Positions 1 through 64,000 of a stretch of 64,000 bases of DNA are shown one piece after another. Source of the stretch: Chrysemys picta bellii (lineage: Eukaryota); contig NC_088794.1 of the NCBI RefSeq assembly GCF_011386835.1, positions 22,568,001 through 22,632,000 of the forward strand. Reading direction: 5' to 3'. The notes below the pieces were generated by a model. The model did no database searches and was not told the DNA's origin. It saw nothing but the letters and a program-made list of their open reading frames with translations. The number at the start of each line of letters is the position of its first letter. The stretch's first letter is position 1. The position numbers and the translations under genes were made by a program.

Positions 1-448
1 GGGTGTTTACCTCTGTTTGCTGTAACTTTGAACCTAAGGCTAGTGGGGGGTCCTCTGAGCTCTTTAAGTTTGATTACCCTGTAAAGTTATTTTCCATCCT
101 GATTTTACAGAGATGATTTTTACCTTTTCTTTAATTAAAAGCCTCCTTTTTAAGAACCTGATTGATTTTCCTTGTTTTTAGATTCAAGGGGGTTGGATCT
201 TGATCGACCAGGAGTTGGTGGAAGGGAGGAGAGGGAATGGTTAATTTCTCCTTGTTTTAAGATCCAAGGGGTTTGGATCTGTATTCACCAGGGAATTGGT
301 GAAGAGTCTCTCATGGCTTCCAGGGAAGGGAATTAGCATCAAGCGTGGTGGCAGTGGACCAGATCTAAGCTGGTCGTTAAGCTTAGAAGTTTCATGCAGG
401 CCCCCACATTTGTACCCTAAAGTTCAAAGTGGGGAAGCAGCCTTGACA
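1..448. mobile_element. Solo LTR (Gypsy/ERV-like), cut by the window edge
   Basis: Ends in ..gcagccttgaCA and is homologous to the 3' part of 32705-33450. Confidence 0.75.
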
Positions 449-715
449 TAGGGTAACCCAGCTGTGGGTTTTTTTCCATTCTCTTATTGCGGTGTCATCC
501 GCATGCGAGTTTGACTCATCACTGGCCCCAAAGCAAAGCTGAATCTGGCCATCCTGGGAGAGGATCTCGTTACACAATGCAAAACACTGACACCAGCAAG
601 AACTCACCCCCAGAATGCTGCACCCGAACGGCCAAACCCAGTACCAGCAGCAATGCTCTCCTTTCTCCCGCACTGGTTGTAAACCCAAGGCAGAGCCAAA
701 CAAAACTGACTTATA

Positions 716-989
716 GGGCTTGTCTACACACACAATTGGTTTGTGGAAAGTTGAGGTGTGAGCGTACGCTGTACTAGCCTGCCGCGGACTAACTGCCCAC
801 GTGACCCTGCTGACGCTGACTAACAGTTCGTCAATCCACTGTGATCTACTCCTCTTTGAAACAGGATTAGCTCAAAACACACCGACGAACCGTTAATGCG
901 CATCAGCGGATGCATAGGCACTAACCGTGCGGGCTAGTGTGGGTCTCACACCAGCTTGCTGCCAACTAAATATTTGTGTGGACAAGCCC
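716..989. mobile_element. PIF/Harbinger-type MITE, 274 bp, upstream of A1
   Basis: TIRs gggcttgtctacacac/gtgtggacaagccc with a 3-bp TSD ata. Confidence 0.78.
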
Positions 990-1840
990 ATACTCCCCCC
1001 CTCACCGCCCCTCCCCCCCCCACACACACACACCATGAAGACTATAGCTGGTTTTCCCATCCCGTGAAAAATGTCAAGATTTCAAAATGTTTCCCCTACC
1101 ACACTGGGATGAAACCGAGTCCTTTTGAAGTTTTTTTGTGAAACACCCAATAGGAAGAAGATCAGAATAACCAATAGCCCAGGAGTTATGGCAGTCACCT
1201 CAGTTCTGAGTGCCCAGTGCGCTGTTCCAATGAACAGGTCATTATTTATACAAAGTTGGAACAGCTTCAACAGGAGAGATTGAGAGAGACGCATCCCAGA
1301 ACAGCCAATAGGACTGGATGGATCAGCTGAGCCAAGCCATGCATTCCAATCTCCCACATGGAGGCGAACCAACATGATCCCGCTTCCCTTTCCTTAGCAC
1401 TGTAATCCTCCTCCTTGTTGTATGGCTTTAAACAAAAATATCCTCTCCGGGTCAACATCCCAAACACAGAGCTAGAGGATGACACAAGGGACCCTGATGG
1501 GAAGCAACTTGGGGCATGTTCTACTAAGGAGATGGCATGGCCTAATGGATTGGGCACTAGCCTCAGACTCAGGAAACCTGTGTTCTGCTCCCATCTCTGA
1601 CCAGCTGTGTAACACCAGGCAAAGGAATTGCCCATCTCTGTTTTCCTAGCAGGACAATGTAGCTATGGCTAAGTCCCCCCTTTATAAAGTGCTTTGAGAT
1701 CTAGGGATACAAAACTAAAAGCTGTTCATGTACTATACACCAAGGCTTCAAATGTCATTAAAAATAGAACATCTGCTACTCTCTCTTTTTTCCCCTCACT
1801 CCCCATTTCCAAAAGCAGATATCTAAACATGTGCTAAAAC

Positions 1841-2063
1841 GAGAAGCAGCTGATAGCCAAAATGCAGGCTTCCTGTGTGAAGGCTCAGATTAGGACTGTG
1901 GTAGAAGCATCTTTCCAACAATTACAAACGATACTGTCACTCTGGAGCATGACGACACAAACAGTGACAAAGGGAGTTCACTGCCGACCCATCTTGACAG
2001 CAACAAAGAAGCCTCAATGCTGCATTCCACCTCTCCAAGATCTAAACCACTTCCCATTACAGG
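1841..2063 (+). promoter_or_regulatory. Proximal promoter/5' region with blocks conserved between A and B types
   Basis: gagaagcagctg (E-box, 1841-1852 / 10556-10567) and cag(t/c)gacaaagggagttcac (1962-1981 / 10694-10713); ETS-like cacttcc cores; no clear TATA box. Confidence 0.35.
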
Positions 2064-5000
2064 ATGGGTCGCTTCTCAGCCCGGCTGCTATTGCTGGCAC
2101 TAACAGGTAAGGAACCGAGAGATCGGCCCTCCCCTCCCGTAGACACAGAACATTCCGTTTGCTCTTGCACTCGTAGCACACTGCGCTTGTTTGCTTTTGC
2201 ACTTATCATTTTGGCAGGCTGCGAGCAGGCACGGAAATTGCGCACCCAGCTATTTGCAATGGCGAGAAATGCTTGGCTTGCTGGGGTTCCATATTTTCCC
2301 CCAGTCATTGCATATGTTATAGTGGAATGAAAAGCCATAGAGTGGATGTCAGAGAGGGTTTAACCAACCCCAATTTTTGGAAACAGACTTTTCTCATGCT
2401 AGAAGGGATTCCTGTCTCCAAACCAACCTAGGAACTGGGTGCCATGAGTCTGGAGAAAGTAACAGAGAATGTTCTGTAGGGAACAACCCTGCAAGATGAC
2501 TCAAGGATTAGATGATCAGACCAGTGCCAGTTTACCAGACAGAGCCAGCCTAGCTCCTGATCAGTTGTTCACATGCTAACCTGCAATGAAGATCGGGGGA
2601 CATAAGCTTCACAGTGGGGAAGAACATGGGAAGTTGAATAGGACGGAGGCAGTGGCAATGGATCGAGTCTCACCACAGAAGCTCCTTTACACAGAGATGG
2701 GAGCTTGGAGAACCAGTCACAGCAGCCTGAAGTTGCAGCATTGATGGGCAGGTCATTCTCACCAATATTTTCTTTCCTTGGCAGGGCCATGCCTGGCCAG
2801 AGAGGAGCTGGAATTGGTGACAGCTGTACAGGGAAGCTCTTTCAGTACAACGTGTTACTACAATAATGACAAGTATTCACTAGAGGAGAAATTCTGGTGC
2901 AAGATGCTGTCAGACCAGGAATGCCACAGCAGACTCTTCCTGAGCATCCAAGAAAAGGGAGAAAAATACCTAAATATTGCACCAAAGAGAAGGGTCGATC
3001 TAACAAACTCGGGAACAGGCTGCATTTCTGTGTCCATGACGGAGCTCCGGATAGAGGATTCAGGAACATACTTCTGTGGGGTTTTCAAACATCAAACAAT
3101 TATCCCATTGAAAAAGATTCAATTGACTGTTTCTTATGACGGTGAGCTAAAGACCTGTCATGACCTAGTTGGGACACAAATCAGCTCAAACCAGGATATT
3201 CCAAATTAGACTAATGCTCCATTCCTATTCCAAAGAAAACACAGGGTCTATAGATGTCAATTCCCCAGTATATGTTATAGAGAGAGATGGTTAAAATAAT
3301 AACCTTCAATTACATATCTAGACATAGAAACACCATGTGTATCATACACATATATGTATGTATTTAGATGTACACTTATCACATATCTATGTAAAAAGAA
3401 GAGCTGGTTAGGAACGTATTTCTCCCCCTCCCACCCCAGCCCACCTCACCCCCATCCCCAAAGAATTTTAACCAAAAAACCCCAAACAAACATTTTTAGT
3501 CTTTTTGTCAAAACAATGAAAACCAAAAGGTCTGGGTTGAAAACTCAAAAAAATTCAGTTTTCGATTGTTCAATTAAAACTTTTTTTTTTTAATGAAAAT
3601 TAACATTTCCCCCAAATGTCCTATTTAATCAAAAAGCCATTTTGCATCAAAAATTGAACCTTTTAGACAGAAAATCTTTGACCAGCTGGGATAGAAACCC
3701 CATGGGATGGAGAAACCCCACTCCCAATTTGAAGTCCTGGTTACCAGTTGGGATGCACAATAACAAGACTGGGCTTCTTCATTCACACCCTCCCTGTCCT
3801 GGTTGAGTGTTGTTTGTTGTCACTGCTGCTGAAAGGTGCTGCAATGACACCTCTGGACCCTTATCCTTACACACAGGGGAGGCCCAGCGTGGCCAGTTGC
3901 AGGGCAACTTTCCCCGTGCTACCCCAGCCAAACTACCTCAGCCCTGTCCTAGGTGGTCCCCCATTCTAGGGAGGAGAGAGGAATCCCCACTTCAGGGCTC
4001 ACTCAGTCCTCAGCTCCTCGGATGCTAAGACTGCCAGGAGCAGAGGGGCCAGTGGTGAAGGTGCATTTTCAGAGTGGTGGCAGCATTAGCAGATGCTCAG
4101 GCTGGTTCAGGGCTGCCTCGTGGTGATTGATGTGCAGTTTTCCAGTGGTAATTGTGCACAGCCAATCCTAGGAAATATTTTCCTTGGGCTGGAAGAGATT
4201 ATTTCCACGTCTTTTGCAATCTCCTTTTGGGATGGGGTTTAGTCTGATCCTTTGTCTTCCCATTTAGATGCAGGGGGGCATTTATACACCTACGGAACAT
4301 GTCTCTTTCCTTCCCTTTCTCACAATAACCAGTCACTGGTCTCTCTCTCCAGCTCCCATGAGGCTATCTGCCAAAACAGGAGACTCCATCTCGCTAAATT
4401 GTTCCTATTTTATGATGGACGACAGCAGAAGACCTAGTAATTTTACCTGGTGCAAAATGATAACCGCAACCAGATGTCAACCTGTCAGCAGCGTTAAGTT
4501 TGATCAGATTCTTAATATGCAAAAAAGGACCAGGATAAAGCTTGACCGGTGGAACAGAGTGATTATAGTGATGCTGGTGGCGCTCCAGCTACGTGACTCG
4601 GGGGAGTATCATTGTGAGACCCATCTCCAGGGAAGTACCGTGCTACTGAAGAGGATCATACTGAATGTTTTCAGTGAGTTTCTCAAAGAAAAGTGGCCTT
4701 CCCTTAAAAGTCAGCAAATTTTCATCCCCTGGTGGATGTGGTAACAGGGCAGAGCTCAGATGGGCTCCTCAGAGCAGGGAAATTGCAGGAAACCCAGAGA
4801 CAACTTCTGAATTTACCTTTTGAGACCTTTGATATTTACTAGTCTTATAAACAAACTCGGCCAGATCCTCTGCCCACGTAAATCAGAGGGGAATCATTAG
4901 TTGTTATGGACCTACACCAATTTACACCAGCAAAAGAAATGGCCCCAGAACTGATCTGAATGTTGCCCAAATCTCTGACTGAACTCATCCCTTTGTTATA

Positions 5001-7795
5001 GTTAATAACCCTGAAGAGGGTCAGATCATAAACTGAGCACTTGGATCCTTATCCAAGGGGACCTTTTCCCATATGTGGCTTATCGGTCCCTGCTCACACG
5101 TATTCTCCGACAGTAGCCATGCTTTCCCTTTTATCTGTCATAGACCCCAGACCTATCAGGTCCATCTCACCGGAGACACTCAGCAATTGGCAAGGTTGGG
5201 TGCCTGGAAACCAATGGTTGTCTAGACTATCCCTCTGGCCATTGCAGGGTTGTTCCTTCTAGTAGATTTTCCAAGGCGTGTGCCATACTAGCTGTAAATG
5301 TCTCCAGTGAAAAAGTGTAGCCCAATGGATGGTGTGGGGGCCTGGGAATCAGAAGATGTGAGTTCTAGTTCCATAGCTGCTACTCACTTTCTGGTGGTAT
5401 CGACACTAAACTTTTTTTGCTCAGATACTACGGTGAGAGGCACCACATAACAACCTGGATAGAATGCACAGGACTTCCGTGAGTGATTATTGGACTACAC
5501 TCCAATAAGCCTCACGGCTAGGACTCCTCTGGGCGGTAAAGAGCTCCTGCATCACACCCTATTGTCACATTCTCACTGTTAACCAACAAGCGATCACTCA
5601 CGATTAGTACGAGAAGACTCTAAAGCCTCGTCATAATTTCCCATCACTTCCAGATGTCAAGCAGGCCAGGGCTATGCAGGGGAGGGTCACTCACTCTTGT
5701 GTTTATTTTCAGCAAAAAGTGTGTATTATGATACAGTTAATGAGGCTACTTCGCCTCCCACTAACGAGGGGGAAACCGCCCACCCAACTGTGGCCAGCAA
5801 CAAGGAGCAGAGGTATGAACATCAAACAAACAAAAGTCTTCAGGGCTGACTTTAGAGTCCCCAGTGGGGATTTTCTGGATCTGCGGCAGATTAAAAGGGT
5901 GGGGTTGTAAAAGACACACACACACCCCATCCTCCGAGTCTCTTACAGGGTTTGATCTAACCTAGGGTTACCATACTCAAACATTTAAAAAAGAGGACAC
6001 TCCAGGGGGCCCCTCCCCCGCCCCAACTCCGCCCCTTCCCCGCCCCCGGCCCCGCCCCAACCCCACCCCTTCTCCGCCCCCATTCCAACCCTTTCCCCAA
6101 AGTCCCTGCCCCAACTCTGCCCCCTCCTCTGAGCACCCCGCATTCCCCCTCCCGCTCTGATCTTGGTTGGGGGTTGCTAAGTGCTTCCCTGCTCCCCACT
6201 TGCCCTGCAGCCTCTATGCCCTTGCCTGCCCTGCTCCTCCTCACCCTGCAGCCTCTGCACCCCTCCGCCCCCGCAGCCTCTGTGCCTCCTGCTCCCCACT
6301 CGCCCTGCAGTCTCTGCATTCCCCCTGCAGCCTCTGTGCCTCCTGCTCCCCACTTGCCCTGCAGCCTCTGCGCCCCCTGCTCCCCACTCACACTGCAGCC
6401 TCTGCACCCCCCCCACAGCCTCTGTGCCCCCTGCTCCCCACTCGCACTGCAGCCTCTGCACCCCCCCACAGCCTCTGTGCCCCCTGCTCCCCACTCGCAC
6501 TGCAGCCTCTGCACCCCCCCACAGCCTCTGTGCCCCTTGCTCCCCACTTGCCCTGCAGCCTCTGCACCCCCCCGCAGCCTCTGTGCCTCCTGCTCCCCAC
6601 TCGCCCTGCAGCCTCTGCACCCACCCGCCCCCGCAACCTCTGTGCCCCCTGCTCCCCCCTCGCCCTGCAGCCTCTGCACCCCCCCCCCGCAGCCTCTACA
6701 CACACACACACACACACACTCACACCCCTCACCCGGCAGAGGGAGAGCTGCAGGCTCCACGTTGACTCAAACACTTCCTCGCTGCTCTGTGGGGGAGGAG
6801 GGAGCGGGGGAGGGACTTTGGCTGCTAGAAGCCCTAGTGGCTGCGAGCGGCTTTCAATCAGGCCAGGCGTCCAATCAGCCACGCCGCACTCTGCAGGAGG
6901 GGAAATCCCGGACATTTCTACTTCATTAGAAATCCCCCCCGGACGGCCATTTAAGGCTGAAAAAGCCGGACATGTCCGGGGAAACCCGGACAGATGGTAA
7001 CCCTATCTAACCCCCTCAAGGCAGTGGAAAGACACCCACTGGCTGGACTAGGAGCTGGAGCAGGTCCTTAGTGAGCTGTCTGTTCTTTCCACTCCATAGG
7101 AATGATTCGTTTCCATCAGCTGCCCTTGCCTTCAGATTAAAGCTATTGTTTAAGACAACTGTCATCTTTGCAGCCTCCCATGAGTCCCAGCATGTGTGGG
7201 CAGGGAGAACGTTAGATAGAGACAGTGATTGTCTTTGGCTTTCTATGTTACCAAAATACAAGATTCCCATTAAAAGGTGGAAAACTTCCTTTCCTAGTTA
7301 AAGCTAAACTGTTCTATGTGTGGTTTCCCATAACAGCCTTCCTGAGGCCCATTTCAGTGCATTCCTCTGCATCATTATGGTACTCCTGGTTGCTAAATTC
7401 CCGACAGCCGTACTGATCTTTACCATCGCCAGCCGTCAGAGGAGCAGAGCCACGAGCGAGGGGAGCCAAAACCTGAACCAACACCAGCACCTCCCACTCA
7501 CAGGTGATCTCATGAGCGTTCACATGACAGAATTAACCCCCACTGGGAGACACTCCACCGTGCTGGGCTACAGATCTAGGGAAACAAGAGGGAAAAGAGC
7601 CCTGGGGAACTGGAATAAGGTTCCAGGGCAAACTTTGCTGCTTCCTAAGGGAGAGGATAAATGCTGAAGCTAAATGAACGTGTAATGAGCCTGCCATCCA
7701 TATGGGAGGTTGTCAGCAACTGTCTCCATTTCTCATCTCTCACCCGCTTTCTAATCTGTGTTCCTCTTCCATTTCCAGTACAAGAGAACAGGTAA
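2064..7795 (+). CDS. Gene A1: two-IgV TREM/NCR2/CD300-like receptor, activating type (TM Lys, short tail), 351 aa
   Basis: Exons: 2064-2106 (signal MGRFSARLLLLALTG), 2785-3141 (V1, C..WCKx6C..DSGTYFC), 4353-4673 (V2, LNCS..WCK..DSGEYHC), 5144-5194 and 5713-5812 (Ser/Thr/Pro stalk), 7337-7503 (TM SAFLCIIMVLLVAKFPTAVLIFTIA), 7779-7795 (tail VQENR*). All introns are GT-AG, phases 1,1,1,1,2,1, total 1056 nt with an open frame. Confidence 0.88.
5320..5465 (+). mobile_element. Degenerate tRNA-derived (MIR/CORE-like) SINE in intron 4 of A-type genes
   Basis: gcctgggaatcagaagatgtgagttctagttcc head and cagatactacggtga tail; present in A1, A2, A3 and I. Confidence 0.4.
5963..7005. mobile_element. Non-autonomous hAT-like DNA transposon carrying a GC-rich minisatellite (intron 5 of A1)
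   Basis: TIRs tagggttaccat/atggtaacccta, TSD tctaacc (5956-5962, 7006-7012). Empty site in I (gatctaaccccctc, about 59957) and in A2. Confidence 0.82.
6185..6700. repeat. Compound minisatellite, about 53-bp unit (about 34-bp and about 19-bp subunits starting cagcctctg)
   Basis: Unit such as tctgtgccccctgctccccactcgcactgcagcctctgcacccccccacagcc, with a 53-bp period at 6421/6474; followed by a (CA)n tract. Confidence 0.9.
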
Positions 7796-8184
7796 CGCTT
7801 GGACAGGATGGGAGGAGGAGGAAGAGGATGGGCAGAAAAATAAAGAACTCCAAGAGTCTGTCCGTCCAAACTCCCAACTCCCCCAGGACAAACGCACATA
7901 CATGTAGCGATGCTGCAGAGATGGGGACAGGATGAGAAAGCTCTGCTCGGTTTTCCCCAGGCCCCCATGCCAGATAACCTTTGCTTGCTATGCCAGGCTT
8001 TGCCTGCCAGGCTAATGGAAAATGCTTCCAAGCAAAAGAAACCAAAGATGCAGCATTTGACAGTGCATTCGCCTAGCACACGAGTGGGACTTTCACTGGC
8101 GTATGTTAGCAGCCACAGCGTGTCTCGGGTGCAATCTATAGAGGGTGCAATGGGCTATATGAATTACTCACCCAGGTGATCCTG

Positions 8185-8190
8185 AATAAA
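8185..8190 (+). terminator. Poly(A) signal of A1
   Basis: AATAAA followed by a GT-rich tract; conserved at 29141 (A2) and 41242 (A3), and at the homologous position in B genes (18092, 51146). Confidence 0.65.
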
Positions 8191-10800
8191 GGGCATTGTT
8201 GTGTCTCATGTGTCTTGTCTTGATTCACTGAAACTCAGTGTTGTCATGAAAAACTAGCAGTTTTACTAAATGTGTCCAGCCTGGCTGGATGTCTCCAGAA
8301 AACCAACTGAATGCTCCCCACGTGTCCAGGGAGATACCTTACCCAGAGGTGGACCAAAATGGGGCAGTAGTGCACTGGATCAGGTAATCTTGGGCCATCT
8401 CACTCGAACACTCCCAGTACATAAAACAAGTCCAGGAATCCGTTGCAGGGCTGAGTTAGCATTTAACAACACAGAGTGGGAGCAGAGAGATGGGTTAAAA
8501 CTGTGTTTTATCAGTTATATTCTGCAGCTAGTAACTTGTGACAGCCGAGGATACCTCTCTGTGTTTCCCCACAAAGCACAGAGGTGGTCAGTGCCCTAAG
8601 ATTCACACTGGGTCTGTAGGAACATAAAACGAATACTGCTACCAGGTGTCAGTGGCCCCACCCTAAGAGTTAAAGGAGAATTTTCTCTCTCACCCTATGT
8701 ATATGCTGCAATCGGATATGTGATTTGTAGTTTGTGCAAACATACCCGTGGTCACTTTAATCTGGTTAACACACTAATAATAGCAGTAAACATGTGGCAA
8801 CATGGACTACAGGGCAGGCTGAAGAAAACTGCTCAGGGACCCTGGGTATATATATGCATTGTTAGCCTGCACCGAGGTCTATACCACGGTGTCTTCACTG
8901 CTGTTTTTAGCCATGTTAGCTTGATTAAAGCTAATACATGTGTCTACCTAAGCTGCAATCACACCTACGATTGCAGCTTAGACATACCCAGAGATTGAGA
9001 CCTTTCCCAGGGCGACAGAGAGCCTGGTGCTCTGGTTGCCACCTGCTGCAAAGGGGCTTGCTGCTCTGTCATATCAGTGTGCAGCGTTATCCAAGATGGT
9101 TATCTGCACAGTCCCCTCCCCAGAGGGCCAGAGCTAAGAGCCACCAAACTCACATCACCTCAGAGAGCAGCGCACACACAGTGCCAAGGGACAGAAACAA
9201 TGTTGTCTCTGTTCGGGGGGATTAAGGCCTGTCATAAGGATCCTCACAAACAATGTACCAGCGTGGGGCAACCCCCTTGGTGATAGTCCCTGTGTCAGAG
9301 GATTGGGGCCTATCTTAGAGCGCCTTCTTTCTACCAGACCAGGCTTTCCTCTCACGGAATTAGCTCACTCTCTGAGGTAATTCTGTCTGAGCTCTCAAGA
9401 AATCCAGGGAAGCAATTTTCAGCAATTTCATTTTAAGCCTTCTTAACAAAACAAAACAAAAAACCCTCATCAACTCTTCTCTTATAGTCTGTGCTGGCCA
9501 AGGAGTCCCTTCCCCAAGCCTGACTCTCACGCCAGTAACTCCAGTAACCAACATTTCCTGGCTCTTACCACCGAGTCTCAGCAATAAAGGGCTCCACGCA
9601 GTCTCCCTTCTGTCCGTTTGGTTTCTGGCGCAATTCCTCTTCGCAGTAGCGCCAGCAGCAGTCCAACGGGCTCGCAGCCCCTGGCCCCTTAGCTTCCTGG
9701 GGGGTGTTGTAGTCCTCTCTGCCATTTCCTGCTGCCTTTTTTTTTCAATAAGGGTCAGCTAATTAAATTTCCAGCTCTCTCTCAGGTTCAGTGAGCAGGG
9801 CTAATCGGCCAGCCAGCCCCAGGCCTCTGACCCCAGAGGAATGGCATCCCTTACACCTTCACACCTTGCTTAATGCAAACACAAACAGAGGTTTGTTTGA
9901 AGATACAATTCACTGGGCTCCTTGCACATTGTTACTGACAGTCTCCCAGGTTCAGGTGCCAACCACGTTCTCCAGGGAGCTTCTGTCCCACACAGAGCCC
10001 TTGTGGGTCATTTTCCACATGCTCAGGTTCATACAGGAGCAGGACACGCTGACTCTCACCTCTTTCCCACTGGGTGAAGATAAGAGGTGCAGCATAGGCT
10101 CTCTCAAAGGTGTGGTAGGCAACCATAGGCAGTGCAATCAGTACAGGGGTCACAAGGAAGCCAACCAAACTATCCTCTATCAGCAGAGCTGTCTGGAAAA
10201 CTTCTGTTTCATGAAACATTTTGAAGGGAGATCATGGCACTGCAAGAGGGTAGCGGGAAAGCCCTGGTCTCCCTACACGCCAGCTGTCCCAGGCTGATGG
10301 AGAAGTTCCTTCTTCACTGTGAAATTTAGAGCAGCCTCCAGACCATTTGAAACACCTTGATGCCCCCCGACCCTGGCTAGTGGAGATGGGTGCAGGAGAG
10401 GATCTGGCCCACATTGTGTAATACAGAAACTAAGAGTTAACAAAATAACATACACTGATATTAAAAATGTTATTTGAAGCTATAATATGCACCATCTTCT
10501 TGCCCAGCTCCCTATGTTCAAGTGTCAATAGCTAAGTTGTTGTGCTTTTTTAAATGAGAAGCAGCTGGTAGTTCAAATACACAGAAACACAGGCACCCGC
10601 CCCAAAGACTAAATTGAGGGACGTTGCTCCAGTTAGAGAATTTTCCCAACAATTCCAAACCGACACTGTCACTCCAGAGCAACACGTGACAGACAGCGAC
10701 AAAGGGAGTTCACTTCCTACCCGTGAGGGGAAATTCATCTTCACAGCACCGAAGACGCCTGGAGGCTGCATTCCACTTCTCCAAGACCTAAGCCTACAGG

Positions 10801-13800
10801 ATGGGTTGCTTCCCAGCCCGGCTGCTATTGCTGGCACTAGCAGGTAAGGCATCGAGAAATTATCCCTCCCCTCCCGTAGACACGGAATATTCCATTTGTA
10901 GCACACTGCACTTGTTTGCTCTTGCACTTATCACGTTGCCGGCTGCGAGCAGGCACGGAAATTGGGCTCCCAGCTATTTGTGATGGCAGGAAATGCTCTG
11001 TCTGCTGGGTCTCCATATTTTTTTCCTCAGCAATTGTATATTTTAGAAAGAAAAGCTATCAAGTGGATTTCAGGGAGGATTTGAACACCCCAAATTGTGA
11101 AAACAGGCTCCTCTCCTGCTAGAAGGGATTCCTTATCCAAACCCACCTAGGAATTGGGTCCTGTCAATCTGGAGAAAGCAACAGAGAATGTGCTGTAGCG
11201 AACACTCCTACACTGAAAAGGGGGTGGACTAGATGATCAGACCAGTGCCAGTTTACCAGACTGTACCAGACAGAGCCAGCCTAGCTCCTGATTAGTTGTT
11301 CACACTCTAACCCACTTTGAAGACTGGCTGATGTAAGCTCCAGAGTGGAACAGAGCATGGACTATTCAATGGGAAGGAGACAGCTGATATGCACTGGCGC
11401 TCAGGACAGAGGCTCATTTAGGCAGGGGTAAGGAGCTTAGAATAACAATCACAGCAGCCTGAAGTAGTCGCAGGGATGGCAGGTCATTGGTTAAGAGCCA
11501 CTGTCCCCACAGGTCATTCTCAACTCTAACGTCAATTTGTTCTTTCCTTGGAAGGGCCCTGCATTGCAGGAAAGGACCTGGAAATGGTGAGAAGAGTGCG
11601 GGGAGGCGCGCTCACTACAGTGTGTCACTACAACGAACACAAGTATTTACAAAGTGAGAAATTTTGGTGCAAGGAGCTGTCAGACTTGGAATGCCGCACC
11701 ATAGTCCAGAGCTCCCCCACAGCAGGAAGGAATTCTCTAAATTCTCCAGATGCAAGGGTCAGCCTAAAAGACTTGGAAATTGGCTGGATTTCTGTGTCCA
11801 TGACGGAGCTCCGGGTAGAGGATTCGGGAATATACTGGTGTGGCGTTTCCGATCATATGAAGATTATCCCATTGAAAAAGATAAAAGTGGCAGTATCTTA
11901 TGAAGGTGAGCTACAGATCAGTGAAGAGCAGGTTGGGACACAAATCAACTCAAAGCTGGATATTCCAAATTAGATTCATGCTCCATTCCCAGGTTTAAAA
12001 CAAATAAAAGGAAGTTTTATTCACACAGCACAGTCAACTTGTGGAACTCCTTGCCTGAGGAGGTTGTGAAGCCTAGGACTATAACAGGGTTTAAAAGAGA
12101 ACTGGACAAATTCATGGAGGTTAAGTCCATTAATGGCTATTAGCCAGGATGGATAAGGAATGGTGTCCCTAGCCTCTGTTTGTCAGAGGGTGGAGATGGA
12201 TGGCAGGAGAGAGCTCACTTGATCATTACCTGTTAGGTTCACTCCCTCTGGGGCACCTGGCATTGCCACTGTCGGTAGACAGGATACTGGGCTGGATGGA
12301 CCTTTGGTCTGTCCCAGTACGGCCATTCTTATGCTCTTATGTTCTTATTCCCAGTCCTGTTTCTAAATAAAACACATTCTGTGCAGACAGATACGCCAGT
12401 GATACTACAGAGCGATGGCTAATATATTTTAACCCCAATTTTATATCTACTTATAGAAAAAACATACGTATCAGATGCATGTATGCATTTAAATGTGTGT
12501 GTGTATACATAAACAAACACACACACACATGCATCTATGCATCACATGCTAGCACATATATAGGTAGAAACCAGAGCTGGTTGGGAAATTTTCTTGCCCT
12601 ATGAAAACTTTTGATAAAAACAAAAAACCGTTTTTCCATTGTTTTTCAAAACACCACAAACAAGGGTTTCTGACCCCTTTAAAACAAATTGTTTTGGGTT
12701 AAAACTGAATATTTTCAGTTATGGGTTGTTGGATAAAAAAAAAATCCATATTTTTCCAGGAAGGTGAACATTTTTTGCACATATTCTCTGTTTCACACAC
12801 AGCCATTTTCCATTAAAAACAAATTCCCCTTTTAGACAGAAAATCTTTGGCCAACTCTAATAGAAACCCCACGACATGGAGAAACATCACTCCCAATTTG
12901 AAGTCCTGGTTACCAGTTGGAATGACCAATAAGAAGGATGGTCAGACCAGCTGCTAGACATCCCATCTCTGGGGCATCTTCACTTCTACCACCCCTGTCC
13001 CGTTTAACAGCTGTGTCTTGTTACTGTCCGTGAAAGGTGCCGCAACAGCAACCCTGGAGCCTTATCCTTACACACTGGGGAGGCCCAACATGGTGCAAGC
13101 TTCCCCATGCTCCTCGGATGCTAAGACTGCCAGGAGCAGAGGGGCTAGTGGTGAAGGTGCATTTTCAAAGTGATGGCAGCATTAGCAGATGCTCAGGCTG
13201 GATTCAGGGCTGCCCCATGGTGATTGATTGCAGCTTGGATACTGTGCAGTTTTCTGGTGGTAGTTGTGCACAGCCAATCCTAGGAAATATTTTCCTTGGG
13301 CTGGGAGAGATTATTTCCATGTCTTTTGTAAGCTACTGTTGGGCTGGAGTTTGGTCTGATCCTTTGTCTTCAGATTTAGATGCAGGGGGCATTTATACAC
13401 CCACAGGACATGTCTCTTTCTTTCCCTTTCTCACAATAACCAGTCACCGGTCTCTCTCTCCAGCTCCCATGAGGCTATCTGCCAAAAAAGGAGACTCCAT
13501 CTCCCTAAATTGTTCCTATTTTATGATGGACGACAGCAGAAGACCTAATAATTTTACCTGGTGCAAAATGATAACCGCAACCAGATGTCAACCTGTCGTC
13601 AGCGTTGAGATTGATCAGATTGTTAATATGCGAGAAAGGACCAGGATAAAGCTTGACCGGTGGAACAGAGTGATTATAGTGACCCTGGTGGCGCTCCAGC
13701 TACGTGACTCGGGGGAGTATCATTGTGAGACCCATCTCCAGGGAAGTACCGTGCTACTGAAGATGATCACACTGAATGTTTTGGGTGAGTTACTCAAAGA

Positions 13801-16800
13801 AAACTGGCCTTCCCTTAAAAGTCAGCAAATTCTCATCCCCTGGTGGATGTGGTTACAGGACAGAGCTCAGATGGGCTCCTCAGAGCAGGGAAATTCCAGG
13901 AGACAAATGCAAAAATCCTAAATTCACCTGTTCAGGCTTTTGATACCTACTAGTATCATCTACAAATTATCTTTTATATTGCCATGTGTTGTGGGTCTTG
14001 CGTAAAAGCCAATAAGAGCTTTAAAGAGGCTGGGCCTTCACCCCCAAAATTCTGACTTTTTTGAGGTTTAAGGCTGAGTTTGTGCCATTTGAGTTTTTGC
14101 TTGAATTAACTTTCAGTGTGCATTAAAAGGGAGTCGATCCGAACTGGGGTGGGTGAAATAAGAACTGAGCTGAATCCTGACCAAATCTCAGACTGAACAC
14201 GGCCCTTGGTCAAGGATCATGAACGCTGCATTTTGCTTTGATATTCCTCCTTTTCTGCCCTTCTCACTTTCAGCCAGTGCAGGAAGCAGCAATACAAGAA
14301 CAGGCCATAGGAACAGCCACTCTGGTGGAGGGTCTGACTTGGGTGGAAATGGACTCCTCACAAGAAGAGGCCCTTCCCCATAAAATCTGCAGCCTAATAA
14401 TAGCAAAGGAGTTCAGCTAAGTTAAGCTAAGTTCTGAGCGTTTGGATGCTTATACGAATGGGACCTCTGGTCCTTGTGAGGTTTAACCGGCAGCGCTCAA
14501 AATTTGCTCTCTTGTCATGCCCATGCTTTTCTCTGTCATACAATAAGATTCTGCAAGGCACTGGGGCCCAGTTCTTCAAAAGAATTTAGGTGCCAAACTC
14601 CCACTGAAATCAATGGGAGTTAGGCACCTGAATTCTTTTGAAGAACTGGGCCTGAGTGCTCTGGAGATGAGGGAATTTAGCATCTCCGAGAAAGCGCTTA
14701 ACACCTTGCAAGATCAGGTGCACAGAAATTGGAGATTACATAGCCCTTCCCTTCTGGCCAATGCACGATGGTTCCCGTCAGTATATTTCTCTGGGCTTTC
14801 TCCAATCTCGTTTTAATTATCTCATTTGAGGAGCTTCCACCACTTCCCTCGCAAGATTATTCCAAAGACCAAGAGACCTCACTCATAGGAATATTTTTTG
14901 CTGGTAAATGGCAAAAGGATAGGGTGGATTTCCACAGGAAACCCATGTTACATGCTCACTGCTAACAAACAAGTTAACTCTGTTCTTCTTATTCCTCATG
15001 ACGAGGACATGGCTACAAGGGAAAGGTTCACTCGTACTATCTTCATCATGGGGTGTGTATATTTCCAGAATCTTATGATAGGACAGCTTTTGTGACTACA
15101 TCCCGTCCCACTGACGACATAGGAGCCGTCCTCCCAACTGCAGCCAGGAATGATCAGCAGAGGTAAAGACAGAAAGAAAAAAATTCAGGCTCAGCTAAAT
15201 GCAAGATTCACAGTAAAAGGGTGGAAATCTCCATTCCCAGTTCACCCTAATTGTTGTGCGTGTGGTTTCCCATAGCTGGTACTCGGAGGTCAATCTCAAT
15301 GTCCTCTGTATCATGGTTGGATTGCTGGGCACTAAATTCCTGACAGCACTCCTGATCTTTATCGTCGCCAGCCAAAGGAGAAGCAGAGCCACAGAGCAGG
15401 AGATCCACGGCCCGGAACAAACACCAGCTCCTTCCCCCTCCCCCCCAGGTAATCTCACTGAGTGTATACGGGGCAGGATGAACCCCAGCTGGGAGAGCGT
15501 TCCCCAGTGCTGGGCCCCAGACATAAGCAAGGTAGAGGAGTCTGGGGAGGATGAGCAGTGCGAACCGGGAGGAAGGCTGAAGGATATAACTTAGCTGCTT
15601 GTCAAGGAAGACAATAAAACATTTGAGAAGCTAACTGTAGCAATAACCCCTCATGGGTCACCAGTTCTGTTTGACCTGACAGCAGAGACCTTGATTACTT
15701 GCACTAAAGGGGTAACTCCACATTAGCTGGCGGCAGTAGTAGTCTGTTACCTCTATGTGGACCAGCCACTAGAGGGTGACGCAGCACACACTTTGACTCA
15801 TGCCCCTCACGTAACAGGCAAAAAGCGAGCCATCAAAGACATTAATGATATTAACAAAGGCAATATTGTAAGAATAATTTTAAAACATACAGGCAACTTT
15901 AATGGATTGTGGGATCTCTCTTCCAGGCCTTTAATAAAAGTCTTTCCAGGTGGAGAATGTTTAAAGGTTTCAAATCCAGTGGATCTGAGTGAGCTAGAGG
16001 TGCCACTCAAACCTCCAACCCTGCCACAATGGCAAAAGGACCCTTTAACCTGTGACAAAGGGAGCTGAGGATACCAGCAATGCTTAGAATAGCCCAGATT
16101 TCCTTCCTTTCTTCAGGATAAACAGTATTTACTAGGATCTCAGATTGGTCTTTCAGGTTTCTCATGCAAACTGTATAATCTGTTGTGGGGTTTTCCTCTC
16201 TAGGGGGTGAAAAGTCTGTTCATTTGTCCTCTGGCCCTTTCAGTCCTTGGCCTTGCTATTGAAGTGGCCTAGAAAGAGGCCATTTAGTGCAATTCTGGTG
16301 GCGGTTTTGTGTGTGGATGAAGAGGACACCTGTCCACTGGACACTGAAGTGAGATTCACCACTCCTTTAACGAAAGCCATCGGAAGTGAACAGTCAATGC
16401 AGACCTGGGCTACATTTAAACCATCCCATTCTCAGACTAGTTACACTAAGGAGAAAATGCCTAGAGGCAAAAGGGACCAAAGATACGATGTTTGGCATCA
16501 CGCTCATCTAGTTCACGAGTGAGATGATCGGTCTAGTACCTTAGCCAATGTGTCTCGGGAACAATTTACAGGGTACAATAGTCTATTTGTAGGCTTGGCA
16601 GAATTCAATTTTTGTTATATAATTTTAACATAAAATATTGATGGTTATTTAAGCTTTTGAAACGTTTATCTATTTAAATTTTCACTGTTGCAGGAAATTA
16701 TGGGGGAAGTCAGACAATTATTTAATGCCAGTAAATGTTGAGATTCGAACAGTTAAAGCTTTGTCACAGCTAAAACACAAATTGTCAACATCACATGCCA

Positions 16801-17700
16801 CAATATACAAAGTAAATATCCTCACATCAAACTGTGATCCATTCTCAAGCAGCATTTTTCTTACTTTGACTATCTGTACATTTAGATGATTATCGATGAA
16901 AACATTTTTGCATTGGCTTGTGCGTGTATGATGAAACCAACATTTACCGATAAAAATCCAATCCTTGTGCATAGCTCAAACATATGATACAGCGGACCCT
17001 CGCTAGAACGCGCGTCTATATAGCGCAAAATCGCTTATAGCCTGGGACCACGCATGGATCCCAAATGTAATTACTTTCATTGGAATCCATGGTAATGCAG
17101 TCCCCACTATTACGCGGGACTGCGCATGGATCCAAAACCCCACGTTCTAGCTAGGGTCCAGTGTACTAAAATAAAATCCACTGTTGTGTTTCAGATCTCC
17201 AAGGCTAGTTACACTAGGGAGGGTCAAACACCACCACAGATGTGACTGCCCCATTATCCACACCAGGGTGACCCTGTTAACTGCAATCATTACTATTTGT
17301 ATTATGGTGGCACCCAGGAGCTCCAGTCATGGATCAGACCCCCCTTGTGCTAGGCACTGTACAAACACAAAACAGAAAGTTTTTCTCTGCCCCAAAGAGC
17401 TTGCAATCAGAGTAGAAGACAATAGACAAGAAATGCATGCAACAGACAGAGGGAACTAGGTAACAGTAAGATCATACTGACCAGCCTGATAAGCAGTGGT
17501 CACAATCCTGATTTACCCTGCCACCAATGGAGACCCAGGCTTCAAATATGGGTGGGGGCAGAGGCACGTTTTCAGAAAAGCAGACAGCTCCTTGAAACCA
17601 GCATGGATTCCTCATCCCTTACTCCATACTTAACCAATTTCCTGTTTTCTTTCCAGGATTAAAGAGAGGAAAGGAAAACACTAGTAAGACAAGGATGTGA
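10801..17700 (+). CDS. Gene B1: two-IgV TREM/NCR2/CD300-like receptor, activating type, 341 aa
   Basis: Exons: 10801-10843 (signal MGCFPARLLLLALAG), 11555-11905 (V1, CHYNEHKYLQSEKFWCK..EDSGIYWC), 13464-13784 (V2), 15069-15162 (stalk), 15276-15448 (TM NVLCIMVGLLGTKFLTALLIFIVA), 17657-17700 (tail GLKRGKENTSKTRM*). GT-AG introns, consistent phases, 1026 nt. Confidence 0.85.
11993..12346 (+). mobile_element. 5'-truncated CR1 LINE 3' end (intron 2 of B1)
   Basis: Typical CR1 3' UTR ending in ttcttatg-type repeats; 8-bp TSD attcccag (11985-11992, 12347-12354). Confidence 0.85.
12573..12859. mobile_element. Old AT-rich TIR element in intron 2, shared by A- and B-type genes
   Basis: agagctggttgg...ttggccaactcta; diverged homolog in A1 at about 3401-3687 (gagctggtt...gaccagct) and in the other copies. 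It predates the A/B split. Confidence 0.5.
14565..14652. mobile_element. Short palindromic MITE-like element
   Basis: ggcccagttcttcaaaagaatttaggtgcc...ggcacctgaattcttttgaagaactgggcc hairpin; paralog at 47625-47712. Confidence 0.65.
16592..16978. mobile_element. Degenerate AT-rich hAT-like element
   Basis: Starts taggcttggcagaatt with a decayed end aaaaatccaatccttg; paralog at about 49643-50030. Confidence 0.4.
16990..17163. mobile_element. Tc1/mariner (Tigger-like) MITE, 174 bp (last intron of B1)
   Basis: TA|cagcggaccctcgctagaacg...cgttctagctagggtccagtg|TA: imperfect 21-bp TIR with TA TSD. Confidence 0.75.
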
Positions 17701-18091
17701 TGGAAGGAGAAGTAGGCAAAGAAAAAGAATTCCAAGAGTCTTTCCAGCCAAGCTCCCAACTCCTCCAACACTTATACATATACACGCAGAGATGCTCACA
17801 CAGATATTGACACCTGCAGAGAGAGACATGCTTCGGATGAGAAAGTTCTGCTCAGTTTTCCCAGTGCCTCCAGCCATGACAGATAAACCTTTGCTTGCTA
17901 ACCCCCGTTTTACCTGCAAAACTAATAGACGATGCCTAGGTGCAAAAGGAACTGAAGACACAGCATTTGGCAATGTGCACACCTAATTCCGGAGAGAGAC
18001 TTGGAGTGTTGCACCTGAGCCATCTAGCCATCAGGACCAATCTCCAGGGGCCGCAATGGGGTATAGGCATTACTCACACATAGGATGCTAA

Positions 18092-18097
18092 AATAAA
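18092..18097 (+). terminator. Poly(A) signal of B1
   Basis: AATAAA homologous to the A-type signal (aataaa(a)ggcattgttg). Confidence 0.6.
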
Positions 18098-18126
18098 AGG
18101 CATTGTTGGGTGTCAGATTGACAAGA

Positions 18127-19207
18127 TGTGACGTTATTAATATAATCTGGGACCATATAGATCATTGCTGCAACCAAGGTCCTGTAGTGGCACGCAAATC
18201 TTGTATAAAGGGGGTCAAATGGGGTGTCTAAGACAAGGTTATGGTTTACTGGTTATGATTAGGCTGTCTATATGTGTATCAATTTTGTAGTTAAAGTTAT
18301 AAATATTGGCTCTATACTGTCTGTATTTCAAACTTATGCTATGCTGCTGGGTGACATCCCAGACAAACTGGTGTTAGCTCTGCCGAGCCTGCTTGACGGC
18401 CCATTAAGGACCATCAGCTATACAATGGACCCATTGAGAGAAGGCAAATATGCCTTGAGACTCAGCAAAGTATGCAGGAACTTGCCCATGTGACTCCAGA
18501 CTCCATTTTGCCGTAATTTTCCACAGTAAGAACAAAGAGGTGTTCTTACACCTGGAAAAGACTATATAAGGCGGATGCCTCATCTCCATCTTGTCTTCAA
18601 TCCTGCTTCATACCTCTGGAGGAACTTTGCTACAAGCTGAAGCTTTGAACAAAGGACCGAGGACCCATCCCAGCGGGGGATGTATTCCAGAGACTTGATT
18701 TGAACCTGCAGTTTATTCCATTGCTGCTGCAAGCCTGAACCAAGAACTTTGCCATTACTGTATGTAATTGATTCCATTTAGCCAATTCTAACTCTCATCT
18801 ATATCTTTTTCCTTTTATGAATAAACCTTTAGATTTTAGATTCTAAAGGATTGGCAACAGCGTGATTTGTGGGTAAGATCTGATTTGTATATTGACCTGG
18901 GTCTGGGGCTTGGTCCTTTGGGATCAGGAGAACCTTTTTCTTTTACTGGGGTATTGGTTTTCATAACCATTTGTCCCCATAACGAGTGGCACTGGTGGTA
19001 ATACTGGGAAACTGGAGTGTCTAAGGAGATTGCTTGTGAGACTTGCGGTTAGCCAGTGGGGTGAGACCGAAGTCCTCTTAGTCTGGCTGGTTTGGTTTGC
19101 CTTAGAGGTGGAAAAAAACCCCAGCCTTGGGCTGTAACTGCCCTATTTGAGCAATTTGTCCTGAGTTGGCACTCTCAGTTGGGTTCCGCCAGAACCACAT
19201 TGTCACA
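18127..19207 (+). mobile_element. Solo LTR, 1081 bp, downstream of B1 only
   Basis: TGTGAC...GTCACA termini, flanks caag(a)/caag(c); internal TATA-like tatataag near 18563 and AATAAA near 18820. Empty site at about 51175-51180 (gattgacaagcgtatt). Confidence 0.85.
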
Positions 19208-20202
19208 CAAGCGTATTGTCCTGATTCATCCGAACTCCGGGTGTGCCCACACTGCAATCAACAATGTGACAGCAGGACACGTAGGCATACCCAAGTTCGC
19301 GTTGATCTAGCTAGCGCCGGTAAGAATAGCAGTGAACCTGCAGCAGCACGAGCTGTACAATCCCCCCAGGACTCTGGGTATGTTGAGCTGCTAGCCCAAG
19401 CTGCTGAGGATTCGCTGCTATCGTGCATTGGGCTTGAGGAACATAGAGCTATTAAAGTCAGCAGATACCAGTGACAGAGTGCTACGGGCTACATTTCTCT
19501 CCCTGACTCAGCAAATTCCTTTCCCAGGGTGATAATTGTACCATGCTCTGGATCCCACTAGCAGCTGGGATACCGGCTGTTTTGCCCGATGAGTCTGCAG
19601 ACATATGGAAGCTGTTACCTGTACTGCCTCTCACAAATAGGCTGTGAGCTGAGACCCACCAAACTCATGCCACCTCAGAGAGCAGTGCCCGCAGTGCCAG
19701 GAAAAAGAGACGGTGCTGTCTGTTTGTAGCCAATGAGACAAGGCAGGGGAGTGATACCACAATTTGATGCACACACAAAGCATCAAGTGAGCTGAAGACT
19801 CACTGTTTGCTGGGTACCTGACACTGTGTTTCCTGGCGGTGTCGCTAGGTTCGGACACAATGCGTGCACACCCCAGATAACCAGCTGCAGCCACGTCCTG
19901 TCCATTCGGGAGCCTTTGCAGTTTGTGTCCATGGTCCTCGGGTTTATACGGGAGCAGCACGCGCAGCAAGTGGCCGGCTCAGCCAGCAGACATCCACTTC
20001 CTACCCGCTAGGTGATGAGACAGGAACAGCAAGGGCTCCCTTTTAAAGGGGCAGGACGTAAGCCAAACCTGCAGGGCTCATTTCACAGCACTGGAAGGGA
20101 GACCCCCCACTGCAGCCCCTGTAGGCTGGGAAGAACTGATGGAGACTTGGGGTGGGGAGGAAGATCTGAGGACAGCAGAGGCCAAAGTTACCTTATTCCA
20201 TA

Positions 20203-21425
20203 TGTGACGGGTTGGATCACAGAAACCCCCTTGGGAGCTGCCACCTAATGTACCAAGACTACTTCTATTCCTGTTTTCCCTGCCAGCTCAGGACTCCAGC
20301 AACCTGTCTTGCTGAGCCAGACACTCCCGTCTGCTCCAACACAGACCCAGGGTCTGAATCACTTGCCCCAAAGCCGCAAGTTTACCTGAAAACAGCTCAC
20401 AGAAGTGTGCTTGTCTTTAGCACTCAAATGCCCAACTCCCAATGGGGTCTAAACCCAAATAAATCCGTTTTACCCTGCATAAAGCTTATGCAGGGCAAAC
20501 TCATAAATTGTTCGCCCTCTATAACACTGATAGAGAGATGTGCACAGTTCTTTGCTCCCCCAGGTATTAATACATACTCTGAGTAAATTACTAAATAAAA
20601 AGTGATTTTATTAAATACAGAAAATAGGATTTAAGTGGTTCCAAGTAGTAACAGACAGAACAAAGTAAGTCTCAAAAGAAAAGAAAAGAAAATGCGCAAA
20701 TCGATGCCTAGTCAAACTGAATACAGATAATCTCACCCTCAGAGATGCTTCAGTAAGTTTTTTCTCAGACTGGACACCTTCCAGGCCTGGGCACAATTCT
20801 TTCCCCTGGTACAGCTCTTGTTGCAGCTCAGGTGATAGCTAGGGGATTCTTCATGATTGCTCCTCTCTCCCTTTGTTCTCTTCCACCCCTTTATATATCT
20901 TTTGCATAAGGCGGGAACCCTTTGTCCCTCTGGGTTTCCACCCCCCCTCACTGGAAAAGCACCAAGTTAAAGATGACATATGAAACAGGTTTAAGATGGA
21001 TTCCAGTTCAGGTGACATGATCACATGTCACTGCAAGACTTCATTGCTCACTTGCCAGCACACACATATACAGGAAGACTAACAGGTAAACACAGCCATC
21101 TGCAGACAATGGTCCTTGTTAATGGGAGTCATCAAGATTCCAAACCATCATTAATGGCCCACACTTTACATAATTACAATAGACCCTCAGGGTTATGTTT
21201 TATATTTCTAGTTTTAGATACAAGAGTGGTACCTTTCTACAAATAGGATGATCACACTCAGTAGATTATGAGCTTTGTAATACCTTACAAGAGACCTTTT
21301 GCACGAAGCATATCCCAGTTGCATTATATTCACTTATTATCAAATTTTTATAAAACTATCCCAGTTAGATTATATTCACTTATTATCATGTTTTTATAAA
21401 ACCATATAGACTGCACAATGTCACA
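20203..21425. mobile_element. Solo LTR, 1223 bp, 5-bp TSD ccata
   Basis: TGTGAC...GTCACA termini with a perfect ccata duplication at 20198-20202 and 21426-21430. Confidence 0.88.
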
Positions 21426-22208
21426 CCATACATTTGGGAACGTTGGCAACTCTGTCTCACACACACACTGGGGGTGGGCAGGGGAAGGACAGACCCCAAA
21501 AACCCTATAATCTTTCTATGTAAAATTCATGATTTGGGGACAAATCATGATTTTGTGGGGGCTAACTCATGATTTTTGAGCCTGGCAGTAACGCACATAA
21601 AAGCTAGGTGCTGTTTTTATTCTCAAAACCACAGCTCATTTCACCTGGGTTTGAGGTTCTCTGCCTTGCAATCATGGAAGAGGAATCCAGGGCCAGGCTG
21701 GGGGTGGTAAGGAGAGAGCGGGGCTCTTTGCTCACAGTCTTTAGACTCAGGGAGGATGAATCCTGTAGGTTTCCTACCCGCAGCAGCTTGGATCTTTGAG
21801 GACCAGAGTTTCAGCACTATTAGCTGACAATAGCACAAGAACCAGCTGCACAAGACAGAACAATGGGCTCGGAGCCTGGTCACTGCTCGGTGTTAAAAGA
21901 TCTGTTGTTTCCTGATTTCACAAGAAACCAGGCTGCAAAAATAGGGTAACCGAGCTATGGTTTTTTTTCCACTCTCTTATTGCGGTGTCATCCGCATGCG
22001 AGTTTGACTTATCACTGGCCCCAAAGCAAAGCTGAATCTGGCCATCCCGGGAGAGGATCTCGTTACACAATGCAAAACACTGACACCAGCAAGAACTCAC
22101 CCCCAGAATGCTGCACCCGAACGGCCAAACCCAGTACTAGCAGCAATGCTCTCCTTTCCCCCGCACTGGTTGTAAACCCAAGGCAGAGCCAAACAAAACT
22201 GACTTATA

Positions 22209-22482
22209 GGGTTTGTCTACACACACAATTGGTTTGTGGAAAGTTGAGGTGTGAGCGTACGCTGTACTAGCCTGCCGCGGACTAACTGCCCACGTGACCC
22301 TGCTGACGCTGACTAACAGTTCGTCAATCCACTGTGACCTACTCCTCTTCGAAACAGGATTAGCTCAAAACACACCGACGAACCGTTAATGCGCATCGGC
22401 GGGTGCACAGGCACTAACCGTGCGGGCTAGTGTGGGTCTCACACCAGCTTGCTGCCAACTAAATATTTGTGTAGACAAGCCC
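22209..22482. mobile_element. PIF/Harbinger-type MITE upstream of A2
   Basis: Paralogous copy of 716-989. Confidence 0.78.
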
Positions 22483-23549
22483 ATACTCCCACCCCGCACA
22501 CACACACACCCACACACACCATGAAGACTATAGCTGGTTTTCCCATCCCGTGAAAAATGTCAAGATTTCAAAATGTTTCCCCTACCACACTGGGATGAAA
22601 CCGAGTCCTTTTGAAGTTTTTTTGTGAAACACCCAATAGGAAGAAGATCAGAATAACCAATAGCCCAGGAGTTATGGCAGTCACCTCAGTTCTGAGTGCC
22701 CAGTGCGCTGTTCCAATGAACAGGTCATTATTTATACAAAGTTGGAACAGCTTCAACAGGAGAGATTGAGAGAGACGCATCCCAGAACAGCCAATAGGAC
22801 TGGATGGATCAGCTGAGCCAAGCCATGCATTCCAATCTCCCACATGGAGGCGAACCAACATGATCCCGCTTCCCTTTCCTCAGCACTGTAATCCTCCTCC
22901 TTGTTGTATGGCTTTAAACAAAAATATCTTCTCCGGGTCAACATCCCAAACACAGAGCTAGAGGATGACCCAAGGGACCCTGATGGGAAGCAACTTGGGG
23001 GGTGCTCTACTAAGGAGATGGCATGGCCTAATGGATTGGGCACTGGCCTCAGACTCAGGAGACCCGTGTTCTGCTCCCATCTCTGACCAGCTGTGTAATA
23101 CCAGGCAAAGGAATTGCCCATCTCTGTTTTCCTAGCAGGACAATGTAGCTATGGCTAAGTCCCCGCTTTATAAAGTGCTTTGAGATCTAGGGATACAAAA
23201 CTAAAAGCTGTTCATGTACTATACACCAAGGCTTCAAATGTCATTAAAAATAGAACATCTGCTACTCTCTCTTTTTTCCCCTCACTCCCCATTTCCAAAA
23301 GCAGATATCTAAACATGTGCTAAAACGAGAAGCAGCTGATAGCCAAAATGCAGGCTTCCTGTGTGAAGGCTCAGATTAGGACTGTGGTAGAAGCATCTTT
23401 CCAACAATTGCAAACGATACTGTCACTCTGGAGCATGACGACACAAACAGTGACAAAGGGAGTTCACCGCCGACCCATATTGACAGCAACAAAGAAGCCT
23501 CAATGCTGCATTCCACCTCTCCAAGATCTAAACCACTTCCCATTACAGG

Positions 23550-26500
23550 ATGGGTCGCTTCTCAGCCCGGCTGCTATTGCTGGCACTAACAGGTAAGGAA
23601 CCGAGAGATCGGCCCTCCCCTCCCGTAGACACAGAACATTCCGTTTGCTCTTGCACTCGTAGCACACTGCGCTTGTTTGCTTTTGCACTTATCATTTTGG
23701 CGGGCTGCAAGCAGGCACGGAAATTTGGCACCCAGCTATTTGCAATGACGAGAAATGCTTGGCTTGCTGGGGCTCCATATTTTCCCCCAGTCATTGCATA
23801 TGTTATAGTGGAATGAAAAGCCATAGAGTGGATGTCAGAGAGGGTTTAACCAACCCCAATTTTTGGAAACAGACTTTTCTCATGCTAGAAGGGATTCCTG
23901 TCTCCAAACCAACCTAGGAACTGGGTGCCATGAGTCTGGAGAAAGTAAAAGAGAATGTTCTGTAGGGAACAACCCTGCAAGATGACTCAAGGATTAGATG
24001 ATCAGACCAGTGCCAGTTTACCAGACAGAGCCAGCCTAGCTCCTGATCAGTTGTTCACATGCTAACCTGCAATGAAGATCGGGGGACATAAGCTTCACAG
24101 TGGGGAAGAACATGGGAAGTTGAATGGGAAGGAGGCAGTGGCAATGGATCGAGTCTCACCACAGAAGCTCCTTTACACAGAGATGGGAGCTTGGAGAACC
24201 AGTCACAGCAGCCTGAAGTTGCAGCATTGATGGGCAGGTCATTCTCACCAATATTTTCTTTCCTTGGCAGGGCCATGCCTGGCAAGAGAGGAGCTGGAAT
24301 TGGTGACAGCTGTACAGGGAAGCTCTTTCAGTACAACGTGTTACTACGATAATGACAAGTATTCACTAGAGGAGAAATTCTGGTGCAAGATGCTGTCAGA
24401 CCAGGAATGCAACAGCAGACTCTTTCTGACCATCCGAGCAAAGGGAGGGAAATACCTAAATATTGCACCAAAGAGAAGGGTCGATCTCACAAACTCGGGA
24501 ACAGGCTGGATTTCTGTGTCCATGACGGAGCTCCGGATAGAGGATTCAGGAACATACTTCTGTGGGGTTTACGATCATCAGACAATTATCCTATTGAAAA
24601 AGATTCAATTGATTGTTTCTTATGACGGTGAGCTAAAGACCTGTCATGACCTAGTTGGGACACAAATCAGCTCAAACCAGGATATTCCAAATTAGACTAA
24701 TGCTCCATTCCTATTCCAAAGAAAACACAGGGTCTATAGATGTCAATTCCCCAGTATATGTTATAGAGAGAGATGGTTAAAATAATAACCTTCAATTACA
24801 TATCTAGACATAGAAACACCATGTGTATCATACACATATATGTATGTATTTAGATGTACACTTATCACATATCTATGTAAAAAGAAGAGCTGGTTAGGAA
24901 CATATTTCTCCCCCTCTTCCCCCCAGCCCACCTCACCCCCACCCCCAAATAATTTTAACCAAAAAACCCCAAACAAACATTTTTAGTCTTTTTGTCAAAA
25001 CAATGAAAACCAAAAGGTCTGGGTTGAAAACTCAAAAAAAATCAGTTTTCAATTGTTCAATTAAAACTCTTTTTTTCTTTAAATGAAAATGAACATTTCC
25101 CCCAAATGTCCTATTTATTCAAAAAGCCATTTTGCATCAAAAATTGAACCTTTTAGACAGAAAATCTTTGACCAGCTGGGATAGAACCCCCATGTGATGG
25201 AGAAACCCCACTCCCAATTTGAAGTCCTGGTTACCAGTTGGAATGCACAATAACAAGACTGGGCTTCTTCATTCACACCCTCCCTGTCCTGGTTGAGTGT
25301 TGTTTGTTGTCACTGCTGGTGAAAGGTGCTGCAATGACACCTCTGGACCCTTATCCTTACACACAGGGGAGGCCCAGCGTGGTCAGTTGCAGGGCAAGTT
25401 TCCCCGAGCTACCCCAGCCAAACTACCTCAGCCCTGTCCTGGGTGGTCCCCCATTCTAGAGAGGAGAGAGGAATCCCCACTTCAGGGCTAACTCAGTCCT
25501 CAGCTCCTCGGATGCTAAGACTGCCAGGAGCAGAGGGGCCAGTGGTGAAGGTGCATTTTCAGAGTGGTGGCAGCATTAGCAGATGCTCAGGCTGGTTCAG
25601 GGCTGCCCCGTGGTGATTGATGTGCAGTTTTCCAGTGGTAATTGTGCACAGCCAATCCTAGGAAATATTTTCCTTGGGCTGGAAGAGATTATTTCCATGT
25701 CTTTTGCAAGCTCCTTTTGGGCTGGGGTTTGGTCTGATCCTTTGTCTTCCCATTTAGATGCACGGGGGCATTTATACACCCGCGGGGCTTTTATACACCT
25801 CTCTTTCCTTCCCTTTCTCACAATAACCAGTCACCGGTCTCTCTCTCCAGCTCCCATGAGGCTATCTGCAGAAGAAGGAGGCTTCATCTCCTTAAATTGT
25901 TCCTATTTTTTGATGGACGACAGCAGGATACCTAATAAGTTTACCTGGTGCAAAATGGTAACCGCAACCAGATGTCAACCTGTCGTCAGCATTGAGATTG
26001 ATCAGATTCTTAATATGCGAGAAAGGACCAGGATAAAGCTTGACCGGTGGAACAGAGTGATTATAGTGACGCTGGTGGCGCTCCAGCTACGTGACTCGGG
26101 GGAATATCATTGTCAGACCCATCTCCAGGGAAGTACCGTGCTACTGAAAATGATCACACTGAATGTTTTGGGTGAGTTACTCAAAGAATAGTGGCCTTCT
26201 CTTAAAAGTCAGCAAATTCTCATCCCCTGGTGGATGTGATAGCAGGGCAGAGCTCAGATGGGCTCCTCAGAGCAGGGAAATTGCAGGAGACCCAGAGACA
26301 ACTTCTGAATTTACCTTTTGAGACTTTTGATATTTACTAGTATAAAACAAACTCGGCCAGATCCTCTGCCCACGTAAATCAGAGGGGAATCATTAGTTGT
26401 TATGGACCTACACCAATTTACACCAGCAAAAGAAATGGCCCCAGAACTGATCTGAATGTTGCCCAAATCTCTGACTGAACTCATCCCTTTGTTATAGTTC

Positions 26501-28751
26501 ACAAATATTAAACTTTTCTTTGATCACTTGATAATTACCTGTTCTGTTCATTGCCTCTGGGGCACCTGGCATTGGCCACTGTCAGAAGACAGGACACTGG
26601 GCTAGATGGACCTTTAGTCTGATCCAGTATGTCCGCTCTTATGTTCGATACCCATTTTCATGCCTCTCCACCCTTCCTACTCTGAGCCAGTATAGGACAC
26701 AGAAATACAGGAAATAAATTGGGAGAAGCTATTCCTGTGGTCTTCGTGACTAGACTGAAAATGGAGCCTCACAAGGGATAGCCTGTCCCCGAGACAATTC
26801 CATCCCAATAACCCCGAAGAGGGTCAGATCATAAACTGAGCACTTGGATCCTTATCCAAGGGGACCTTTTCCCATATGTGGCTTATCGGTCCCTGCTCAC
26901 ACGTATTCTCCGGCAGTAGCCATGCTTTCCCTTTTATCTGTCATAGACCCCAGACCTACCAGGTCCATCTCACCGGAGACACTCAGCAATTGGCAAGGTT
27001 GGGTGCCTGGAAACCAATGGTTGTCTAGACTATCCCTCTGGCCATTGCAGGGTTGTTCCTTCTAGTAGATTTTCCAAGGCGTGTGCCATACTAGCTGTAA
27101 ATGTCTCCAGTGAAAAAGTGTAGCCCAATGCGTGGTGTGGGGACGTGGGAATCAGAAGATGTGAGTTCTAGTTCCATAGCTGCTACTCACTTTCTGGTGG
27201 TATCGACACTAAACTTTTTTTGCTCAGATACTACGGTGAGAGGCACCACATAACAACCTGGATAGAACGCACAGGACTTCCGTGAGGGATTATTGGACTA
27301 CACTCCAATAAGCCTCAGGGCTAGCACTCCTCTGGGCGGTAAAGAACTCCTGCATCACACCCTATTGTCACATTCTCACTGTTAACCAACAAGCGATCAC
27401 TCACGATTAGTACGAGAAGGCTCTAAAGCCTCGTCATAATTTCCCATCCCTTCCAGATGTCAAGCAGGCCAGGGCCATGCAGGGGAGGGTCACTCACTCT
27501 TGTGTTTATTTTCAGGAAAAAGTGTGTATTATGATACAGTTAATGAGACTACTTCGCCTCCCACTAACGAGGGGGAAACCGCCCACCCAACTGTGGCCAG
27601 CAACAAGGAGCAGAGGTATGAACATCAAACAAACAAAAGTCTTCAGGGCTGACTTTAGGGTCCCCCGAGGGGATTTTCTGGATCTGCTGCAGATTAAAAG
27701 GGTGGGGTTGTAAAAGACACACACACACCCCATCCTCCGAGTCTCTTACAGGGTTTGATGTAACCCCCTCAAGGCAGTGGAAAGACACAGACTGGCTGGA
27801 CTAGGAGCTGGAGCAGGCCCTTAGTGAGCTCTCTGTTCTTTCCACTCCATAGGAATGACAGATTTCAGAGTAGCAACTGTGTTAGTCTGTATCCGCAAAA
27901 AGAAGAACAGGAGTACTTGTGGCACCTTAGAGACTAACAAATGTATTAGAGCATAAGCTTTCGTGGAGTGGGCTGTAGTCCACGAAAGCTTATACTCTAA
28001 TACATTTGTTAGTCTCTAAGTTGCCACAAGTACTCCTGTTCTTCTTTTTCCATAGGAATGATTCGTTTCCATCAGCTGCCTTTGCCTTCAGATTAAAGCT
28101 CTTGTTTAGGACAACTGTCATCTTTGCAGCCTCCCATGAGTCCCAGCATGTGTGGGCAGGGAGAACGTTAGATAGAGACAGTGATTGTCTTTGTCTTTCT
28201 ATGTTACCAAAATACAAGATTCCAATTAAAAGGTGGAAAACTTCCTTTCCTAGTTAAAGCTAAACTGTTCTATGTGTGGTTTCCCATAACAGCCTTCCTG
28301 AGGCCCATTTCAGTGCACTCCTCTGCATCATTACGGTACTCCTGGTTGCTAAATTCCCGACAGCCGTACTGATCTTTACCATCGCCAGCCATCAGAGGAG
28401 CAGAGCCACGAGGGAGGGGAGCCAAAACCTGAACCAACACCAGCACCTCCCAATCACAGGTGATCTCATGAGCGTTCACATGACAGAATTAACCCCCACT
28501 GGGAGACACTCCACCGTGCTGGGCTACAGATCTAGGGAAACAAGAGGGAAAAGAGCCCTGGGGAACTAGAATAAGCTTCCAGGGCAAACTTTGCTGCTTC
28601 CTAAGGGAGAGGATAAAGGCTGAAGCTAAATGAACGTGTAATGAGCCTGCCATCCGTATGGGAGGTTGTCATCAACTGTCTCCATTTCTGATCTCTCACC
28701 CGCTTTCTAATCTGTGTTCCTCTTCCATTTCCAGTACAAGAGAACAGGTAA
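23550..28751 (+). CDS. Gene A2: two-IgV receptor, activating TM/tail, 5' half resembles gene I (probable chimera), 351 aa
   Basis: Exons: 23550-23592, 24271-24627, 25851-26171, 26947-26997, 27516-27615, 28293-28459 (TM ..VLLVAKFPTAV..), 28735-28751 (VQENR*). GT-AG introns, open frame, 1056 nt. Confidence 0.87.
26522..26646 (+). mobile_element. Short CR1 3' fragment (intron 3 of A2)
   Basis: ggcacctggcattggccactgtcagaagacagg..ctcttatgttc; shared with I, absent from A1 and A3. Confidence 0.7.
27859..28048. mobile_element. Penelope-like terminal-repeat fragment forming a long inverted repeat (intron 5 of A2 only)
   Basis: tttcagagtagc..gttagtctgtatccgcaaaaagaagaacaggagtacttgtggcaccttagagactaacaaatg.. 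followed by its reverse complement; flanked by a direct repeat tccataggaatga (27846-27858, 28049-28061). The family call is from recalled turtle repeats. Confidence 0.7.
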
Positions 28752-31700
28752 CGCTTGGACAGGATGGGAGGAGGAGGAAGAGGATGGACAGAAAAATAAA
28801 GAACTCCAAGAGTCTGTCCGTCCAAACTTCCAACTCCCCCAGGACAAACGCACATACATGTAGCGATGCTGCAGAGATGGGGACAGGATGAGAAAGCTCT
28901 GCTCGGTTTTCCCCAGGCCCCCATGCCGGATAACCTTTGCTTGCTATGCCAGGCTTTGCCTGCAAGGCTAATGGAAAATGCTTCCCTGCAAAAGAAACCA
29001 AAGATGCAGCATTTGGCAGTGCATTTGCCTAGCGCACGAGTGGGACTTTCACTGGCGTATGTTAGCAGCCACAGCGTGTCTCGGGTGCAATCTATAGAGG
29101 GTGCAATGGGCTATATGAATTACTCACCCAGGTGATGCTGAATAAAGGGCATTGTTGTGTCTCATGTGTCTTGTCTTGATTCACTGAAACTCAGTGTTGT
29201 CATGAAAAACTAGCAGTTTTACTAAATGTGTCCAGCCTGGCTGGATGTCTCCAGAAAACCAACTGAATGCTCCCCACGTGTCCAGGGAGATACCTTACCC
29301 AGAGGTGGACCACAATGGGGCAGTAGTGCACTGGATCAGGTAATCTTGGGCCATCTCACTCGAACACTCCCAGTACATAAAACAAGACCAGGAATCCATT
29401 GCAGGGCTGAGTTAGCATTTAACAACACAGAGTGGGAGCAGAGAGATGGGTTAAAACTGTGTTTTATCAGTTATATTCTGCAGCTAGTAACTTGTGACAG
29501 CCGAGGATACCTCTCTGTGTTTCCCCACAAAGCACAGAGATGGTCAGTGCCCTAAGATTCACACTGGGTCTGTAGGAACATAAAACAAATCCTGCTATCA
29601 GGTGTCAGTGGCCCCACCCTGAGAGTTAAAGGAGAATTTTCTCTCTCACCCTATGTATATGCTGCAATCGGATATGTGATTTGTAGTTTGTGCAAACATA
29701 CCCGTGGTCACTTTAATCTGGTTAACACACTAATAATAGCAGTAAACATGTGGCAACATGGATTACAGGGCAGGCTGAAGAAAACTGCCCAGGAATCCTG
29801 GGTATATATTTGCATTGTTAGCCTGCACCGAGGTCTATGCCACGGTGTCTTCACTGCTGTTTTAAGCCATGTTAGCTTGATTAAAGCTAATACATGTGTC
29901 TACCTAAGCTGCAATCACACCTACGATTGCAGTTTAGACACACCCGGAGATTGAGACCTTTCCCAGGGCGATAGAAAGCCTGGTGCTCTGCACCAGGCTC
30001 TGGTTGCCACCTGCTGCAAAGGCCCTCGCTGCTCTGCCATATCAGTGTGTGGCGTTATCCAAGATGGTTATCTGCACAGTCCCCTCCCCAGAGGGCCAGA
30101 GCTAAGAGCCACCAAACTCACATCACCTCAGAGAGCAGCGCACACACAGTGCCAAGGGACAGAAACAATGTTGTCTCTGTTCGGGGGGATTAAGGCCTGT
30201 CATAAGGATCCTCACAAACAATGTACCAGCGTGGGGCAACCCCCTTGGGGATAGTCCCTGTGTCAGAGGATTGGGGCCTATCTTAGAGAGCCTTCTTTCT
30301 ACCAGACCAGGCTTTCCTCTCACGGAATTAGCTCACTCCCTGAGGTAATTCTGTCTGAGCTCTCAAGGAATCCAGGGAAGCAATTTTCAGCAGTTTCATT
30401 TTAAGCCTTCTTAACAAAACAAAACAAAAAACCCTCATCAACTCTTCTCTTATAGTCTGTGCTGGCCAAGGAGTCCCTTCCCCAAGCCTGACCTTCACAC
30501 CAGTAACTCCAGTAACCAACATTTCCTGGCTCTTACCACCGAGTCTCAGCAATAAAGGGCTCCACGCAGTCTCTCTTCTGTCCGTTTGGTTTCTGGCGCA
30601 ATTCCTCTTGTACCATGCTCTGGATCCCACTAGCAGCTGGGATACTGGCTGTTTTGCCCGATGAGTCTGCAGGCATATGGAAGCTGTTACCTGTACTGCC
30701 TCTCACAAATAGGCTGTGAGCTGAGACCCACCAAACTCATGCCACCTCAGAGAGCAGTGCCCGCAGTGCCAGGAAAAAGAGACGGTGCTGTCTGTTTGTA
30801 GCCAATGAGACAAGGCAGGGGAGTGATACCACAATTTGATGCACACACAAAGCATCAAGTGAGCTGAAGACTCACTGTTTGCTGGTACCTGACACAATGT
30901 TTCCTGGTGGTGTCGCTAGGTTCGGACACAATGCGTGCACACCCCAGATAACCAGCTGCAGCCACGTCCTGTCCATTCGGGAGCCTTTGCAGTTTGTGTC
31001 CATGGGCCTCGGGTTTATACGGGAGCAGCACGCGCAGCAAGTGGCCGGCTCAGCCAGGAGACATCCACTTCCTACCCACTAGGTTATGAGACAGACATCT
31101 GCTCCAACACAGACCCAGGGTCTGAATCACTTGCCCCAAAGCTGCAAGTTTACCTGAAAACAGCTCACAGAAGTGTGCTTGTCTTTAGCACTCAGATGCC
31201 CAACTCCCAATGGGGTCTAAACCCAAATAAATCCGTTTTACCCTGCATAAAGCTTATGCAGGGCAAACTCATAAATTGTTCACCCTCTATAACACTGATA
31301 GAGAGATATGCACAGTTGTTTGCTCCCCCAGGTATTAATACATACTCTGAGTAAATTACTAAATAAAAAGTGATTTTATTAAATACAGAAAATAGGATTT
31401 AAGTGGTTCCAAGTAGTAACAGACAGAACAAAGTAAGTCACAAAGCAAAATAAAATAAAATGCGCAAATCGATGCCTAATCAAACTGAATACAGATAATC
31501 TCACCCTCAGAGATGCTTCAGTAAGTTTTTTCTCAGACTGGACATCTTCCAGGCCTGGGCACAATTCTTTCCCCTGGTACAGCTCTTGTTGCAGCTCAGG
31601 TGATAGCTAGGGGATTCTTCATGATTGCTCCTCTTTCCCTTTGTTCTCTTCCACCCCTTTATATATCTTTTGCATAAGGCGGGAACCCTTTGTCCCTCTG

Positions 31701-32699
31701 GGTTTCCACCCCCTCTCCCCCCCACTGGAAAAGCACCAGGTTAAAGATGGATTCCAGTTCAGGTGACATGATCACATGTCACTGCAAGACTTCATTGCTC
31801 ACTTGCCAGCACACACACATACAGGAAGACTAACAGGTAAACACAGCCATCTGCAGACAATGGTCCTTGTTAATGGGAGTCATCAAGATTCCAAACCATC
31901 ATTAATGGCCCACACTTTACATAATTACAATAGGCCCTCAGAGTTATGTTTTATATTTCTAGTTTTAGATACAAAAAGAGTGGTACCTTTCTACAAATAG
32001 GATGCTCACACTCAGTAGATTATGAGCTTTGTAATGATACCTTACAAGAGACCTTTTGCACGAAGCATATCCCAGTTGCATTATATTCACTTATTATCAA
32101 ATTTTTATAAAACTATCCCAGTTAAATTATATTCACTTATTATCATGTTTTTATAAAACCATATAGACTGCACAATGTCACACCATACATTTGGGAACGT
32201 TGGCAACTCTGTCTCACACACACACTAGGGGTGGGCAGGGGAAGGACAGACCCCAAAAACCATATAATCTTTCTATGTAAAATTCATGATTTGGGGACAA
32301 ATCGTGATTTTGTGGGGGCTAACTCATGATTTTTGAGCCTGGCAGTAATGCACATAAAAGCTAGGTACTGTTTTTATTCTCAAAATCACAGCTCATTTCA
32401 CATGGGTTTGAGGTTCTCTGCCTTGCAATCATGGAAGAGGAATCCAGGGCCAGGCTGGGGGCTGTAAGGAGAGAGCGGGGCTCTTTGCTCACAGTCTTTA
32501 GACTCAGGGAGGATGAATCCTGTAGGTTTCCTACCCGCAGCAGCTTGGATCTTTGAGGACCAGAGTTTCAGCACTATTAGCTGAGCAATAGAACAAGAAC
32601 CAGCTGCACAAGACAGAACAATGGGCTCGGAGCCTGGTCACTGCTCAGTGTTGAAAGGTCAGTTGTTTCCTGATTTCACAAGAAACCAGGCTGCAAAAA
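28049..32699 (+). repeat. Duplicated A-type 3' module and flank joined to B-type downstream flank
   Basis: 28049-30609 matches about 7094-9641; 30608-32699 matches about 19536-21945, with an internal deletion near 31097. Confidence 0.85.
31098..32182. mobile_element. 5'-deleted copy of the ccata solo LTR
   Basis: Matches 20329-21425 and ends gtcaca|ccata; the 5' end and left TSD are deleted. Confidence 0.8.
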
Positions 32700-32704
32700 C
32701 AGTG

Positions 32705-33450
32705 TGTCATAACTATAAAGGGAAGGGTAACAGCTCTCCTGTGTACAGTACTATAACATCCCTCCTGGCCAGAGACTCCAAAATCCTTTTACCTGTAAAG
32801 GGTTAAGAAGCTCAGGTAACCTGGCTGACACCTGACCCAAAGGACCAATAAGGGGACAAGATACTTTCAAATCTTTGGGGGGGGGGAGGAGGGAAGGCTT
32901 TTGTTTGTGCTCTTTGTTTGGGAAGTTATTCGCTCTTGGGACTAAGAGGGACCAGACATCAATCCAGGCTCTCCACATCTTTCTGAACAAGTCTCTCCTA
33001 TTTCAAACTTGTAAGTAAACAGCCAGGCAAGGCGTCTTAGTTTACCTTTGTTTTCTCAACTTGTAAATGTACCTTTTACTAGGGTGTTTACCTCTGTTTG
33101 CTGTAACTTTGAACCTAACGCTAGTGGGGGGTCCTCTGGGCTCCTTAAGTTTGATTACCCTGTAAAGTTATTTTCCATCCTGATTTTACAGAGATGATTT
33201 TTACCTTTTCTTTAATTAAAAGCCTTCTTTTTAAGAACCTGATTGATTTTCCTTGTTTTTAGATCCAAGGGGTTTGGATCTGTATTCACCAGGGAATTGG
33301 TGAAGAGTCTCTCAAGGCTACCCAGGGAAGGGAATTAGCATCAAGCGTGGTGGCAGCGGACCAGATCTAAGCTGGTCGTTAAGCTTAGAAGTTTCATGCA
33401 GGCCCCCACATTTGTACCCTAAAGTTCAAAGTGGGGAAGCAGCCTTGACA
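32705..33450. mobile_element. Solo LTR (Gypsy/ERV-like), 746 bp
   Basis: Termini TGTCAtaac...ttgaCA (inverted tgtca/tgaca), flanks cagtg/taggg. Absent at the homologous sites before A2 (about 21942) and I (about 54153), which read ctgcaaaaa|tagggtaacc. Confidence 0.8.
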
Positions 33451-33717
33451 TAGGGTAACCCAGCTGTGGTTTTTTTTCCACTCTCTTATTGCGGTGTCAT
33501 CCGCATGCGAGTTTGACTCATCACTGGCCCCAAAGCAAAGCTGATCCTGGCCATCCTGGGAGAGGATCTCGTTACACAATGCAAAACACTGACACCAGCA
33601 AGAACTCACCCCCAGAATGCTGCACCCGAATGGCCAAACCCAGTACCAGCAGCAATGCTCTCCTTTCCCCCGCACTGGTTGTAAACCCAAGGCAGAGCCA
33701 AACAAAACTGACTTACA

Positions 33718-33991
33718 GGGCTTGTCTACGCACACAATTGGTTTGTGGCAAGTTGAGGTGTGAGCGTACGCTGTACTAGCCTGCCGCGGACTAACTGCCC
33801 ACGTGACCCTGCTGACGCTGACTAACAGTTCGTCAATCCACTGTGATCTACTCCTCTTTGAAACAGGATTAGATCAAAACACACTGACGAACCGTTCATG
33901 CGCATCGGCGGGTGCACAGGCACTAACCGTGCGGGCTAGTGTGGGTCTCACACCAGCTTGCTGCCAACTAAATATTTGTGTAGACAAGCCC
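33718..33991. mobile_element. PIF/Harbinger-type MITE upstream of A3
   Basis: Paralogous copy of 716-989. Confidence 0.78.
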
Positions 33992-35059
33992 ATACTCCCC
34001 CCCCCACCCCCCACCCCACACACACACACCATGAAGACTATAGCTGGTTTTCCCATCCCGTGAAAAATGTCAAGATTTCAAAATGTTTCCCCTACCACAC
34101 TGGGATGAAACCGAGTCCTTTTGAAGTTTTTTTGTGAAACACCCAATAGGAAGAAGATCAGAATAACCAATAGCCCAGGAGTTATGGCAGTCATCTCAGT
34201 TCTGAGTGCCCAGTGCGCTGTTCCAATGAACAGGTCATTATTTAAACAAAGTTGGAACAGCTTCAACAGGAGAGATTGAGAGAGACGCATCCCAGAACAG
34301 CCAATAGGACTGGATGGATCAGCTGAGCCAAGCCATGCATTCCAATCTCCCACATGGAGGCGAACCAACATGATCCCGCTTCCCTTTCCTCAGCACTGTA
34401 ATCCTCCTCCTTGTTGTATGGCTTTAAACAAAAATATCCTCTCCGGGTCAACATCCCAAACACAGAGCTAGAGGATGACACAAGGGACCCTGATGGGAAG
34501 CAACTTGGGGCATGTTCTACTAAGGAGATGGCATGGCCTAATGGATTGGGCACTAGCCTCAGACTCAGGAAACCCGTGTTCTGCTCCCATCTCTGACCAG
34601 CTGTGTAACACCAGGCAAAGGAATTGCCCATCTCTGTTTTCCTAGCAGGACAATGTAGCTATGGCTAAGTCCCCCCTTTATAAAGGGCTTTGAGATCTAG
34701 GGATACAAAACTAAAAGCTGTTCATGTACTATACACCAAGGCTTCAAATGTCATTAAAAATAGAACATCTGCTAATCTCTCTTTTTTCCCCTCACTCCCC
34801 ATTTCCAAAAGCAGATATCTAAACATGTGCTAAAATGAGCAGCAGCTGATAGCCAAAATGCAGGCTTCCTGTGTGAAGGCTCAGATTAGGACTGTGGTAG
34901 AAGCATCTTTCCAACAATTGCAAACGATACTGTCACTCTGGAGCATGACGACACAGCCAGTGACAAAGGGAGTTCATTGCCGACCCATATTGACAGCAAC
35001 AAAGAAGCCTCAATGCTGCATTCCACCTCTCCAAGATCTAAACCACTTCCCATTACAGG

Positions 35060-38000
35060 ATGGGTCGCTTCTCAGCCCGGCTGCTATTGCTGGCACTAAC
35101 AGGTAAGGAACCGAGAGATCGGCCCTCCCCTCCCGTAGACACAGAACATTCCGTTTGCTCTTGCACTCGTAGCACACTGCGCTTGTTTGCTTTTGCACTT
35201 ATCATTTTGGCGGGCTGCGAGCAGGCACGGAAATTGCGCACCCAGCTATTTGCAATGACGAGAAATGCTTGGCTTGCTGGGGTTCCATATTTTGCCCCAG
35301 TCATTGCATATGTTATAGTGGAATGAAAAGCCATAGAGTGGATGTCAGAGAGGGTTTAACCAACCCCAATTTTTGGAAACAGACTTTTCTCATGCTAGAA
35401 GGGATTCCTGTCTCCAAACCAACCTAGGAACTGGGTGCCATGAGTCTGGAGAAAGTAACAGAGAATGTTCTGTAGGGAACAACCCTGCAAGATGACTCAA
35501 GGATTAGATGATCAGACCAGTGCCAGTTTACCAGACAGAGCCAGCCTAGCTCCTGATCAGTTGTTCACATGCTAACCTGCAATGAAGATCGGGGGACATA
35601 AGCTTCACAGTGGGGAAGAACATGGGAAGTTGAATGGGAAGGAGGCAGTGCCAATGGATCGAGTCTCACCACAGAAGCTCCTTTACACAGAGATGGGAGC
35701 TTGGAGAACCAGTCACAGCAGCCTGAAGTTGCAGCATTGATGGGCAGGTCATTCTCACCAATGTTTTTCTTTCCTTGGCAGGGCCATGCCTGGCAAGAGA
35801 GGAGCTGGAATTGGTGACAGCTGTACAGGGAAGCTCTTTCAGTACAACGTGTTACTACGATAATGACAAGTATTCACTAGAGGAGAAATTCTGGTGCAAG
35901 ATGCTGTCAGACCAGGAATGCCACAGCAGACTCTTCCTGAGCATCCGAGCAAAGGGAGGGAAAAACCTAAATATTGCACCAAAGAGAAGGGTCGATCTAA
36001 CAAACTCGGGAACAGGCTGGATTTCTGTGTCCATGACGGAGCTCCAGATAGAGGATTCAGGAACATACTTCTGTGGGGTTTACGATCATCAGACAATTAT
36101 CCTATTGAAAAAGATTCAATTGACTGTTTCTTATGACGGTGAGCTAAAGACCAGTCATGACCTAGTTGGGACACAAATCAGCTCAAACCAGGATATTCCA
36201 AATTAGACTAATGCTCCATTCCTATTCCAAAGAAAACACAGGGTCTATAGATGTCAATTCCCCAGTATATGTTATAGAGAGAGATGGTTAAAATAATAAC
36301 CTTCAATTACATATCTAGACATAGAAACACCATGTGTATCATACACATATATGTATGTATTTAGATGTACACTTATCACATATCTATGTAAAAAGAAGAG
36401 CTGGTTAGGAACGTATTTCTCCCCCTCTCACCCCAGCCCACCTCACCCCCATCCCCAAAGAATGTTAACCAAAACACCCCAAACAAACATTTTTAGTCTT
36501 TTTGTCAAAACAATGAAAACCAAAAGGTCTGGGTTGAAAACTGAAAAAAATTCAGTTTTCGATTGTTCAATTAAAACTCTTTTTTTTTTAAATGAAAATG
36601 AACATTTCCCCCAAATGTCCTATTTAATCAAAAAGCCATTTTGCATCAAAAATTGAACCTTTTAGACAGAAAATCTTTGACCAGCTGGGATAGAAACCCC
36701 ATGGGATGGAGAAACCCCACTCCCAATTTGAAGTCCTGGTTACCAGTTGGGATGCACAATAACAAGACTGGGCTTCTTCATTCACACCCTCCCTGTCCTG
36801 GTTGAGTGTTGTTTGTTGTCACTGCTGGTGAAAGGTGCTGCAATGACACCTCTGGACCCTTATCCTTACACACAGGGGAGGCCCAGCGTGGCCAGTTGCA
36901 GGGCAAGTTTCCCCGTGCTACCCCAGCCAAACTACCTCAGCCCTGTCCTAGGTGGTCCCCCATTCCAGGGAGGAGTGAGGAATCCCCACTTCAGGGCTCA
37001 CTCAGTCCTCAGCTCCTCGGATGCTAAGACTGCCAGGAGCAGAGGGGCCAGTGGTGAAGGTGCATTTTCAGAGTGGTGGCAGCATTAGCAGATGCTCAGG
37101 CTGGTTCAGGGCTGCCCCGTGGTGATTGATGTGCAGTTTTCCAGTGGTAATTGTGCACAGCCAATCCTAGGAAATATTTTCCTTGGGCTGGAAGAGATTA
37201 TTTCCACGTCTTTTGCAATCTCCTTTTGGGATGGGGTTTAGTCTGATCCTTTGTCTTCCCATTTAGATGCAGGGGGGCATTTATACACCTGCGGAACATG
37301 TCTCTTTCCTTCCCTTTCTCACAATAACCAGTCACCGGTCTCTCTCTCCAGCTCCCATGAGGCTATCTGCCAAAACAGGAGACTCCATCTCGCTAAATTG
37401 TTCCTATTTTATGATGGACGACAGCAGAAGACCTAGTAATTTTACCTGGTGCAAAATGATAACCGCAACCAGATGTCAACCTGTCAGCAGCGTTAAGTTT
37501 GATCAGATTCTTAATATGCAAAAAAGGACCAGGATAAAGCTTGACCGGTGGAACAGAGTGATTATAGTGATGCTGGTGGCGCTCCAGCTACGTGACTCGG
37601 GGGAGTATCATTGTGAGACCCATCTCCAGGGAAGTACCGTGCTACTGAAGAGGATCATACTGAATGTTTTCAGTGAGTTTCTCAAAGAAAAGTGGCCTTC
37701 CCTTAAAAGTCAGCAAATTTTCATCCCCTGGTGGATGTGATAGCAGGGCAGAGCTCAGATGGGCTCCTCAGACCAGGGAAATTGCAGGAAACCCAGAGAC
37801 AACTTCTGAATTTACCTTTTGAGACCTTTGATATTTACTAGTCTTATAAACAAACTCGGCCAGATCCTCTGCCCACGTAAATCAGAGGGGAATCATTAGT
37901 TGTTATGGACCTACACCAATTTACACCAGCAAAAGTAATGGCCCCAGAACTGATCTGAATGTTGCCCAAATCTCTGACTGAACTCATCCCTTTGTTATAG

Positions 38001-40852
38001 TTAATAACCCTGAAGAGGGTCAGATCATAAACTGAGCACTTGGATCCTTATCCAAGGGGACCTTTTCCCATATGTGGCTTATCGGTCCCTGCTCACACGT
38101 ATTCTCCGGCAGTAGCCATGCTTTCCCTTTTATCTGTCATAGACCCCAGACCTACCAGGTCCATCTCACCGGAGACACTCAGCAATTGGCAAGGTTGGGT
38201 GCCTGGAAACCAATGGTTGTCTAGACTATCCCTCTGGTCATTGCAGGGTTGTTCCTTCTAGTAGATTTTCCAAGGCATGCGCCATACTAGCTGTAAATGT
38301 CTCCAGTGAAAAAGTGTAGCCCAATGGATGGTGTGGGGGCCTGGGAATCAGAAGATGTGAGTTCTAGTTCCATAGCTGCTACTCACTTTCTGGTGGTATC
38401 GACACTAAACTTTTTTTGCTCAGATACTACGGTGAGAGGCACCACATAACAACCTGGATAGAATGCACAGGACTTCCGTGAGTGATTATTGGACTACACT
38501 CCAATAAGCCTCAGGGCTAGGACTCCTCTGGGCGGTAAAGAACTCCTGCATCACACCCTATTGTCACATTCTCACTGTTAACCAACAAGCGATCACTCAC
38601 AATTAGTACGAGAAGACTCTAAAGCCTCGTCATAATTTCCCATCACTTCCAGATGTCAAGCAGGCCAGGGCTATGCAGGGGAGGGTCACTCACTCTTGTG
38701 TTTATTTTCAGAAAAAAGTGTGTATTATGATACAGTTAATGAGGCTACTTCGCCTCCCACTAACGAGGGGGAAACCGCCCACCCAACTGTGGCCAGCAAC
38801 AAGGAGCAGAGGTATGAACATCAAACAAACAAAAGTCTTCAGGGCTGACTTTAGAGTCCCCAGTGGGGATTTTCTGGATCTGCGGCAGATTAAAAGGGTG
38901 GGGTTGTAAAAGACACACACACACCCCATCCTCCGAGTCTCTTACAGGGTTTGATCTAACCTAGGGTTACCATATTCAAACATTTAAAAAAGAGGACACT
39001 CCAGGGGGCCCCTCCCCCGCCCCAACTCCGCCCCTTCCCCGCCCCCGGCCCCGCCCCAACCCCACCCCTTCTCCGCCCCCATTCCAACCCTTTCCCCAAA
39101 GTCCCTGTCCCAACTCTGCCCCCTCCTCTGAGCACCCCGCATTCCCCGTCCCGCTCTGATCTTGGTTGGGGGTTGCTAAGTGCTTCCCTGCTCCCCACTT
39201 GCCCTGCAGCCTCTATGCCCTTGCCTGCCCTGCTCCTCCTCACCCTGCAGCCTCTGCACCCCTCCGCCCCCGCAGCCTCTGTGCCTCCTGCTCCCCACTC
39301 GCCCTGCAGTCTCTGCATTCCCCCCTGCAGCCTCTGTGCCTCCTGCTCCCCACTTGCCCTGCAGCCTCTGCGCCCCCTGCTCCCCACTCACACTGCAGCC
39401 TCTGCACCCCCCCCCACAGCCTCTGTGCCCCCTGCTCCCCACTCGCACTGCAGCCTCTGCACCCCCCCACAGCCTCTGTGCCCCCTGCTCCCCACTCGCA
39501 CTGCAGCCTCTGCACTCCCCCAGAGCCTCTGTGCCCCTTGCTCCCCACTTGCCCTGCAGCCTCTGCACCCCCCCCCCCGCAGCCTCTGTGCCTCCTGCTC
39601 CCCACTTGCCCTGCAGCCTCTGCACCCACCCGCCCCCGCAACCTCTGTGCCCCCTGCTCCCCCCTCGCCCTGCAGCCTCTGCACCCCCCCCCACAGCCTC
39701 TGTGTCCTCTGCTCTCTACTCGCCCTGCAGCCTCTGCACACCCCCCCCTGCAGCCTCTACACACACAAACACACACACACACCCCTCACCCGGCAGAGGG
39801 AGAGCTGCAGGCTCCACGTTGACTCAAACACTTCCTCGCTGCTCTGTGGGGGAGGAGGGAGCGGGGGAGGGACTTTGGCTGCTAGAAGCCCTAGTGGCTG
39901 CGAGCGGCTTTCAATCATGCCAGGCGTCCAATCAGCCACGCTGCACTCCGCAGGAGGGGAAATCCCGGACATTTCTACTTCATTAGAAATCCCCCCCGGA
40001 CGGCCATTTAAGGCTGAAAAAGCCGGACATGTCCGGGGAAACCCGGACGGATGGTAACCCTATCTAACCCCCTCAAGGCAGTGGAAAGACACCCACTGGC
40101 TGGACTAGGAGCTGGAGCAGGTCCTTAGTGAGCTGTCTGTTCTTTCCACTCCATAGGAATGATTCGTTTCCATCAGCTGCCCTTGCCTTCAGATTAAAGC
40201 TATTGTTTAAGACAACTGTCATCTTTGCAGCCTCCCATGAGTCCCAGCATGTGTGGGCAGGGAGAACGTTAGATAGAGACAGTGATTGTCTTTGGCTTTC
40301 TATGTTACCAAAATACAAGATTCCCATTAAAAGGTGGAAAACTTCCTTTCCCAGTTAAAGCTAAACTGTTCTATGTGTGGTTTCCCATAACAGCCTTCCT
40401 GAGGCCCATTTCAGTGCATTCCTCTCCATCATTATGGTACTCCTGGTTGCTAAATTCCCGACAGCCGTACTGATCTTTACCATCGCCAGCCGTCAGAGGA
40501 GCAGAGCCACGAGGGAGGGGAGCCAAAACCTGAACCAACACCAGCACCTCCCACTCACAGGTGATCTCATGAGCGTTCACATGACAGAATTAACCCCCAC
40601 TGGGAGACACTCCACCGTGCTGGGCTACAGATCTAGGGAAACAAGAGGGAAAAGAGCCCTGGGGAACTGGAATAAAGTTCCAGGGCAAACTTTGCTGCTT
40701 CCTAAGGGAGAGGATAAATGCTGAAGCTAAATGAACGTGTAATGAGCCTGCCATCCATATGGGAGGTTGTCAGCAACTGTCTCCATTTCTCATCTCTCAC
40801 CCGCTTTCTAATCTGTGTTCCTCTTCCATTTCCAGTACAAGAGAACAGGTAA
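35060..40852 (+). CDS. Gene A3: two-IgV receptor, activating type, paralog of A1, 351 aa
   Basis: Exons: 35060-35102, 35782-36138, 37352-37672, 38143-38193, 38712-38811, 40394-40560 (TM with Lys), 40836-40852. GT-AG introns, open frame. Confidence 0.88.
38962..40062. mobile_element. Non-autonomous hAT-like DNA transposon with minisatellite (intron 5 of A3)
   Basis: Same TIRs and TSD as 5963-7005; 58 bp longer, with the difference in the repeat region. Confidence 0.82.
39185..39760. repeat. Compound minisatellite, paralogous array with a different unit order
   Basis: Same subunits as 6185-6700, different number and order. Confidence 0.9.
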
Positions 40853-43800
40853 CGCTTGGACAGGATGGGAGGAGGAGGAAGAGGATGGGCAGAAAAATAA
40901 AGAACTCCAAGAGTCTGTCCGTCCAAACTCCCAACTCCCCCAGGACAAACGTACATACATGTAGCGATGCTGCAGAGATGGGGACAGGATGAGAAAGCTC
41001 TGCTCGGTTTTCCCCAGGCCCCCATGCCGGATAACCTTTGCTTGCTATGCCAGGCTTTGCCTGCCAGGCTAATGGAAAATGCTTCCAAGCAAAAGAAACC
41101 AAAGATGCAGCATTTGACAGTGCATTCGCCTAGCGCACGAGTGGGACTTTCACTGGCGTATGTTAGCAGCCACAGCGTGTCTCGGGTGCAATCTATAGAG
41201 GGTGCAATGGGCTATATGAATTACTCACCCAGGTGATGCTGAATAAAGGGCATTGTTGTGTCTCATGTGTCTTGTCTTGATTCACTGAAACTCAGTGTTG
41301 TCATGAAAAACTAGCAGTTTTACTAAATGTGTCCAGCCTGGCTGGATGTCTCCAGAAAATCAACTGAATGCTCCCCACGTGTCCAGGGAGATACCTTACC
41401 CAGAGGTGGACCAAAATGGGGCAGTAGTGCACTGGATCAGGTAATCTTCGGCCATCTCACTCGAACACTCCCAGTACATAAAACAAGACCAGAAATCCGT
41501 TGCAGGGCTGAGTTAGCATTTAACAACACAGAGTGGGAGCAGAGAGATGGGTTAAAACTGTGTTTTATCAGTTATATTCTGCAGCTAGTAACTTGTGACA
41601 GCCGAGGATACCTCTCTGTGTTTCCCCACAAAGCACAGAGGTGGTCAGTGCCCTAAGATTCACACTGGGTCTGTAGGAACATAAAACGAATCCTGCTACC
41701 AGGTGTCAGTGGCCCCACCCTAAGAGTTAAAGGAGAATTTTCTCTCTCACCCTATGTATATGCTGCAATCGGATATGTGATTTGTAGTTTGTGCAAACAT
41801 ACCCGTGGTCACTTTAATCTGGTTAACACACTAATAATAGCAGTCAACATGTGGCAACATGGGCTACAGGGCAGGCTGAAGAAAACTGCTCAGGGACCCT
41901 GGGTATATATTTGCATTGTTAGCCTGCACCGAGGTCTATACCACGGTGTCTTCACTGCTGTTTTTAGGCATGTTAGCTTGATTAAAGCTAATACATGTGT
42001 CTACCTAAGCTGCAATCACACCTACGATTGCAGCTTAGACATACCCAGAGATTGAGACCTTTCCCAGGGCGATAGAAAGCCTGGTGCTCTGGTTGCCACC
42101 TGCTGCAAAGGGGCTTGCTGCTCTGTCATATCAGTGTGCAGCGTTATCCAAGATGGTTATCTGCACAGTCCCCTCCCCAGAGGGCCAGAGCTAAGAGCCA
42201 CCAAACTCACATCACCTCAGAGAGCAGCGCACACACAGTGCCAAGGGACAGAAACAATGTTGTCTCTGTTCGGGGGGATTAAGGCCTGTCATAAGGATCC
42301 TCACAAACAATGTACCAGCGTGGGGCAACCCCCTTGGTGATAGTCCCTGTGTCAGAGGATTGGGGCCTATCTTAGAGCGCCTTCTTTCTACCAGACCAGG
42401 CTTTCCTCTCACGGAATTAGCTCACTCTCTGAGGTAATTCTGTCTGAGCTCTCAAGAAATCCAGGGAAGCAATTTTCAGCAATTTCATTTTAACCCTTCT
42501 TAACAAAACAAAACAAAAAACCCTCATCAACTCTTCTCTTATAGTCTGTGCTGGCCAAGGAGTCCCTTCCCCAAGCCTGACTCTCACGCCAGTAACTCCA
42601 GTAACCGACATTTCCTGGCTCTTACCACTGAGTCTCAGCAATAAAGGGCTCCACGCAGTCTCCCTTCTGTCCGTTTGGTTTCTGGCGCAATTCCTCTTCG
42701 CAGTAGCGCCAGCAGCAGTCCAACGGGTTCGCAGCCCCTGGCCCCTTAGCTTCCTGGGGGGTGTTGTAGTCGTCTCTGCCATTTCCTGCTGCCTTTTTTT
42801 TTCAATAAGGGTCAGCTAATTAAATTTCCAGCTCTCTCTCAGGTTCAGTGAGCAGGGCTAATCGGCCAGCCAGCCCCAGGCCTCTGACCCCAGAGGAATG
42901 GCATCCCTTACACCTTCACACCTTGCTTAATGCAAACACAAACAGAGGTTTGTTTGAAGATACAATTCACTGGGCTCCTTGCACATTGTTACTGACAGTC
43001 TCCCAGGTTCAGGTGCCAACCACGTTCTCCAGGGAGCTTCTGTCCCACACAGAGCCCTTGTGGGTCATTTTCCACATGCTCAGGTTCATACAGGAGCAGG
43101 ACACGCTGACTCTCACCTCTTTCCCACTGGGTGAAGATAAGAGGTGCAGCATAGGCTCTCTCAAAGGTGTGGTAGGCAACCATAGGCAGTGCAATCAGTA
43201 CAGGGGTCACAAGGAAGCCAACCAAACTATCCTCTATCAGCAGAGCTGTCTGGAAAACTTCTGTTTCATGAAACATTTTGAAGGGAGATCATGGCACTGC
43301 AAGAGGGTAGCGGGAAAGCCCTGGTCTCCCTACACGCCAGCTGTCCCAGGCTGATGGAGAAGTTCCTTCTTCACTGTGAAATTTAGAGCAGCCTCCAGAC
43401 CATTTGAAACACCTTGATGCCCCCCGACCCTGGCTAGTGGAGATGGGTGCAGGAGAGGATCTGGCCCACATTGTGTAATACAGAAACTAAGAGTTAACAA
43501 AATAACATACACTGATATTAAAAATGTTATTTGAAGCTATAATATGCACCATCCTCTTGCCCAGCTCCCTATGTTCAAGTTTCAATAGCTAAGTTGTTGT
43601 GCTTTTTTAAATGCGAAGCAGCTGGTAGTTCAAATACACAAAAACACAGGCACCCGCCCCAAAGACTAAATTGAGGGACGTTGCTCCAGTTAAAGAATTT
43701 TCCCAACAATTCCAAACCGACACTGTCACTCCAGAGCAACACGTGACAGACAGTGACAAAGGGAGTTCACTTCCTACCCGTGAGGGGAAATTCATCTTCA

Positions 43801-43857
43801 CAGTACCGAAGACGCCTGGAGCCTGCATTCCACTTCTCCAAGACCTAAGCCTACAGG

Positions 43858-46800
43858 ATGGGTCGCTTCCCAGCCCGGCTGCTATTGCTGGCACTAGCAG
43901 GTAAGGCATCGAGAAATTATCCCTCCCCTCCCGTAGACACGGAATATTCCATTTGTAGCACACTGCACTTGTTTGCTCTTGCACTTATCACGTTGGCCGG
44001 CTGCGAGCAGGCACGGAAATTGGGCTCCCAGCTATTTGTGATGGCAGGAAATGCTCTGTCTGCTGGGTCTCCATATTTTTTTCCTCAGCAATTGTATATT
44101 TTAGAAAGAAAAGCTATCAAATGGATTTCAGGGAGGATTTGAACACCCCAAATTGTGAAAACAGGCTCCTCTCCTGCTAGAAGGGATTCCTTATCCAAAC
44201 CCACCTAGGAATTGGGTCCTGTCAATCTGGAGAAAGCAACAGAGAATGTGCTGTAGCGAACACTCCTACACTGAAAAGGGGGTGGACTAGATGATCAGAC
44301 CAGTGCCAGTTTACCAGACTGTACCAGACAGAGCCAGCCTAGCTCCTGATTAGTTGTTCACACTCTAACCCACTTTGAAGACTGGCTGATGTAAGCTCCA
44401 GAGTGGAACAGAGCATGGACTATTCAATGGGAAGGAGACAGCTGATATGCACTGGCGCTCAGGACAGAGGCTCATTTAGGCAGGGGTAAGGAGCTTAGAA
44501 TAACAATCACAGCAGCCTGAAGTAGTCGCAGGGATGGCAGGTCATTGGTTAAGAGCCACTGTCCCCACAGGTCATTCTCAACTCTAACGTCAATTTGTTC
44601 TTTCCTTGGAAGGGCCCTGCATTGCAGGAAAGGACCTGGAAATGGTGAGAAGAGTGCGGGGAGGCGCGCTCACTACAGTGTGTCACTACAACGAACACAA
44701 GTATTTACAAAGTGAGAAATTTTGGTGCAAGGAGCTGTCAGACTTGGAATGCCGCACCATAGTCCAGAGCTCCCCCACAGCAGGAAGGAATTCTCTAAAT
44801 TCTCCAGATGCAAGGGTCAGCCTAAAAGACTTGGAAATTGGCTGGATTTCTGTGTCCATGACGGAGCTCCGGGTAGAGGATTCGGGAATATACTGGTGTG
44901 GCGTTTCCGATCATATGAAGATTATCCCATTGAAAAAGATAAAAGTGGCAGTATCTTATGAAGGTGAGCTACAGATCAGTGAAGAGCAGGTTGGGACACA
45001 AATCAACTCAAAGCTGGATATTCCAAATTAGACTCATGCTCCATTCCCAGGTTTAAAACAAATAAAAGGAAGTTTTATTCACACAGCACAGTCAACTTGT
45101 GGAACTCCTTGCCTGAGGAGGTTGTGAAGGCTAGGACTATAACAGGGTTTAAAAGAGAACTGGATAAATTCATGGAGGTTAAGTCCATTAATGGCTCTTA
45201 GCCAGGATGGATAAGGAATGGTGTCCCTAGCCTCTGTTTGTCAGAGGGTGGAGATGGATGGCAGGAGAGAGATCGCTTGATCATTACCTGTTAGGTTCAC
45301 TCCCTCTGGGGCACCTGGCATTGCCACTGTCGGTAGACAGGATACTGGGCTGGATGGACCTTTGGTCTGTCCCAGTACAGTCATTCTTATGCTCTTATGT
45401 TCTTATTCCCAGTCCAGTTTCTAAATAAAACACATTCTGTGCAGACAGATACGCCAGTGATACTACAGAGCAATGGTTAATGTATTTTAACCCCAATTTT
45501 ATATCTACTTATAGAAAAAACATACGTATCAGATGCATGTATGCATTTAAATGTGTGTGTGTATACATAAACACACACACACACAAACACACACATACAT
45601 GCATCACATGCTAGCACATATATAGGTAGAAACTAGAGCTGGTTGGGAAATTTTGTTGCCCTATGAAAACTTTTGATAAAAACAAAAAACGGTTTTTCCA
45701 TTGTTTCTCAAAACACCACAAACAAGGGTTTCTGACCCCCTTAAAACAAATTGTTTTGGGTTAAAACTGAATATTTTCAGTTATGGGTTGTTAGATAAAA
45801 AAAATCCATATTTTTCCAGGAAGGTGAACATTTTTGGCACATATTCTCTGTTTCACACACAGCCATTTTCCATTAAAAACAAATTCCCCTTTTAGACAGA
45901 AAATCTTTGGCCAACTCTAATAGAAACCCCACGACATGGAGAAACATCACTCCCAATTTGAAGTCCTGGTTACCAGTTGGAATGACCAATAAGAAGGATG
46001 GTCAGACCAGCTGCTAGACATCCCAGACTCTGGGGCATCTTCACTTCTAACACCCCTGTCCCGTTTAACAGCTGTGTCTTGTTACTGTCCGTGAAAGGTG
46101 CCGCAACAGCAACCCTGGAGCCTTATCCTTACACACTGGGGAGGCCCAACATGGTGCAAGCTTCCCCATGCTCCTCGGATGCTAAGACTGCCAGGAGCAG
46201 AGGGGCTAGTGGTGAAGGTGCATTTTCCAAGTGATGGCAGCATTAGCAGATGCTCAGGCTGGATTCAGGGCTGCCCCATGGTGATTGATTGCAGCTTGGA
46301 TACTGTGCAGTTTTCTGGTGGTAGTTGTGCACAGCCAATCCTAGGAAATATTTTCCTTGGGCTGGGAGAGATTATTTCCATGTCTTTTGTAAGCTCCTGT
46401 TGGGCTGGAGTTTGGTCTGATCCTTTGTCTTCAGATTTAGATGCAGGGGGCATTTATACACCCACAGGACATGTCTCTTTCTTTCCCTTTCTCACAATAA
46501 CCAGTCACCGGTCTCTCTCTCCAGCTCCCATGACGCTATCTGCCAAAATAGGAGACTCCATCTCCCTAAATTGTTCCTATTTTATGATGGACGACAGCAG
46601 AAGACCTAATAATTTTACCTGGTGCAAAATGGTAACCGCAACTAGATGTCAACCTGTCGTCAGCGTTGAGATTGATCAGATTGTTAATATGCGAGAAAGG
46701 ACCAGGATAAAGCTTGACCGGTGGAACAGAGTGATTATAGTGACCCTGGTGGCGCTCCAGCTACGTGACTCCGGGGAATATCATTGTGAGACCCATCTCC

Positions 46801-49800
46801 AGGGAAGTACCGTGCTACTGAAGATGATCACACTGAATGTTTTGGGTGAGTTACTCAAAGAAAACTGGCCTTCCCTTAAAAGTCAGCAAATTCTCATCCC
46901 CTGGTGAATGTGGTTACAGGCCAGAGCTCAGATGGGCTCCTCAGAGCAGGGAAATTCCAGGAGACAAATGCAAAAATCCTAAATTCACCTGTTCAGGCTT
47001 TTGATACCTACTAGTATCATCTACAAATTATCTTTTATATTGCCATGTGTTGTGGGTCTTGTGTAAAAGCCAATAAGAGCTTTAAAGAGGCTGGGCCTTC
47101 ACCCCCAAAATTCTGACTTTTTTGAGCTTTAAGGCTGAGTTTGTGCCATTTGAGTTTTTGCTTGAATTAACTTTCAGTGTGCATTAAAAGGGTGTCGATC
47201 CGAACTGGGGTGGGTGAAATAAGAACTGAGCTGAATCCTGACCAAATCTCAGACTGAACACGGCCCTTGGTCAAGGTTCATGAATGCTGCACTTTGCTTT
47301 GATATTCCTCCTTTTCTGCCCTTCTCACTTTCAGCCAGTGCAGGAAGCAGCAATACAGAACAGGCCATAGGAACAGCCACTCTTGTGGAGGGTCTGACTT
47401 GGGTGGAAATGGACTCCTCACAAGAAGAGGCCCTTCCCCATAAAATCTCCAGCTTAATAATAGCAAAGGAGTTCAGCTAAGTTAAGCTAAGTTCTGAGCG
47501 TTTGGATGCTTATACGAATGGGACCTCTGGTCCTTGTGAGGTTTAACCAGCAGTGCTCAAAATTTGCTCTCTTGTCATACCCATGCTTTTCTCTGTCATA
47601 CAATAAGATTCTGCAAGGCACTGAGGCCCAGTTGTTCAAAAGAATTTAGGTGCCAAACTCCCACTGAAATCAATGGGAGTTAGGCACCTGAATTCTTTTG
47701 AAGAACTGGGCCTGAGTGCTCTGGAGATGAGGGAATTTAGCATCTCTGAGAAAGCACTTAACACCTTGCAAGATCAGGTGCACAGAAATTGGAGATTACA
47801 TAGCCCTTCCCTTCTGGCCAATGCACGATGGTTCCCGTCAATATATTTCTCTGGGCTTTCTCCAATCTCGTTTTAATTATCTCATTTGAGGAGCTTCCAC
47901 CACTTCCCTTGCAAGATTATTCCAAAGACCAAGAGACCTCACTCATAGGAATATTTTTTGCTGGTAAATGGCAAAAGGATAGGGTGGGTTTCCACAGGAA
48001 ACCCATGTTACATGCTCACTGCTAACAAACAAGTTAACTCTGTTCTTATTCCTCATGACGAGGACATGGCTACAAGGGAAAGGGTCACTCGTACTTTCTT
48101 CATCATGAGGTGTGTATATTTCCAGAATCTTATGATAGGACAGCTTTTGTGACTACATCCCGTCCCATTGACGACATAGGAGCCGTCCTCCCAACTGCAG
48201 CCAGGAATGATCAGCAGAGGTAAAGACAGAAAGAAAAAAATTCAGGCTCAGCTAAATGCAAGATTCACAGTAAAAGGGTGGAAATCTCCATTCCCAGTTA
48301 ACCCTAATTGTTGTGCGTGTGATTTCCCATAGCTGGTACTCGGAAGTCAATCTCAATGTCCTCTGTATCATGGTTGGATTGCTGGGCACTAAATTCCTGA
48401 CAGCACTCCTGATCTTTATCGTCGCCAGCCAAAGGAGAAGCAGAGCCACAGAGCAGGAGATCCACGGCCCGGAACAAATACCAGCTCCTCCCACTCACAG
48501 GTAATCTCACTGAGTGTATACGGGGCGGGATGAACCCCTGCTGGGAGAGCGTACCCCAGTGCTGGGCCCCAGACATAAGCAAGGTAGAGGAGTCTGGGGA
48601 GGATGAGCAGTGCGAACCGGGAGGAAGGCTGAAGGATATATCTTAGCTGCTTGTCAAGGAAGACAATAAAACATTTGAGAAGCTAACTGTAGCAATAACC
48701 CCTCATGGGTCACCAGTTCTGTTTGACCTGACAGCAGAGACCTTGATTACTTGCACTAAAGGGGTAACTCCACATTAGCTGGCGGCAGTAGTAGTCTGTT
48801 ACTTCTATGTGGACCAGCCACTAGAGGGTGACGCAGCACACACTTTGACTCATGCCCCTCACGTAACAGGCAAAAAGTGAGCCATCAAAGACATTAATGA
48901 TATTAACAAAGGCAATATTGTAAGAATAATTTTAATACATACAGGCAACTTTAATGGATTGTGGGATCTCTCTTCCAGGCCTTTAATAAAAGTCTTTCCA
49001 GGTGGAGAATGTTTAAAGATTTCAAATCCAGTGGATCTGAGTGAGCTAGAGGTGCCACTCAAACCTCCAACCCTGCCACAAGGGCAAAAGGACCCTTTAA
49101 CCTGTGACAAAGGGAGCTGAGGATACCAACAATGCTTAGAATATCCCAGATTTCCTTCCTTTCTTCAGGATAAACAGTATTTACTAGGATCTCAGATTGG
49201 TCTTTCAGGTTTCTCATGCAAACTGTTTACTCTGTTGTGGGGTTTTCCTCTCTAGGGGGTGAAAAGTCTGTTCATTTGTCCTCTGGCCCTTTCAGTCCTT
49301 GGCCTTGCTATTGAAGTGGCCTAGAAAGAGGCCATTTAGTGCAATTCTCGTGGCGGTTTTGTGTGTGGATGAAGAGGACACCTGTCCACTGGACACTGAA
49401 GTGAGATTCACCACTCCTTTAACGAAAGCCATCGGAAGTGAACAGTCAATGCAGACCTGGGCTACATTTAAACCATCCCATTCTCAGACTAGTTACACTA
49501 AGGAGAAAATGCCTAGAGGCAAAAGGGACCAAAGATACGATGTCTGGCATCACGCTCATCTAGTTCACGAGTGAGATGATCGGTCTAGTACCTTAGCCAA
49601 TGTGTCTCGGGAACAATTTACAGGGTACAATAGTCTATTTGTAGGCTTGGCAGAATTCAATTTTTGTTATATAATTTTAACATAAAATATTGATGGTTAT
49701 TTAAGCTTTTGAAATGTTTATCTATTTAAATTTTCACTGTTGCAGGAAATTATGGGGGAAGTCAGACAATTATTTAATGCCAGTAAATGTTGAGATTCGA

Positions 49801-50738
49801 AACAGTTAAAGCTTTGTCACAGCTAAAACACAAATTGTCAACATCACATGCCACAATATACAAAGTAAATATCCTCACATCAAACTGTGATCCATTCTCA
49901 AGCAGCATTTTTCTTACTTTGACTATCTGTACATTTAGATGATTATCGATGACAACATTTTTGCATTGGCTTGTGCGTGTATGATGAAACCAACATTTAC
50001 CGATAAAAATGCAATCCTTGTGCATAGCTCAAACATATGATACAGCGGACCCTCGCTAGAACGCGCGTCTATATAGCGCAAAATCGCTTATAGCCCGGGA
50101 CCACGCATGGATCCCAAATGTAATTACTTTCATTGGAATCCATGGTAATGCAGTCCCCACTATTACGCGGGACTGCGCATGGATCCAAAACCCCACGTTC
50201 TAGTTAGGGTCCAGTGTACTAAAATAAAATCCACTGTTGTGTTTCAGATCTCCAAGGCTAGTTACACTAGGGAGAGTCAAACACCACCACAGATGTGACT
50301 GCCCTATTATCCACACCAGGGTGACCCTGTTAACTGCAATCATTACTATTTGTATTATGGTGGCACCCAGGAGCTCCAGTCATGGATCAGAGCCCCCTTG
50401 TGCTAGGCACTGTACAAACACAAAACAGAAAGTTTTTCTCTGCCCCAAAGAGCTTGCAATCAGAGTAGAAGACAATAGACAAGAAATGCATGCAACAGAC
50501 AGAGGGAACTAGGTAACAGTAAGATCATACTGACCAGCCTGATAAGCAGTGGTCACAATCCTGATTTACCCTGCCACCAATGGAGACCCAGGCTTCAAAT
50601 ATGGGTGGGGGGCAGAGGCACGTTTTCAGAAAAGCAGACAGCTCCTTGAAACCAGCATGGATTCCTCATCCCTTACTCCATACTTAACCAATTTCCTGTT
50701 TTCTTTCCAGGATTAAAGAGAGGAAAGGAAAACACTAG
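43858..50738 (+). CDS. Gene B2: two-IgV receptor, activating type, paralog of B1, 334 aa
   Basis: Exons: 43858-43900, 44613-44963, 46525-46845, 48126-48219, 48333-48500 (TM ..GLLGTKFLTALL.., phase-2 donor), 50711-50738 (tail RIKERKGKH*). 1005 nt. Confidence 0.85.
45051..45404 (+). mobile_element. 5'-truncated CR1 LINE 3' end (intron 2 of B2)
   Basis: Paralogous to 11993-12346 with the same TSD. Confidence 0.85.
50043..50216. mobile_element. Tc1/mariner (Tigger-like) MITE (last intron of B2)
   Basis: Paralogous to 16990-17163. Confidence 0.75.
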
Positions 50739-51768
50739 TAAGACAAGGATGTGATGGAAGGAGAAGTAGGCAAAGAAAAAGAATTCCAAGAGTCTTTCCA
50801 GCCAAGCTCCCAACTCCTCCAACACTTATACATATACACGCAGAGATGCTCACACAGATATTGACACCTGCAGAGAGAGACATGCTTCGGATGAGAAAGT
50901 TCTGCTCAGTTTTCCCAGTGCCTCCAGCCATGACAGATAAACCTTTGCTTGCTAACCCCTGTTTTACCTGCAAAGCTAATAGACGATGCCTAGGTGCAAA
51001 AGGAACTGAAGACACAGCATTTGGCAATGTGCACACCTAATTCCGGAGAGAGACTTGGAGTGTTGCACCTGAGCCATCTAGCCATCAGGACCAATCTCCA
51101 GGGGCCGCAATGGGGTATATGCATTACTCACACATAGGATGCTAAAATAAAAGGCATTGTTGGGTGTCAGATTGACAAGCGTATTGTCCTGATTCATCCG
51201 AACTCCGGGTGTGCCCACACTGCAATCAACAGTGTGACAGCAGGACACATAGGCATACCCAAGTTCGCGTTGATCTAGCTAGCGCCGGTAAGAACACCAG
51301 TGAACCTGCAGCAGCATGAGCTGTACAATCCCCCCAGGACTCTGGGTATGTTGAGCTGCTAGCCCAAGCTGCTGAGGATTCGCTGCTATCATGCACTGGG
51401 CTTGAGGGACATAGAGCTATTAAAGTCAGCAGATACCAGTGACAGAGTGCTACGGGCTACATTTCTCTCCCTGATTCAGCAAATTCCTTTCCCAGGAAAG
51501 GTGATAATTGTACCATGCTCTGGATCCCACTAGCAGCTGGGATACTGGCTGTTTTGCCCGATGAGTCTGCAGACATATGGAAGCTGTTACCTGTACTGCC
51601 TTTCGCAAATAGGCTGTGAGCTGAGACCCGCCAAACTCATGCCACCTCAGAGAGCAGTGCCCGCAGTGCCAGGAAAAAGAGACGGTGCTGTCTGTTTGTA
51701 GCCAATGAGACAAGGTAGGGGAGTGATACCACAATTTGATGCACACACAAAGCATCAAGTGAGCTGAA

Positions 51769-52054
51769 GGCTTGGTCTACACTCACCCCCCAAATCGAAC
51801 TAAGGTACGCAACTTCAGCTACGTGAATAATGTAGCTGAAGTTCGAAGTACCTTAGTTCGATCTTACCTCGGTCCACACGCGGCAGGCAGGCTCCCCCGT
51901 CGACTCCGCGGTACTCCTCTCGTCTAGCTGGAGTACCGCAGTCGACGGCGAGCACTTCCGGGTTCGACTTATCGCATCCAGACAAGACGCGATAAGTCGA
52001 ACCCAGAACTTCGATTGCCAGCCGCCGAACTAGCGGCTGGATGTAGACATACCC
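51769..52054. mobile_element. Young CpG-rich PIF/Harbinger-type MITE, 286 bp, unique to the B2-I spacer
   Basis: Ends ggcttggtctacac/tgtagacataccc, 3-bp TSD gaa. Empty sites (gctgaagactc) near 19795 and 30866. Confidence 0.82.
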
Positions 52055-52457
52055 GAAGACTCACTGTTTGCTGGGTACCTGACACAATGTTTCCTGGTGG
52101 TGTCGCTAGGTTCGGACACAATGCGTGCACATCCCAGATAACCAGCCACATCCTGTCCATTCGGGAGCCTTTGCAGTTTGTGTCCATGGGCCTCGGGTTT
52201 ATACGGAAGCAGCACGCGCAGCAAGTGGCCGGCTCAGCCAGGAGACATCCACTTCCTACCCACTAGGTGATGAGACAGGAACAGCAAGGGCTCCCTTTTA
52301 AAGGGGCAGGACGTAAGCCAAACCTGCAGGGCTCATTTCACAGCACTGGAAGGGAGACCCCCCACTGCAGCCCCTGTAGGCTGGGAAGAACTGATAGAGA
52401 CTTGGGGTGGGGAGGAAGATCTGAGGACAGCAGAGGCCAAAGTTACCTTATTCCATA

Positions 52458-53637
52458 TGTGACGGGTTGGATCACAGAAACCCCCTTGGGAGCTGCCACC
52501 TAATGTACCAAGACTACTTCTATTCCTGTTTTCCCTGCCAGCTCAGGACTCCAGCACCCTGTCTTGCTGAGCCAGACACTCCCGTCTGCTCCAACACAGA
52601 CCCAGGGTCTGAATCACTTGCCCCAAAGCTGCAAGTTTACCTGAAAACAGCTCACAGAAGTGTGCTTGTCTTTAGCACTCAGATGCCCAACTCCCAATGG
52701 GGTCTAAACCCAAATAAATCCATTTTACCCTGCATAAAGCTTATGCAGGGCAAACTCATAAACTGTTCGCCCTCTATAACACTGATAAAGAGATGTGCAC
52801 AGTTCTTTGCTCCCCCAGGTATTAATACATACTCTGAGTAAATTACTAAATAAAAAGTGATTTTATTAAATACAGAAAAAAGGATTTAAGTGGTTCCAAG
52901 TAGTAACAGACAGAACAAAGTAAGTCACAAAGCAAAATAAAATAAAATGCGCAAATCGATGCCTAATCAAACTGAATACAGATAATCTCACCCTCAGAGA
53001 TGCTTCAGTAAGTTTTTTCTCAGACTGGACATCTTCCAGGCCTGGGCACAATTCTTTCCCCTGGTACAGCTCTTGTTGCAGCTCAGGTGATAGCTAGGGG
53101 ATTCTTCATGATTGCTCCTCTCTCCCTTTTCTCTCTTCCACCCCTTTATATATCTTTTGCATAAGGTGGGAACCCTTTGTCCCTCTGGGTTTCCACCCCC
53201 CCTCACTGGAAAAGCACCAGGTTAAAGATGACGTATGAAACAGGTTTAAGATGGATTCCAGTTCAGGTGACATGATCACATGTCACTGCAAGACTTCATT
53301 GCTCACTTGCCAGCACACACATATACAGGAAGACTAACAGGTAAACACAGCCATCTGCAGACAATCGTCCTTGTTAATGGGAGTCATCAAGATTCCAAAC
53401 CATCATTAATGGCCCACACTTTACATAATTATAATAGGCCCTCAGGGTTATGTTTTATATTTCTAGTTTTAGATACAAGAATGGTACCTTTCTACAAATA
53501 GGATGCTCACACTCAGTAGATTATGAGCTTTGTAATGATACCTTACAAGAGACCTTTTGCACGAAGCATATCCCAGTTGCATTATATTCACTTATTATCA
53601 TGTTTTTATAAAACCATATAGACTGCACAATGTCACA
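52458..53637. mobile_element. Copy of the ccata solo LTR, 1180 bp
   Basis: ccata|TGTGAC...GTCACA|ccata, the same insertion site as 20203. Confidence 0.88.
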
Positions 53638-54420
53638 CCATACATTTGGGAACGTTGGCAACTCTGTCTCACACACACATTGGGGGTGGGCAGAGGAAGG
53701 ACAGACCCCAAAAACCATATAATCTTTCTATGTAAAATTCATGATTTGGGGACAAATCATGATTTTGTGGGGGCTAACTCATGATTTTTTAGCCTGGCAG
53801 TAATGCACACAAAAGCTAGGTACTGTTTTTATTCTCAAAACCACAGCTCATTTCACCTGGGTTTGAGGTTCTCTGCCTTGCAATCATGGAAGAGGAATCC
53901 AGGGCCAGGCTGGGGGCGGTAAGGAGAGAGCGGGGCTCTTTGCTCACAGTCTTCAGACTCAGGGAGGATGAATCCTGTAGGTTTCCTACCCGCAGCAGCT
54001 TGGATCTTTGAGGACCAGAGTTTCAGCACTATTAGCTGACAATAGCACAAGAACCAGCTGCACAAGACAGAACAATGGGCTCGGAGCCTGGTCACTGCTC
54101 AGTGTTAAAAGATCTGTTGTTTCCTGATTTCACAAGAAACCAGGCTGCAAAAATAGGGTAACCCAGCTGTGGGTTTTTTTCCATTCTCTTATTGCGGTGT
54201 CATCCGCATGCCAGTTTGACTCATCACCGGCCCCAAAGCAAAGCTGAATCTGGCCATCCTGGGAGAGGATCTCGTTACACAATGCAAAACACTGACACCA
54301 GCAAGAACTCACCCCCAGAATGCTGCACCCGAACGGCCAAACCCAGTACCAGCAGCAATGCTCTCCTTTTCCCCGCACTGGTTGTAAACCCAAGGCAGAG
54401 CCAAACAAAACTGACTTATA

Positions 54421-54694
54421 GGGCTTGTCTACACACACAATTGGTTTGTGGAAAGTTGAGGTGTGAGCGTACGCTGTACTAGCCTGCCGCGGACTAACTG
54501 CCCACGTGACCCTGCTGACGCTGACTAACAGTTCGTCAATCCACTGTGATCTACTCCTCTTTGAAACAGGATTAGATCAAAACACACCAACGAACCATTA
54601 ATGCGCATCGGTGGGTGCACAGGCACTAACCATGCGGGCTAGTGTGGGTCTCACACCAGCTTGCTGCCAACTAAATATTTGTGTAGACAAGCCC
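54421..54694. mobile_element. PIF/Harbinger-type MITE upstream of I
   Basis: Paralogous copy of 716-989. Confidence 0.78.
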
Positions 54695-55763
54695 ATACTC
54701 CCACCCCGCACACACACACACACACACACACACACCATGAAGACTATAGCTGGTTTTCCCATCCCGTGAAAAATGTCAAGATTTCAAAATGTTTCCCCTA
54801 CCACACTGGGATGAAACCGAGCCCTTTTGAAGTTTTTTTGTGAAACACCCAATAGGAAGAAGATCAGAATAACCAATAGCCCAGGAGTTATGGCAGTCAC
54901 CTCAGTTCTGAGTGCCCAGTGCGCTGTTCCAATGAACAGGTCATTATTTATACAAAGTTGGAACAGCTTCAACAGGAGAGATTGAGAGAGACGCATCCCA
55001 GAACAGCCAATAGGACTGGATGGATCAGCTGAGCCAAGCCATGCATTCCAATCTCCCACATGGAGGCGAACCAACATGATCCCGCTTCCCTTTCCTCAGC
55101 ACTGTAATCCTCCTCCTTTTTGTATGGCTTTAACAAAAATATCCTCTCCGGGTCAACATCCCAAACACAGAGCTAGAGGATGACACAAGGGACCCTGATG
55201 GGAAGCATTTGGGGGGTGCTCTACTAAGGAGATGGCATGGCCTAATGGATTGGGCACTAGCCTCAGACTCAGGAGACCCGTGTTCTGCTCCTATCTCTGA
55301 CGAGCTGTGTAACACCAGGCAAAGGAATTGCCCATCTCTGTTTTCCTAGCAGTACAATGTAGCTATGGCTAAGTCCCCCCTTTATAAAGTGCTTTGAGAT
55401 CTAGGGGTACAAAACTAAAAGCTGTTCATGTACTATACACCAATGCTTCAAATGTCATTAAAAATAGAACATCTGCTAATCTCTCTTTTTTCCCCTCACT
55501 CCCCATTTCCGAAAGCAGATATCTAAACATGTGCTAAAACGAGAAGCAGCTGATAGCCAAAATGCAGGCTTCCTGTGTGAAGGCTCAGATTAGGACTGTG
55601 GTAGAAACATCTTTCCAACAATTGCAAACGATACTGTCACTCTGGAGCATGACGACACAAACAGTGACAAAGGGAGTTCACTGCCGACCCATCTTGACAG
55701 CAACAAAGAAGCCTCAATGCTGCATTCCACCTCTCCAAGATCTAAACCACTTCCCATTACAGG

Positions 55764-58700
55764 ATGGGTCGCTTCTCAGCCCGGCTGCTATTGCTGGCAC
55801 TAACAGGTAAGGAACCGAGAGATCGGCCCTCCCCTCCCGTAGACACAGAACATTCCGTTTGCTCTTGCACTCGTAGCACACTGCGCTTGTTTGCTTTTGC
55901 ACTTATCATTTTGGCAGGCTGCGAGCAGGCACGGAAATTGGGCACCCAGCTATTTGCAATGACGAGAAATGCTTGGCTTGCTGGGGCTCCATATTTTCCC
56001 CCAGTCATTGCATATGTTATAGTGGAATGAAAAGCCATAGAGTGGATGTCAGAGAGGGTTTAACCAACCCCAATTTTTAGAAACAGACTTTTCTCATGCT
56101 AGAAGGGATTCCTGTCTCCAAACCAACCTAGGAACTGGGTGCCATGAGTCTGGAGAAAGTAACAGAGAATGTTCTGTAGGGAACAACCCTGCAAGATGAC
56201 TCAAGGATTAGATGATCAGACCAGTGCCAGTTTACCAGACAGAGCCAGCCTAGCTCCTGATCAGTTGTTCACATGCTAACCTGCAATGAAGATCGGGGGA
56301 CATAAGCTTCACAGTGGGGAAGAACATGGGAAGTTGAATAGGACGGAGGCAGTGGCAATGGATCGAGTCTCACCGCAGAAGCTCCTTTACACAGAGATGG
56401 GAGCTTGGAAAACCAGTCACAGCAGCCTGAAGTTGCAGCATTGATGGGCAGGTCATTCTCACCAATGTTTTCTTTCCTTGGCAGGGCCGTGCCTGGCAAG
56501 AGAGGAGCTGGAATTGGTGACAGCTGTACAGGGAAGCTCTTTCAGTACAATGTGTTACTACGATAATGACAAGTATTCACTAGAGAAATTCTGGTGCAAG
56601 ATGCTGTCAGACCAGGAATGCAACAGCAGACTCTTCTTGAGCATCCGAGCAAAGGGAGAGAAATACCTAAATATTGCACCAAAGAGAAGGGTCGATCTAA
56701 CAAACTTGGGAACAGGCTGGATTTCTGTGTCCATGACGGAGCTCCGGATAGAGGATTCAGGAACATACTTCTGTGGGGTTTACGATCATCAGACAATTAT
56801 CCCATTGAAAAAGATTCAATTGACTGTTTCTTATGACGGTGAGCTAAAGACCAGTCATGACCTAGTTGGGACACAAATCAGCTCAAACCAGGATATTCCA
56901 AATTAGACTAATGCTCCATTCCTATCCCAAAGAAAACACAGGGTCTATAGATGTCAACTCCCCAGTATATAATATAGAGAGAGATGGTTAAAATAATAAC
57001 CTTCAATTACATATCTAGACATAGAAACACCATGTGAATCATACACATATATGTATGTATTTAGATGTACACTTATCACATATATATGTAAAAAGAAGAA
57101 CTGGTTAGGAACGTATTTCTCCCCCTCCCACTCCAGCCCACCTCACCCCCATCCCCAAAGAATTTTAACCAAAAAACCCCAAACAAACATTTTTAGTCTT
57201 TTTGTCAAAACAATGAAAACCAAAAGGTCTGGGTTGAAAACTCAAAAAAATTCAGTTTTCGATTGTTCAATTAAAACTCTTTTTTTTTAAATGAAAATTA
57301 ACATTTCCCCCAAATGCCCTATTTAATCAAAAAGCCATTTTGCATCAAAAATTGAACCTTTTAGACAGAAAATCTTTGACCAGCTGGGATAGAAACCCCA
57401 TGGGATGGAGAAACCCCGCTCCCAATTTGAAGTCCTGATTACCAGTTGGGATGAACAATAACAAGACTGGGCTTCTTCATTCACACCCTCCCTGTCCTGG
57501 TTGAGTGTTGTTTGTTGTCACTACTGGTAAAGGTGCTGCAATGACACCTCTGGACCCTTATCCTTACACACAGGGGAGGCCCAGCGTGGCCAGTTGCAGG
57601 GCAAGTTTCCCCGTGCTACCCCAGCCAAACTACCTCAGCCCTGTCCTGGGTGGTCCCCCATTCTAGGGAGGAGAGAGGAATCCCCACTTCAGGTCTCACT
57701 CAGTCCTTAGCTCCTCAGATGCTAAGACTGCCAGGAGCAGAGGGGCCAGTGGTGAAGGTGCATTTTCAGAGTGGTGGCAGCATTAGCAGATGCTCAGGCT
57801 GGTTCAGGACTGCCCCTGTAGTGATTGATATGCAGTTTTCCAGTGGTAATTATGCACAGCCAATCCTAGGAAATATTTTCCTTGGGCTGGAAGAGATTAT
57901 TTCCATTTCTTTTGCAAGCTCCTTTTGGGATGGGGTTTGGTCTGATCCTTTGTCTTCCCATTTAGCTGCAGGGGGGCATTTATACACCCGCGGGACTTTT
58001 ATACACCTCTCTTTCCTTCCCTTTCTCACAATAACCAGTCACCGGTCTCTCTCTCCAGCTCCCATGACGCTATCTGCCAAAAAAGGAGACTCCATCTCGC
58101 TAAATTGTTCCTATTTTTTGATGGACGACAGCAGGATACCTAATAATTTTACCTGGTGCAAAATGCTAACCGCAACTAGATGTCAACCTGTCGTCAGCGT
58201 CAAGATTGATCAGATTCTTAATATGCAAAAAAGGACCAGGATAAAGCTTGACCGGTGGAACAGAGTGATTATAGTGACGCTGGAGGCGCTCCAGTTACGT
58301 GACTCCGGGGAGTATCATTGTGAGACCCATTTCCAGGGAAGTACCATGCTACTGAAGAGGATCTCACTGAATGTTTTGGGTGAGTTACTCAAAGAAAAGT
58401 GGCCTTCCCTTAAAAGTCAGCAAATTCTCATCCCCTGGTGGATGTGATAGCAGGGCAGAGCTCAGATGGGCTCCTCAGAGCAGGGAAATTGCAGGAGACC
58501 CAGAGACAACTTCTGAATTTACCTTTTGAGACCTTTGATATTTACTAGTCTTATAAACAAACTCGGCCAGATCCTCTGCCCACGTAAATCAGAGGGGAAT
58601 CATTAGTTGTTATGGACCTACACCAATTTACACCATCAAAAGAAATGGCCCCAGAACGTTGCCCAAATCTCTGACTGAACTCATCCCTTTGTTATAGTTC

Positions 58701-61700
58701 ACAAATATTAAACTTTTCTTTGATCACTTGATAATTACCTGTTCTGTTCATTGCCTCTGGGGCACCTGGCATTGGCCACTGTCAGAAGACAGGATACTGG
58801 GCTAGATGGACCTTTGGTCTGATCCAGTATTTCCGCTCTTATGTTTGATACCCATTTTCATGCCTCTCCACCCTTCCTACTCTGAGCCATTATAGGACAC
58901 AGAAATACAGGAAATAAATTGGGAGAAGCTATTCCTGTGGTCTTCCTGACTAGACTGAAAATGGAGCCTCACAAGGGATAGCCTGTCCCCAAGACAATTC
59001 ATCCCAATAACCCCGAAGAGGGTCAGATCATAAACTGAGCACTTGGATCCTTATCCAAGGGGACCTTTTCCCATATGTGGCTTATCGGTCCCTGCTCACA
59101 TGTATTCTCCGGCAGTAGCCATGCTTTCCCTTTTATCTGTCATAGACCCCAGACCTATCAGGTCCATCTCACCGGAGACAATCAGCAATTGGCAAGGTTG
59201 GGTGCCTGGAAACCCAATGGTTGTCTAGACTATCCCTCTGGCCATTGCAGGGTTGTTCCTTCTAGTAGATTTTCCAAGGCGTGCGCCATACTAGCTGTAA
59301 ATGTCTCCAGTGAAAAAATGTAGCCCAATGGATGATGTGGGGGCCTGGGAATCAGAAGATGTGAGTTCTAGTTCCATAGCTGCTACTCACTTTCTGGTGG
59401 TATCGACACTAAACTTTTTTTGCTCAGATACTACGGTGAGAGGCACCACATAACAACCTGGATAGAACGCACAGGACTTCCGTGAGGGATTATTGGACTA
59501 CACTCCAATAAGCCTCAGGGCTAGGACTCCTCTGGGTGGTAAAGGGCTCCTGCATCACACCCTATTGTCACATTCTCACTGTTAACCAACAAGCGATCAC
59601 TCACGATTAGTACGAGAAGGCTCTAATGCCTCGTCATAATTTCCCATCACTTCCAGAATGTCAAGCAGGCCAGGGCCATGCAGGGGATGGTCACTCACTC
59701 TTGTGTTTATTTTCAGGAAAAAGTGTGTATTATGATACAATTAATGAGGCTACTTCGCCTCCCACTAACGAGGGGGAAACCGCCCACCCAACTGTGGCCA
59801 GCAACAAGGAGCAGAGGTATGAACATCAAACAAACAAAAGTCTTCAGGGCTGACTTTAGGGTCCCCCGAGGGGATTTTCTGGCTCTGCTGCAGATTAAAA
59901 GGGTGGGGTTGTAAAAGACACACACACACCCCATCCTCCGAGTCTCTTACAGGGTTGATCTAACCCCCTCAAGGCAGTGGAAAGACACCCACTGGCTGGA
60001 CTAGGAGCTGGAGCAGGCCCTTAGTGATCTGTCTGTTCTTTCCACTCCATAGGAATACTTAGGGGATGAGCCCAGAGCCCAGCTGTGCTGTGCCGTCTCT
60101 GTCTCTTGCATTAAGAACACAGCCTAAGACCAAACAATATCACATGTCAAATGAGAGCCATTACCAGGCCTGATCAAAGAAGACCCTGATAATTACCCTG
60201 ATGAAAGACAGCCCGTGGAGGGGGTACAGCATCCTAATGAGGGGGTACAGCATCCTTTGAATTCTAGTAGCACTGCCAGCAAGTGCTAGAAAATAATTTA
60301 AGTTCCTGAGTTTATCCCTTGCATGAAGCAACCCTGGGAAAATACAGCAGGGCCAGAACCCCCAGAGGCATCAATCAGCATAGCCCCATTGACGTCAGTG
60401 GAATTGCATCAAGGTACAAGCAGCCAGTGTGATTTTTGAATGCTGAATTTAGATCTTGGAGCCTTAATCCAGTTTCCAACACACAGAGTCCCCTCCCAAA
60501 TTAACCAGGTCACCTTTGATGCCAAGAATATTAATGGAGATATTGTGCATTTCCTTGCAGAATTCTTTATGTTGTCCTGGCACTGGGCTCCTTCCTGGCT
60601 GGCAGTGTACTGATTGCTATCATGGCTACTATTTTCACCAAAGGGAGAAAAAGAGGTACATCTCTATCACTTGTCCAGTTTTCATGCAGTTTGGGTTTGT
60701 TCCCACTGGCCTGGATCAACAGTGTTGAGGGTCATGCTGAATGGAAATGGGTGCCGGGGGGGGGGAGGAGAGAGAGAGAGTTGCTAGATCTTTCACCCCA
60801 TTACCCACTTTTAGTTGTATGTAAAAATACAAAGGGTTAGTTACAGTTTTTACATTAAATTGAGATTCTGTCTTTCACAGTAGGGAACGGGCTGAATTTT
60901 GGTGAACACCCTAACTGCAGACTAGCAGCAGAGCAGGTAGGTTGAAGGTCTGGTATTTCTAGCACTTTGTTCCATCTCCTCCATATAGCTATTTGAAGCA
61001 GATGGAAGCAGGATTGTCTAGTGTTTAGAGCAGGAGGATGGGAATCAGGATTCTTGTATTTCTGTTTGTCTGCCTGTAATACAAATATTACCATGACCAC
61101 AAGCTGCATGAAGTTTAATGTCCCTGAATCTGCAATCTGATCAGCATGGGCTCAAAGGTCTAAACTCAGAGATCCTTGAATGCTAGATGATTGCAAAGCA
61201 TTCATATTACTGAGCAAGCCAATATGGGAAGTGCCTCAGTCCAATTCCTCAGTCCTTACAGTAGGGTTCATATAGGGGGGTGTTCTCTGAGCACCCCAGA
61301 GAAATGTATTTCTTTTCCCATGTCCCCCCCCCCCCCATTCCCCCTGCAGTTTCACCCTCTAGAGAGGAGATTTTTAGCAGTGGTAAAGTGAGACTTAATA
61401 TTCAGAAAATGGAAATGTTTAAAAGGATGATATTCGATTTATTCTCCTATTATTTGTGGCTTTCCAGAAGGATGAAGGACACCCCAGAGATGCCACCCCA
61501 GATGGGGAGTTGAAGAACGGTATAATATATGCCATGCTAAGGCTCCAACCCAAGCCAAAGCCAGACGATGTCACGTATGCCAACGTGGAGCCTCCACCAA
61601 AACCAAAAGGTGCCAAACGTTCTGCTGAGCCCTCAGCTGTCCTGTTCTCCTCAGGCACCGTGGAGTATGCAACCATCATCTTTGGAGACTCACCTCCACG

Positions 61701-61737
61701 GTCTGGGACTAAAGAGAAACAAACCAGCCCTAACTGA
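55764..61737 (+). CDS. Gene I: two-IgV TREM/CD300-like inhibitory receptor (uncharged TM, three ITIM-like motifs), 429 aa
   Basis: Exons: 55764-55806, 56485-56838, 58059-58379, 59146-59196, 59717-59816, 60561-60655 (TM), 60881-60936, 61468-61737. Phases 1,1,1,1,2,1,0 chain without a break to give 1290 nt ending in TGA at 61735-61737. Confidence 0.87.
58721..58845 (+). mobile_element. Short CR1 3' fragment (intron 3 of I)
   Basis: Paralogous to 26522-26646. Confidence 0.7.
60561..60655 (+). CDS. Uncharged transmembrane exon of gene I
   Basis: Acceptor ttccttgcag, phase 2: RILYVVLALGSFLAGSVLIAIMATIFTKGRKRG, donor gtacat. Hydrophobic core with no charged residue, followed by a basic stop-transfer segment. 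Confidence 0.85.
60881..60936 (+). CDS. First cytoplasmic exon of gene I
   Basis: tctttcacag|..56 nt..|gtaggt; phase 1 in, phase 0 out, VGNGLNFGEHPNCRLAAEQ. It bridges the TM exon and the terminal exon in frame. Confidence 0.75.
61468..61737 (+). CDS. Terminal cytoplasmic exon of gene I with ITIM/ITSM-like motifs
   Basis: Acceptor gctttccag. Encodes IIYAML (61522-61539), VTYANV (61570-61587) and VEYATI (61660-61677). Confidence 0.88.
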   Translation, partial: KDEGHPRDATPDGELKNGIIYAMLRLQPKPKPDDVTYANVEPPPKPKGAKRSAEPSAVLFSSGTVEYATIIFGDSPPRSGTKEKQTSPN

Positions 61738-62320
61738 ACTCAGATCCCATGAAATCTAGTGTCCCCCTCATAGCTCTTCTCCTGAACTGCTATCGCAGAA
61801 ACTACAGTCGCTGACAATTGAATGCATCTGGAATTGAAAGGAAAATACATCCTGCACTGGTTGTCACTAGCTCCTCCGGGTATTACCACAGTGCATCATC
61901 TTACATAAAAACTGTGGCATGAGGCTTATTTACCTGGTGGCCTATTGGTACAATAGCGCTCTGAACTACTCGATGATAGGCCTGTGTCTACTTTCCTGTT
62001 CCTTGTCCCATGGCCAGGCAGGTGCAGGGAATGCTCCGGTGGTAACACACTCGCTTCTTGATGGGGAGAGTTAGTGACCTGCATTGCCCAGCAGGAACCT
62101 CTCAAAAAGGGAACTAGGATGACAGGTGCTGCAGGGAGTCCCACAACCAGAGGAATTGCACTGTAACACGGGGCCATGGGGGTACGAGCGCAAAGCAGGT
62201 GAAAAGGAGGAATGAAGGAGGGGATGGATCCAAAGGACTGGGACAGAGATTCAAAAAACCTCCCTGGAAAAAACAGCTACACTGCTAGGATAGCCCAGTA
62301 ACAGGATTCAGCCACTGGGA

Positions 62321-62326
62321 AATAAA
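62321..62326 (+). terminator. Candidate poly(A) signal of gene I
   Basis: First AATAAA I found downstream of the stop at 61737. Confidence 0.35.
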
Positions 62327-63083
62327 TGCAGTGGAAGGGTGGGGTGCATTTACTTTCTCTAGTGGCTCTATTTTTAGTGATAGGCAGCTATAAACACCCC
62401 CATCAGGAAACTGGCTCCCTCTGATAAGAGCGGCCATGGCGTCCCAGTAGGGAAGTGCCGTGAAATATGGGAACATGCTACATTTCCTCTTCAGTCTTAC
62501 AACTTCTCTAACAGTTCAGTTAACACCACAGTGGCTACCTTTCAATCACCTCCCTGCGTTCAGCCCCTGTTCAGCAAAGCACTGAAGCACGCGCTTAACG
62601 TTAAGTCCTGACTTCAGTGAGACTTCAAGTGCTTTGCTAAACTGGTGCCTCACCGAAGAGCATATGATTGTGCAAAGTAAAACTGTATTGTAATGCAGAG
62701 TTAACAGTGGGTGGGTGTGAGTCACTCTGTATTCACTTCTATGGCGCGTTATAAATATGTCTTAAATAACTTTATTATAAACTATACACATTTCAAACTG
62801 TCGCAGCTTCCATTAAAATCTATGCGATTGATACGATGGTGGCTAGTCCCTGCAGGAGAAGGATTATGTTGGGGAAGATTATTTGCAGCAATTCCCAGTG
62901 CATTAGCAGGAGGAATGAGTTCCGGGAAGAACAGTGGAACAGATTCCATAGCAGGACTGTTGTTATTCACTGCCCAAGGGTTCAGGTGCCAGTTTTCAAT
63001 ACCCCTATTGGGAGATATAGCTGCTGGAAGTGGGGTCTCAGTAGGTCTGTCACAGAACCTTGCCCCACTCCCAGGTTATCCTA

Positions 63084-63258
63084 GGGTATGTCTACACTAC
63101 AGTGAAACACCTGCAGCTGGTTCTGAGACCCCTCAGAGCCCGGGCTCTAGCCCGAATAGCCGCATTGCAATTTGATAGCCTCGCAGCCAGAGCCCTGCAA
63201 GCCTGAGTCAGTTAACATGAGCCAGTCCCGGCTGTTTGACTGCAGTGTCATCAGACCC
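63084..63258. mobile_element. Degenerate Harbinger-type MITE
   Basis: Starts gggtatgtctacactac; decayed right end gcagtgtcatcagaccc. Confidence 0.5.
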
Positions 63259-63498
63259 CTTAAGTACAGAGTTATCCCCAATCATTCCGGGGTCACACAA
63301 ACACCACTGAACTACACAGACTAAAAGAAAAGAACCCCTTTGTGTCACTTTTCCCCCATTTTTCCAGTGTCCCTCCTCAAATTCTCTGCTGGCCTCTGAG
63401 CCAGGACGAGGCAGGTTTTCAATGTACATGCTCCAGATTCCAGCAAACCCTCCACCCTACCCAGCAATGTCCCAGCTCTGACAGTCTCTCCTGCCCCC

Positions 63499-63764
63499 TC
63501 AGGCTTTGTCACCGTCACCCTGGGGTTTTCTGGATGTTGAAGGCAAGATTCGGGGTGCAGTGCTGACGTATTCCATAGGCTCACCAGCTGGCAGCGCATG
63601 GGGGAACGCGGGAGCTTGCCCCAGCTGGAGATGAACAAAGGTCAATTCCTTCAGCATGGGTTTGGATTTCAGCCTCGATGTGGCAGATTTCATGTATTCT
63701 CGTGTGCCCTCTTCATCCTGATCTTTGCTGTCCTTCAGCTCTTTGACTCTGCTGGAGCCTGATT
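63499..63764 (-). CDS. Probable terminal coding exon (cytoplasmic tail-like) of a convergent neighbouring gene, or a relic
   Basis: Minus-strand acceptor ttcctgttttgtgcacag, phase 1: ESGSSRVKELKDSKDQDEEGTREYMKS..ELTFVHLQL..EPMEYVST..GDKA*. Minus-strand AATAAA at 62771-62776. I found no upstream exon inside the window. Confidence 0.4.
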
Positions 63765-64000
63765 CTGTGCACAAAACAGGAAATCTTCTCAGCATGGTTC
63801 ATAACAATAGTGGAGGCTGAGCCGATGCACAAGAGGGCAAGACAGGAGAAGGAGAAAATTTCCAGCTTAAGGTGTTCGCCTGAGTTACCAAAGAGCAGAA
63901 AGCAAAGTGCACATTATTTGTCCTCCTACTCCTAGTTCTGTCATGACATCTGTGCCCTATACAGTGGGAGAGCCAGATCTCTGAAGCATAGGGGCTAAGA

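Follow-up and report, generated by a model that had tools for sequence, protein, structure and literature searches.

A turtle TREM cluster with one ITIM-bearing receptor and five two-domain, lysine-bearing genes predicted to be activating

Paired activating and inhibitory receptors are known from KIR, Ly49, SIRP and CD300 and from mouse Trem4/Trem5 and Treml6. TREM2 signals through DAP12 via a lysine in its membrane segment. To our knowledge, mammalian TLT-1 has no activating twin. In mouse, Trem4 and Trem5 bind DAP12, need it to reach the cell surface and pair with the ITIM-bearing Treml6, with which they share Ig domains that are 78-89% identical; in the model proposed for them, an ITIM gene was duplicated and the ITIMs were then lost (PMC4855714). 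Chicken TREM-B1 and TREM-B2 (Viertlboeck et al.; Turowski et al. 2016, PMC4788293) both have two V-set domains, so TREMs of two domains were already known. TREM-B1 has an uncharged membrane segment, the ITSM TIYAAI and the ITIMs VMYVNI and VEYATL, and its tyrosine phosphorylation and recruitment of SHP-2 have been shown (PMC4788293). The same paper cites VTYATV as the ITIM of TLT-1 and contains no activating two-domain TREM. The human gene order is NFYA, ADCY10P1, TREML1, TREM2 (PMC5477265).

The window analysed here is a 64,000 bp stretch of the Chrysemys picta bellii genome (contig NC_088794.1, 22,568,001 to 22,632,000). It contains six intact genes, all within 60 kb on the + strand (2064-61737), for which explicit exon models were built (Table 1). 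As had been proposed from the letters alone, all six can be spliced across canonical AG/GT borders, with GT-AG introns and every frame open. Five of the six models (A1, A2, A3, B1 and I) equal RefSeq proteins residue for residue, which places the observation far above chance; those same entries overturn the expectation that automated calling would miss the genes. Exons 3-6 of B2 occur in the current RefSeq only within the A3/B2 read-through isoforms P0002 and P0040. Both Ig exons pass the Pfam V-set cut-off, and the WCKx6C extra-disulfide motif reported earlier is present in both domains. A1 is laid out as signal, IgV1, IgV2, stalk, lysine-bearing membrane exon and a 17-nt terminal exon. The peptides VLLVAKFPT (at 7380, 28336 and 40437) and GLLGTKFLT (at 15319 and 48376) lie where the first-pass annotation had placed them, and the models of A1-A3, B1 and B2 bear out five membrane lysines with tyrosine-free tails, whose terminal exons add 5-14 residues (VQENR in the A-type, RIKERKGKH in B2, GLKRGKENTSKTRM in B1). 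A literature search on TREM, CD300 or paired receptors in turtles or other reptiles found no paper on the locus. It is an already annotated instance of a known paired-receptor pattern and represents no new class of mechanism.

Table 1. Genes, exons and duplicated segments in the window
Feature	Position	Strand	Basis or remark
Gene A1, 334 aa	2064..7795	+	equals RefSeq XP_065447682.1 (P0005)
A1 exons	2064-2106, 2785-3141, 4353-4673, 5713-5812, 7337-7503, 7779-7795	+	GT-AG model
Gene A2, 334 aa	23550..28751	+	equals XP_065447684.1 (P0041)
A2 exons	23550-23592, 24271-24627, 25851-26171, 27516-27615, 28293-28459, 28735-28751	+	GT-AG model
Gene A3, 334 aa	35060..40852	+	equals XP_065447687.1 (P0044)
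A3 exons	35060-35102, 35782-36138, 37352-37672, 38712-38811, 40394-40560, 40836-40852	+	GT-AG model
Gene B1, 341 aa, two V domains, membrane Lys, tail GLKRGKENTSKTRM	10801..17700	+	equals XP_008175817.2 (P0053)
B1 exons	10801-10843, 11555-11905, 13464-13784, 15069-15162, 15276-15448, 17657-17700	+	GT-AG model
Gene B2, 334 aa, tail RIKERKGKH	43858..50738	+	98.8% identical to older RefSeq XP_008175817.1
B2 exons	43858-43900, 44613-44963, 46525-46845, 48126-48219, 48333-48500, 50711-50738	+	GT-AG model
Gene I, 412 aa	55764..61737	+	equals XP_065447685.1 (P0039), RefSeq 'trem-like transcript 1 protein'
Gene I exons	55764-55806, 56485-56838, 58059-58379, 59717-59816, 60561-60655, 60881-60936, 61468-61737	+	GT-AG model
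A-type Lys membrane exon (…CIIMVLLVAKFPTAVLIFTIASRQRSRAT…)	7337..7503; copies 28293-28459, 40394-40560	+	peptide search, exon models
B-type Lys membrane exon (…CIMVGLLGTKFLTALLIFIVASQRRSRAT…)	15276..15448; copy 48333-48500	+	peptide search, exon models
TREM2-like A-type 3' DNA around membrane exon	7098-9641, 28054-31094, 40155-42698		identity to upstream TREM2-like gene
I-type 5' module	54153..60056; shared with A1 448-5962, A2 21941-27856, A3 33450-38961		self-BLAST
Segmental duplication block with A1 and B1	238..18125		self-BLAST
GC-rich minisatellite, ~53 bp units, A1 intron 4	6009..6701		Tandem Repeats Finder, composition profile

Gene I is the inhibitory member. Its membrane exon (60561-60655) encodes the uncharged segment ILYVVLALGSFLAGSVLIAIMATIF and its last exon (61468-61737) three ITIMs, IIYAML, VTYANV and VEYATI, in agreement with the uncharged membrane and three tyrosine motifs first described. 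All six of its junctions occur with GT..AG ends in RNA-like contigs from three studies, and none of the six (0/6) was seen in a DNA run; this includes the join of 59816 to 60561, on which the earlier proposal had been staked. An mRNA contig of another turtle confirms the joints between exons 1, 2, 3 and 4. The A-type junctions of exon 4 to exon 5 and exon 5 to exon 6, and all B-type junctions, are based on RefSeq models. Gene I resembles chicken TREM-B in its pair of V-set domains, its uncharged membrane segment, its long tail with three tyrosine motifs in matching order, and its place in a TREM cluster beside a single-V TREM with a membrane lysine. It departs from chicken TREM-B1 in the first motif, an ITIM where the chicken protein has an ITSM. 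In a Colinus homolog, TIYAAI and VMYVNI are letter for letter those of chicken, and the third motif is VEYATV. Full-length matches to gene I are found among Crocodylus and Apteryx proteins (45-46% identity), and bird proteins of the TREM-B type reach 46%, with domains 1 and 2 each orthologous. With TLT-1, gene I shares a VxYATx-type ITIM and its place in the locus, on the ADCY10(P1)/NFYA side and before TREM2, although TLT-1 has one V domain. The order of the tail motifs, full-length identities of 45-46% with crocodile and kiwi proteins, and the flanking genes make gene I the ortholog, in turtles, of chicken TREM-B1; in mammals, TREML1/TLT-1 is its positional counterpart. Once a ligand binds, phosphorylation of the ITIM-type tyrosines of gene I would be expected to bring in SHP-1/SHP-2 and so to damp the cell.

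The locus is the core of the turtle TREM cluster. It had been described as an unplaced TREM/CD300/pIgR-like system, with synteny suggested as the arbiter between TREM and CD300; synteny, motifs and homology now place it. Gene I has an ADCY10-like gene on one side and, upstream of A1, a TREM2 ortholog on the other, an order that matches the human NFYA-ADCY10P1-TREML1-TREM2. In Pelodiscus, a minus-strand gene for an ADCY10-type cyclase comes next after the ortholog of I, in a flank that is colinear in Chrysemys, and the kiwi order is a single-V lysine gene, a two-V ITIM gene, and NFYA. By tblastx or blastn, the kiwi NFYA flank has no match in the turtle DNA that follows gene I, because in turtles the ADCY10-like gene lies in between. 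In a V-domain tree, domain 1 of turtles, crocodilians and birds forms one clade (100/99) and domain 2 another (100/97); domain 1 of A1-A3 branches next to its conspecific gene I, and domain 2 has the TREM2-type V domain as its sister group. Bird multi-V proteins with a membrane lysine, from duck and plover, fall outside both turtle clades in this tree.

That the genes instead belong to the CD300 (CMRF35-like) or pIgR family is extremely improbable. NCBI does name some of them 'polymeric immunoglobulin receptor-like' or 'CMRF35-like molecule', and domain 1 matches pIgR D1, NKp44 and CD300f in the PDB at similar E-values; the likeness to pIgR D1, however, is only at the level of a shared V-set subtype, and TLT-1 is the best single-domain PDB match for domain 2. 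The TREM2 and ADCY10-like neighbours, NFYA beside the kiwi ortholog, the tail motifs and full-length homology of chicken TREM-B type, and the sister position of the TREM2-type V domain all speak for TREM. A CD300 assignment was rejected on this synteny and on the two V domains, CD300 having a single V. pIgR consists of four to five tandem Ig domains (two in teleosts) with a long sorting tail; the cluster genes lack both that architecture and the pIgR tail, and two domains, an ITIM or short tail, and the TREM locus speak against membership. A single TREM framework can then serve for genes that carry inconsistent RefSeq names here and are called pIgR-like, CMRF35-like, TLT-1 or 'uncharacterized' in more than 12 turtle genomes.

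The other five genes combine a two-V ectodomain with a different signalling end. The A-type membrane segment AFLCIIMVLLVAKFPTAVLIF and the B-type segment VLCIMVGLLGTKFLTALLIFI each contain a single near-central lysine and no acidic residue, followed by tails of 32 and 35-42 residues, respectively, that have no tyrosine. In nucleotides, the A-type is 95-98% identical to gene I in domain 1, 98% in the stalk and 91-93% in domain 2, and the ectodomain proteins are 88-92% identical, figures that temper the earlier 'almost identical'. The B-type ectodomain is 66-68% identical to that of gene I in protein. The locus combines high ectodomain identity, separate genes in one cluster, and both lysine and ITIM members, the features listed for paired receptors in PMC4855714; the paired architecture first recognized here, short-tailed lysine genes beside a near-identical ITIM twin (A versus I), thus stands. 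Chicken differs in that its two-domain genes are inhibitory only and its activating TREM-A1 has one V domain, whereas the turtle has five two-domain lysine genes, suggesting that two-domain TREMs, published only as chicken inhibitory receptors, also occur in activating form. As in mouse Trem4/Trem5-Treml6, activating/inhibitory pairs in the TREM locus are lineage-specific, with a membrane lysine and an ITIM-bearing ancestor; unlike the turtle genes, the mouse ones have a single Ig domain.

The reading we favour, and regard as probable, is that the cluster core consists of inhibitory gene I and five DAP12-dependent activators, the A-type having arisen by recombination between I and TREM2. The five lysine genes are predicted to reach the cell surface only with the ITAM adaptor DAP12 (TYROBP) and to signal activation, because they have a TREM2-type lysine membrane exon and a short tail free of motifs. 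A and I would form a classical activating/inhibitory pair, presumably with the same or similar ligands. The DAP12 coupling, the recruitment of SHP and any pressure from pathogens are inferred, and by analogy with chicken the cell type may be thrombocyte or myeloid, which makes these genes candidate receptors for thrombocyte/myeloid regulation in reptile immunology.

One feature complicates this reading for the A-type. Two residues after the membrane lysine there is a proline (AKFPT), absent from TREM2, and this change from AKFLT is specific to the A-type and might alter adaptor pairing. On the reasoning that a proline beside the lysine disturbs that pairing, the A-type could be transcribed and yet be decoys, retained inside the cell, or genes being lost. 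Ratios of dN/dS near 1 in some A pairs and an intron-retaining isoform (P0004) fit this idea. So does the ambiguity of the A-type RNA words with TREM2 mRNA: of the words of the A1 3' region, 15-31% occur in RNA-like runs, but the TREM2 3' region, 96-97.6% identical, is a possible source, and they are not taken as evidence that the A-type is expressed. We nevertheless find it unlikely that the A-type is uncoupled, since open frames, splice sites and the lysine are kept in all three copies, the tail is at least 90% identical to that of TREM2, and the KFPT module is kept in Malaclemys and is older than the Chrysemys-Malaclemys split. The intron-retaining isoform is a second RefSeq product of A2, in which intron 5 is retained and the tail is longer.

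The evidence for a recombinant origin of the A-type comes from its two halves. Adjoining the window upstream is a gene with one V-set domain and an A-type lysine membrane exon, a TREM2 ortholog; in Emys, the V domain of the orthologous gene matches human TREM2 at 5e-30. The last 2.4 kb of the upstream gene, at its 3' end, is 95-97.6% identical to the 3' parts of A1-A3, a match that takes in the exons for the A-type membrane segment and tail as well as ~2.4 kb of 3' flank. The 5' module of gene I is, in turn, 96.6-97.7% identical to A1-A3 by self-BLAST, and the identity ends in intron 4. In A1 a minisatellite lies between the I-derived and the TREM2-derived parts; it has a twin in A3 (39008-39758) and is absent from A2 and I. 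A PDB search with the A-type membrane/tail peptide gave only a chance archaellin match (E 0.03) and no TREM2 membrane helix. The cluster extends past the window, with the upstream TREM2 ortholog as the donor of the A-type signalling module. Through recombination in intron 4, exons 1-4 of gene I came to be followed by the exons for the membrane segment and tail of its neighbour TREM2, and segmental duplication then multiplied the product. A1-A3 are accordingly recent I::TREM2 chimeras; they occur in Chrysemys and Malaclemys, whose A-type genes have the derived HFSA and KFPT in common. Exon shuffling with TREM2 sets the turtle A-type apart from the ITIM loss modelled in mouse, and the activating members of the two groups have independent origins. 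Their ectodomain of two TREM-B-type V-sets, like that of the B-type, distinguishes them from TREM2 and chicken TREM-A1, as does the L-to-P change after the lysine in the A-type. With both parent genes, I and TREM2, still beside the chimeric product, the locus offers a clean, datable case of an activating counterpart made from an inhibitory immune receptor.

The B-type has a different history. Its domain 1 and lysine exon are found in side-necked turtles and across the sampled hidden-necked turtles, and Chelydra, Dermochelys, Emydura and Pelusios all retain the lysine module. The lineage-specific expansion first proposed therefore applies to A1-A3, which are recent and confined to Chrysemys plus Malaclemys in these comparisons, and fails for the B-type. 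The B-type is ancient across turtles, with its own diverged domain 1 and stalk, and only the B1/B2 duplication is recent. Its lysine module aligns with that of the TREM2 ortholog and is an older relative of the TREM2 membrane exon. A TREM2-type module thus appears to have been captured at least twice, long ago in the B-type and recently in the A-type.

The number of activating genes depends on one assembly and on k-mer depth in one other individual. The block with A1 and B1 has a twin with A3 and B2 (33240-51179) at ~98% identity and an offset of ~33 kb by self-BLAST. Blocks that are 96-98% identical over 6-18 kb in a single assembly, in an immune cluster, where mis-assembly is frequent, raise the concern that these blocks or A2 are divergent haplotypes or mis-joins and that fewer activating genes are real. 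We judge this quite unlikely. The divergence of 2-3% is, in our judgement, well above the expected allelic level, and the copies differ by indels: a 306-bp insert is confined to I and A2, the minisatellite to A1 and A3. In an independent DNA run, word depth is 50-127 on the shared 5' part versus 23-25 on the I-specific part; contigs of this run fork at 60056, and alongside the I form there is a contig that lacks the 306-bp insert. Malaclemys, too, has A, B and I as separate genes.

Domain 2 evolves in concert between the gene types. Pairwise dN/dS is 0.4-1.0, near 1 in some A pairs, values confounded by a patchwork of exons from gene conversion, to which an exon dS exceeding intron divergence also points. 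The sole ratio above 1 (2.56, A1/A3 versus B1 in domain 2) rests on 15 differences. Because of the few differences behind this value and the gene conversion, we claim no positive selection, and set aside dN/dS as an indication of it. A more elaborate account is that the TREM-B/TLT-1 ectodomain was armed twice with a TREM2 module, domain 2 being homogenised and domain 1 diversifying. The first capture, before the split of side-necked and hidden-necked turtles, would have given the B-type, and the second, in the lineage of Chrysemys and Malaclemys, the A-type, as the footprint of a long contest with a pathogen or endogenous ligand engaging TREM-B. We consider this full account doubtful.

Read-through products add a further element to the cluster. 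RefSeq isoforms join exons of A3 to B2, and in other turtles B-type domain 1 is joined to the tail of I. Such splicing might give one ligand-binding domain either signalling polarity.

The first-pass annotation had described six spliceable open genes in the window, and this description held. A stop-to-stop scan revealed V-set-like exons recurring on the plus strand, and both the domain 1 (IgV1) and domain 2 (IgV2) exon types exceed the V-set cut-off of Pfam. With exon borders set by motif and paralog comparison and the coding sequences then assembled, all six reading frames proved open and every intron has GT-AG ends; the peptides VLLVAKFPT and GLLGTKFLT lie where they had been reported. WCKx6C is present in both Ig domains of all six genes. 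Because the membrane exons of the two B genes differ in length by 5 nt at their ends, B1 and B2 read the same terminal exon in two frames, ending in GLKRGKENTSKTRM and RIKERKGKH, respectively. Both types of ending recur in other turtle species, and therefore both frames seem to be in use.

Features of the receptor genes and their flanking genes (window positions unless a neighbouring or other-species stretch, L00x, is given)
Gene	Product	Layout	Domain 2 exon	Membrane Lys peptide	End of common 5' stretch (intron 4)	TREM2-like 3' part	Other positions
A1	334 aa	signal, IgV1, IgV2, stalk, membrane exon with central Lys, 17-nt last exon adding VQENR	4353-4673	VLLVAKFPT, 7380	5962	7098-9641	minisatellite, 6009-6701
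A2	334 aa	as A1	25851-26171	VLLVAKFPT, 28336	27856	28054-31094	high-copy repeat, 26500-26806; other sequence, 27857-28053
A3	334 aa	as A1	37352-37672	VLLVAKFPT, 40437	38961	40155-42698	minisatellite, 39008-39758
B1	341 aa	as A-type; domain 1, stalk and membrane exon differ	13464-13784	GLLGTKFLT, 15319			membrane exon end, 15400-15448; last exon, 17657-17700
B2	334 aa	as A-type; domain 1, stalk and membrane exon differ	46525-46845	GLLGTKFLT, 48376			membrane exon end, 48460-48500; last exon, 50711-50738
I	412 aa, seven exons	uncharged membrane segment; ITIM-consensus IIYAML, VTYANV, VEYATI	58059-58379		59965-60056		high-copy repeat, 58540-58939
TREM2 ortholog	293 aa	single V, A-type Lys membrane exon …ICIITVILVAKFLTAVLIFTIASRQRSRATREGSQNLNQHQHLPLTG					L002:1-3504, just upstream of window position 1, same contig
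ADCY10-type gene		minus strand, downstream of gene I					L001:18237-25974; L004:18509-25413; L005:21570-29972

The expectation that automated calling would miss these genes proved wrong, since five of the models are, residue for residue, RefSeq proteins of Chrysemys picta bellii (A1, XP_065447682.1; A2, XP_065447684.1; A3, XP_065447687.1; B1, XP_008175817.2; gene I, XP_065447685.1) and B2 is contained in read-through isoforms. B2 is found in RefSeq solely inside these A3/B2 isoforms, a stand-alone model being absent; the region is located on CM062321.1 at ~22.57-22.63 Mb. Two of the read-through proteins, P0002 and P0040, join A3 exons 1-2 (35060-36138) to B2 exons 3-6 (46525-50738), and in Chelonia, Gopherus, Chelonoidis and Pangshura there are isoforms in which a B-type domain 1 is followed by an I-type ITIM tail. 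Such cross-gene isoforms stem either from true read-through of one gene into the next or, as an artefact, from the near-identity of the domain 2 exons. When the domain 2 region served as the query, a protein search matched turtle proteins exclusively, in two forms, one of ~335 aa with a membrane Lys and one of ~410 aa with ITIMs. The two forms were found among Trachemys, Chrysemys, Gopherus, Mauremys, Chelydra, sea turtles, Pelodiscus and Pelusios, under the names 'polymeric immunoglobulin receptor-like', 'trem-like transcript 1', 'CMRF35-like' and 'uncharacterized'.

Synteny, which had been proposed as a means of telling TREM from CD300, points to the TREM locus. The 293-aa gene immediately upstream of the window is the turtle TREM2 ortholog: in Emys, the V domain of the orthologous protein ('TREM2-like') matches human TREM2 structures at 5e-30, far above every other family. 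The cluster therefore extends past the window. On the other side, the gene next to the I ortholog of Pelodiscus lies on the minus strand and encodes an ADCY10-type cyclase of 1,799 aa that contains guanylate-cyclase and AAA_16 domains. Dermochelys and Chrysemys have this flank in colinear arrangement, with a nucleotide identity of 88-91%. Kiwi has, in order, a single-V gene whose membrane exon carries Lys, a two-V ITIM gene and, on the opposite strand, NFYA (exon sequence …HESRHRHAMARKRGEGGRFFSPKEKDSPHMQ). The human order is NFYA, ADCY10P1, TREML1 and TREM2 (PMC5477265). From these flanking genes and orthologs, the turtle order is TREM2 - A1 - B1 - A2 - A3 - B2 - I (TREML1 position) - ADCY10-like, which locates the expansion exactly between the orthologs of TREM2 and TLT-1. 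Farther out, NFYA is predicted past the ADCY10-like gene, and TREML2, TREM1-like and FOXP4 past TREM2. Membership of the cluster in the CD300 or pIgR families was rejected on this order and on gene architecture. The soluble adenylyl cyclase gene beside the turtle cluster is apparently intact; at the corresponding human position there is only the pseudogene ADCY10P1.

Gene I closely resembles chicken TREM-B1, which has two V-set domains, an uncharged membrane region, the ITSM TIYAAI and the ITIMs VMYVNI and VEYATL, recruits SHP-2 and is expressed on thrombocytes; chicken TREM-A1 is a single-V receptor whose membrane region is charged (PMC4788293). The three motifs of gene I correspond to those of TREM-B1 in identical order, and a Colinus homolog carries TIYAAI and VMYVNI exactly, with VEYATV as the third. 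An exhaustive homolog search with the Trachemys ortholog of I returned full-length matches in Crocodylus and Gavialis (45% identity), in Apteryx (46%), and also in pythons, newt and coelacanth. In a maximum-likelihood tree of V domains, domain 1 of turtles, crocodilians and birds forms one clade (100/99) and domain 2 a separate one (100/97), whose sister is the TREM2-type single V domain (89/79). Domain 1 contains two old clades, B-type (99/96) and I-type (95/84, with Pelusios and Pelodiscus), and domain 1 of A1-A3 nests next to gene I of the same species.

The window is made of very young segmental duplications. Self-BLAST showed that block 238-18125 (A1 and B1) is ~98% identical to block 33240-51179 (A3 and B2), and that A1, A2, A3 and I have 5' parts with a mutual identity of 96.6-97.7%, up to a point in intron 4. 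The 3' parts of the A genes have a different relative: a 2.4-kb stretch on the 3' side of the TREM2 gene, from ~240 bp ahead of the membrane exon through the last exon and flank, is 95-97.6% identical to the corresponding part of A1, A2 and A3. A-type genes are therefore chimeras, with exons 1-4 from gene I, membrane and tail exons from TREM2 and the joint in intron 4, the upstream TREM2 ortholog being the donor of the signalling module. The 3' breakpoint is identical in A1, A2 and A3, and the derived changes HFSA and KFPT are common to the A-type genes of Chrysemys and Malaclemys, so the chimera arose once, before these genera split. Unequal crossing-over between the same-strand I and TREM2 genes could have produced both the chimera and a duplicated B gene. 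The B-type membrane exon, GLLG[AT]KFLTALLIFI…LLPLTG, can also be aligned to the TREM2-type exon, the clearest case being the side-necked turtle Emydura; its occurrence in Pelusios, Emydura, Chelydra and sea turtles makes it an older acquisition, so that the TREM2-type module was probably gained on two occasions by exon shuffling.

Intron 4 of A1 and A3 contains a GC-rich (~58%) minisatellite of 53-bp units, exactly between the segments related to I and to TREM2; A2 has ~200 bp of other sequence at this position and gene I has neither. A 306-bp insertion in intron 3 is present in I and A2 and absent from A1 and A3, which marks A2 as nearer to I in this intron. Within it lies a very high-copy interspersed repeat, whose word depth in gene I exceeds one million for a DNA run and is in the thousands for RNA-like runs.

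Ectodomain protein identity to gene I is 88-92% for A and 66-68% for B. The domain 2 exons of A, B and I are 91-100% identical; identity between B and A/I is merely 54-76% for the domain 1, stalk and membrane exons. In the tree, domain 2 clusters by species rather than by gene type, with Dermochelys B joining Dermochelys I (99/92) and all Chrysemys copies grouping together (95/92). Domain 2 is thus subject to concerted evolution restricted to its exon. Exon divergence among A1, A2 and I is 2-5% for domain 1 and 7-9% for domain 2, the introns being less divergent (1-3.5%), and pairwise dN/dS is 0.4-1.0. These values fit a patchwork of exons created by gene conversion under relaxed or diversifying constraint, and do not prove positive selection.

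Gene I is expressed. Contigs were compared with it from three RNA-like runs, each of a different study, and from an independent DNA run. Joints with GT..AG ends were present in the RNA-like contigs at 55806>56485, 56838>58059, 58379>59717, 59816>60561, 60655>60881 and 60936>61468, and contigs of 1.3-1.5 kb span exon 4, exons 5-7 and the 3' UTR; none of the six joints was seen in the DNA run. The junction 59816>60561, on which the first-pass annotation had staked its reading, is thus among those recovered. In the DNA run, the I-specific 3' part has a word depth of 23-25, against 50-127 for the part common to A1-A3, contigs fork at 60056, the A2/I breakpoint, and one contig lacks the 306-bp insert; together these argue that several copies are present in another individual, although depth is not a strict copy number. 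Of the words in the 3' region of A1, 15-31% occur in the RNA-like runs, and TREM2 mRNA, 96-97.6% identical there, could supply them; the modelled 3' junctions of A-type genes (A1, 5812>7337 and 7503>7779; A2, 27615>28293; A3, 38811>40394) and B-type genes (B1, 15162>15276 and 15448>17657; B2, 48219>48333 and 48500>50711) were not directly sighted in these runs. A 907-nt intron-free mRNA contig from another turtle (L006, Logan SRR27880519_37167) maps to 55701-59816 and 60876-60906 of the window and joins exons 1-2-3-4 of an I-type gene to exon 6. Skipping of the membrane exon shifts the frame, and the protein stops after SRKRAEFW; it is likely a soluble isoform, reminiscent of soluble TLT-1.

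By analogy with chicken TREM-B1, for which this course has been shown, ligand binding to gene I would lead to ITIM phosphorylation, recruitment of SHP-1/2 and inhibition of the cell. Coupling of the membrane Lys to DAP12 is established for TREM2. Ligands known for relatives include fibrinogen for TLT-1 and anionic lipids for TREM2. Since the A module is nearly identical to that of turtle TREM2, the membrane Lys of the A and B genes is predicted to pair with the DAP12 Asp, so that the receptors would signal through the ITAM and depend on DAP12 to reach the surface; such pairing and dependence have been shown for mouse Trem4/5 (PMC4855714). Paired receptors are recognized by ectodomains of high identity that are encoded by distinct genes of a single cluster, with one member of the ITAM-adaptor type and another of the ITIM type (PMC4855714), and by these criteria the A genes and gene I form a typical paired receptor set. 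The paired receptor system proposed at first pass, an interpretation upheld in part, is a real turtle case of this principle within the TREM locus, its genes already in RefSeq except for a stand-alone B2. The 'counterbalance' idea, by which the inhibitory member would be exploited by pathogens, is plausible though hypothetical. The two-V TREM-B of chicken and the paired TREMs of mouse are published precedents; in the literature searched, the activating two-V form, its twofold origin by TREM2 exon shuffling and the concerted evolution seen in domain 2 were not described. Duck (Anas, P0099), plover (Pluvialis, P0097) and softshell turtle (Pelodiscus, P0111) also have predicted proteins that combine several V-set domains with a membrane Lys. 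The membrane segment of these proteins is a different one (…INKVL… / …ASKTL…), and in the tree none of their V domains belongs to the domain 1 or domain 2 clade of turtles; they may represent another, undescribed activating branch of the TREM/CD300 superfamily.

Follow-up and report, generated by a model that had tools for sequence, protein, structure and literature searches.

The inverted-repeat insert in gene A2 of a Chrysemys picta bellii receptor array is probably an ordinary 5'-truncated, head-to-head copy of a Penelope-like element (PLE), which entered intron 5 of A2 when the A-type gene already existed and came to lie at the junction between the two halves of that gene by chance. The insert itself would thus be an ordinary retroelement insertion, and a causal link to the module switch of the receptor fails. 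What the locus does give, at base resolution, is how deirochelyine pond turtles acquired an activating counterpart to their inhibitory receptor.

The window, by which we mean the whole analysed stretch of 64,000 nucleotides, contains a tandem array of receptor genes on the plus strand with two V-set domains per gene. Comparison of the window with itself delimits the following units:

448-9641, plus strand: A1 unit
about 10634-18125, plus strand: B1 unit
21941-30609, plus strand: A2 unit
33450-42698, plus strand: A3 unit
43693-51179, plus strand: B2 unit
54153 to the end of the window, plus strand: I unit, the inhibitory gene

The A-type tails open with a Lys-bearing TM exon (in A2 from 28293). 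The tail of I is composed of an uncharged TM exon (about 60545-60645) and an ITIM exon (61423-61734), and the last exon of I encodes three ITIM/ITSM-like motifs (IIYAML, VTYANV, and VEYATI). Public protein models were used for the gene structures and the exons were searched one by one. Two exons of A2 enclose the intron with the insert:

27516-27615, plus strand: A2 stalk exon, ..KSVYYDTVNETTSPPTNEGETAHPTVASNKEQ, matching protein models P0023 and P0004
28293-28459 (end approximate), plus strand: A2 TM exon with Lys in the membrane span, ..ALLCIITVLLVAKFPTAVLIF.., matching P0023

The stalk exon is the final exon of the I-derived half of the gene, and the TM exon is the opening exon of the half derived from a TREM2-like gene. 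The TM of A2 is also found in the TREM2-like proteins P0024 and P0026. The insert starts 243 nt downstream of the splice donor of the stalk exon and ends 244 nt upstream of the splice acceptor of the TM exon.

The homology between I and the A genes stops after ...ccataggaat, which corresponds to position 60056 in I, 27856 in A2, and 7103 in A1. The window starts at position 22,568,001 of CM062321.1 (L001 7938-25732 matches 1-17795 of the window with 100% identity). In the 7.9 kb upstream of it lies the end of a TREM2-like gene, A0, whose tail shares 96-98% identity with the A tails, and this homology begins exactly at the end of the I/A homology. Because the one homology starts exactly where the other ends, the sequence comparison shows the A genes to be chimeras that combine the left part of I (two V-set domains and the stalk exon) with the right part of A0 (Lys TM exon and tail). 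The junction reads ..gctccagaggAGGAATttGATTCG.. in A0, ..ccactccatAGGAAT|acttagg.. in I, and ..ccactccatAGGAAT|GATTCG.. in the A genes. Each of the two parents is collinear with the A genes on one side of this single junction, I on the left and A0 on the right, and the joint lies in an intron at the 6-nt microhomology AGGAAT (imperfectly about 12 nt). A1, A3, and the only A gene of Malaclemys have the same scar but do not carry the insert. The parental and the empty sites in the window are:

60046-60056, unstranded: parental site in I, ..tccataggaat, followed by I's own intron acttagggg.., from the alignment with the A genes
7093-7105, unstranded: empty site in A1, with one copy of tccataggaatga and the scar at 7103/7104
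40150-40162, unstranded: empty site in A3, one copy of the TSD sequence with the same scar and without the insert

The direction of the event could also be turned around: an A2-like gene with the hairpin would have given rise to I through a deletion starting at the element, by fragility of the hairpin or homing of the endonuclease to the tail, and one chain of events would account for the coincidence. This is ruled out by A0, which matches the A tails from the same base on, by Emys, which has both parents and no A gene, and by the proteins combining the I-type ectodomain and tail, which are conserved across turtle families. The B genes are uninformative as outgroup across the junction because they are without about 360 bp of that intron. 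The sequence on the right side of the scar was also considered as a relic of a stalk exon of the B type, but the local alignment was no better than that of shuffled sequences (z = 0.9).

Within the array, the insert is found in A2 only (27859-28048, 190 bp), in agreement with the original description of a 190-bp inverted-repeat insert that is flanked by a direct repeat and confined to A2. The arms of the inverted repeat (27897-27967 and 27979-28049) each comprise 71 nt, 69 of which are paired (97% complementary), with 11 nt between them. The DNA fold of the insert region has an energy of -81.9 kcal/mol as compared to -19.4 +/- 3.0 kcal/mol for shuffled sequences (z = -20.6). A perfect 13-bp TSD encloses the insert, which is built as follows:

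27846-27858, unstranded: left copy of the TSD, tccataggaatga; AGGAAT at 27851-27856 is the fusion microhomology, and the scar lies between 27856 and 27857
27859-27896, minus strand: tail of 38 nt, a 3' extension of the element present at one end only and unpaired, which ends with ...ctgaaatctg at 27859
27897-27967, minus strand: left arm, a 5'-truncated element half with the minus strand as sense strand, which stops within hammerhead helix II
27968-27978, plus strand: loop of 11 nt, gggctgtagtc, identified by comparison with the complete motif of the Malaclemys sister copy L002 (24160-24200)
27979-28048, plus strand: right arm, a tailless 5'-truncated element half with the plus strand as sense strand, ..cacGAAAgctta...
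28049-28061, unstranded: right copy of the TSD, a direct repeat of the left copy

The loop represents the 5' strand and the loop of hammerhead helix II and belongs to the right half only, and the right arm terminates at the proximal RT start site (ttttt).

Inverted repeats can come from library or assembly errors, and a palindromic long-read chimera would be one such case. However, the perfect TSD, the one-sided tail, and the family-typical build speak against such an error, and the left junction is crossed by a unitig from a public run (X15), which spans 27801-27888 with 0 mismatches. Its depth of 37.8 is that of single-copy sequence; the flanks common to three to four paralogues have depths of about 112-127. 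A contig of a second organism (X19) begins 4 nt inside the right end of the insert (from 28045) and carries A2-type SNPs. These runs consist of unitigs, which break inside the repeat. Because the left junction is crossed at single-copy depth, the insert at 27859-28048 is a true genomic feature and no assembly artefact, an origin that we regard as extremely improbable.

The TSD spans the fusion junction. The end of the I/A homology lies 2 bp inside its right end, and the claim that the insert sits on the same base as this end therefore holds within 2 bp. In the left copy of the TSD, the final ga comes from A0; in the right copy, the initial tccata comes from I. Since both copies carry I-derived as well as A0-derived bases, the target was fused already when the element entered. 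Read from these bases, the scar is older than the insert, and the insert did not create the switch. This contradicts the suggestion that a break at the element, or at a cruciform formed by it, had been repaired by joining the 5' half of an I gene to the 3' half of an A gene, a suggestion that also fails on the identical, insert-free junctions of A1, A3, and the Malaclemys A gene.

The same suggestion would make A2 a secondary chimera, and A2 and I indeed share a 307-bp segment, the sequence gcaggccctt, 46 SNP states, and the absence of a hAT-like insert. However, these states are ancestral and are also found in the Malaclemys A gene. To the left of the scar, 5582 ungapped sites of A1, A2, A3, and I were counted, of which 70 are private to A2, 70 to I, 31 to A1, and 31 to A3, and 46 separate A1 and A3 from A2 and I. 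The corresponding branch lengths are 1.25% for A2, 1.25% for I, and 0.82% for the stem of A1 and A3. When polarised with B as outgroup, 18 of 24 sites of the last type have their derived state in the A1A3 stem. For the right side, A0 took the place of I and 2404 sites were compared; the A2-private sites amount to 1.41%, the A0-private sites to 1.25%, and those separating A1 and A3 from A2 and A0 (the stem) to 0.62%. Here A2 is equally A0-like, sharing the A0 state at 15 sites. A2 is separated from A1/A3 by 2.08% to the left of the scar and by 2.04% to its right, and with the parents as outgroups it branches first on either side, while a secondary recombinant of I and A should differ between the two sides in position or distance. 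Maximum likelihood trees including the Malaclemys genes have the topology (A2,(mtA,(A1,A3))) on both sides with support values of 83-100; their sister group is I to the left of the scar and A0 to its right. Given the symmetric branch lengths and the congruent trees, an A2-specific recombination is not indicated. From these trees and site patterns, A2 is the first-branching A lineage on both sides of the scar, without a switch of its own, and its I-like states are ancestral. The description of A2 as I-like on the left and A-like on the right was therefore correct as to the I markers on the left, but a switch at the insert does not follow from it. An A2-specific joining of I and A halves is very improbable. 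The 307-bp segment was considered as a shared derived insertion of A2 and I. This was rejected, because a TSD is missing, the repeat-derived part is confined to the middle of the segment, and the Malaclemys A gene contains the segment as well. Its absence from A1 and A3 is therefore due to a deletion in their stem.

The assignment of the insert to the Penelope-like elements, which had been proposed before, is supported by its architecture, by inspection of the hammerhead motif, and by comparison with published descriptions. The proteins of autonomous PLEs combine a telomerase-like RT with a GIY-YIG endonuclease. The element belongs to an abundant family: word depth over the element is 2-7 million as compared to about 40-130 in the flanks (unitigs of four organisms, 27300-28700). 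The ends of family copies pile up at 27896-27903 (mirrored at 28043) and, in smaller numbers, at 27859-27863, forming two clusters about 38 nt apart. Two sister copies were found in Malaclemys. The first (L002, 24067-24251) is a fold-back copy with head-to-head halves and a 12-bp TSD, ATTCTCAGACTA, and its site is empty in C. picta (16428-16439). The second (L005, 8195-8319) has a 12-bp TSD, TCAAGTAATTGG, and consists of one long half and the head-to-head tail alone. TSD length is thus 13 bp in A2 and 12 bp in both sister copies, and for two of these copies an empty site is known.

By inspection, a minimal hammerhead is complete in the L002 copy (GCAU/CCGAAGA/A/GUGGGC-UGUA-GCCCAC/GAAA/GCUU/AUGC, 24160-24200), with helix I formed by GCAU/AUGC, the core CCGAAGA, a bulged A, a helix II of 6 bp closed by the loop UGUA, the GAAA, and the palindromic AGCU. 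Position 4 of its core is a C instead of a U. The A2 copy retains the 3' part of the hammerhead only and, because the CNGANGA box is absent, is not a ribozyme; from its sequence it is predicted to be incapable of self-cleavage. The Rfam hammerhead models scored neither the A2 copy nor the full motif of L002, and the Rfam search of the A2 copy and the sister copy returned nothing except spurious sub-threshold matches to miRNA-type hairpins. An exact-word scan of metagenome contigs with a 19-mer of the element and a full-text literature search for the element sequence had 0 matches each, and no full-length member of the family was found in the window or in the further loci compared.

Published insertions of PLEs are 5'-truncated, often with a neighbouring inverted and likewise 5'-truncated copy, and have a 30-40-bp tail at one end (PMC8557442). 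Purified PLE protein from a lizard cuts the two strands of the target and extends both of them, favours ATT within AT-rich DNA, and begins reverse transcription at a pair of adjacent internal sites, the distance between which equals the tail (PMC11167929). Minimal hammerheads have been described for PLEs, among others for those of turtles (Cervera and de la Pena, PMC4209133). The A2 insert and the L002 and L005 copies all show the inverted, 5'-truncated double copy; the one-sided tail of A2 has 38 nt (27859-27896); and the TSDs vary in length (13, 12, and 12 bp) at cut sites that contain A/T. The insert is thus like the PLE fold-back copies in its 5' truncation, its head-to-head halves with the 3' ends outward, its one-sided 38-nt tail, its 12-13-bp TSD, and the tens of thousands of copies of the family. 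By inspection, the putative hammerhead of the L002 sister copy is like those of PLEs in its 6-bp helix II, the bulged base before it, the G10.1-C11.1 pair, and the palindromic AGCU for helix III. In contrast to PLEs, the A2 copy has only 190 bp, does not contain an ORF, and comprises only the 3' part of the ribozyme, and the family has a C instead of a U at core position 4. The earlier assignment as a Penelope-like insert is backed by the fold-back halves, the tail, the TSD, a putative hammerhead remnant, and the copy number.

Based on these features, the element probably integrated into intron 5 of A2 by target-primed reverse transcription. The endonuclease of the element would have cut both strands 13 bp apart, with the top nick after ..GGAATGA, within A|TT, and each 3'-OH would have primed a cDNA on element RNA. 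A cDNA begun at the distal site would result in the left half with the 38-nt tail, and a cDNA begun at the proximal site in the tailless right half. Two cDNAs of like sense could pair solely at the self-complementary hammerhead helix II (GTGG/CCAC) and would be joined there, so that an inverted repeat of 71 bp would form whose apex is located in the ribozyme. The halves of A2 meet at 27964/27965, inside helix II, and the apex of the L002 copy lies at the helix I palindrome GCAT|ATGC. We infer that the apex of the hairpin is found in the ribozyme because like-sense cDNAs anneal only at the stems of the ribozyme; the copies suggest that these stems are simply the only places where such cDNAs can pair. 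Classical twin priming, with the 13-nt overhang annealing to the RNA, was considered and discarded because, by inspection, the bases do not pair. The insert resembles the 5' inversions produced by LINE-1 twin priming in its intact TSD and in cDNAs from both target strands that meet inside the insertion. However, the inverted piece of LINE-1 normally stems from upstream of the direct piece, while the A2 halves copy one and the same 3' region, overlap completely over 71 nt, and begin at two defined internal RT sites, as has been described for PLEs. The A2 insert and its two sister copies are natural cases of what was predicted from the lizard Penelope in vitro in 2024, namely priming on both strands and RT starts about 38 nt apart.

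The co-location of insert and scar was noticed after the fact, among hundreds of windows of the genome. A TSD of 13 bp would cover the scar by chance with a probability of about 0.15% if one insertion in the 8.5-kb gene is considered. Over the roughly 220 kb examined, with three insertions of the family and 12 sites that are either scars or parental, the probability is about 0.2%. We consider that the co-location is best read as chance, and regard this as likely. This reading is weakened because the co-location is locally improbable (roughly 0.15-0.2%), because A2 is the first-branching A lineage and its place in the array is the one expected of the first chimera, because the arm mismatches are compatible with an insertion as old as the A2 branch, and because the target preference is judged from three copies.

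The same local probability of about 0.2% could instead indicate a recurrently cut site, at which ..CTCCA(T/G)AGGAAT.. is preferred, fragile, or accessible, so that breaks in I and A0 led to the fusion and a PLE later cut the same site in A2. The TSD nearly coincides with the microhomology block common to both parents. In addition, the PLE protein produces double-strand breaks, as it cuts both strands, and favours ATT in AT-rich DNA (PMC11167929), and the fused site GAATGATTC has ATT on both strands with the top nick in A|TT. However, the TSDs of the three copies (TCCATAGGAATGA, ATTCTCAGACTA, and TCAAGTAATTGG) are unlike each other and do not have a common motif, the flanks of other genomic copies agree with a consensus to only 0.45-0.63, which is near-random, and the bottom-strand nick is off ATT. 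A motif of 3 nt is found hundreds of times per gene, and a coincidence of one in 500 is to be expected over hundreds of windows. Recurrent cutting therefore seems unlikely. In its most far-reaching form, the PLE endonuclease would have repeatedly cut ..CCA.AGGAAT.. in the paralogous introns, the breaks in I and the TREM2-like gene would have made the exon shuffle, and the integration in A2 would be the trace of this activity. The nuclease of a retroelement would then be a driver of paired-receptor evolution, but we think this has only a slim chance of being true.

Another possibility is an early insertion into the first chimera, almost immediately after its fusion, followed by precise loss through slippage between the 13-bp repeats in the common lineage of A3, A1, and the Malaclemys A gene. 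The divergence of the arms (2/71, about 1.4% per arm) equals the terminal branch of A2 (1.25-1.6%), and these two mismatches allow for an insertion as old as the whole A2 branch. It is established that hairpin-forming inserts between direct repeats can be deleted precisely. However, two mismatches correspond to a very wide age interval and an extra event would be required. The TSD would still date the insertion after the fusion and thus leave the element without a role in making the chimera. An early insertion with subsequent losses is improbable in our view. The preferred reading remains that of an ordinary PLE insertion which happened to hit an already fused intron.

Long and near-perfect inverted repeats with a short spacer at a rearrangement junction are also known from palindrome or cruciform rearrangement breakpoints. 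In contrast to these, the junction of the A genes is older than the repeat and also present in repeat-free gene copies, and it is found neither at the stem nor at the apex but 40 nt away from the stem, where the element ends on its tail side. The genes themselves resemble exon-shuffled paired receptors such as KIR, LILR, SIRP, and the CD300/TREM-type pairs, in which the activating gene also combines the ectodomain of an inhibitory neighbour with the charged TM exon of another neighbour, and in which both parents flank the chimera in a tandem array. The turtle case differs in that both parents are known and the junction can be placed within a microhomology of 6 nt, and in that the retroelement represents a later and separate event.

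The order of the genes varies between turtles. Emys orbicularis has the order A0-B-I with both parental sites intact and does not have an A gene, Malaclemys the order A0-A-B-I, and Trachemys A0-I only. The Malaclemys A gene contains the scar, the 307-bp segment, and gcaggccctt, but neither the insert nor the hAT-like element. The I-type arrangement is kept in Trachemys, Malaclemys, Emys, Mauremys, and Chelonia. Protein searches agree with the chimeric origin of the A genes: I-type proteins of 404-413 aa with the same stalk and ITIM tail are present across turtle families, TREM2-like proteins with the A-type TM reach out to the sea turtles, and A-type proteins are found in Chrysemys and Malaclemys only. 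In the Chrysemys array, the first-branching A2 has a B gene on either side, which is the position that the original chimera would take under a model of tandem duplication.

The pond turtles vary in the order of their receptor genes, as seen from the whole window together with L001, the upstream locus of C. picta, and the further loci L005-L009. The orders include the TREM2-like gene A0, the B-type genes, the inhibitory gene I, and the activating-type A genes, which are chimeras of a left half from I and a right half from A0:

Gene orders in pond turtles
Emys: A0-B-I
Malaclemys: A0-A-B-I
Trachemys: A0-I
C. picta: A0-A1-B1-A2-A3-B2-I

Two large units of the C. picta array (238-18125 and 33240-51179) are 98.2% identical, and past 18125/19207 their identity falls to about 97%. 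The gene orders and this drop would fit a history in which the chimera was made by tandem duplication, giving A0-B-A2-B-I, A2 was then duplicated, and unequal crossovers followed later.

Two further features divide the A genes:

5963-7004 (A1) and 38962-40061 (A3): non-autonomous, hAT-like DNA transposon of about 1.04 kb
26500-26806 (A2) and 58700-59005 (I): 307-bp segment

The transposon has terminal inverted repeats (AGGGTTACCAT..), is flanked by an 8-bp target-site duplication (TSD, ATCTAACC), which is hAT-like, and contains a GC-rich array of repeats of about 55-58 bp; the scar, the fusion junction of I and A0, lies 98 bp downstream of it. A1 and A3 alone carry it, and A2, I, and Malaclemys A lack it; judged from this distribution, it is an insertion derived in the A1/A3 lineage. 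The 307-bp segment is carried by A2, I, and Malaclemys A and is missing from A1 and A3. A shared insertion is disfavoured because the segment has no TSD and is repeat-derived only in its middle, and A1 and A3 therefore seem rather to have lost it by deletion in their common stem. The 5' region of Malaclemys A is broken by a 6.8-kb stretch (2768-9547 of the Malaclemys locus L002) that matches nothing in the C. picta window and was probably inserted as a large transposable element.

At three positions A2 differs from the public runs. A2 has A at 27548 and A,G at 27789-27790, where the sole covering contigs of all four runs read G and C,C, respectively. None of these A2-private states was found among the unitigs listed for the four runs, unlike the A2-specific left junction, whose unitig is present. 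The mismatches could possibly be individual-specific alleles, consensus errors, or the result of short unitigs having been left out.

In the public model of A2 (P0023, 365 aa) the donor of the transmembrane exon is read through into the intron (..LPITGDLMSV.., 28459-28566), and the A1 model (P0004, 334 aa) is spliced to ..VQENR. The tail of A2 may be altered, or the read-through model may merely be one predicted isoform. The public isoform models P0001 (C. picta) and P0002 (Gopherus flavomarginatus) combine an A/I-type first domain with the stalk and transmembrane region of the neighbouring B gene; such joins would be either read-through transcripts of adjacent receptor genes or annotation artefacts.

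An 8-nt string recurs at the fold-back Penelope-like insert of A2:

27833-27840: CTGTTCTT in the target, 5 bp upstream of the TSD
28036-28043: CTGTTCTT where the element's right arm ends, equally far from the right TSD copy

The recurrence could be due to chance, the string being pyrimidine-rich, or it could reflect microhomology used when the insertion was resolved; we found no simple mechanism that would explain it.

An independent fold-back Penelope-like insertion is found in the B gene of Malaclemys:

L002 24067-24251: fold-back copy, at the same place in L003 and L004

This copy has the TSD ATTCTCAGACTA and contains a complete minimal hammerhead, and the apex of the fold-back falls on the palindrome of helix I (GCATATGC). 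The corresponding C. picta site (16428-16439) is empty. In a third copy, at 8195-8319 of the Malaclemys locus L005, one long half is joined to the tail alone.

Follow-up and report, generated by a model that had tools for sequence, protein, structure and literature searches.

The abrupt end of the similarity between gene I and the A genes (A1, A2 and A3) of Chrysemys picta bellii very probably marks the junction of a chimeric gene, in which the 5' part of gene I was joined to the 3' part of gene T by one fusion in the stem lineage of deirochelyine pond turtles. The junction and both of its parent genes were identified, the ancestral gene order was recovered, the same junction was detected in two genera, and spliced transcripts were found. 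The genes lie in or next to the window, i.e. the whole stretch of 64,000 nucleotides that was analysed, and window coordinates refer to its + strand.

Position and sharpness of the switch point

Self-BLAST revealed about 8 kb of 96-98% identity between gene I and the three A genes. In gene I, the shared upstream region and 5' cassette extend over 51508..60056 (+; self-BLAST 96-98%, sliding identity). The homology begins about 3.7 kb before the ATG (55764), which agrees with the original observation of a match starting more than 1.5 kb 5' of it. The final 10 bases common to I and the A genes are CCATAGGAAT (60047..60056, +), after which the similarity ends at 60056 in I and at 7103, 27856 and 40160 in A1, A2 and A3, respectively. 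These end points were confirmed by the exact-match count, as the 21-mer TTCTTTCCACTCCATAGGAAT is present in exactly 4 copies, ending at the same four positions (chance expectation 0), and by self-BLAST, in which A2 19794-27856 and I 52055-60056 were 96.4% identical over 8,075 bp with the end exactly at 27856/60056. The final 99 bp before the break were 98% identical between I and A1/A3. The proposed sliding-identity comparison of I with the A genes resulted in 95-99% identity in 300-bp windows up to the break and about 50%, the level of a forced alignment, after it. The edge was sharp, and no gradual decay of the similarity was observed in these windows.

The sequence of I beyond the break had been described as unrelated to the A genes, and the searches bore this out: comparison of 60057-64000 with the remaining window gave nothing meaningful (blastn with word size 7 and E<=1; tblastx), and the likeness of the I transmembrane (TM) exon peptide to the A/T or B TM exons was at the chance level (z 0.4-0.6, peptide shuffles). 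The assignment of the break to intron 5, behind several stalk exons, was correct in that the break is intronic. Counted by coding exons, however, the intron is the one between exons 4 and 5, and a single stalk exon was found.

Gene I and its orthologues

Gene I has two V-set Ig domains, an uncharged TM and ITSM/ITIM motifs in the cytoplasmic tail. The signal exon (55764-55806, +), the Ig1 exon (about 56485-56838, +) and the Ig2 exon (about 58058-58380, +) were located by translation and tblastn. The stalk exon (coding exon 4, 59717-59816, +; ..SVYYDTINEATSPP..ASNKEQ) ends in phase 2 and was placed by the RNA-contig joint, motif positions and tblastn. The 5' cassette includes the first 240 bp of the following stalk-TM intron. 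The I-only 3' part of this intron (60057..60560, +) is ancestral sequence, continuous in four turtles, and not an insertion. The uncharged TM exon (coding exon 5, 60561..60655, +; R-ILYVVLALGSFLAGSVLIAIMATIFTKGRKR; splice joints, tblastn 100%) is followed by a small cytoplasmic exon (60881..60936, +; VGNGLNFGEHPNCRLAAEQ; tblastn, RNA contigs) and by the last coding exon (61468..61737, +), which carries the three tyrosine motifs IIYAML, VTYANV and VEYATI and ends with the stop codon at 61735-61737.

In the PDB search, gene I matched pIgR (3e-21) and, on Ig2, TLT-1 (2.7e-9), and the Pfam V-set domain is on record for its homologues. The TM/ITIM tail is common to Pelodiscus and a bird TREM-B1-like protein (P0037; tail alignment). 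The tail of chicken TREM-B1 contains one ITSM and two ITIMs, VEYATL among them, and its recruitment of phosphatase has been demonstrated (PMC4788293); the tyrosine motifs of I stand in the same order. Judged by these similarities, gene I is a homologue of chicken TREM-B1/TLT-1. The locus is the TREM cluster of C. picta bellii; an initial assignment to CD300 was given up in favour of TREM in view of the PDB and chicken comparisons.

The orthologues of I in Mauremys, Emys, Malaclemys and Trachemys are collinear across 60056. A single 6.9-kb HSP (57180-63992) covers the site in Mauremys I, where CCATAGAAAT-ACTTAGGGG is uninterrupted. The region 60057..60560 runs on from the left side in Mauremys (L001, 86-90%), Emys (L005, 96.3%), Malaclemys (L006, 97.1%) and Trachemys (L007, 96.9%). 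Since the orthologues run straight through the site in four turtles, gene I is unrearranged. The rearrangement belongs to the A genes, and the view that I diverges from A has to be reversed. The proposed check of related turtles showed an identical junction in Malaclemys A and I orthologues that are unbroken at this site.

Gene T as the source of the A module

The right side of the A genes consists of the intron, the Lys-TM exon and the 3' flank of gene T at 96-98% identity, from the same base onward. In the six-way alignment of I, A and T, gene I reads ..ATAGGAAT/ACTT, T reads ..GGAGGAATTT/GATTCG and the A genes read ..ATAGGAAT/GATTCG, which places the parental break site of I between 60056 and 60057. 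The break within T is located in its stalk-TM intron. The fusion junction of A1 (7103/7104, +) is followed by 233 bp of T intron and by the Lys-TM exon (7337-7503, +; ..LLVAKFPTAVLIF..), to which RNA contigs join the stalk exon at position 7337. The last coding exon lies at 7779-7795 (+), with the 3' flank behind it. The whole T-derived module of A1 (7104..9641, +) was 96-97.8% identical to Chrysemys T (L002 2798-5221) from the junction base. It also matched Emys T together with the downstream B gene (L003 18293-24108) from the junction base at 96-97.8%, and a match from this base was found with Trachemys T as well. The corresponding modules of A2 and A3 extend over 28060..30609 (+; TM exon from 28293) and 40161..42698 (+; TM exon from 40394; junction 40160/40161). 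The stalk exons of A1 (about 5713-5812, +), A2 (about 27515-27614, +) and A3 (about 38712-38811, +) are identical to that of I. All the A genes carry a mid-membrane Lys (..LLVAKFPTAV..) in the module inherited from the TREM2-like gene, and they share the derived motif KFP where T has KFL. The 3' flank of A is the 3' flank of T, leading into B.

Gene T is a one-Ig TREM2-like gene 4.7 kb upstream of the window (window = L002 7938-25732, 100% identity). Its Ig domain matched human TREM2 structures with E=1.6e-29, and in its layout the only V-set domain is closest to TREM2, the TM contains a Lys and the tail is short (P0061, P0039, P0053). T is called TREM2-like by NCBI, and orthologues are annotated in Emys, Malaclemys, Trachemys, Platysternon, Dermochelys, Chelydra and Gopherus. 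These likenesses identify T as a gene of apparent TREM2 lineage. It is also the donor of the A module. A B-like donor was the first guess, based on the 73% likeness of A 7254-7574 to B 15197-15521, and was dropped because T, upstream of the window, matched A at 96-98% from the junction. A 7104-7253 also weakly resembles the B stalk exon, a likeness on which no claim is made.

Gene order and expression

The gene order in Emys is T-B-I on a single contig, without A. Malaclemys has the order A-B-I, and Chrysemys has T-A1-B-A2-A3-B'-I. In the protein survey, seven turtle families had the I-type stalk paired with a TM of I type, and an I-type stalk joined to a T-type TM was found only in Chrysemys and Malaclemys. 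The B genes, two-Ig receptors of activating type, combine a stalk exon of I type with a Lys-TM exon of T type, are present in all the hard-shelled turtle families sampled and are much older than A. A literature search for turtle TREM studies gave nothing specific.

Both I and A are transcribed. RNA contigs from the runs of three studies contained the GT..AG joints 59816>60561 and 60655>60881 of gene I, and the stalk exon was also found running into the start of the TM exon of A1/A3 (A1 position 7337). The runs were presumed to be RNA from their records, and the GT..AG joints argue for this.

Proposed origin of the A genes

The ancestral locus would have had the order T-B-I, still present in Emys orbicularis, with T a one-Ig TREM2-like gene carrying the TM Lys, B a two-Ig activating gene and I a two-Ig inhibitory gene of the TREM-B1/TLT-1 type. 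In the deirochelyine stem, I was probably broken 240 bp into the stalk-TM intron and T 228-233 bp 5' of its TM exon, and the ends would have been joined non-homologously with a microhomology of at most 1-6 bp. Both break sites lie directly after AGGAAT. The chimera reads through because both introns are of phase 2. It takes its promoter, signal peptide, both V-set domains and the stalk from I and the following Lys-TM and short tail from T, and its predicted product would be a DAP12-coupled activating twin of I. The right-hand DNA comes from two different genes, and therefore the edge is razor-sharp and could not be blurred by conversion or crossover. Later, A would have been amplified to A1, A2 and A3 in Chrysemys, partly via a duplication of about 33 kb, and recombined back with I in Trachemys.

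By the simplest path, the joint would be the novel joint of a tandem duplication. A takes its 5' half from the downstream and its 3' half from the upstream parent, neither parent has been lost, and the outgroup Emys has the unduplicated order. A single simple tandem duplication would nevertheless be insufficient, because the change from T-B-I to the presumed T-A-B-I requires a second novel joint or the deletion of one B copy. A second joint, between the T module and the I upstream region, lies at 30608/30609 of the window. Several paths fit the further series of duplications to T-A1-B-A2-A3-B'-I, none of them unique, and only the first step is claimed. As a point against a young fusion, A could be older and have been lost from Emys by recombination between repeats.

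Foldback repeat at the A2 junction

A 193-bp foldback (hairpin) repeat (27857-28049, +), found only in A2, is inserted exactly at the fusion junction and is followed by the second copy of its 10-bp target duplication CCATAGGAAT (28050-28059, +). The junctions of A1, A3 and Malaclemys A have no hairpin. The other copy of the family was found in Malaclemys with an 11-bp duplication of the target ATTCTCAGACT, and the corresponding Chrysemys site is empty. A target preference was sought, and the two copies in about 230 kb of sequence examined give no target-site logo.

The same chimera might have been made by an endonuclease of the foldback family, nicking after AGGAAT in the introns of I and T and nicking the same site again later in A2, which would put the hairpin exactly on the junction. 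We consider this improbable. The edge of the 10-bp target duplication coincides with the junction to the base, for which we estimate a chance of roughly 1e-4 to 1e-3, AGGAAT precedes both parental breaks, and the Malaclemys-specific copy indicates that the family was active in the lineage. On the other hand, the target of the sole other copy examined is unrelated, the junctions of A1, A3 and Malaclemys A retain no remnant of the repeat, and a joint with 1-bp or 6-bp microhomology requires no nuclease. It is also conceivable, though rather unlikely, that the stalk-TM intron is a reusable, site-biased grafting point at which a two-Ig TLT-1-like ectodomain was put on a TREM2-type anchor at least twice independently, as the corresponding exon layout of the older B genes would suggest; the younger joint would then lie on a nick-prone AGGAAT site that was later hit to the base by the foldback retroelement. 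If so, activating partners would arise recurrently by site-biased exon shuffling and not by point mutation or conversion.

Age of the fusion and later exchange

The cassettes of I and A were 97.1-97.2% identical and the modules of T and A 97.0-97.8%. I and A thus differ by about 2.8% in the cassette, and T and A by 2.2-3.0% in the module; the divergence being equal, the two halves of A are of the same age. In the trees rooted with Mauremys, Emys I fell outside all the deirochelyine A and I cassettes (support 100/98-99). The T/A module tree, built without an outgroup, gives no order for the T/A and Emys splits.

Within the cassette, divergence is greatest in the Ig exons, with about 91% protein identity compared to 97.2% identity of the cassette DNA; about 9% of the ectodomain residues differ between I and A. 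Between the Ig exons of A1 and Malaclemys A, 27 non-synonymous and 4 synonymous changes were counted. The Ig exons are thus diverging and are not kept alike. Quartet analysis resulted in 41 sites grouped by type, 24 by species and 6 of the third (background) pattern, the by-species sites being clustered at 54284-56617. The tree of the 5' half of the cassette was an unresolved star, whereas in the 3'-half tree the Chrysemys and Malaclemys I genes grouped by type (100/99) with A2 basal. The Trachemys I gene is an A/I hybrid, whose cassette is of A type as far as 58427, with sequence of I type from 59318. The A and I genes have therefore exchanged some sequence later, but this is a minor process and not the cause of the sharp edge. 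As the cassette is a mosaic, dating by divergence is rough.

It had been suggested that the ectodomain is a shared, homogenized cassette on two ancient signalling modules. One cassette is indeed combined with two unrelated old modules: the I tail is found in Pelodiscus and a bird, and the Lys-TM in a TREM2-like gene conserved across turtle families. The modules are ancient; their joining is young. The accompanying idea, that A and I are old genes with native modules whose 5' halves stay nearly identical through ongoing conversion, ending each time at one point of the intron (merohomogenization), is quite improbable. The excess of by-species over background sites, the star-like 5'-half tree and the Trachemys hybrid would fit it, and ligand-binding parts are homogenized in other paired receptors (PMC3210942, PMC5701461). 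However, the Lys-TM module is native to T and not to an old A, A and T being 97-98% identical from the junction base; Emys has T-B-I and no A; and in the rooted trees all the deirochelyine cassettes, those of A as well as those of I, are nested within Emys I. Furthermore, the I-type stalk and T-type TM were not found in one protein outside Chrysemys and Malaclemys, the by-type sites exceed the by-species sites, and the divergence is highest in the Ig exons. Homogenization plays only a minor part.

That the break is an assembly mis-join, or that a transposon or foreign segment with the TM/ITIM exons was inserted at 60056 in I, is extremely improbable, and the cross-species collinearity already refutes it. 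In its favour, the break is abrupt and A2 has a repeat element at the same base. Against it, I continues through the site in the independent assemblies of four other turtles, 59977-61800 is covered by a 4.3-kb contig of a public DNA run, the stalk exon is spliced to the I TM exon in RNA contigs, the I tail is kept in Pelodiscus and a bird, and a search downstream for a second CCATAGGAAT or a return of A-type sequence found neither.

Comparison with known systems

The formation of chimeric genes at the joints of tandem duplications is a general mechanism of gene birth. Such chimeras combine the 5' part of the downstream gene with the 3' part of the upstream gene, leave the parents intact and have breaks in introns of equal phase and a microhomology joint, as in turtle A, for which the gene order suggests the duplication step. 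A is a fresh case of this well-known type of event and no new kind of system. The origins of activating twins are usually deduced long after the event, when the joints have been erased by conversion. In these turtles the full record survives: the parent genes lie beside the product, the joint is resolved to the base and shared by two genera, a sister genus retains the pre-fusion order, and in a third genus recombination has returned the product to the inhibitory tail. This provides a dated, testable natural case in which an ectodomain has exchanged its ITIM tail for an anchor of the TREM2/DAP12 type, a design idea also found in engineered chimeric receptors.

I and A are neighbours in one 64-kb window with ectodomains of about 91% protein identity, as is typical of paired receptors. 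The Lys-TM of A may pair with the ITAM adaptor DAP12, and I and A would then be paired inhibitory and activating receptors, signalling in opposite directions on a shared ligand. In Siglec-11/Siglec-16 and Siglec-5/Siglec-14 of primates, an inhibitory gene and its DAP12-type activating twin have a near-identical upstream region and ectodomain, unrelated TM and tail, and are likewise neighbours that exchange sequence (PMC5701461). The Siglec similarity is credited to repeated conversion between established genes (PMC5701461), whereas that of the turtle genes is mainly due to recent common descent from a single fusion, and both donors of the halves are identified. In KLRC, KLRA, KLRB and PIR, exchange is limited to the ligand-binding part (merohomogenization; Fossum et al. 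2011, PMC3210942). The turtle exchange in the 5' half and the Trachemys hybrid, with separate signalling parts, resemble this, but the exchange is secondary and the Ig exons diverge fast.

In addition, these genes provide a first map of the turtle TREM cluster. In comparison with chicken TREM-A1, TREM-B1 and TREM-B2 (Viertlboeck and colleagues, PMC4788293), gene I has the layout of TREM-B1, and T that of TREM-A1/TREM2, in which one V-set domain is combined with a charged TM and a tail that is short. A chicken two-Ig receptor on a charged TM is not described in that work (PMC4788293), whereas turtles have two, the old B and the young chimera A.

Sequence identity at the break

A 21-base string with CCATAGGAAT at its end was present in exactly four copies in the window, ending at 7103, 27856, 40160 and 60056. 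In the self-comparison, the inhibitory two-Ig receptor gene I (52055-60056) was 96.4% identical over 8,075 bp to A2 (19794-27856), one of the three genes (A1-A3) that combine an I-like ectodomain with a Lys-containing TM segment, and the alignment stopped at base 60056/27856. A1 and A3 matched the same shared 5' part of I (the cassette), with a 1,042-bp insertion as the sole interruption. In 300-bp windows the I vs A identity was 95-99% until the break and then dropped suddenly to what a forced alignment gives; thus, the predicted abrupt edge was borne out and no gradual decay was seen. Sensitive nucleotide and translated searches with 60057-64000 found no homology to the rest of the window, including the A-type region. 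The edge is sharp without the need for homogenization, because the DNA to the right of the break comes from two different genes. The feature at 60056 is the scar left by the fusion that produced a young chimeric receptor with a TREM-B1/TLT-1-like ectodomain, a TREM2-type anchor and a predicted activating role. The original prediction, a homogenized ectodomain on two ancient signalling modules, was confirmed in its observation and supported only in part in its interpretation.

Products and transcription of gene I and the A genes

In the product of gene I (P0041, 412 aa), the signal peptide and two V-set Ig domains are followed by a stalk (exon 59717-59816), an uncharged TM (exon 60561-60655) and a tail. 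The tail is encoded by a small exon at 60881-60936 and by the last exon, 61468-61737, which holds the motifs IIYAML, VTYANV and VEYATI. The closest solved structures were pIgR domains and TLT-1. The layout is like that of chicken TREM-B1 (PMC4788293), which is inhibitory and combines two V-set domains and an uncharged TM with one ITSM and two ITIMs. The A proteins (P0003, P0043/P0004 and P0046; 334-365 aa) share the ectodomain and stalk with I, but their TM carries a Lys in mid-membrane (..LLVAKFPTAV..) and is followed by a short tail. The A/I pair would fall among the paired immune receptors, a well-known class, and the record of the birth of the A chimera is unusually complete for such a receptor.

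Contigs of three public, presumably RNA, runs from three studies contained the I joints 59816>60561, 60655>60881 and 60936>61468, all GT..AG. Other contigs of the same runs led from the stalk exon into CCTTCCTGAGGCCC.., the start of the A1/A3 TM exon (7337, 40394). Therefore, provided that the runs are RNA as presumed, transcripts are made from both I and the chimera, with the predicted splicing. Among the contigs of a DNA run, one crossed 59977-61800 in the I form, and the match of another stopped at 60056 and continued with GATTCGTTTCC, the A form.

Parents of the chimera

The Mauremys mutica I orthologue aligned with 57180-63992 in one 6.9-kb stretch (90.4%), reading CCATAGAAAT and then directly ACTTAGGGG across the break site. 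The I genes of Emys orbicularis (96.3%), Malaclemys terrapin (97.1%) and Trachemys scripta (96.9%) were also unbroken through the site. As for the boundary being kept in related turtles, this holds for Malaclemys A, which has the identical junction. The I orthologues of all four species are continuous and unrearranged. In the protein survey, seven turtle families, Pelodiscus and a bird TREM-B1-like protein had the I-type stalk together with a TM and ITIM tail of the I type. Judged from these sequences, gene I is the unrearranged parent.

The source of the A 3' part (the module) lies just upstream of the window. Chrysemys locus L002 is 100% identical to window 1-17795 and adds 7.9 kb, which contain the 3' part of T, a one-Ig gene (P0061, 293 aa; NCBI name TREM2-like) with an Ig domain matching human TREM2 structures at E=1.6e-29. 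From the base equivalent to 7104, the A genes were 96-98% identical to T for ~2.5 kb, a stretch that begins ~230 bp before the end of the T stalk-TM intron and takes in the Lys-TM exon, the last exon and the 3' flank. To the left of this base the T intron is unrelated to A, and the T stalk mini-exon lies ~1.2-1.4 kb upstream of the break. In a six-way alignment the junction reads ..ATAGGAAT followed by ACTT in I, ..GGAGGAATTT followed by GATTCG in T, and ..ATAGGAAT followed by GATTCG in A; Emys T agreed with Chrysemys T, and Mauremys I with Chrysemys I. This alignment points to a non-homologous joint with an overlap of at most 1-6 bp, beside an AGGAAT common to both parents. Since the stalk-TM introns of I and T are both in phase 2, the reading frame was kept in the fusion.

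Probable age and route of the fusion

Emys has the gene order T-B-I (B being a two-Ig Lys-TM gene) and no A, as determined from two overlapping loci of one contig; the T 3' module leads directly into B, and B into the I upstream region. In Malaclemys (A-B-I), the A gene lacks both the A2 hairpin described below and the A1/A3 insertion. KFP is common to all A genes, and T has KFL. The I-A cassette identity (97.1-97.2%) equals that of the T-A module (97.0-97.8%). In trees rooted on Mauremys, Emys I fell outside every cassette, A or I, of the deirochelyines (the subfamily with Chrysemys, Malaclemys and Trachemys) in both halves, with support of 100/98-99. The simplest reading is that the fusion happened once, in the stem of the deirochelyines. 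A tandem duplication would have set, at its novel joint, the 5' part of I ahead of the 3' part of T, which would also account for B following the A module as in Emys it follows T.

The T module and the I upstream region meet at another novel joint, which lies between A2 and A3 at 30608/30609 and recurs between T and A1 (L002 5220-5221). From this joint, at least one further step followed the fusion. Emys has ~9.9 kb with B between the points that directly abut here. Reconstruction of the later steps at the locus gave no unique path. A ~33-kb duplication in Chrysemys (238-18125 vs 33240-51179, 98.3%) later increased the copy number.

Exchange between A and I

In the quartet of Chrysemys I, Malaclemys I, Chrysemys A3 and Malaclemys A, 41 sites supported grouping by type, 24 supported grouping by species and 6 the third pattern, the by-species sites being concentrated at 54284-56617 (upstream region and Ig1). 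In Trachemys (L007 5362-18198), T is directly followed by an inhibitory I gene. According to polarised diagnostic sites, its cassette is A-type until the 58427 equivalent and I-type from 59318; the gene is an A x I crossover product, with the A tail and B deleted from the stretch. A2 was basal among the deirochelyine copies and had kept ancestral states over Ig2. Therefore, from the site patterns, the Trachemys crossover and the A2 states, A/I exchange occurs in both directions. The proposed homogenization of the cassette thus holds to the extent of some exchange (the by-species sites and the Trachemys hybrid), but the Ig exons are its most diverged part (91-94% in windows over Ig2; ectodomain protein ~91%) and the sharp edge is independent of it. 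The dN/dS of I vs A was 0.5-0.9, and A1 vs Malaclemys A had 27 non-synonymous and 4 synonymous changes.

B genes

B genes were present in all hard-shelled families sampled. The stalk and TM exons are located at 15068-15163 and about 15271-15400 in B, and at 48125-48217 and about 48331-48460 in B'. The composite layout of B is the same as that of A, across the same intron, because its stalk exon is related to the I stalk (z 5.0) and its TM exon to the T TM (z 17), and no relationship between the I and T TM exons was found by peptide comparison. The B intron between these exons is only about 107 bp. With 73% DNA identity to the A/T module, the layout in B is much older than in A. As a lead, it may be the trace of a similar, earlier graft. 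Separately, the B Ig2 exon region (13109-13966/46170-47027 vs 57710-58561) is 89-90% identical to A/I and the rest of B ~73%, which suggests a past domain-2 exchange with the A/I cassette.

Mobile elements near the junction

At 27857-28059, A2 carries a foldback repeat of 193 bp and its 10-bp target duplication (CCATAGGAAT), one edge lying exactly on the fusion junction. The hairpin arms are 91.5% alike and the duplication is perfect, so the hairpin was inserted ready-made; it is a later insertion of A2 only. Malaclemys has a copy of its own from this family (L004 24066-24251), with an 11-bp duplication, and the Chrysemys site (about 16428-16439) is empty, therefore the family has been active in this lineage. 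It is unlikely that the hairpin edge meets the junction by chance. AGGAAT precedes both parental breaks, and no target preference could be derived from the two copies.

The 1,042-bp insertion common to A1 (5963-7004) and A3 (38962-40061) is missing in A2, I and Malaclemys A; it is located 92-99 bp to the left of the junction. It resembles a non-autonomous hAT-type element: the terminal inverted repeats are 12 bp long (TAGGGTTACCAT), the target duplication (TCTAACC) is 7-8 bp, and there is a 53-bp tandem array inside (6362-6685). The 5' region of Malaclemys A (L004 2768-9547) contains ~6.8 kb that the Chrysemys A genes lack, probably a large insertion. Upstream of the window, L002 225-563 in the T intron region has an open frame that, by eye, resembles the C-terminal end of the reverse transcriptase of a CR1-type LINE.
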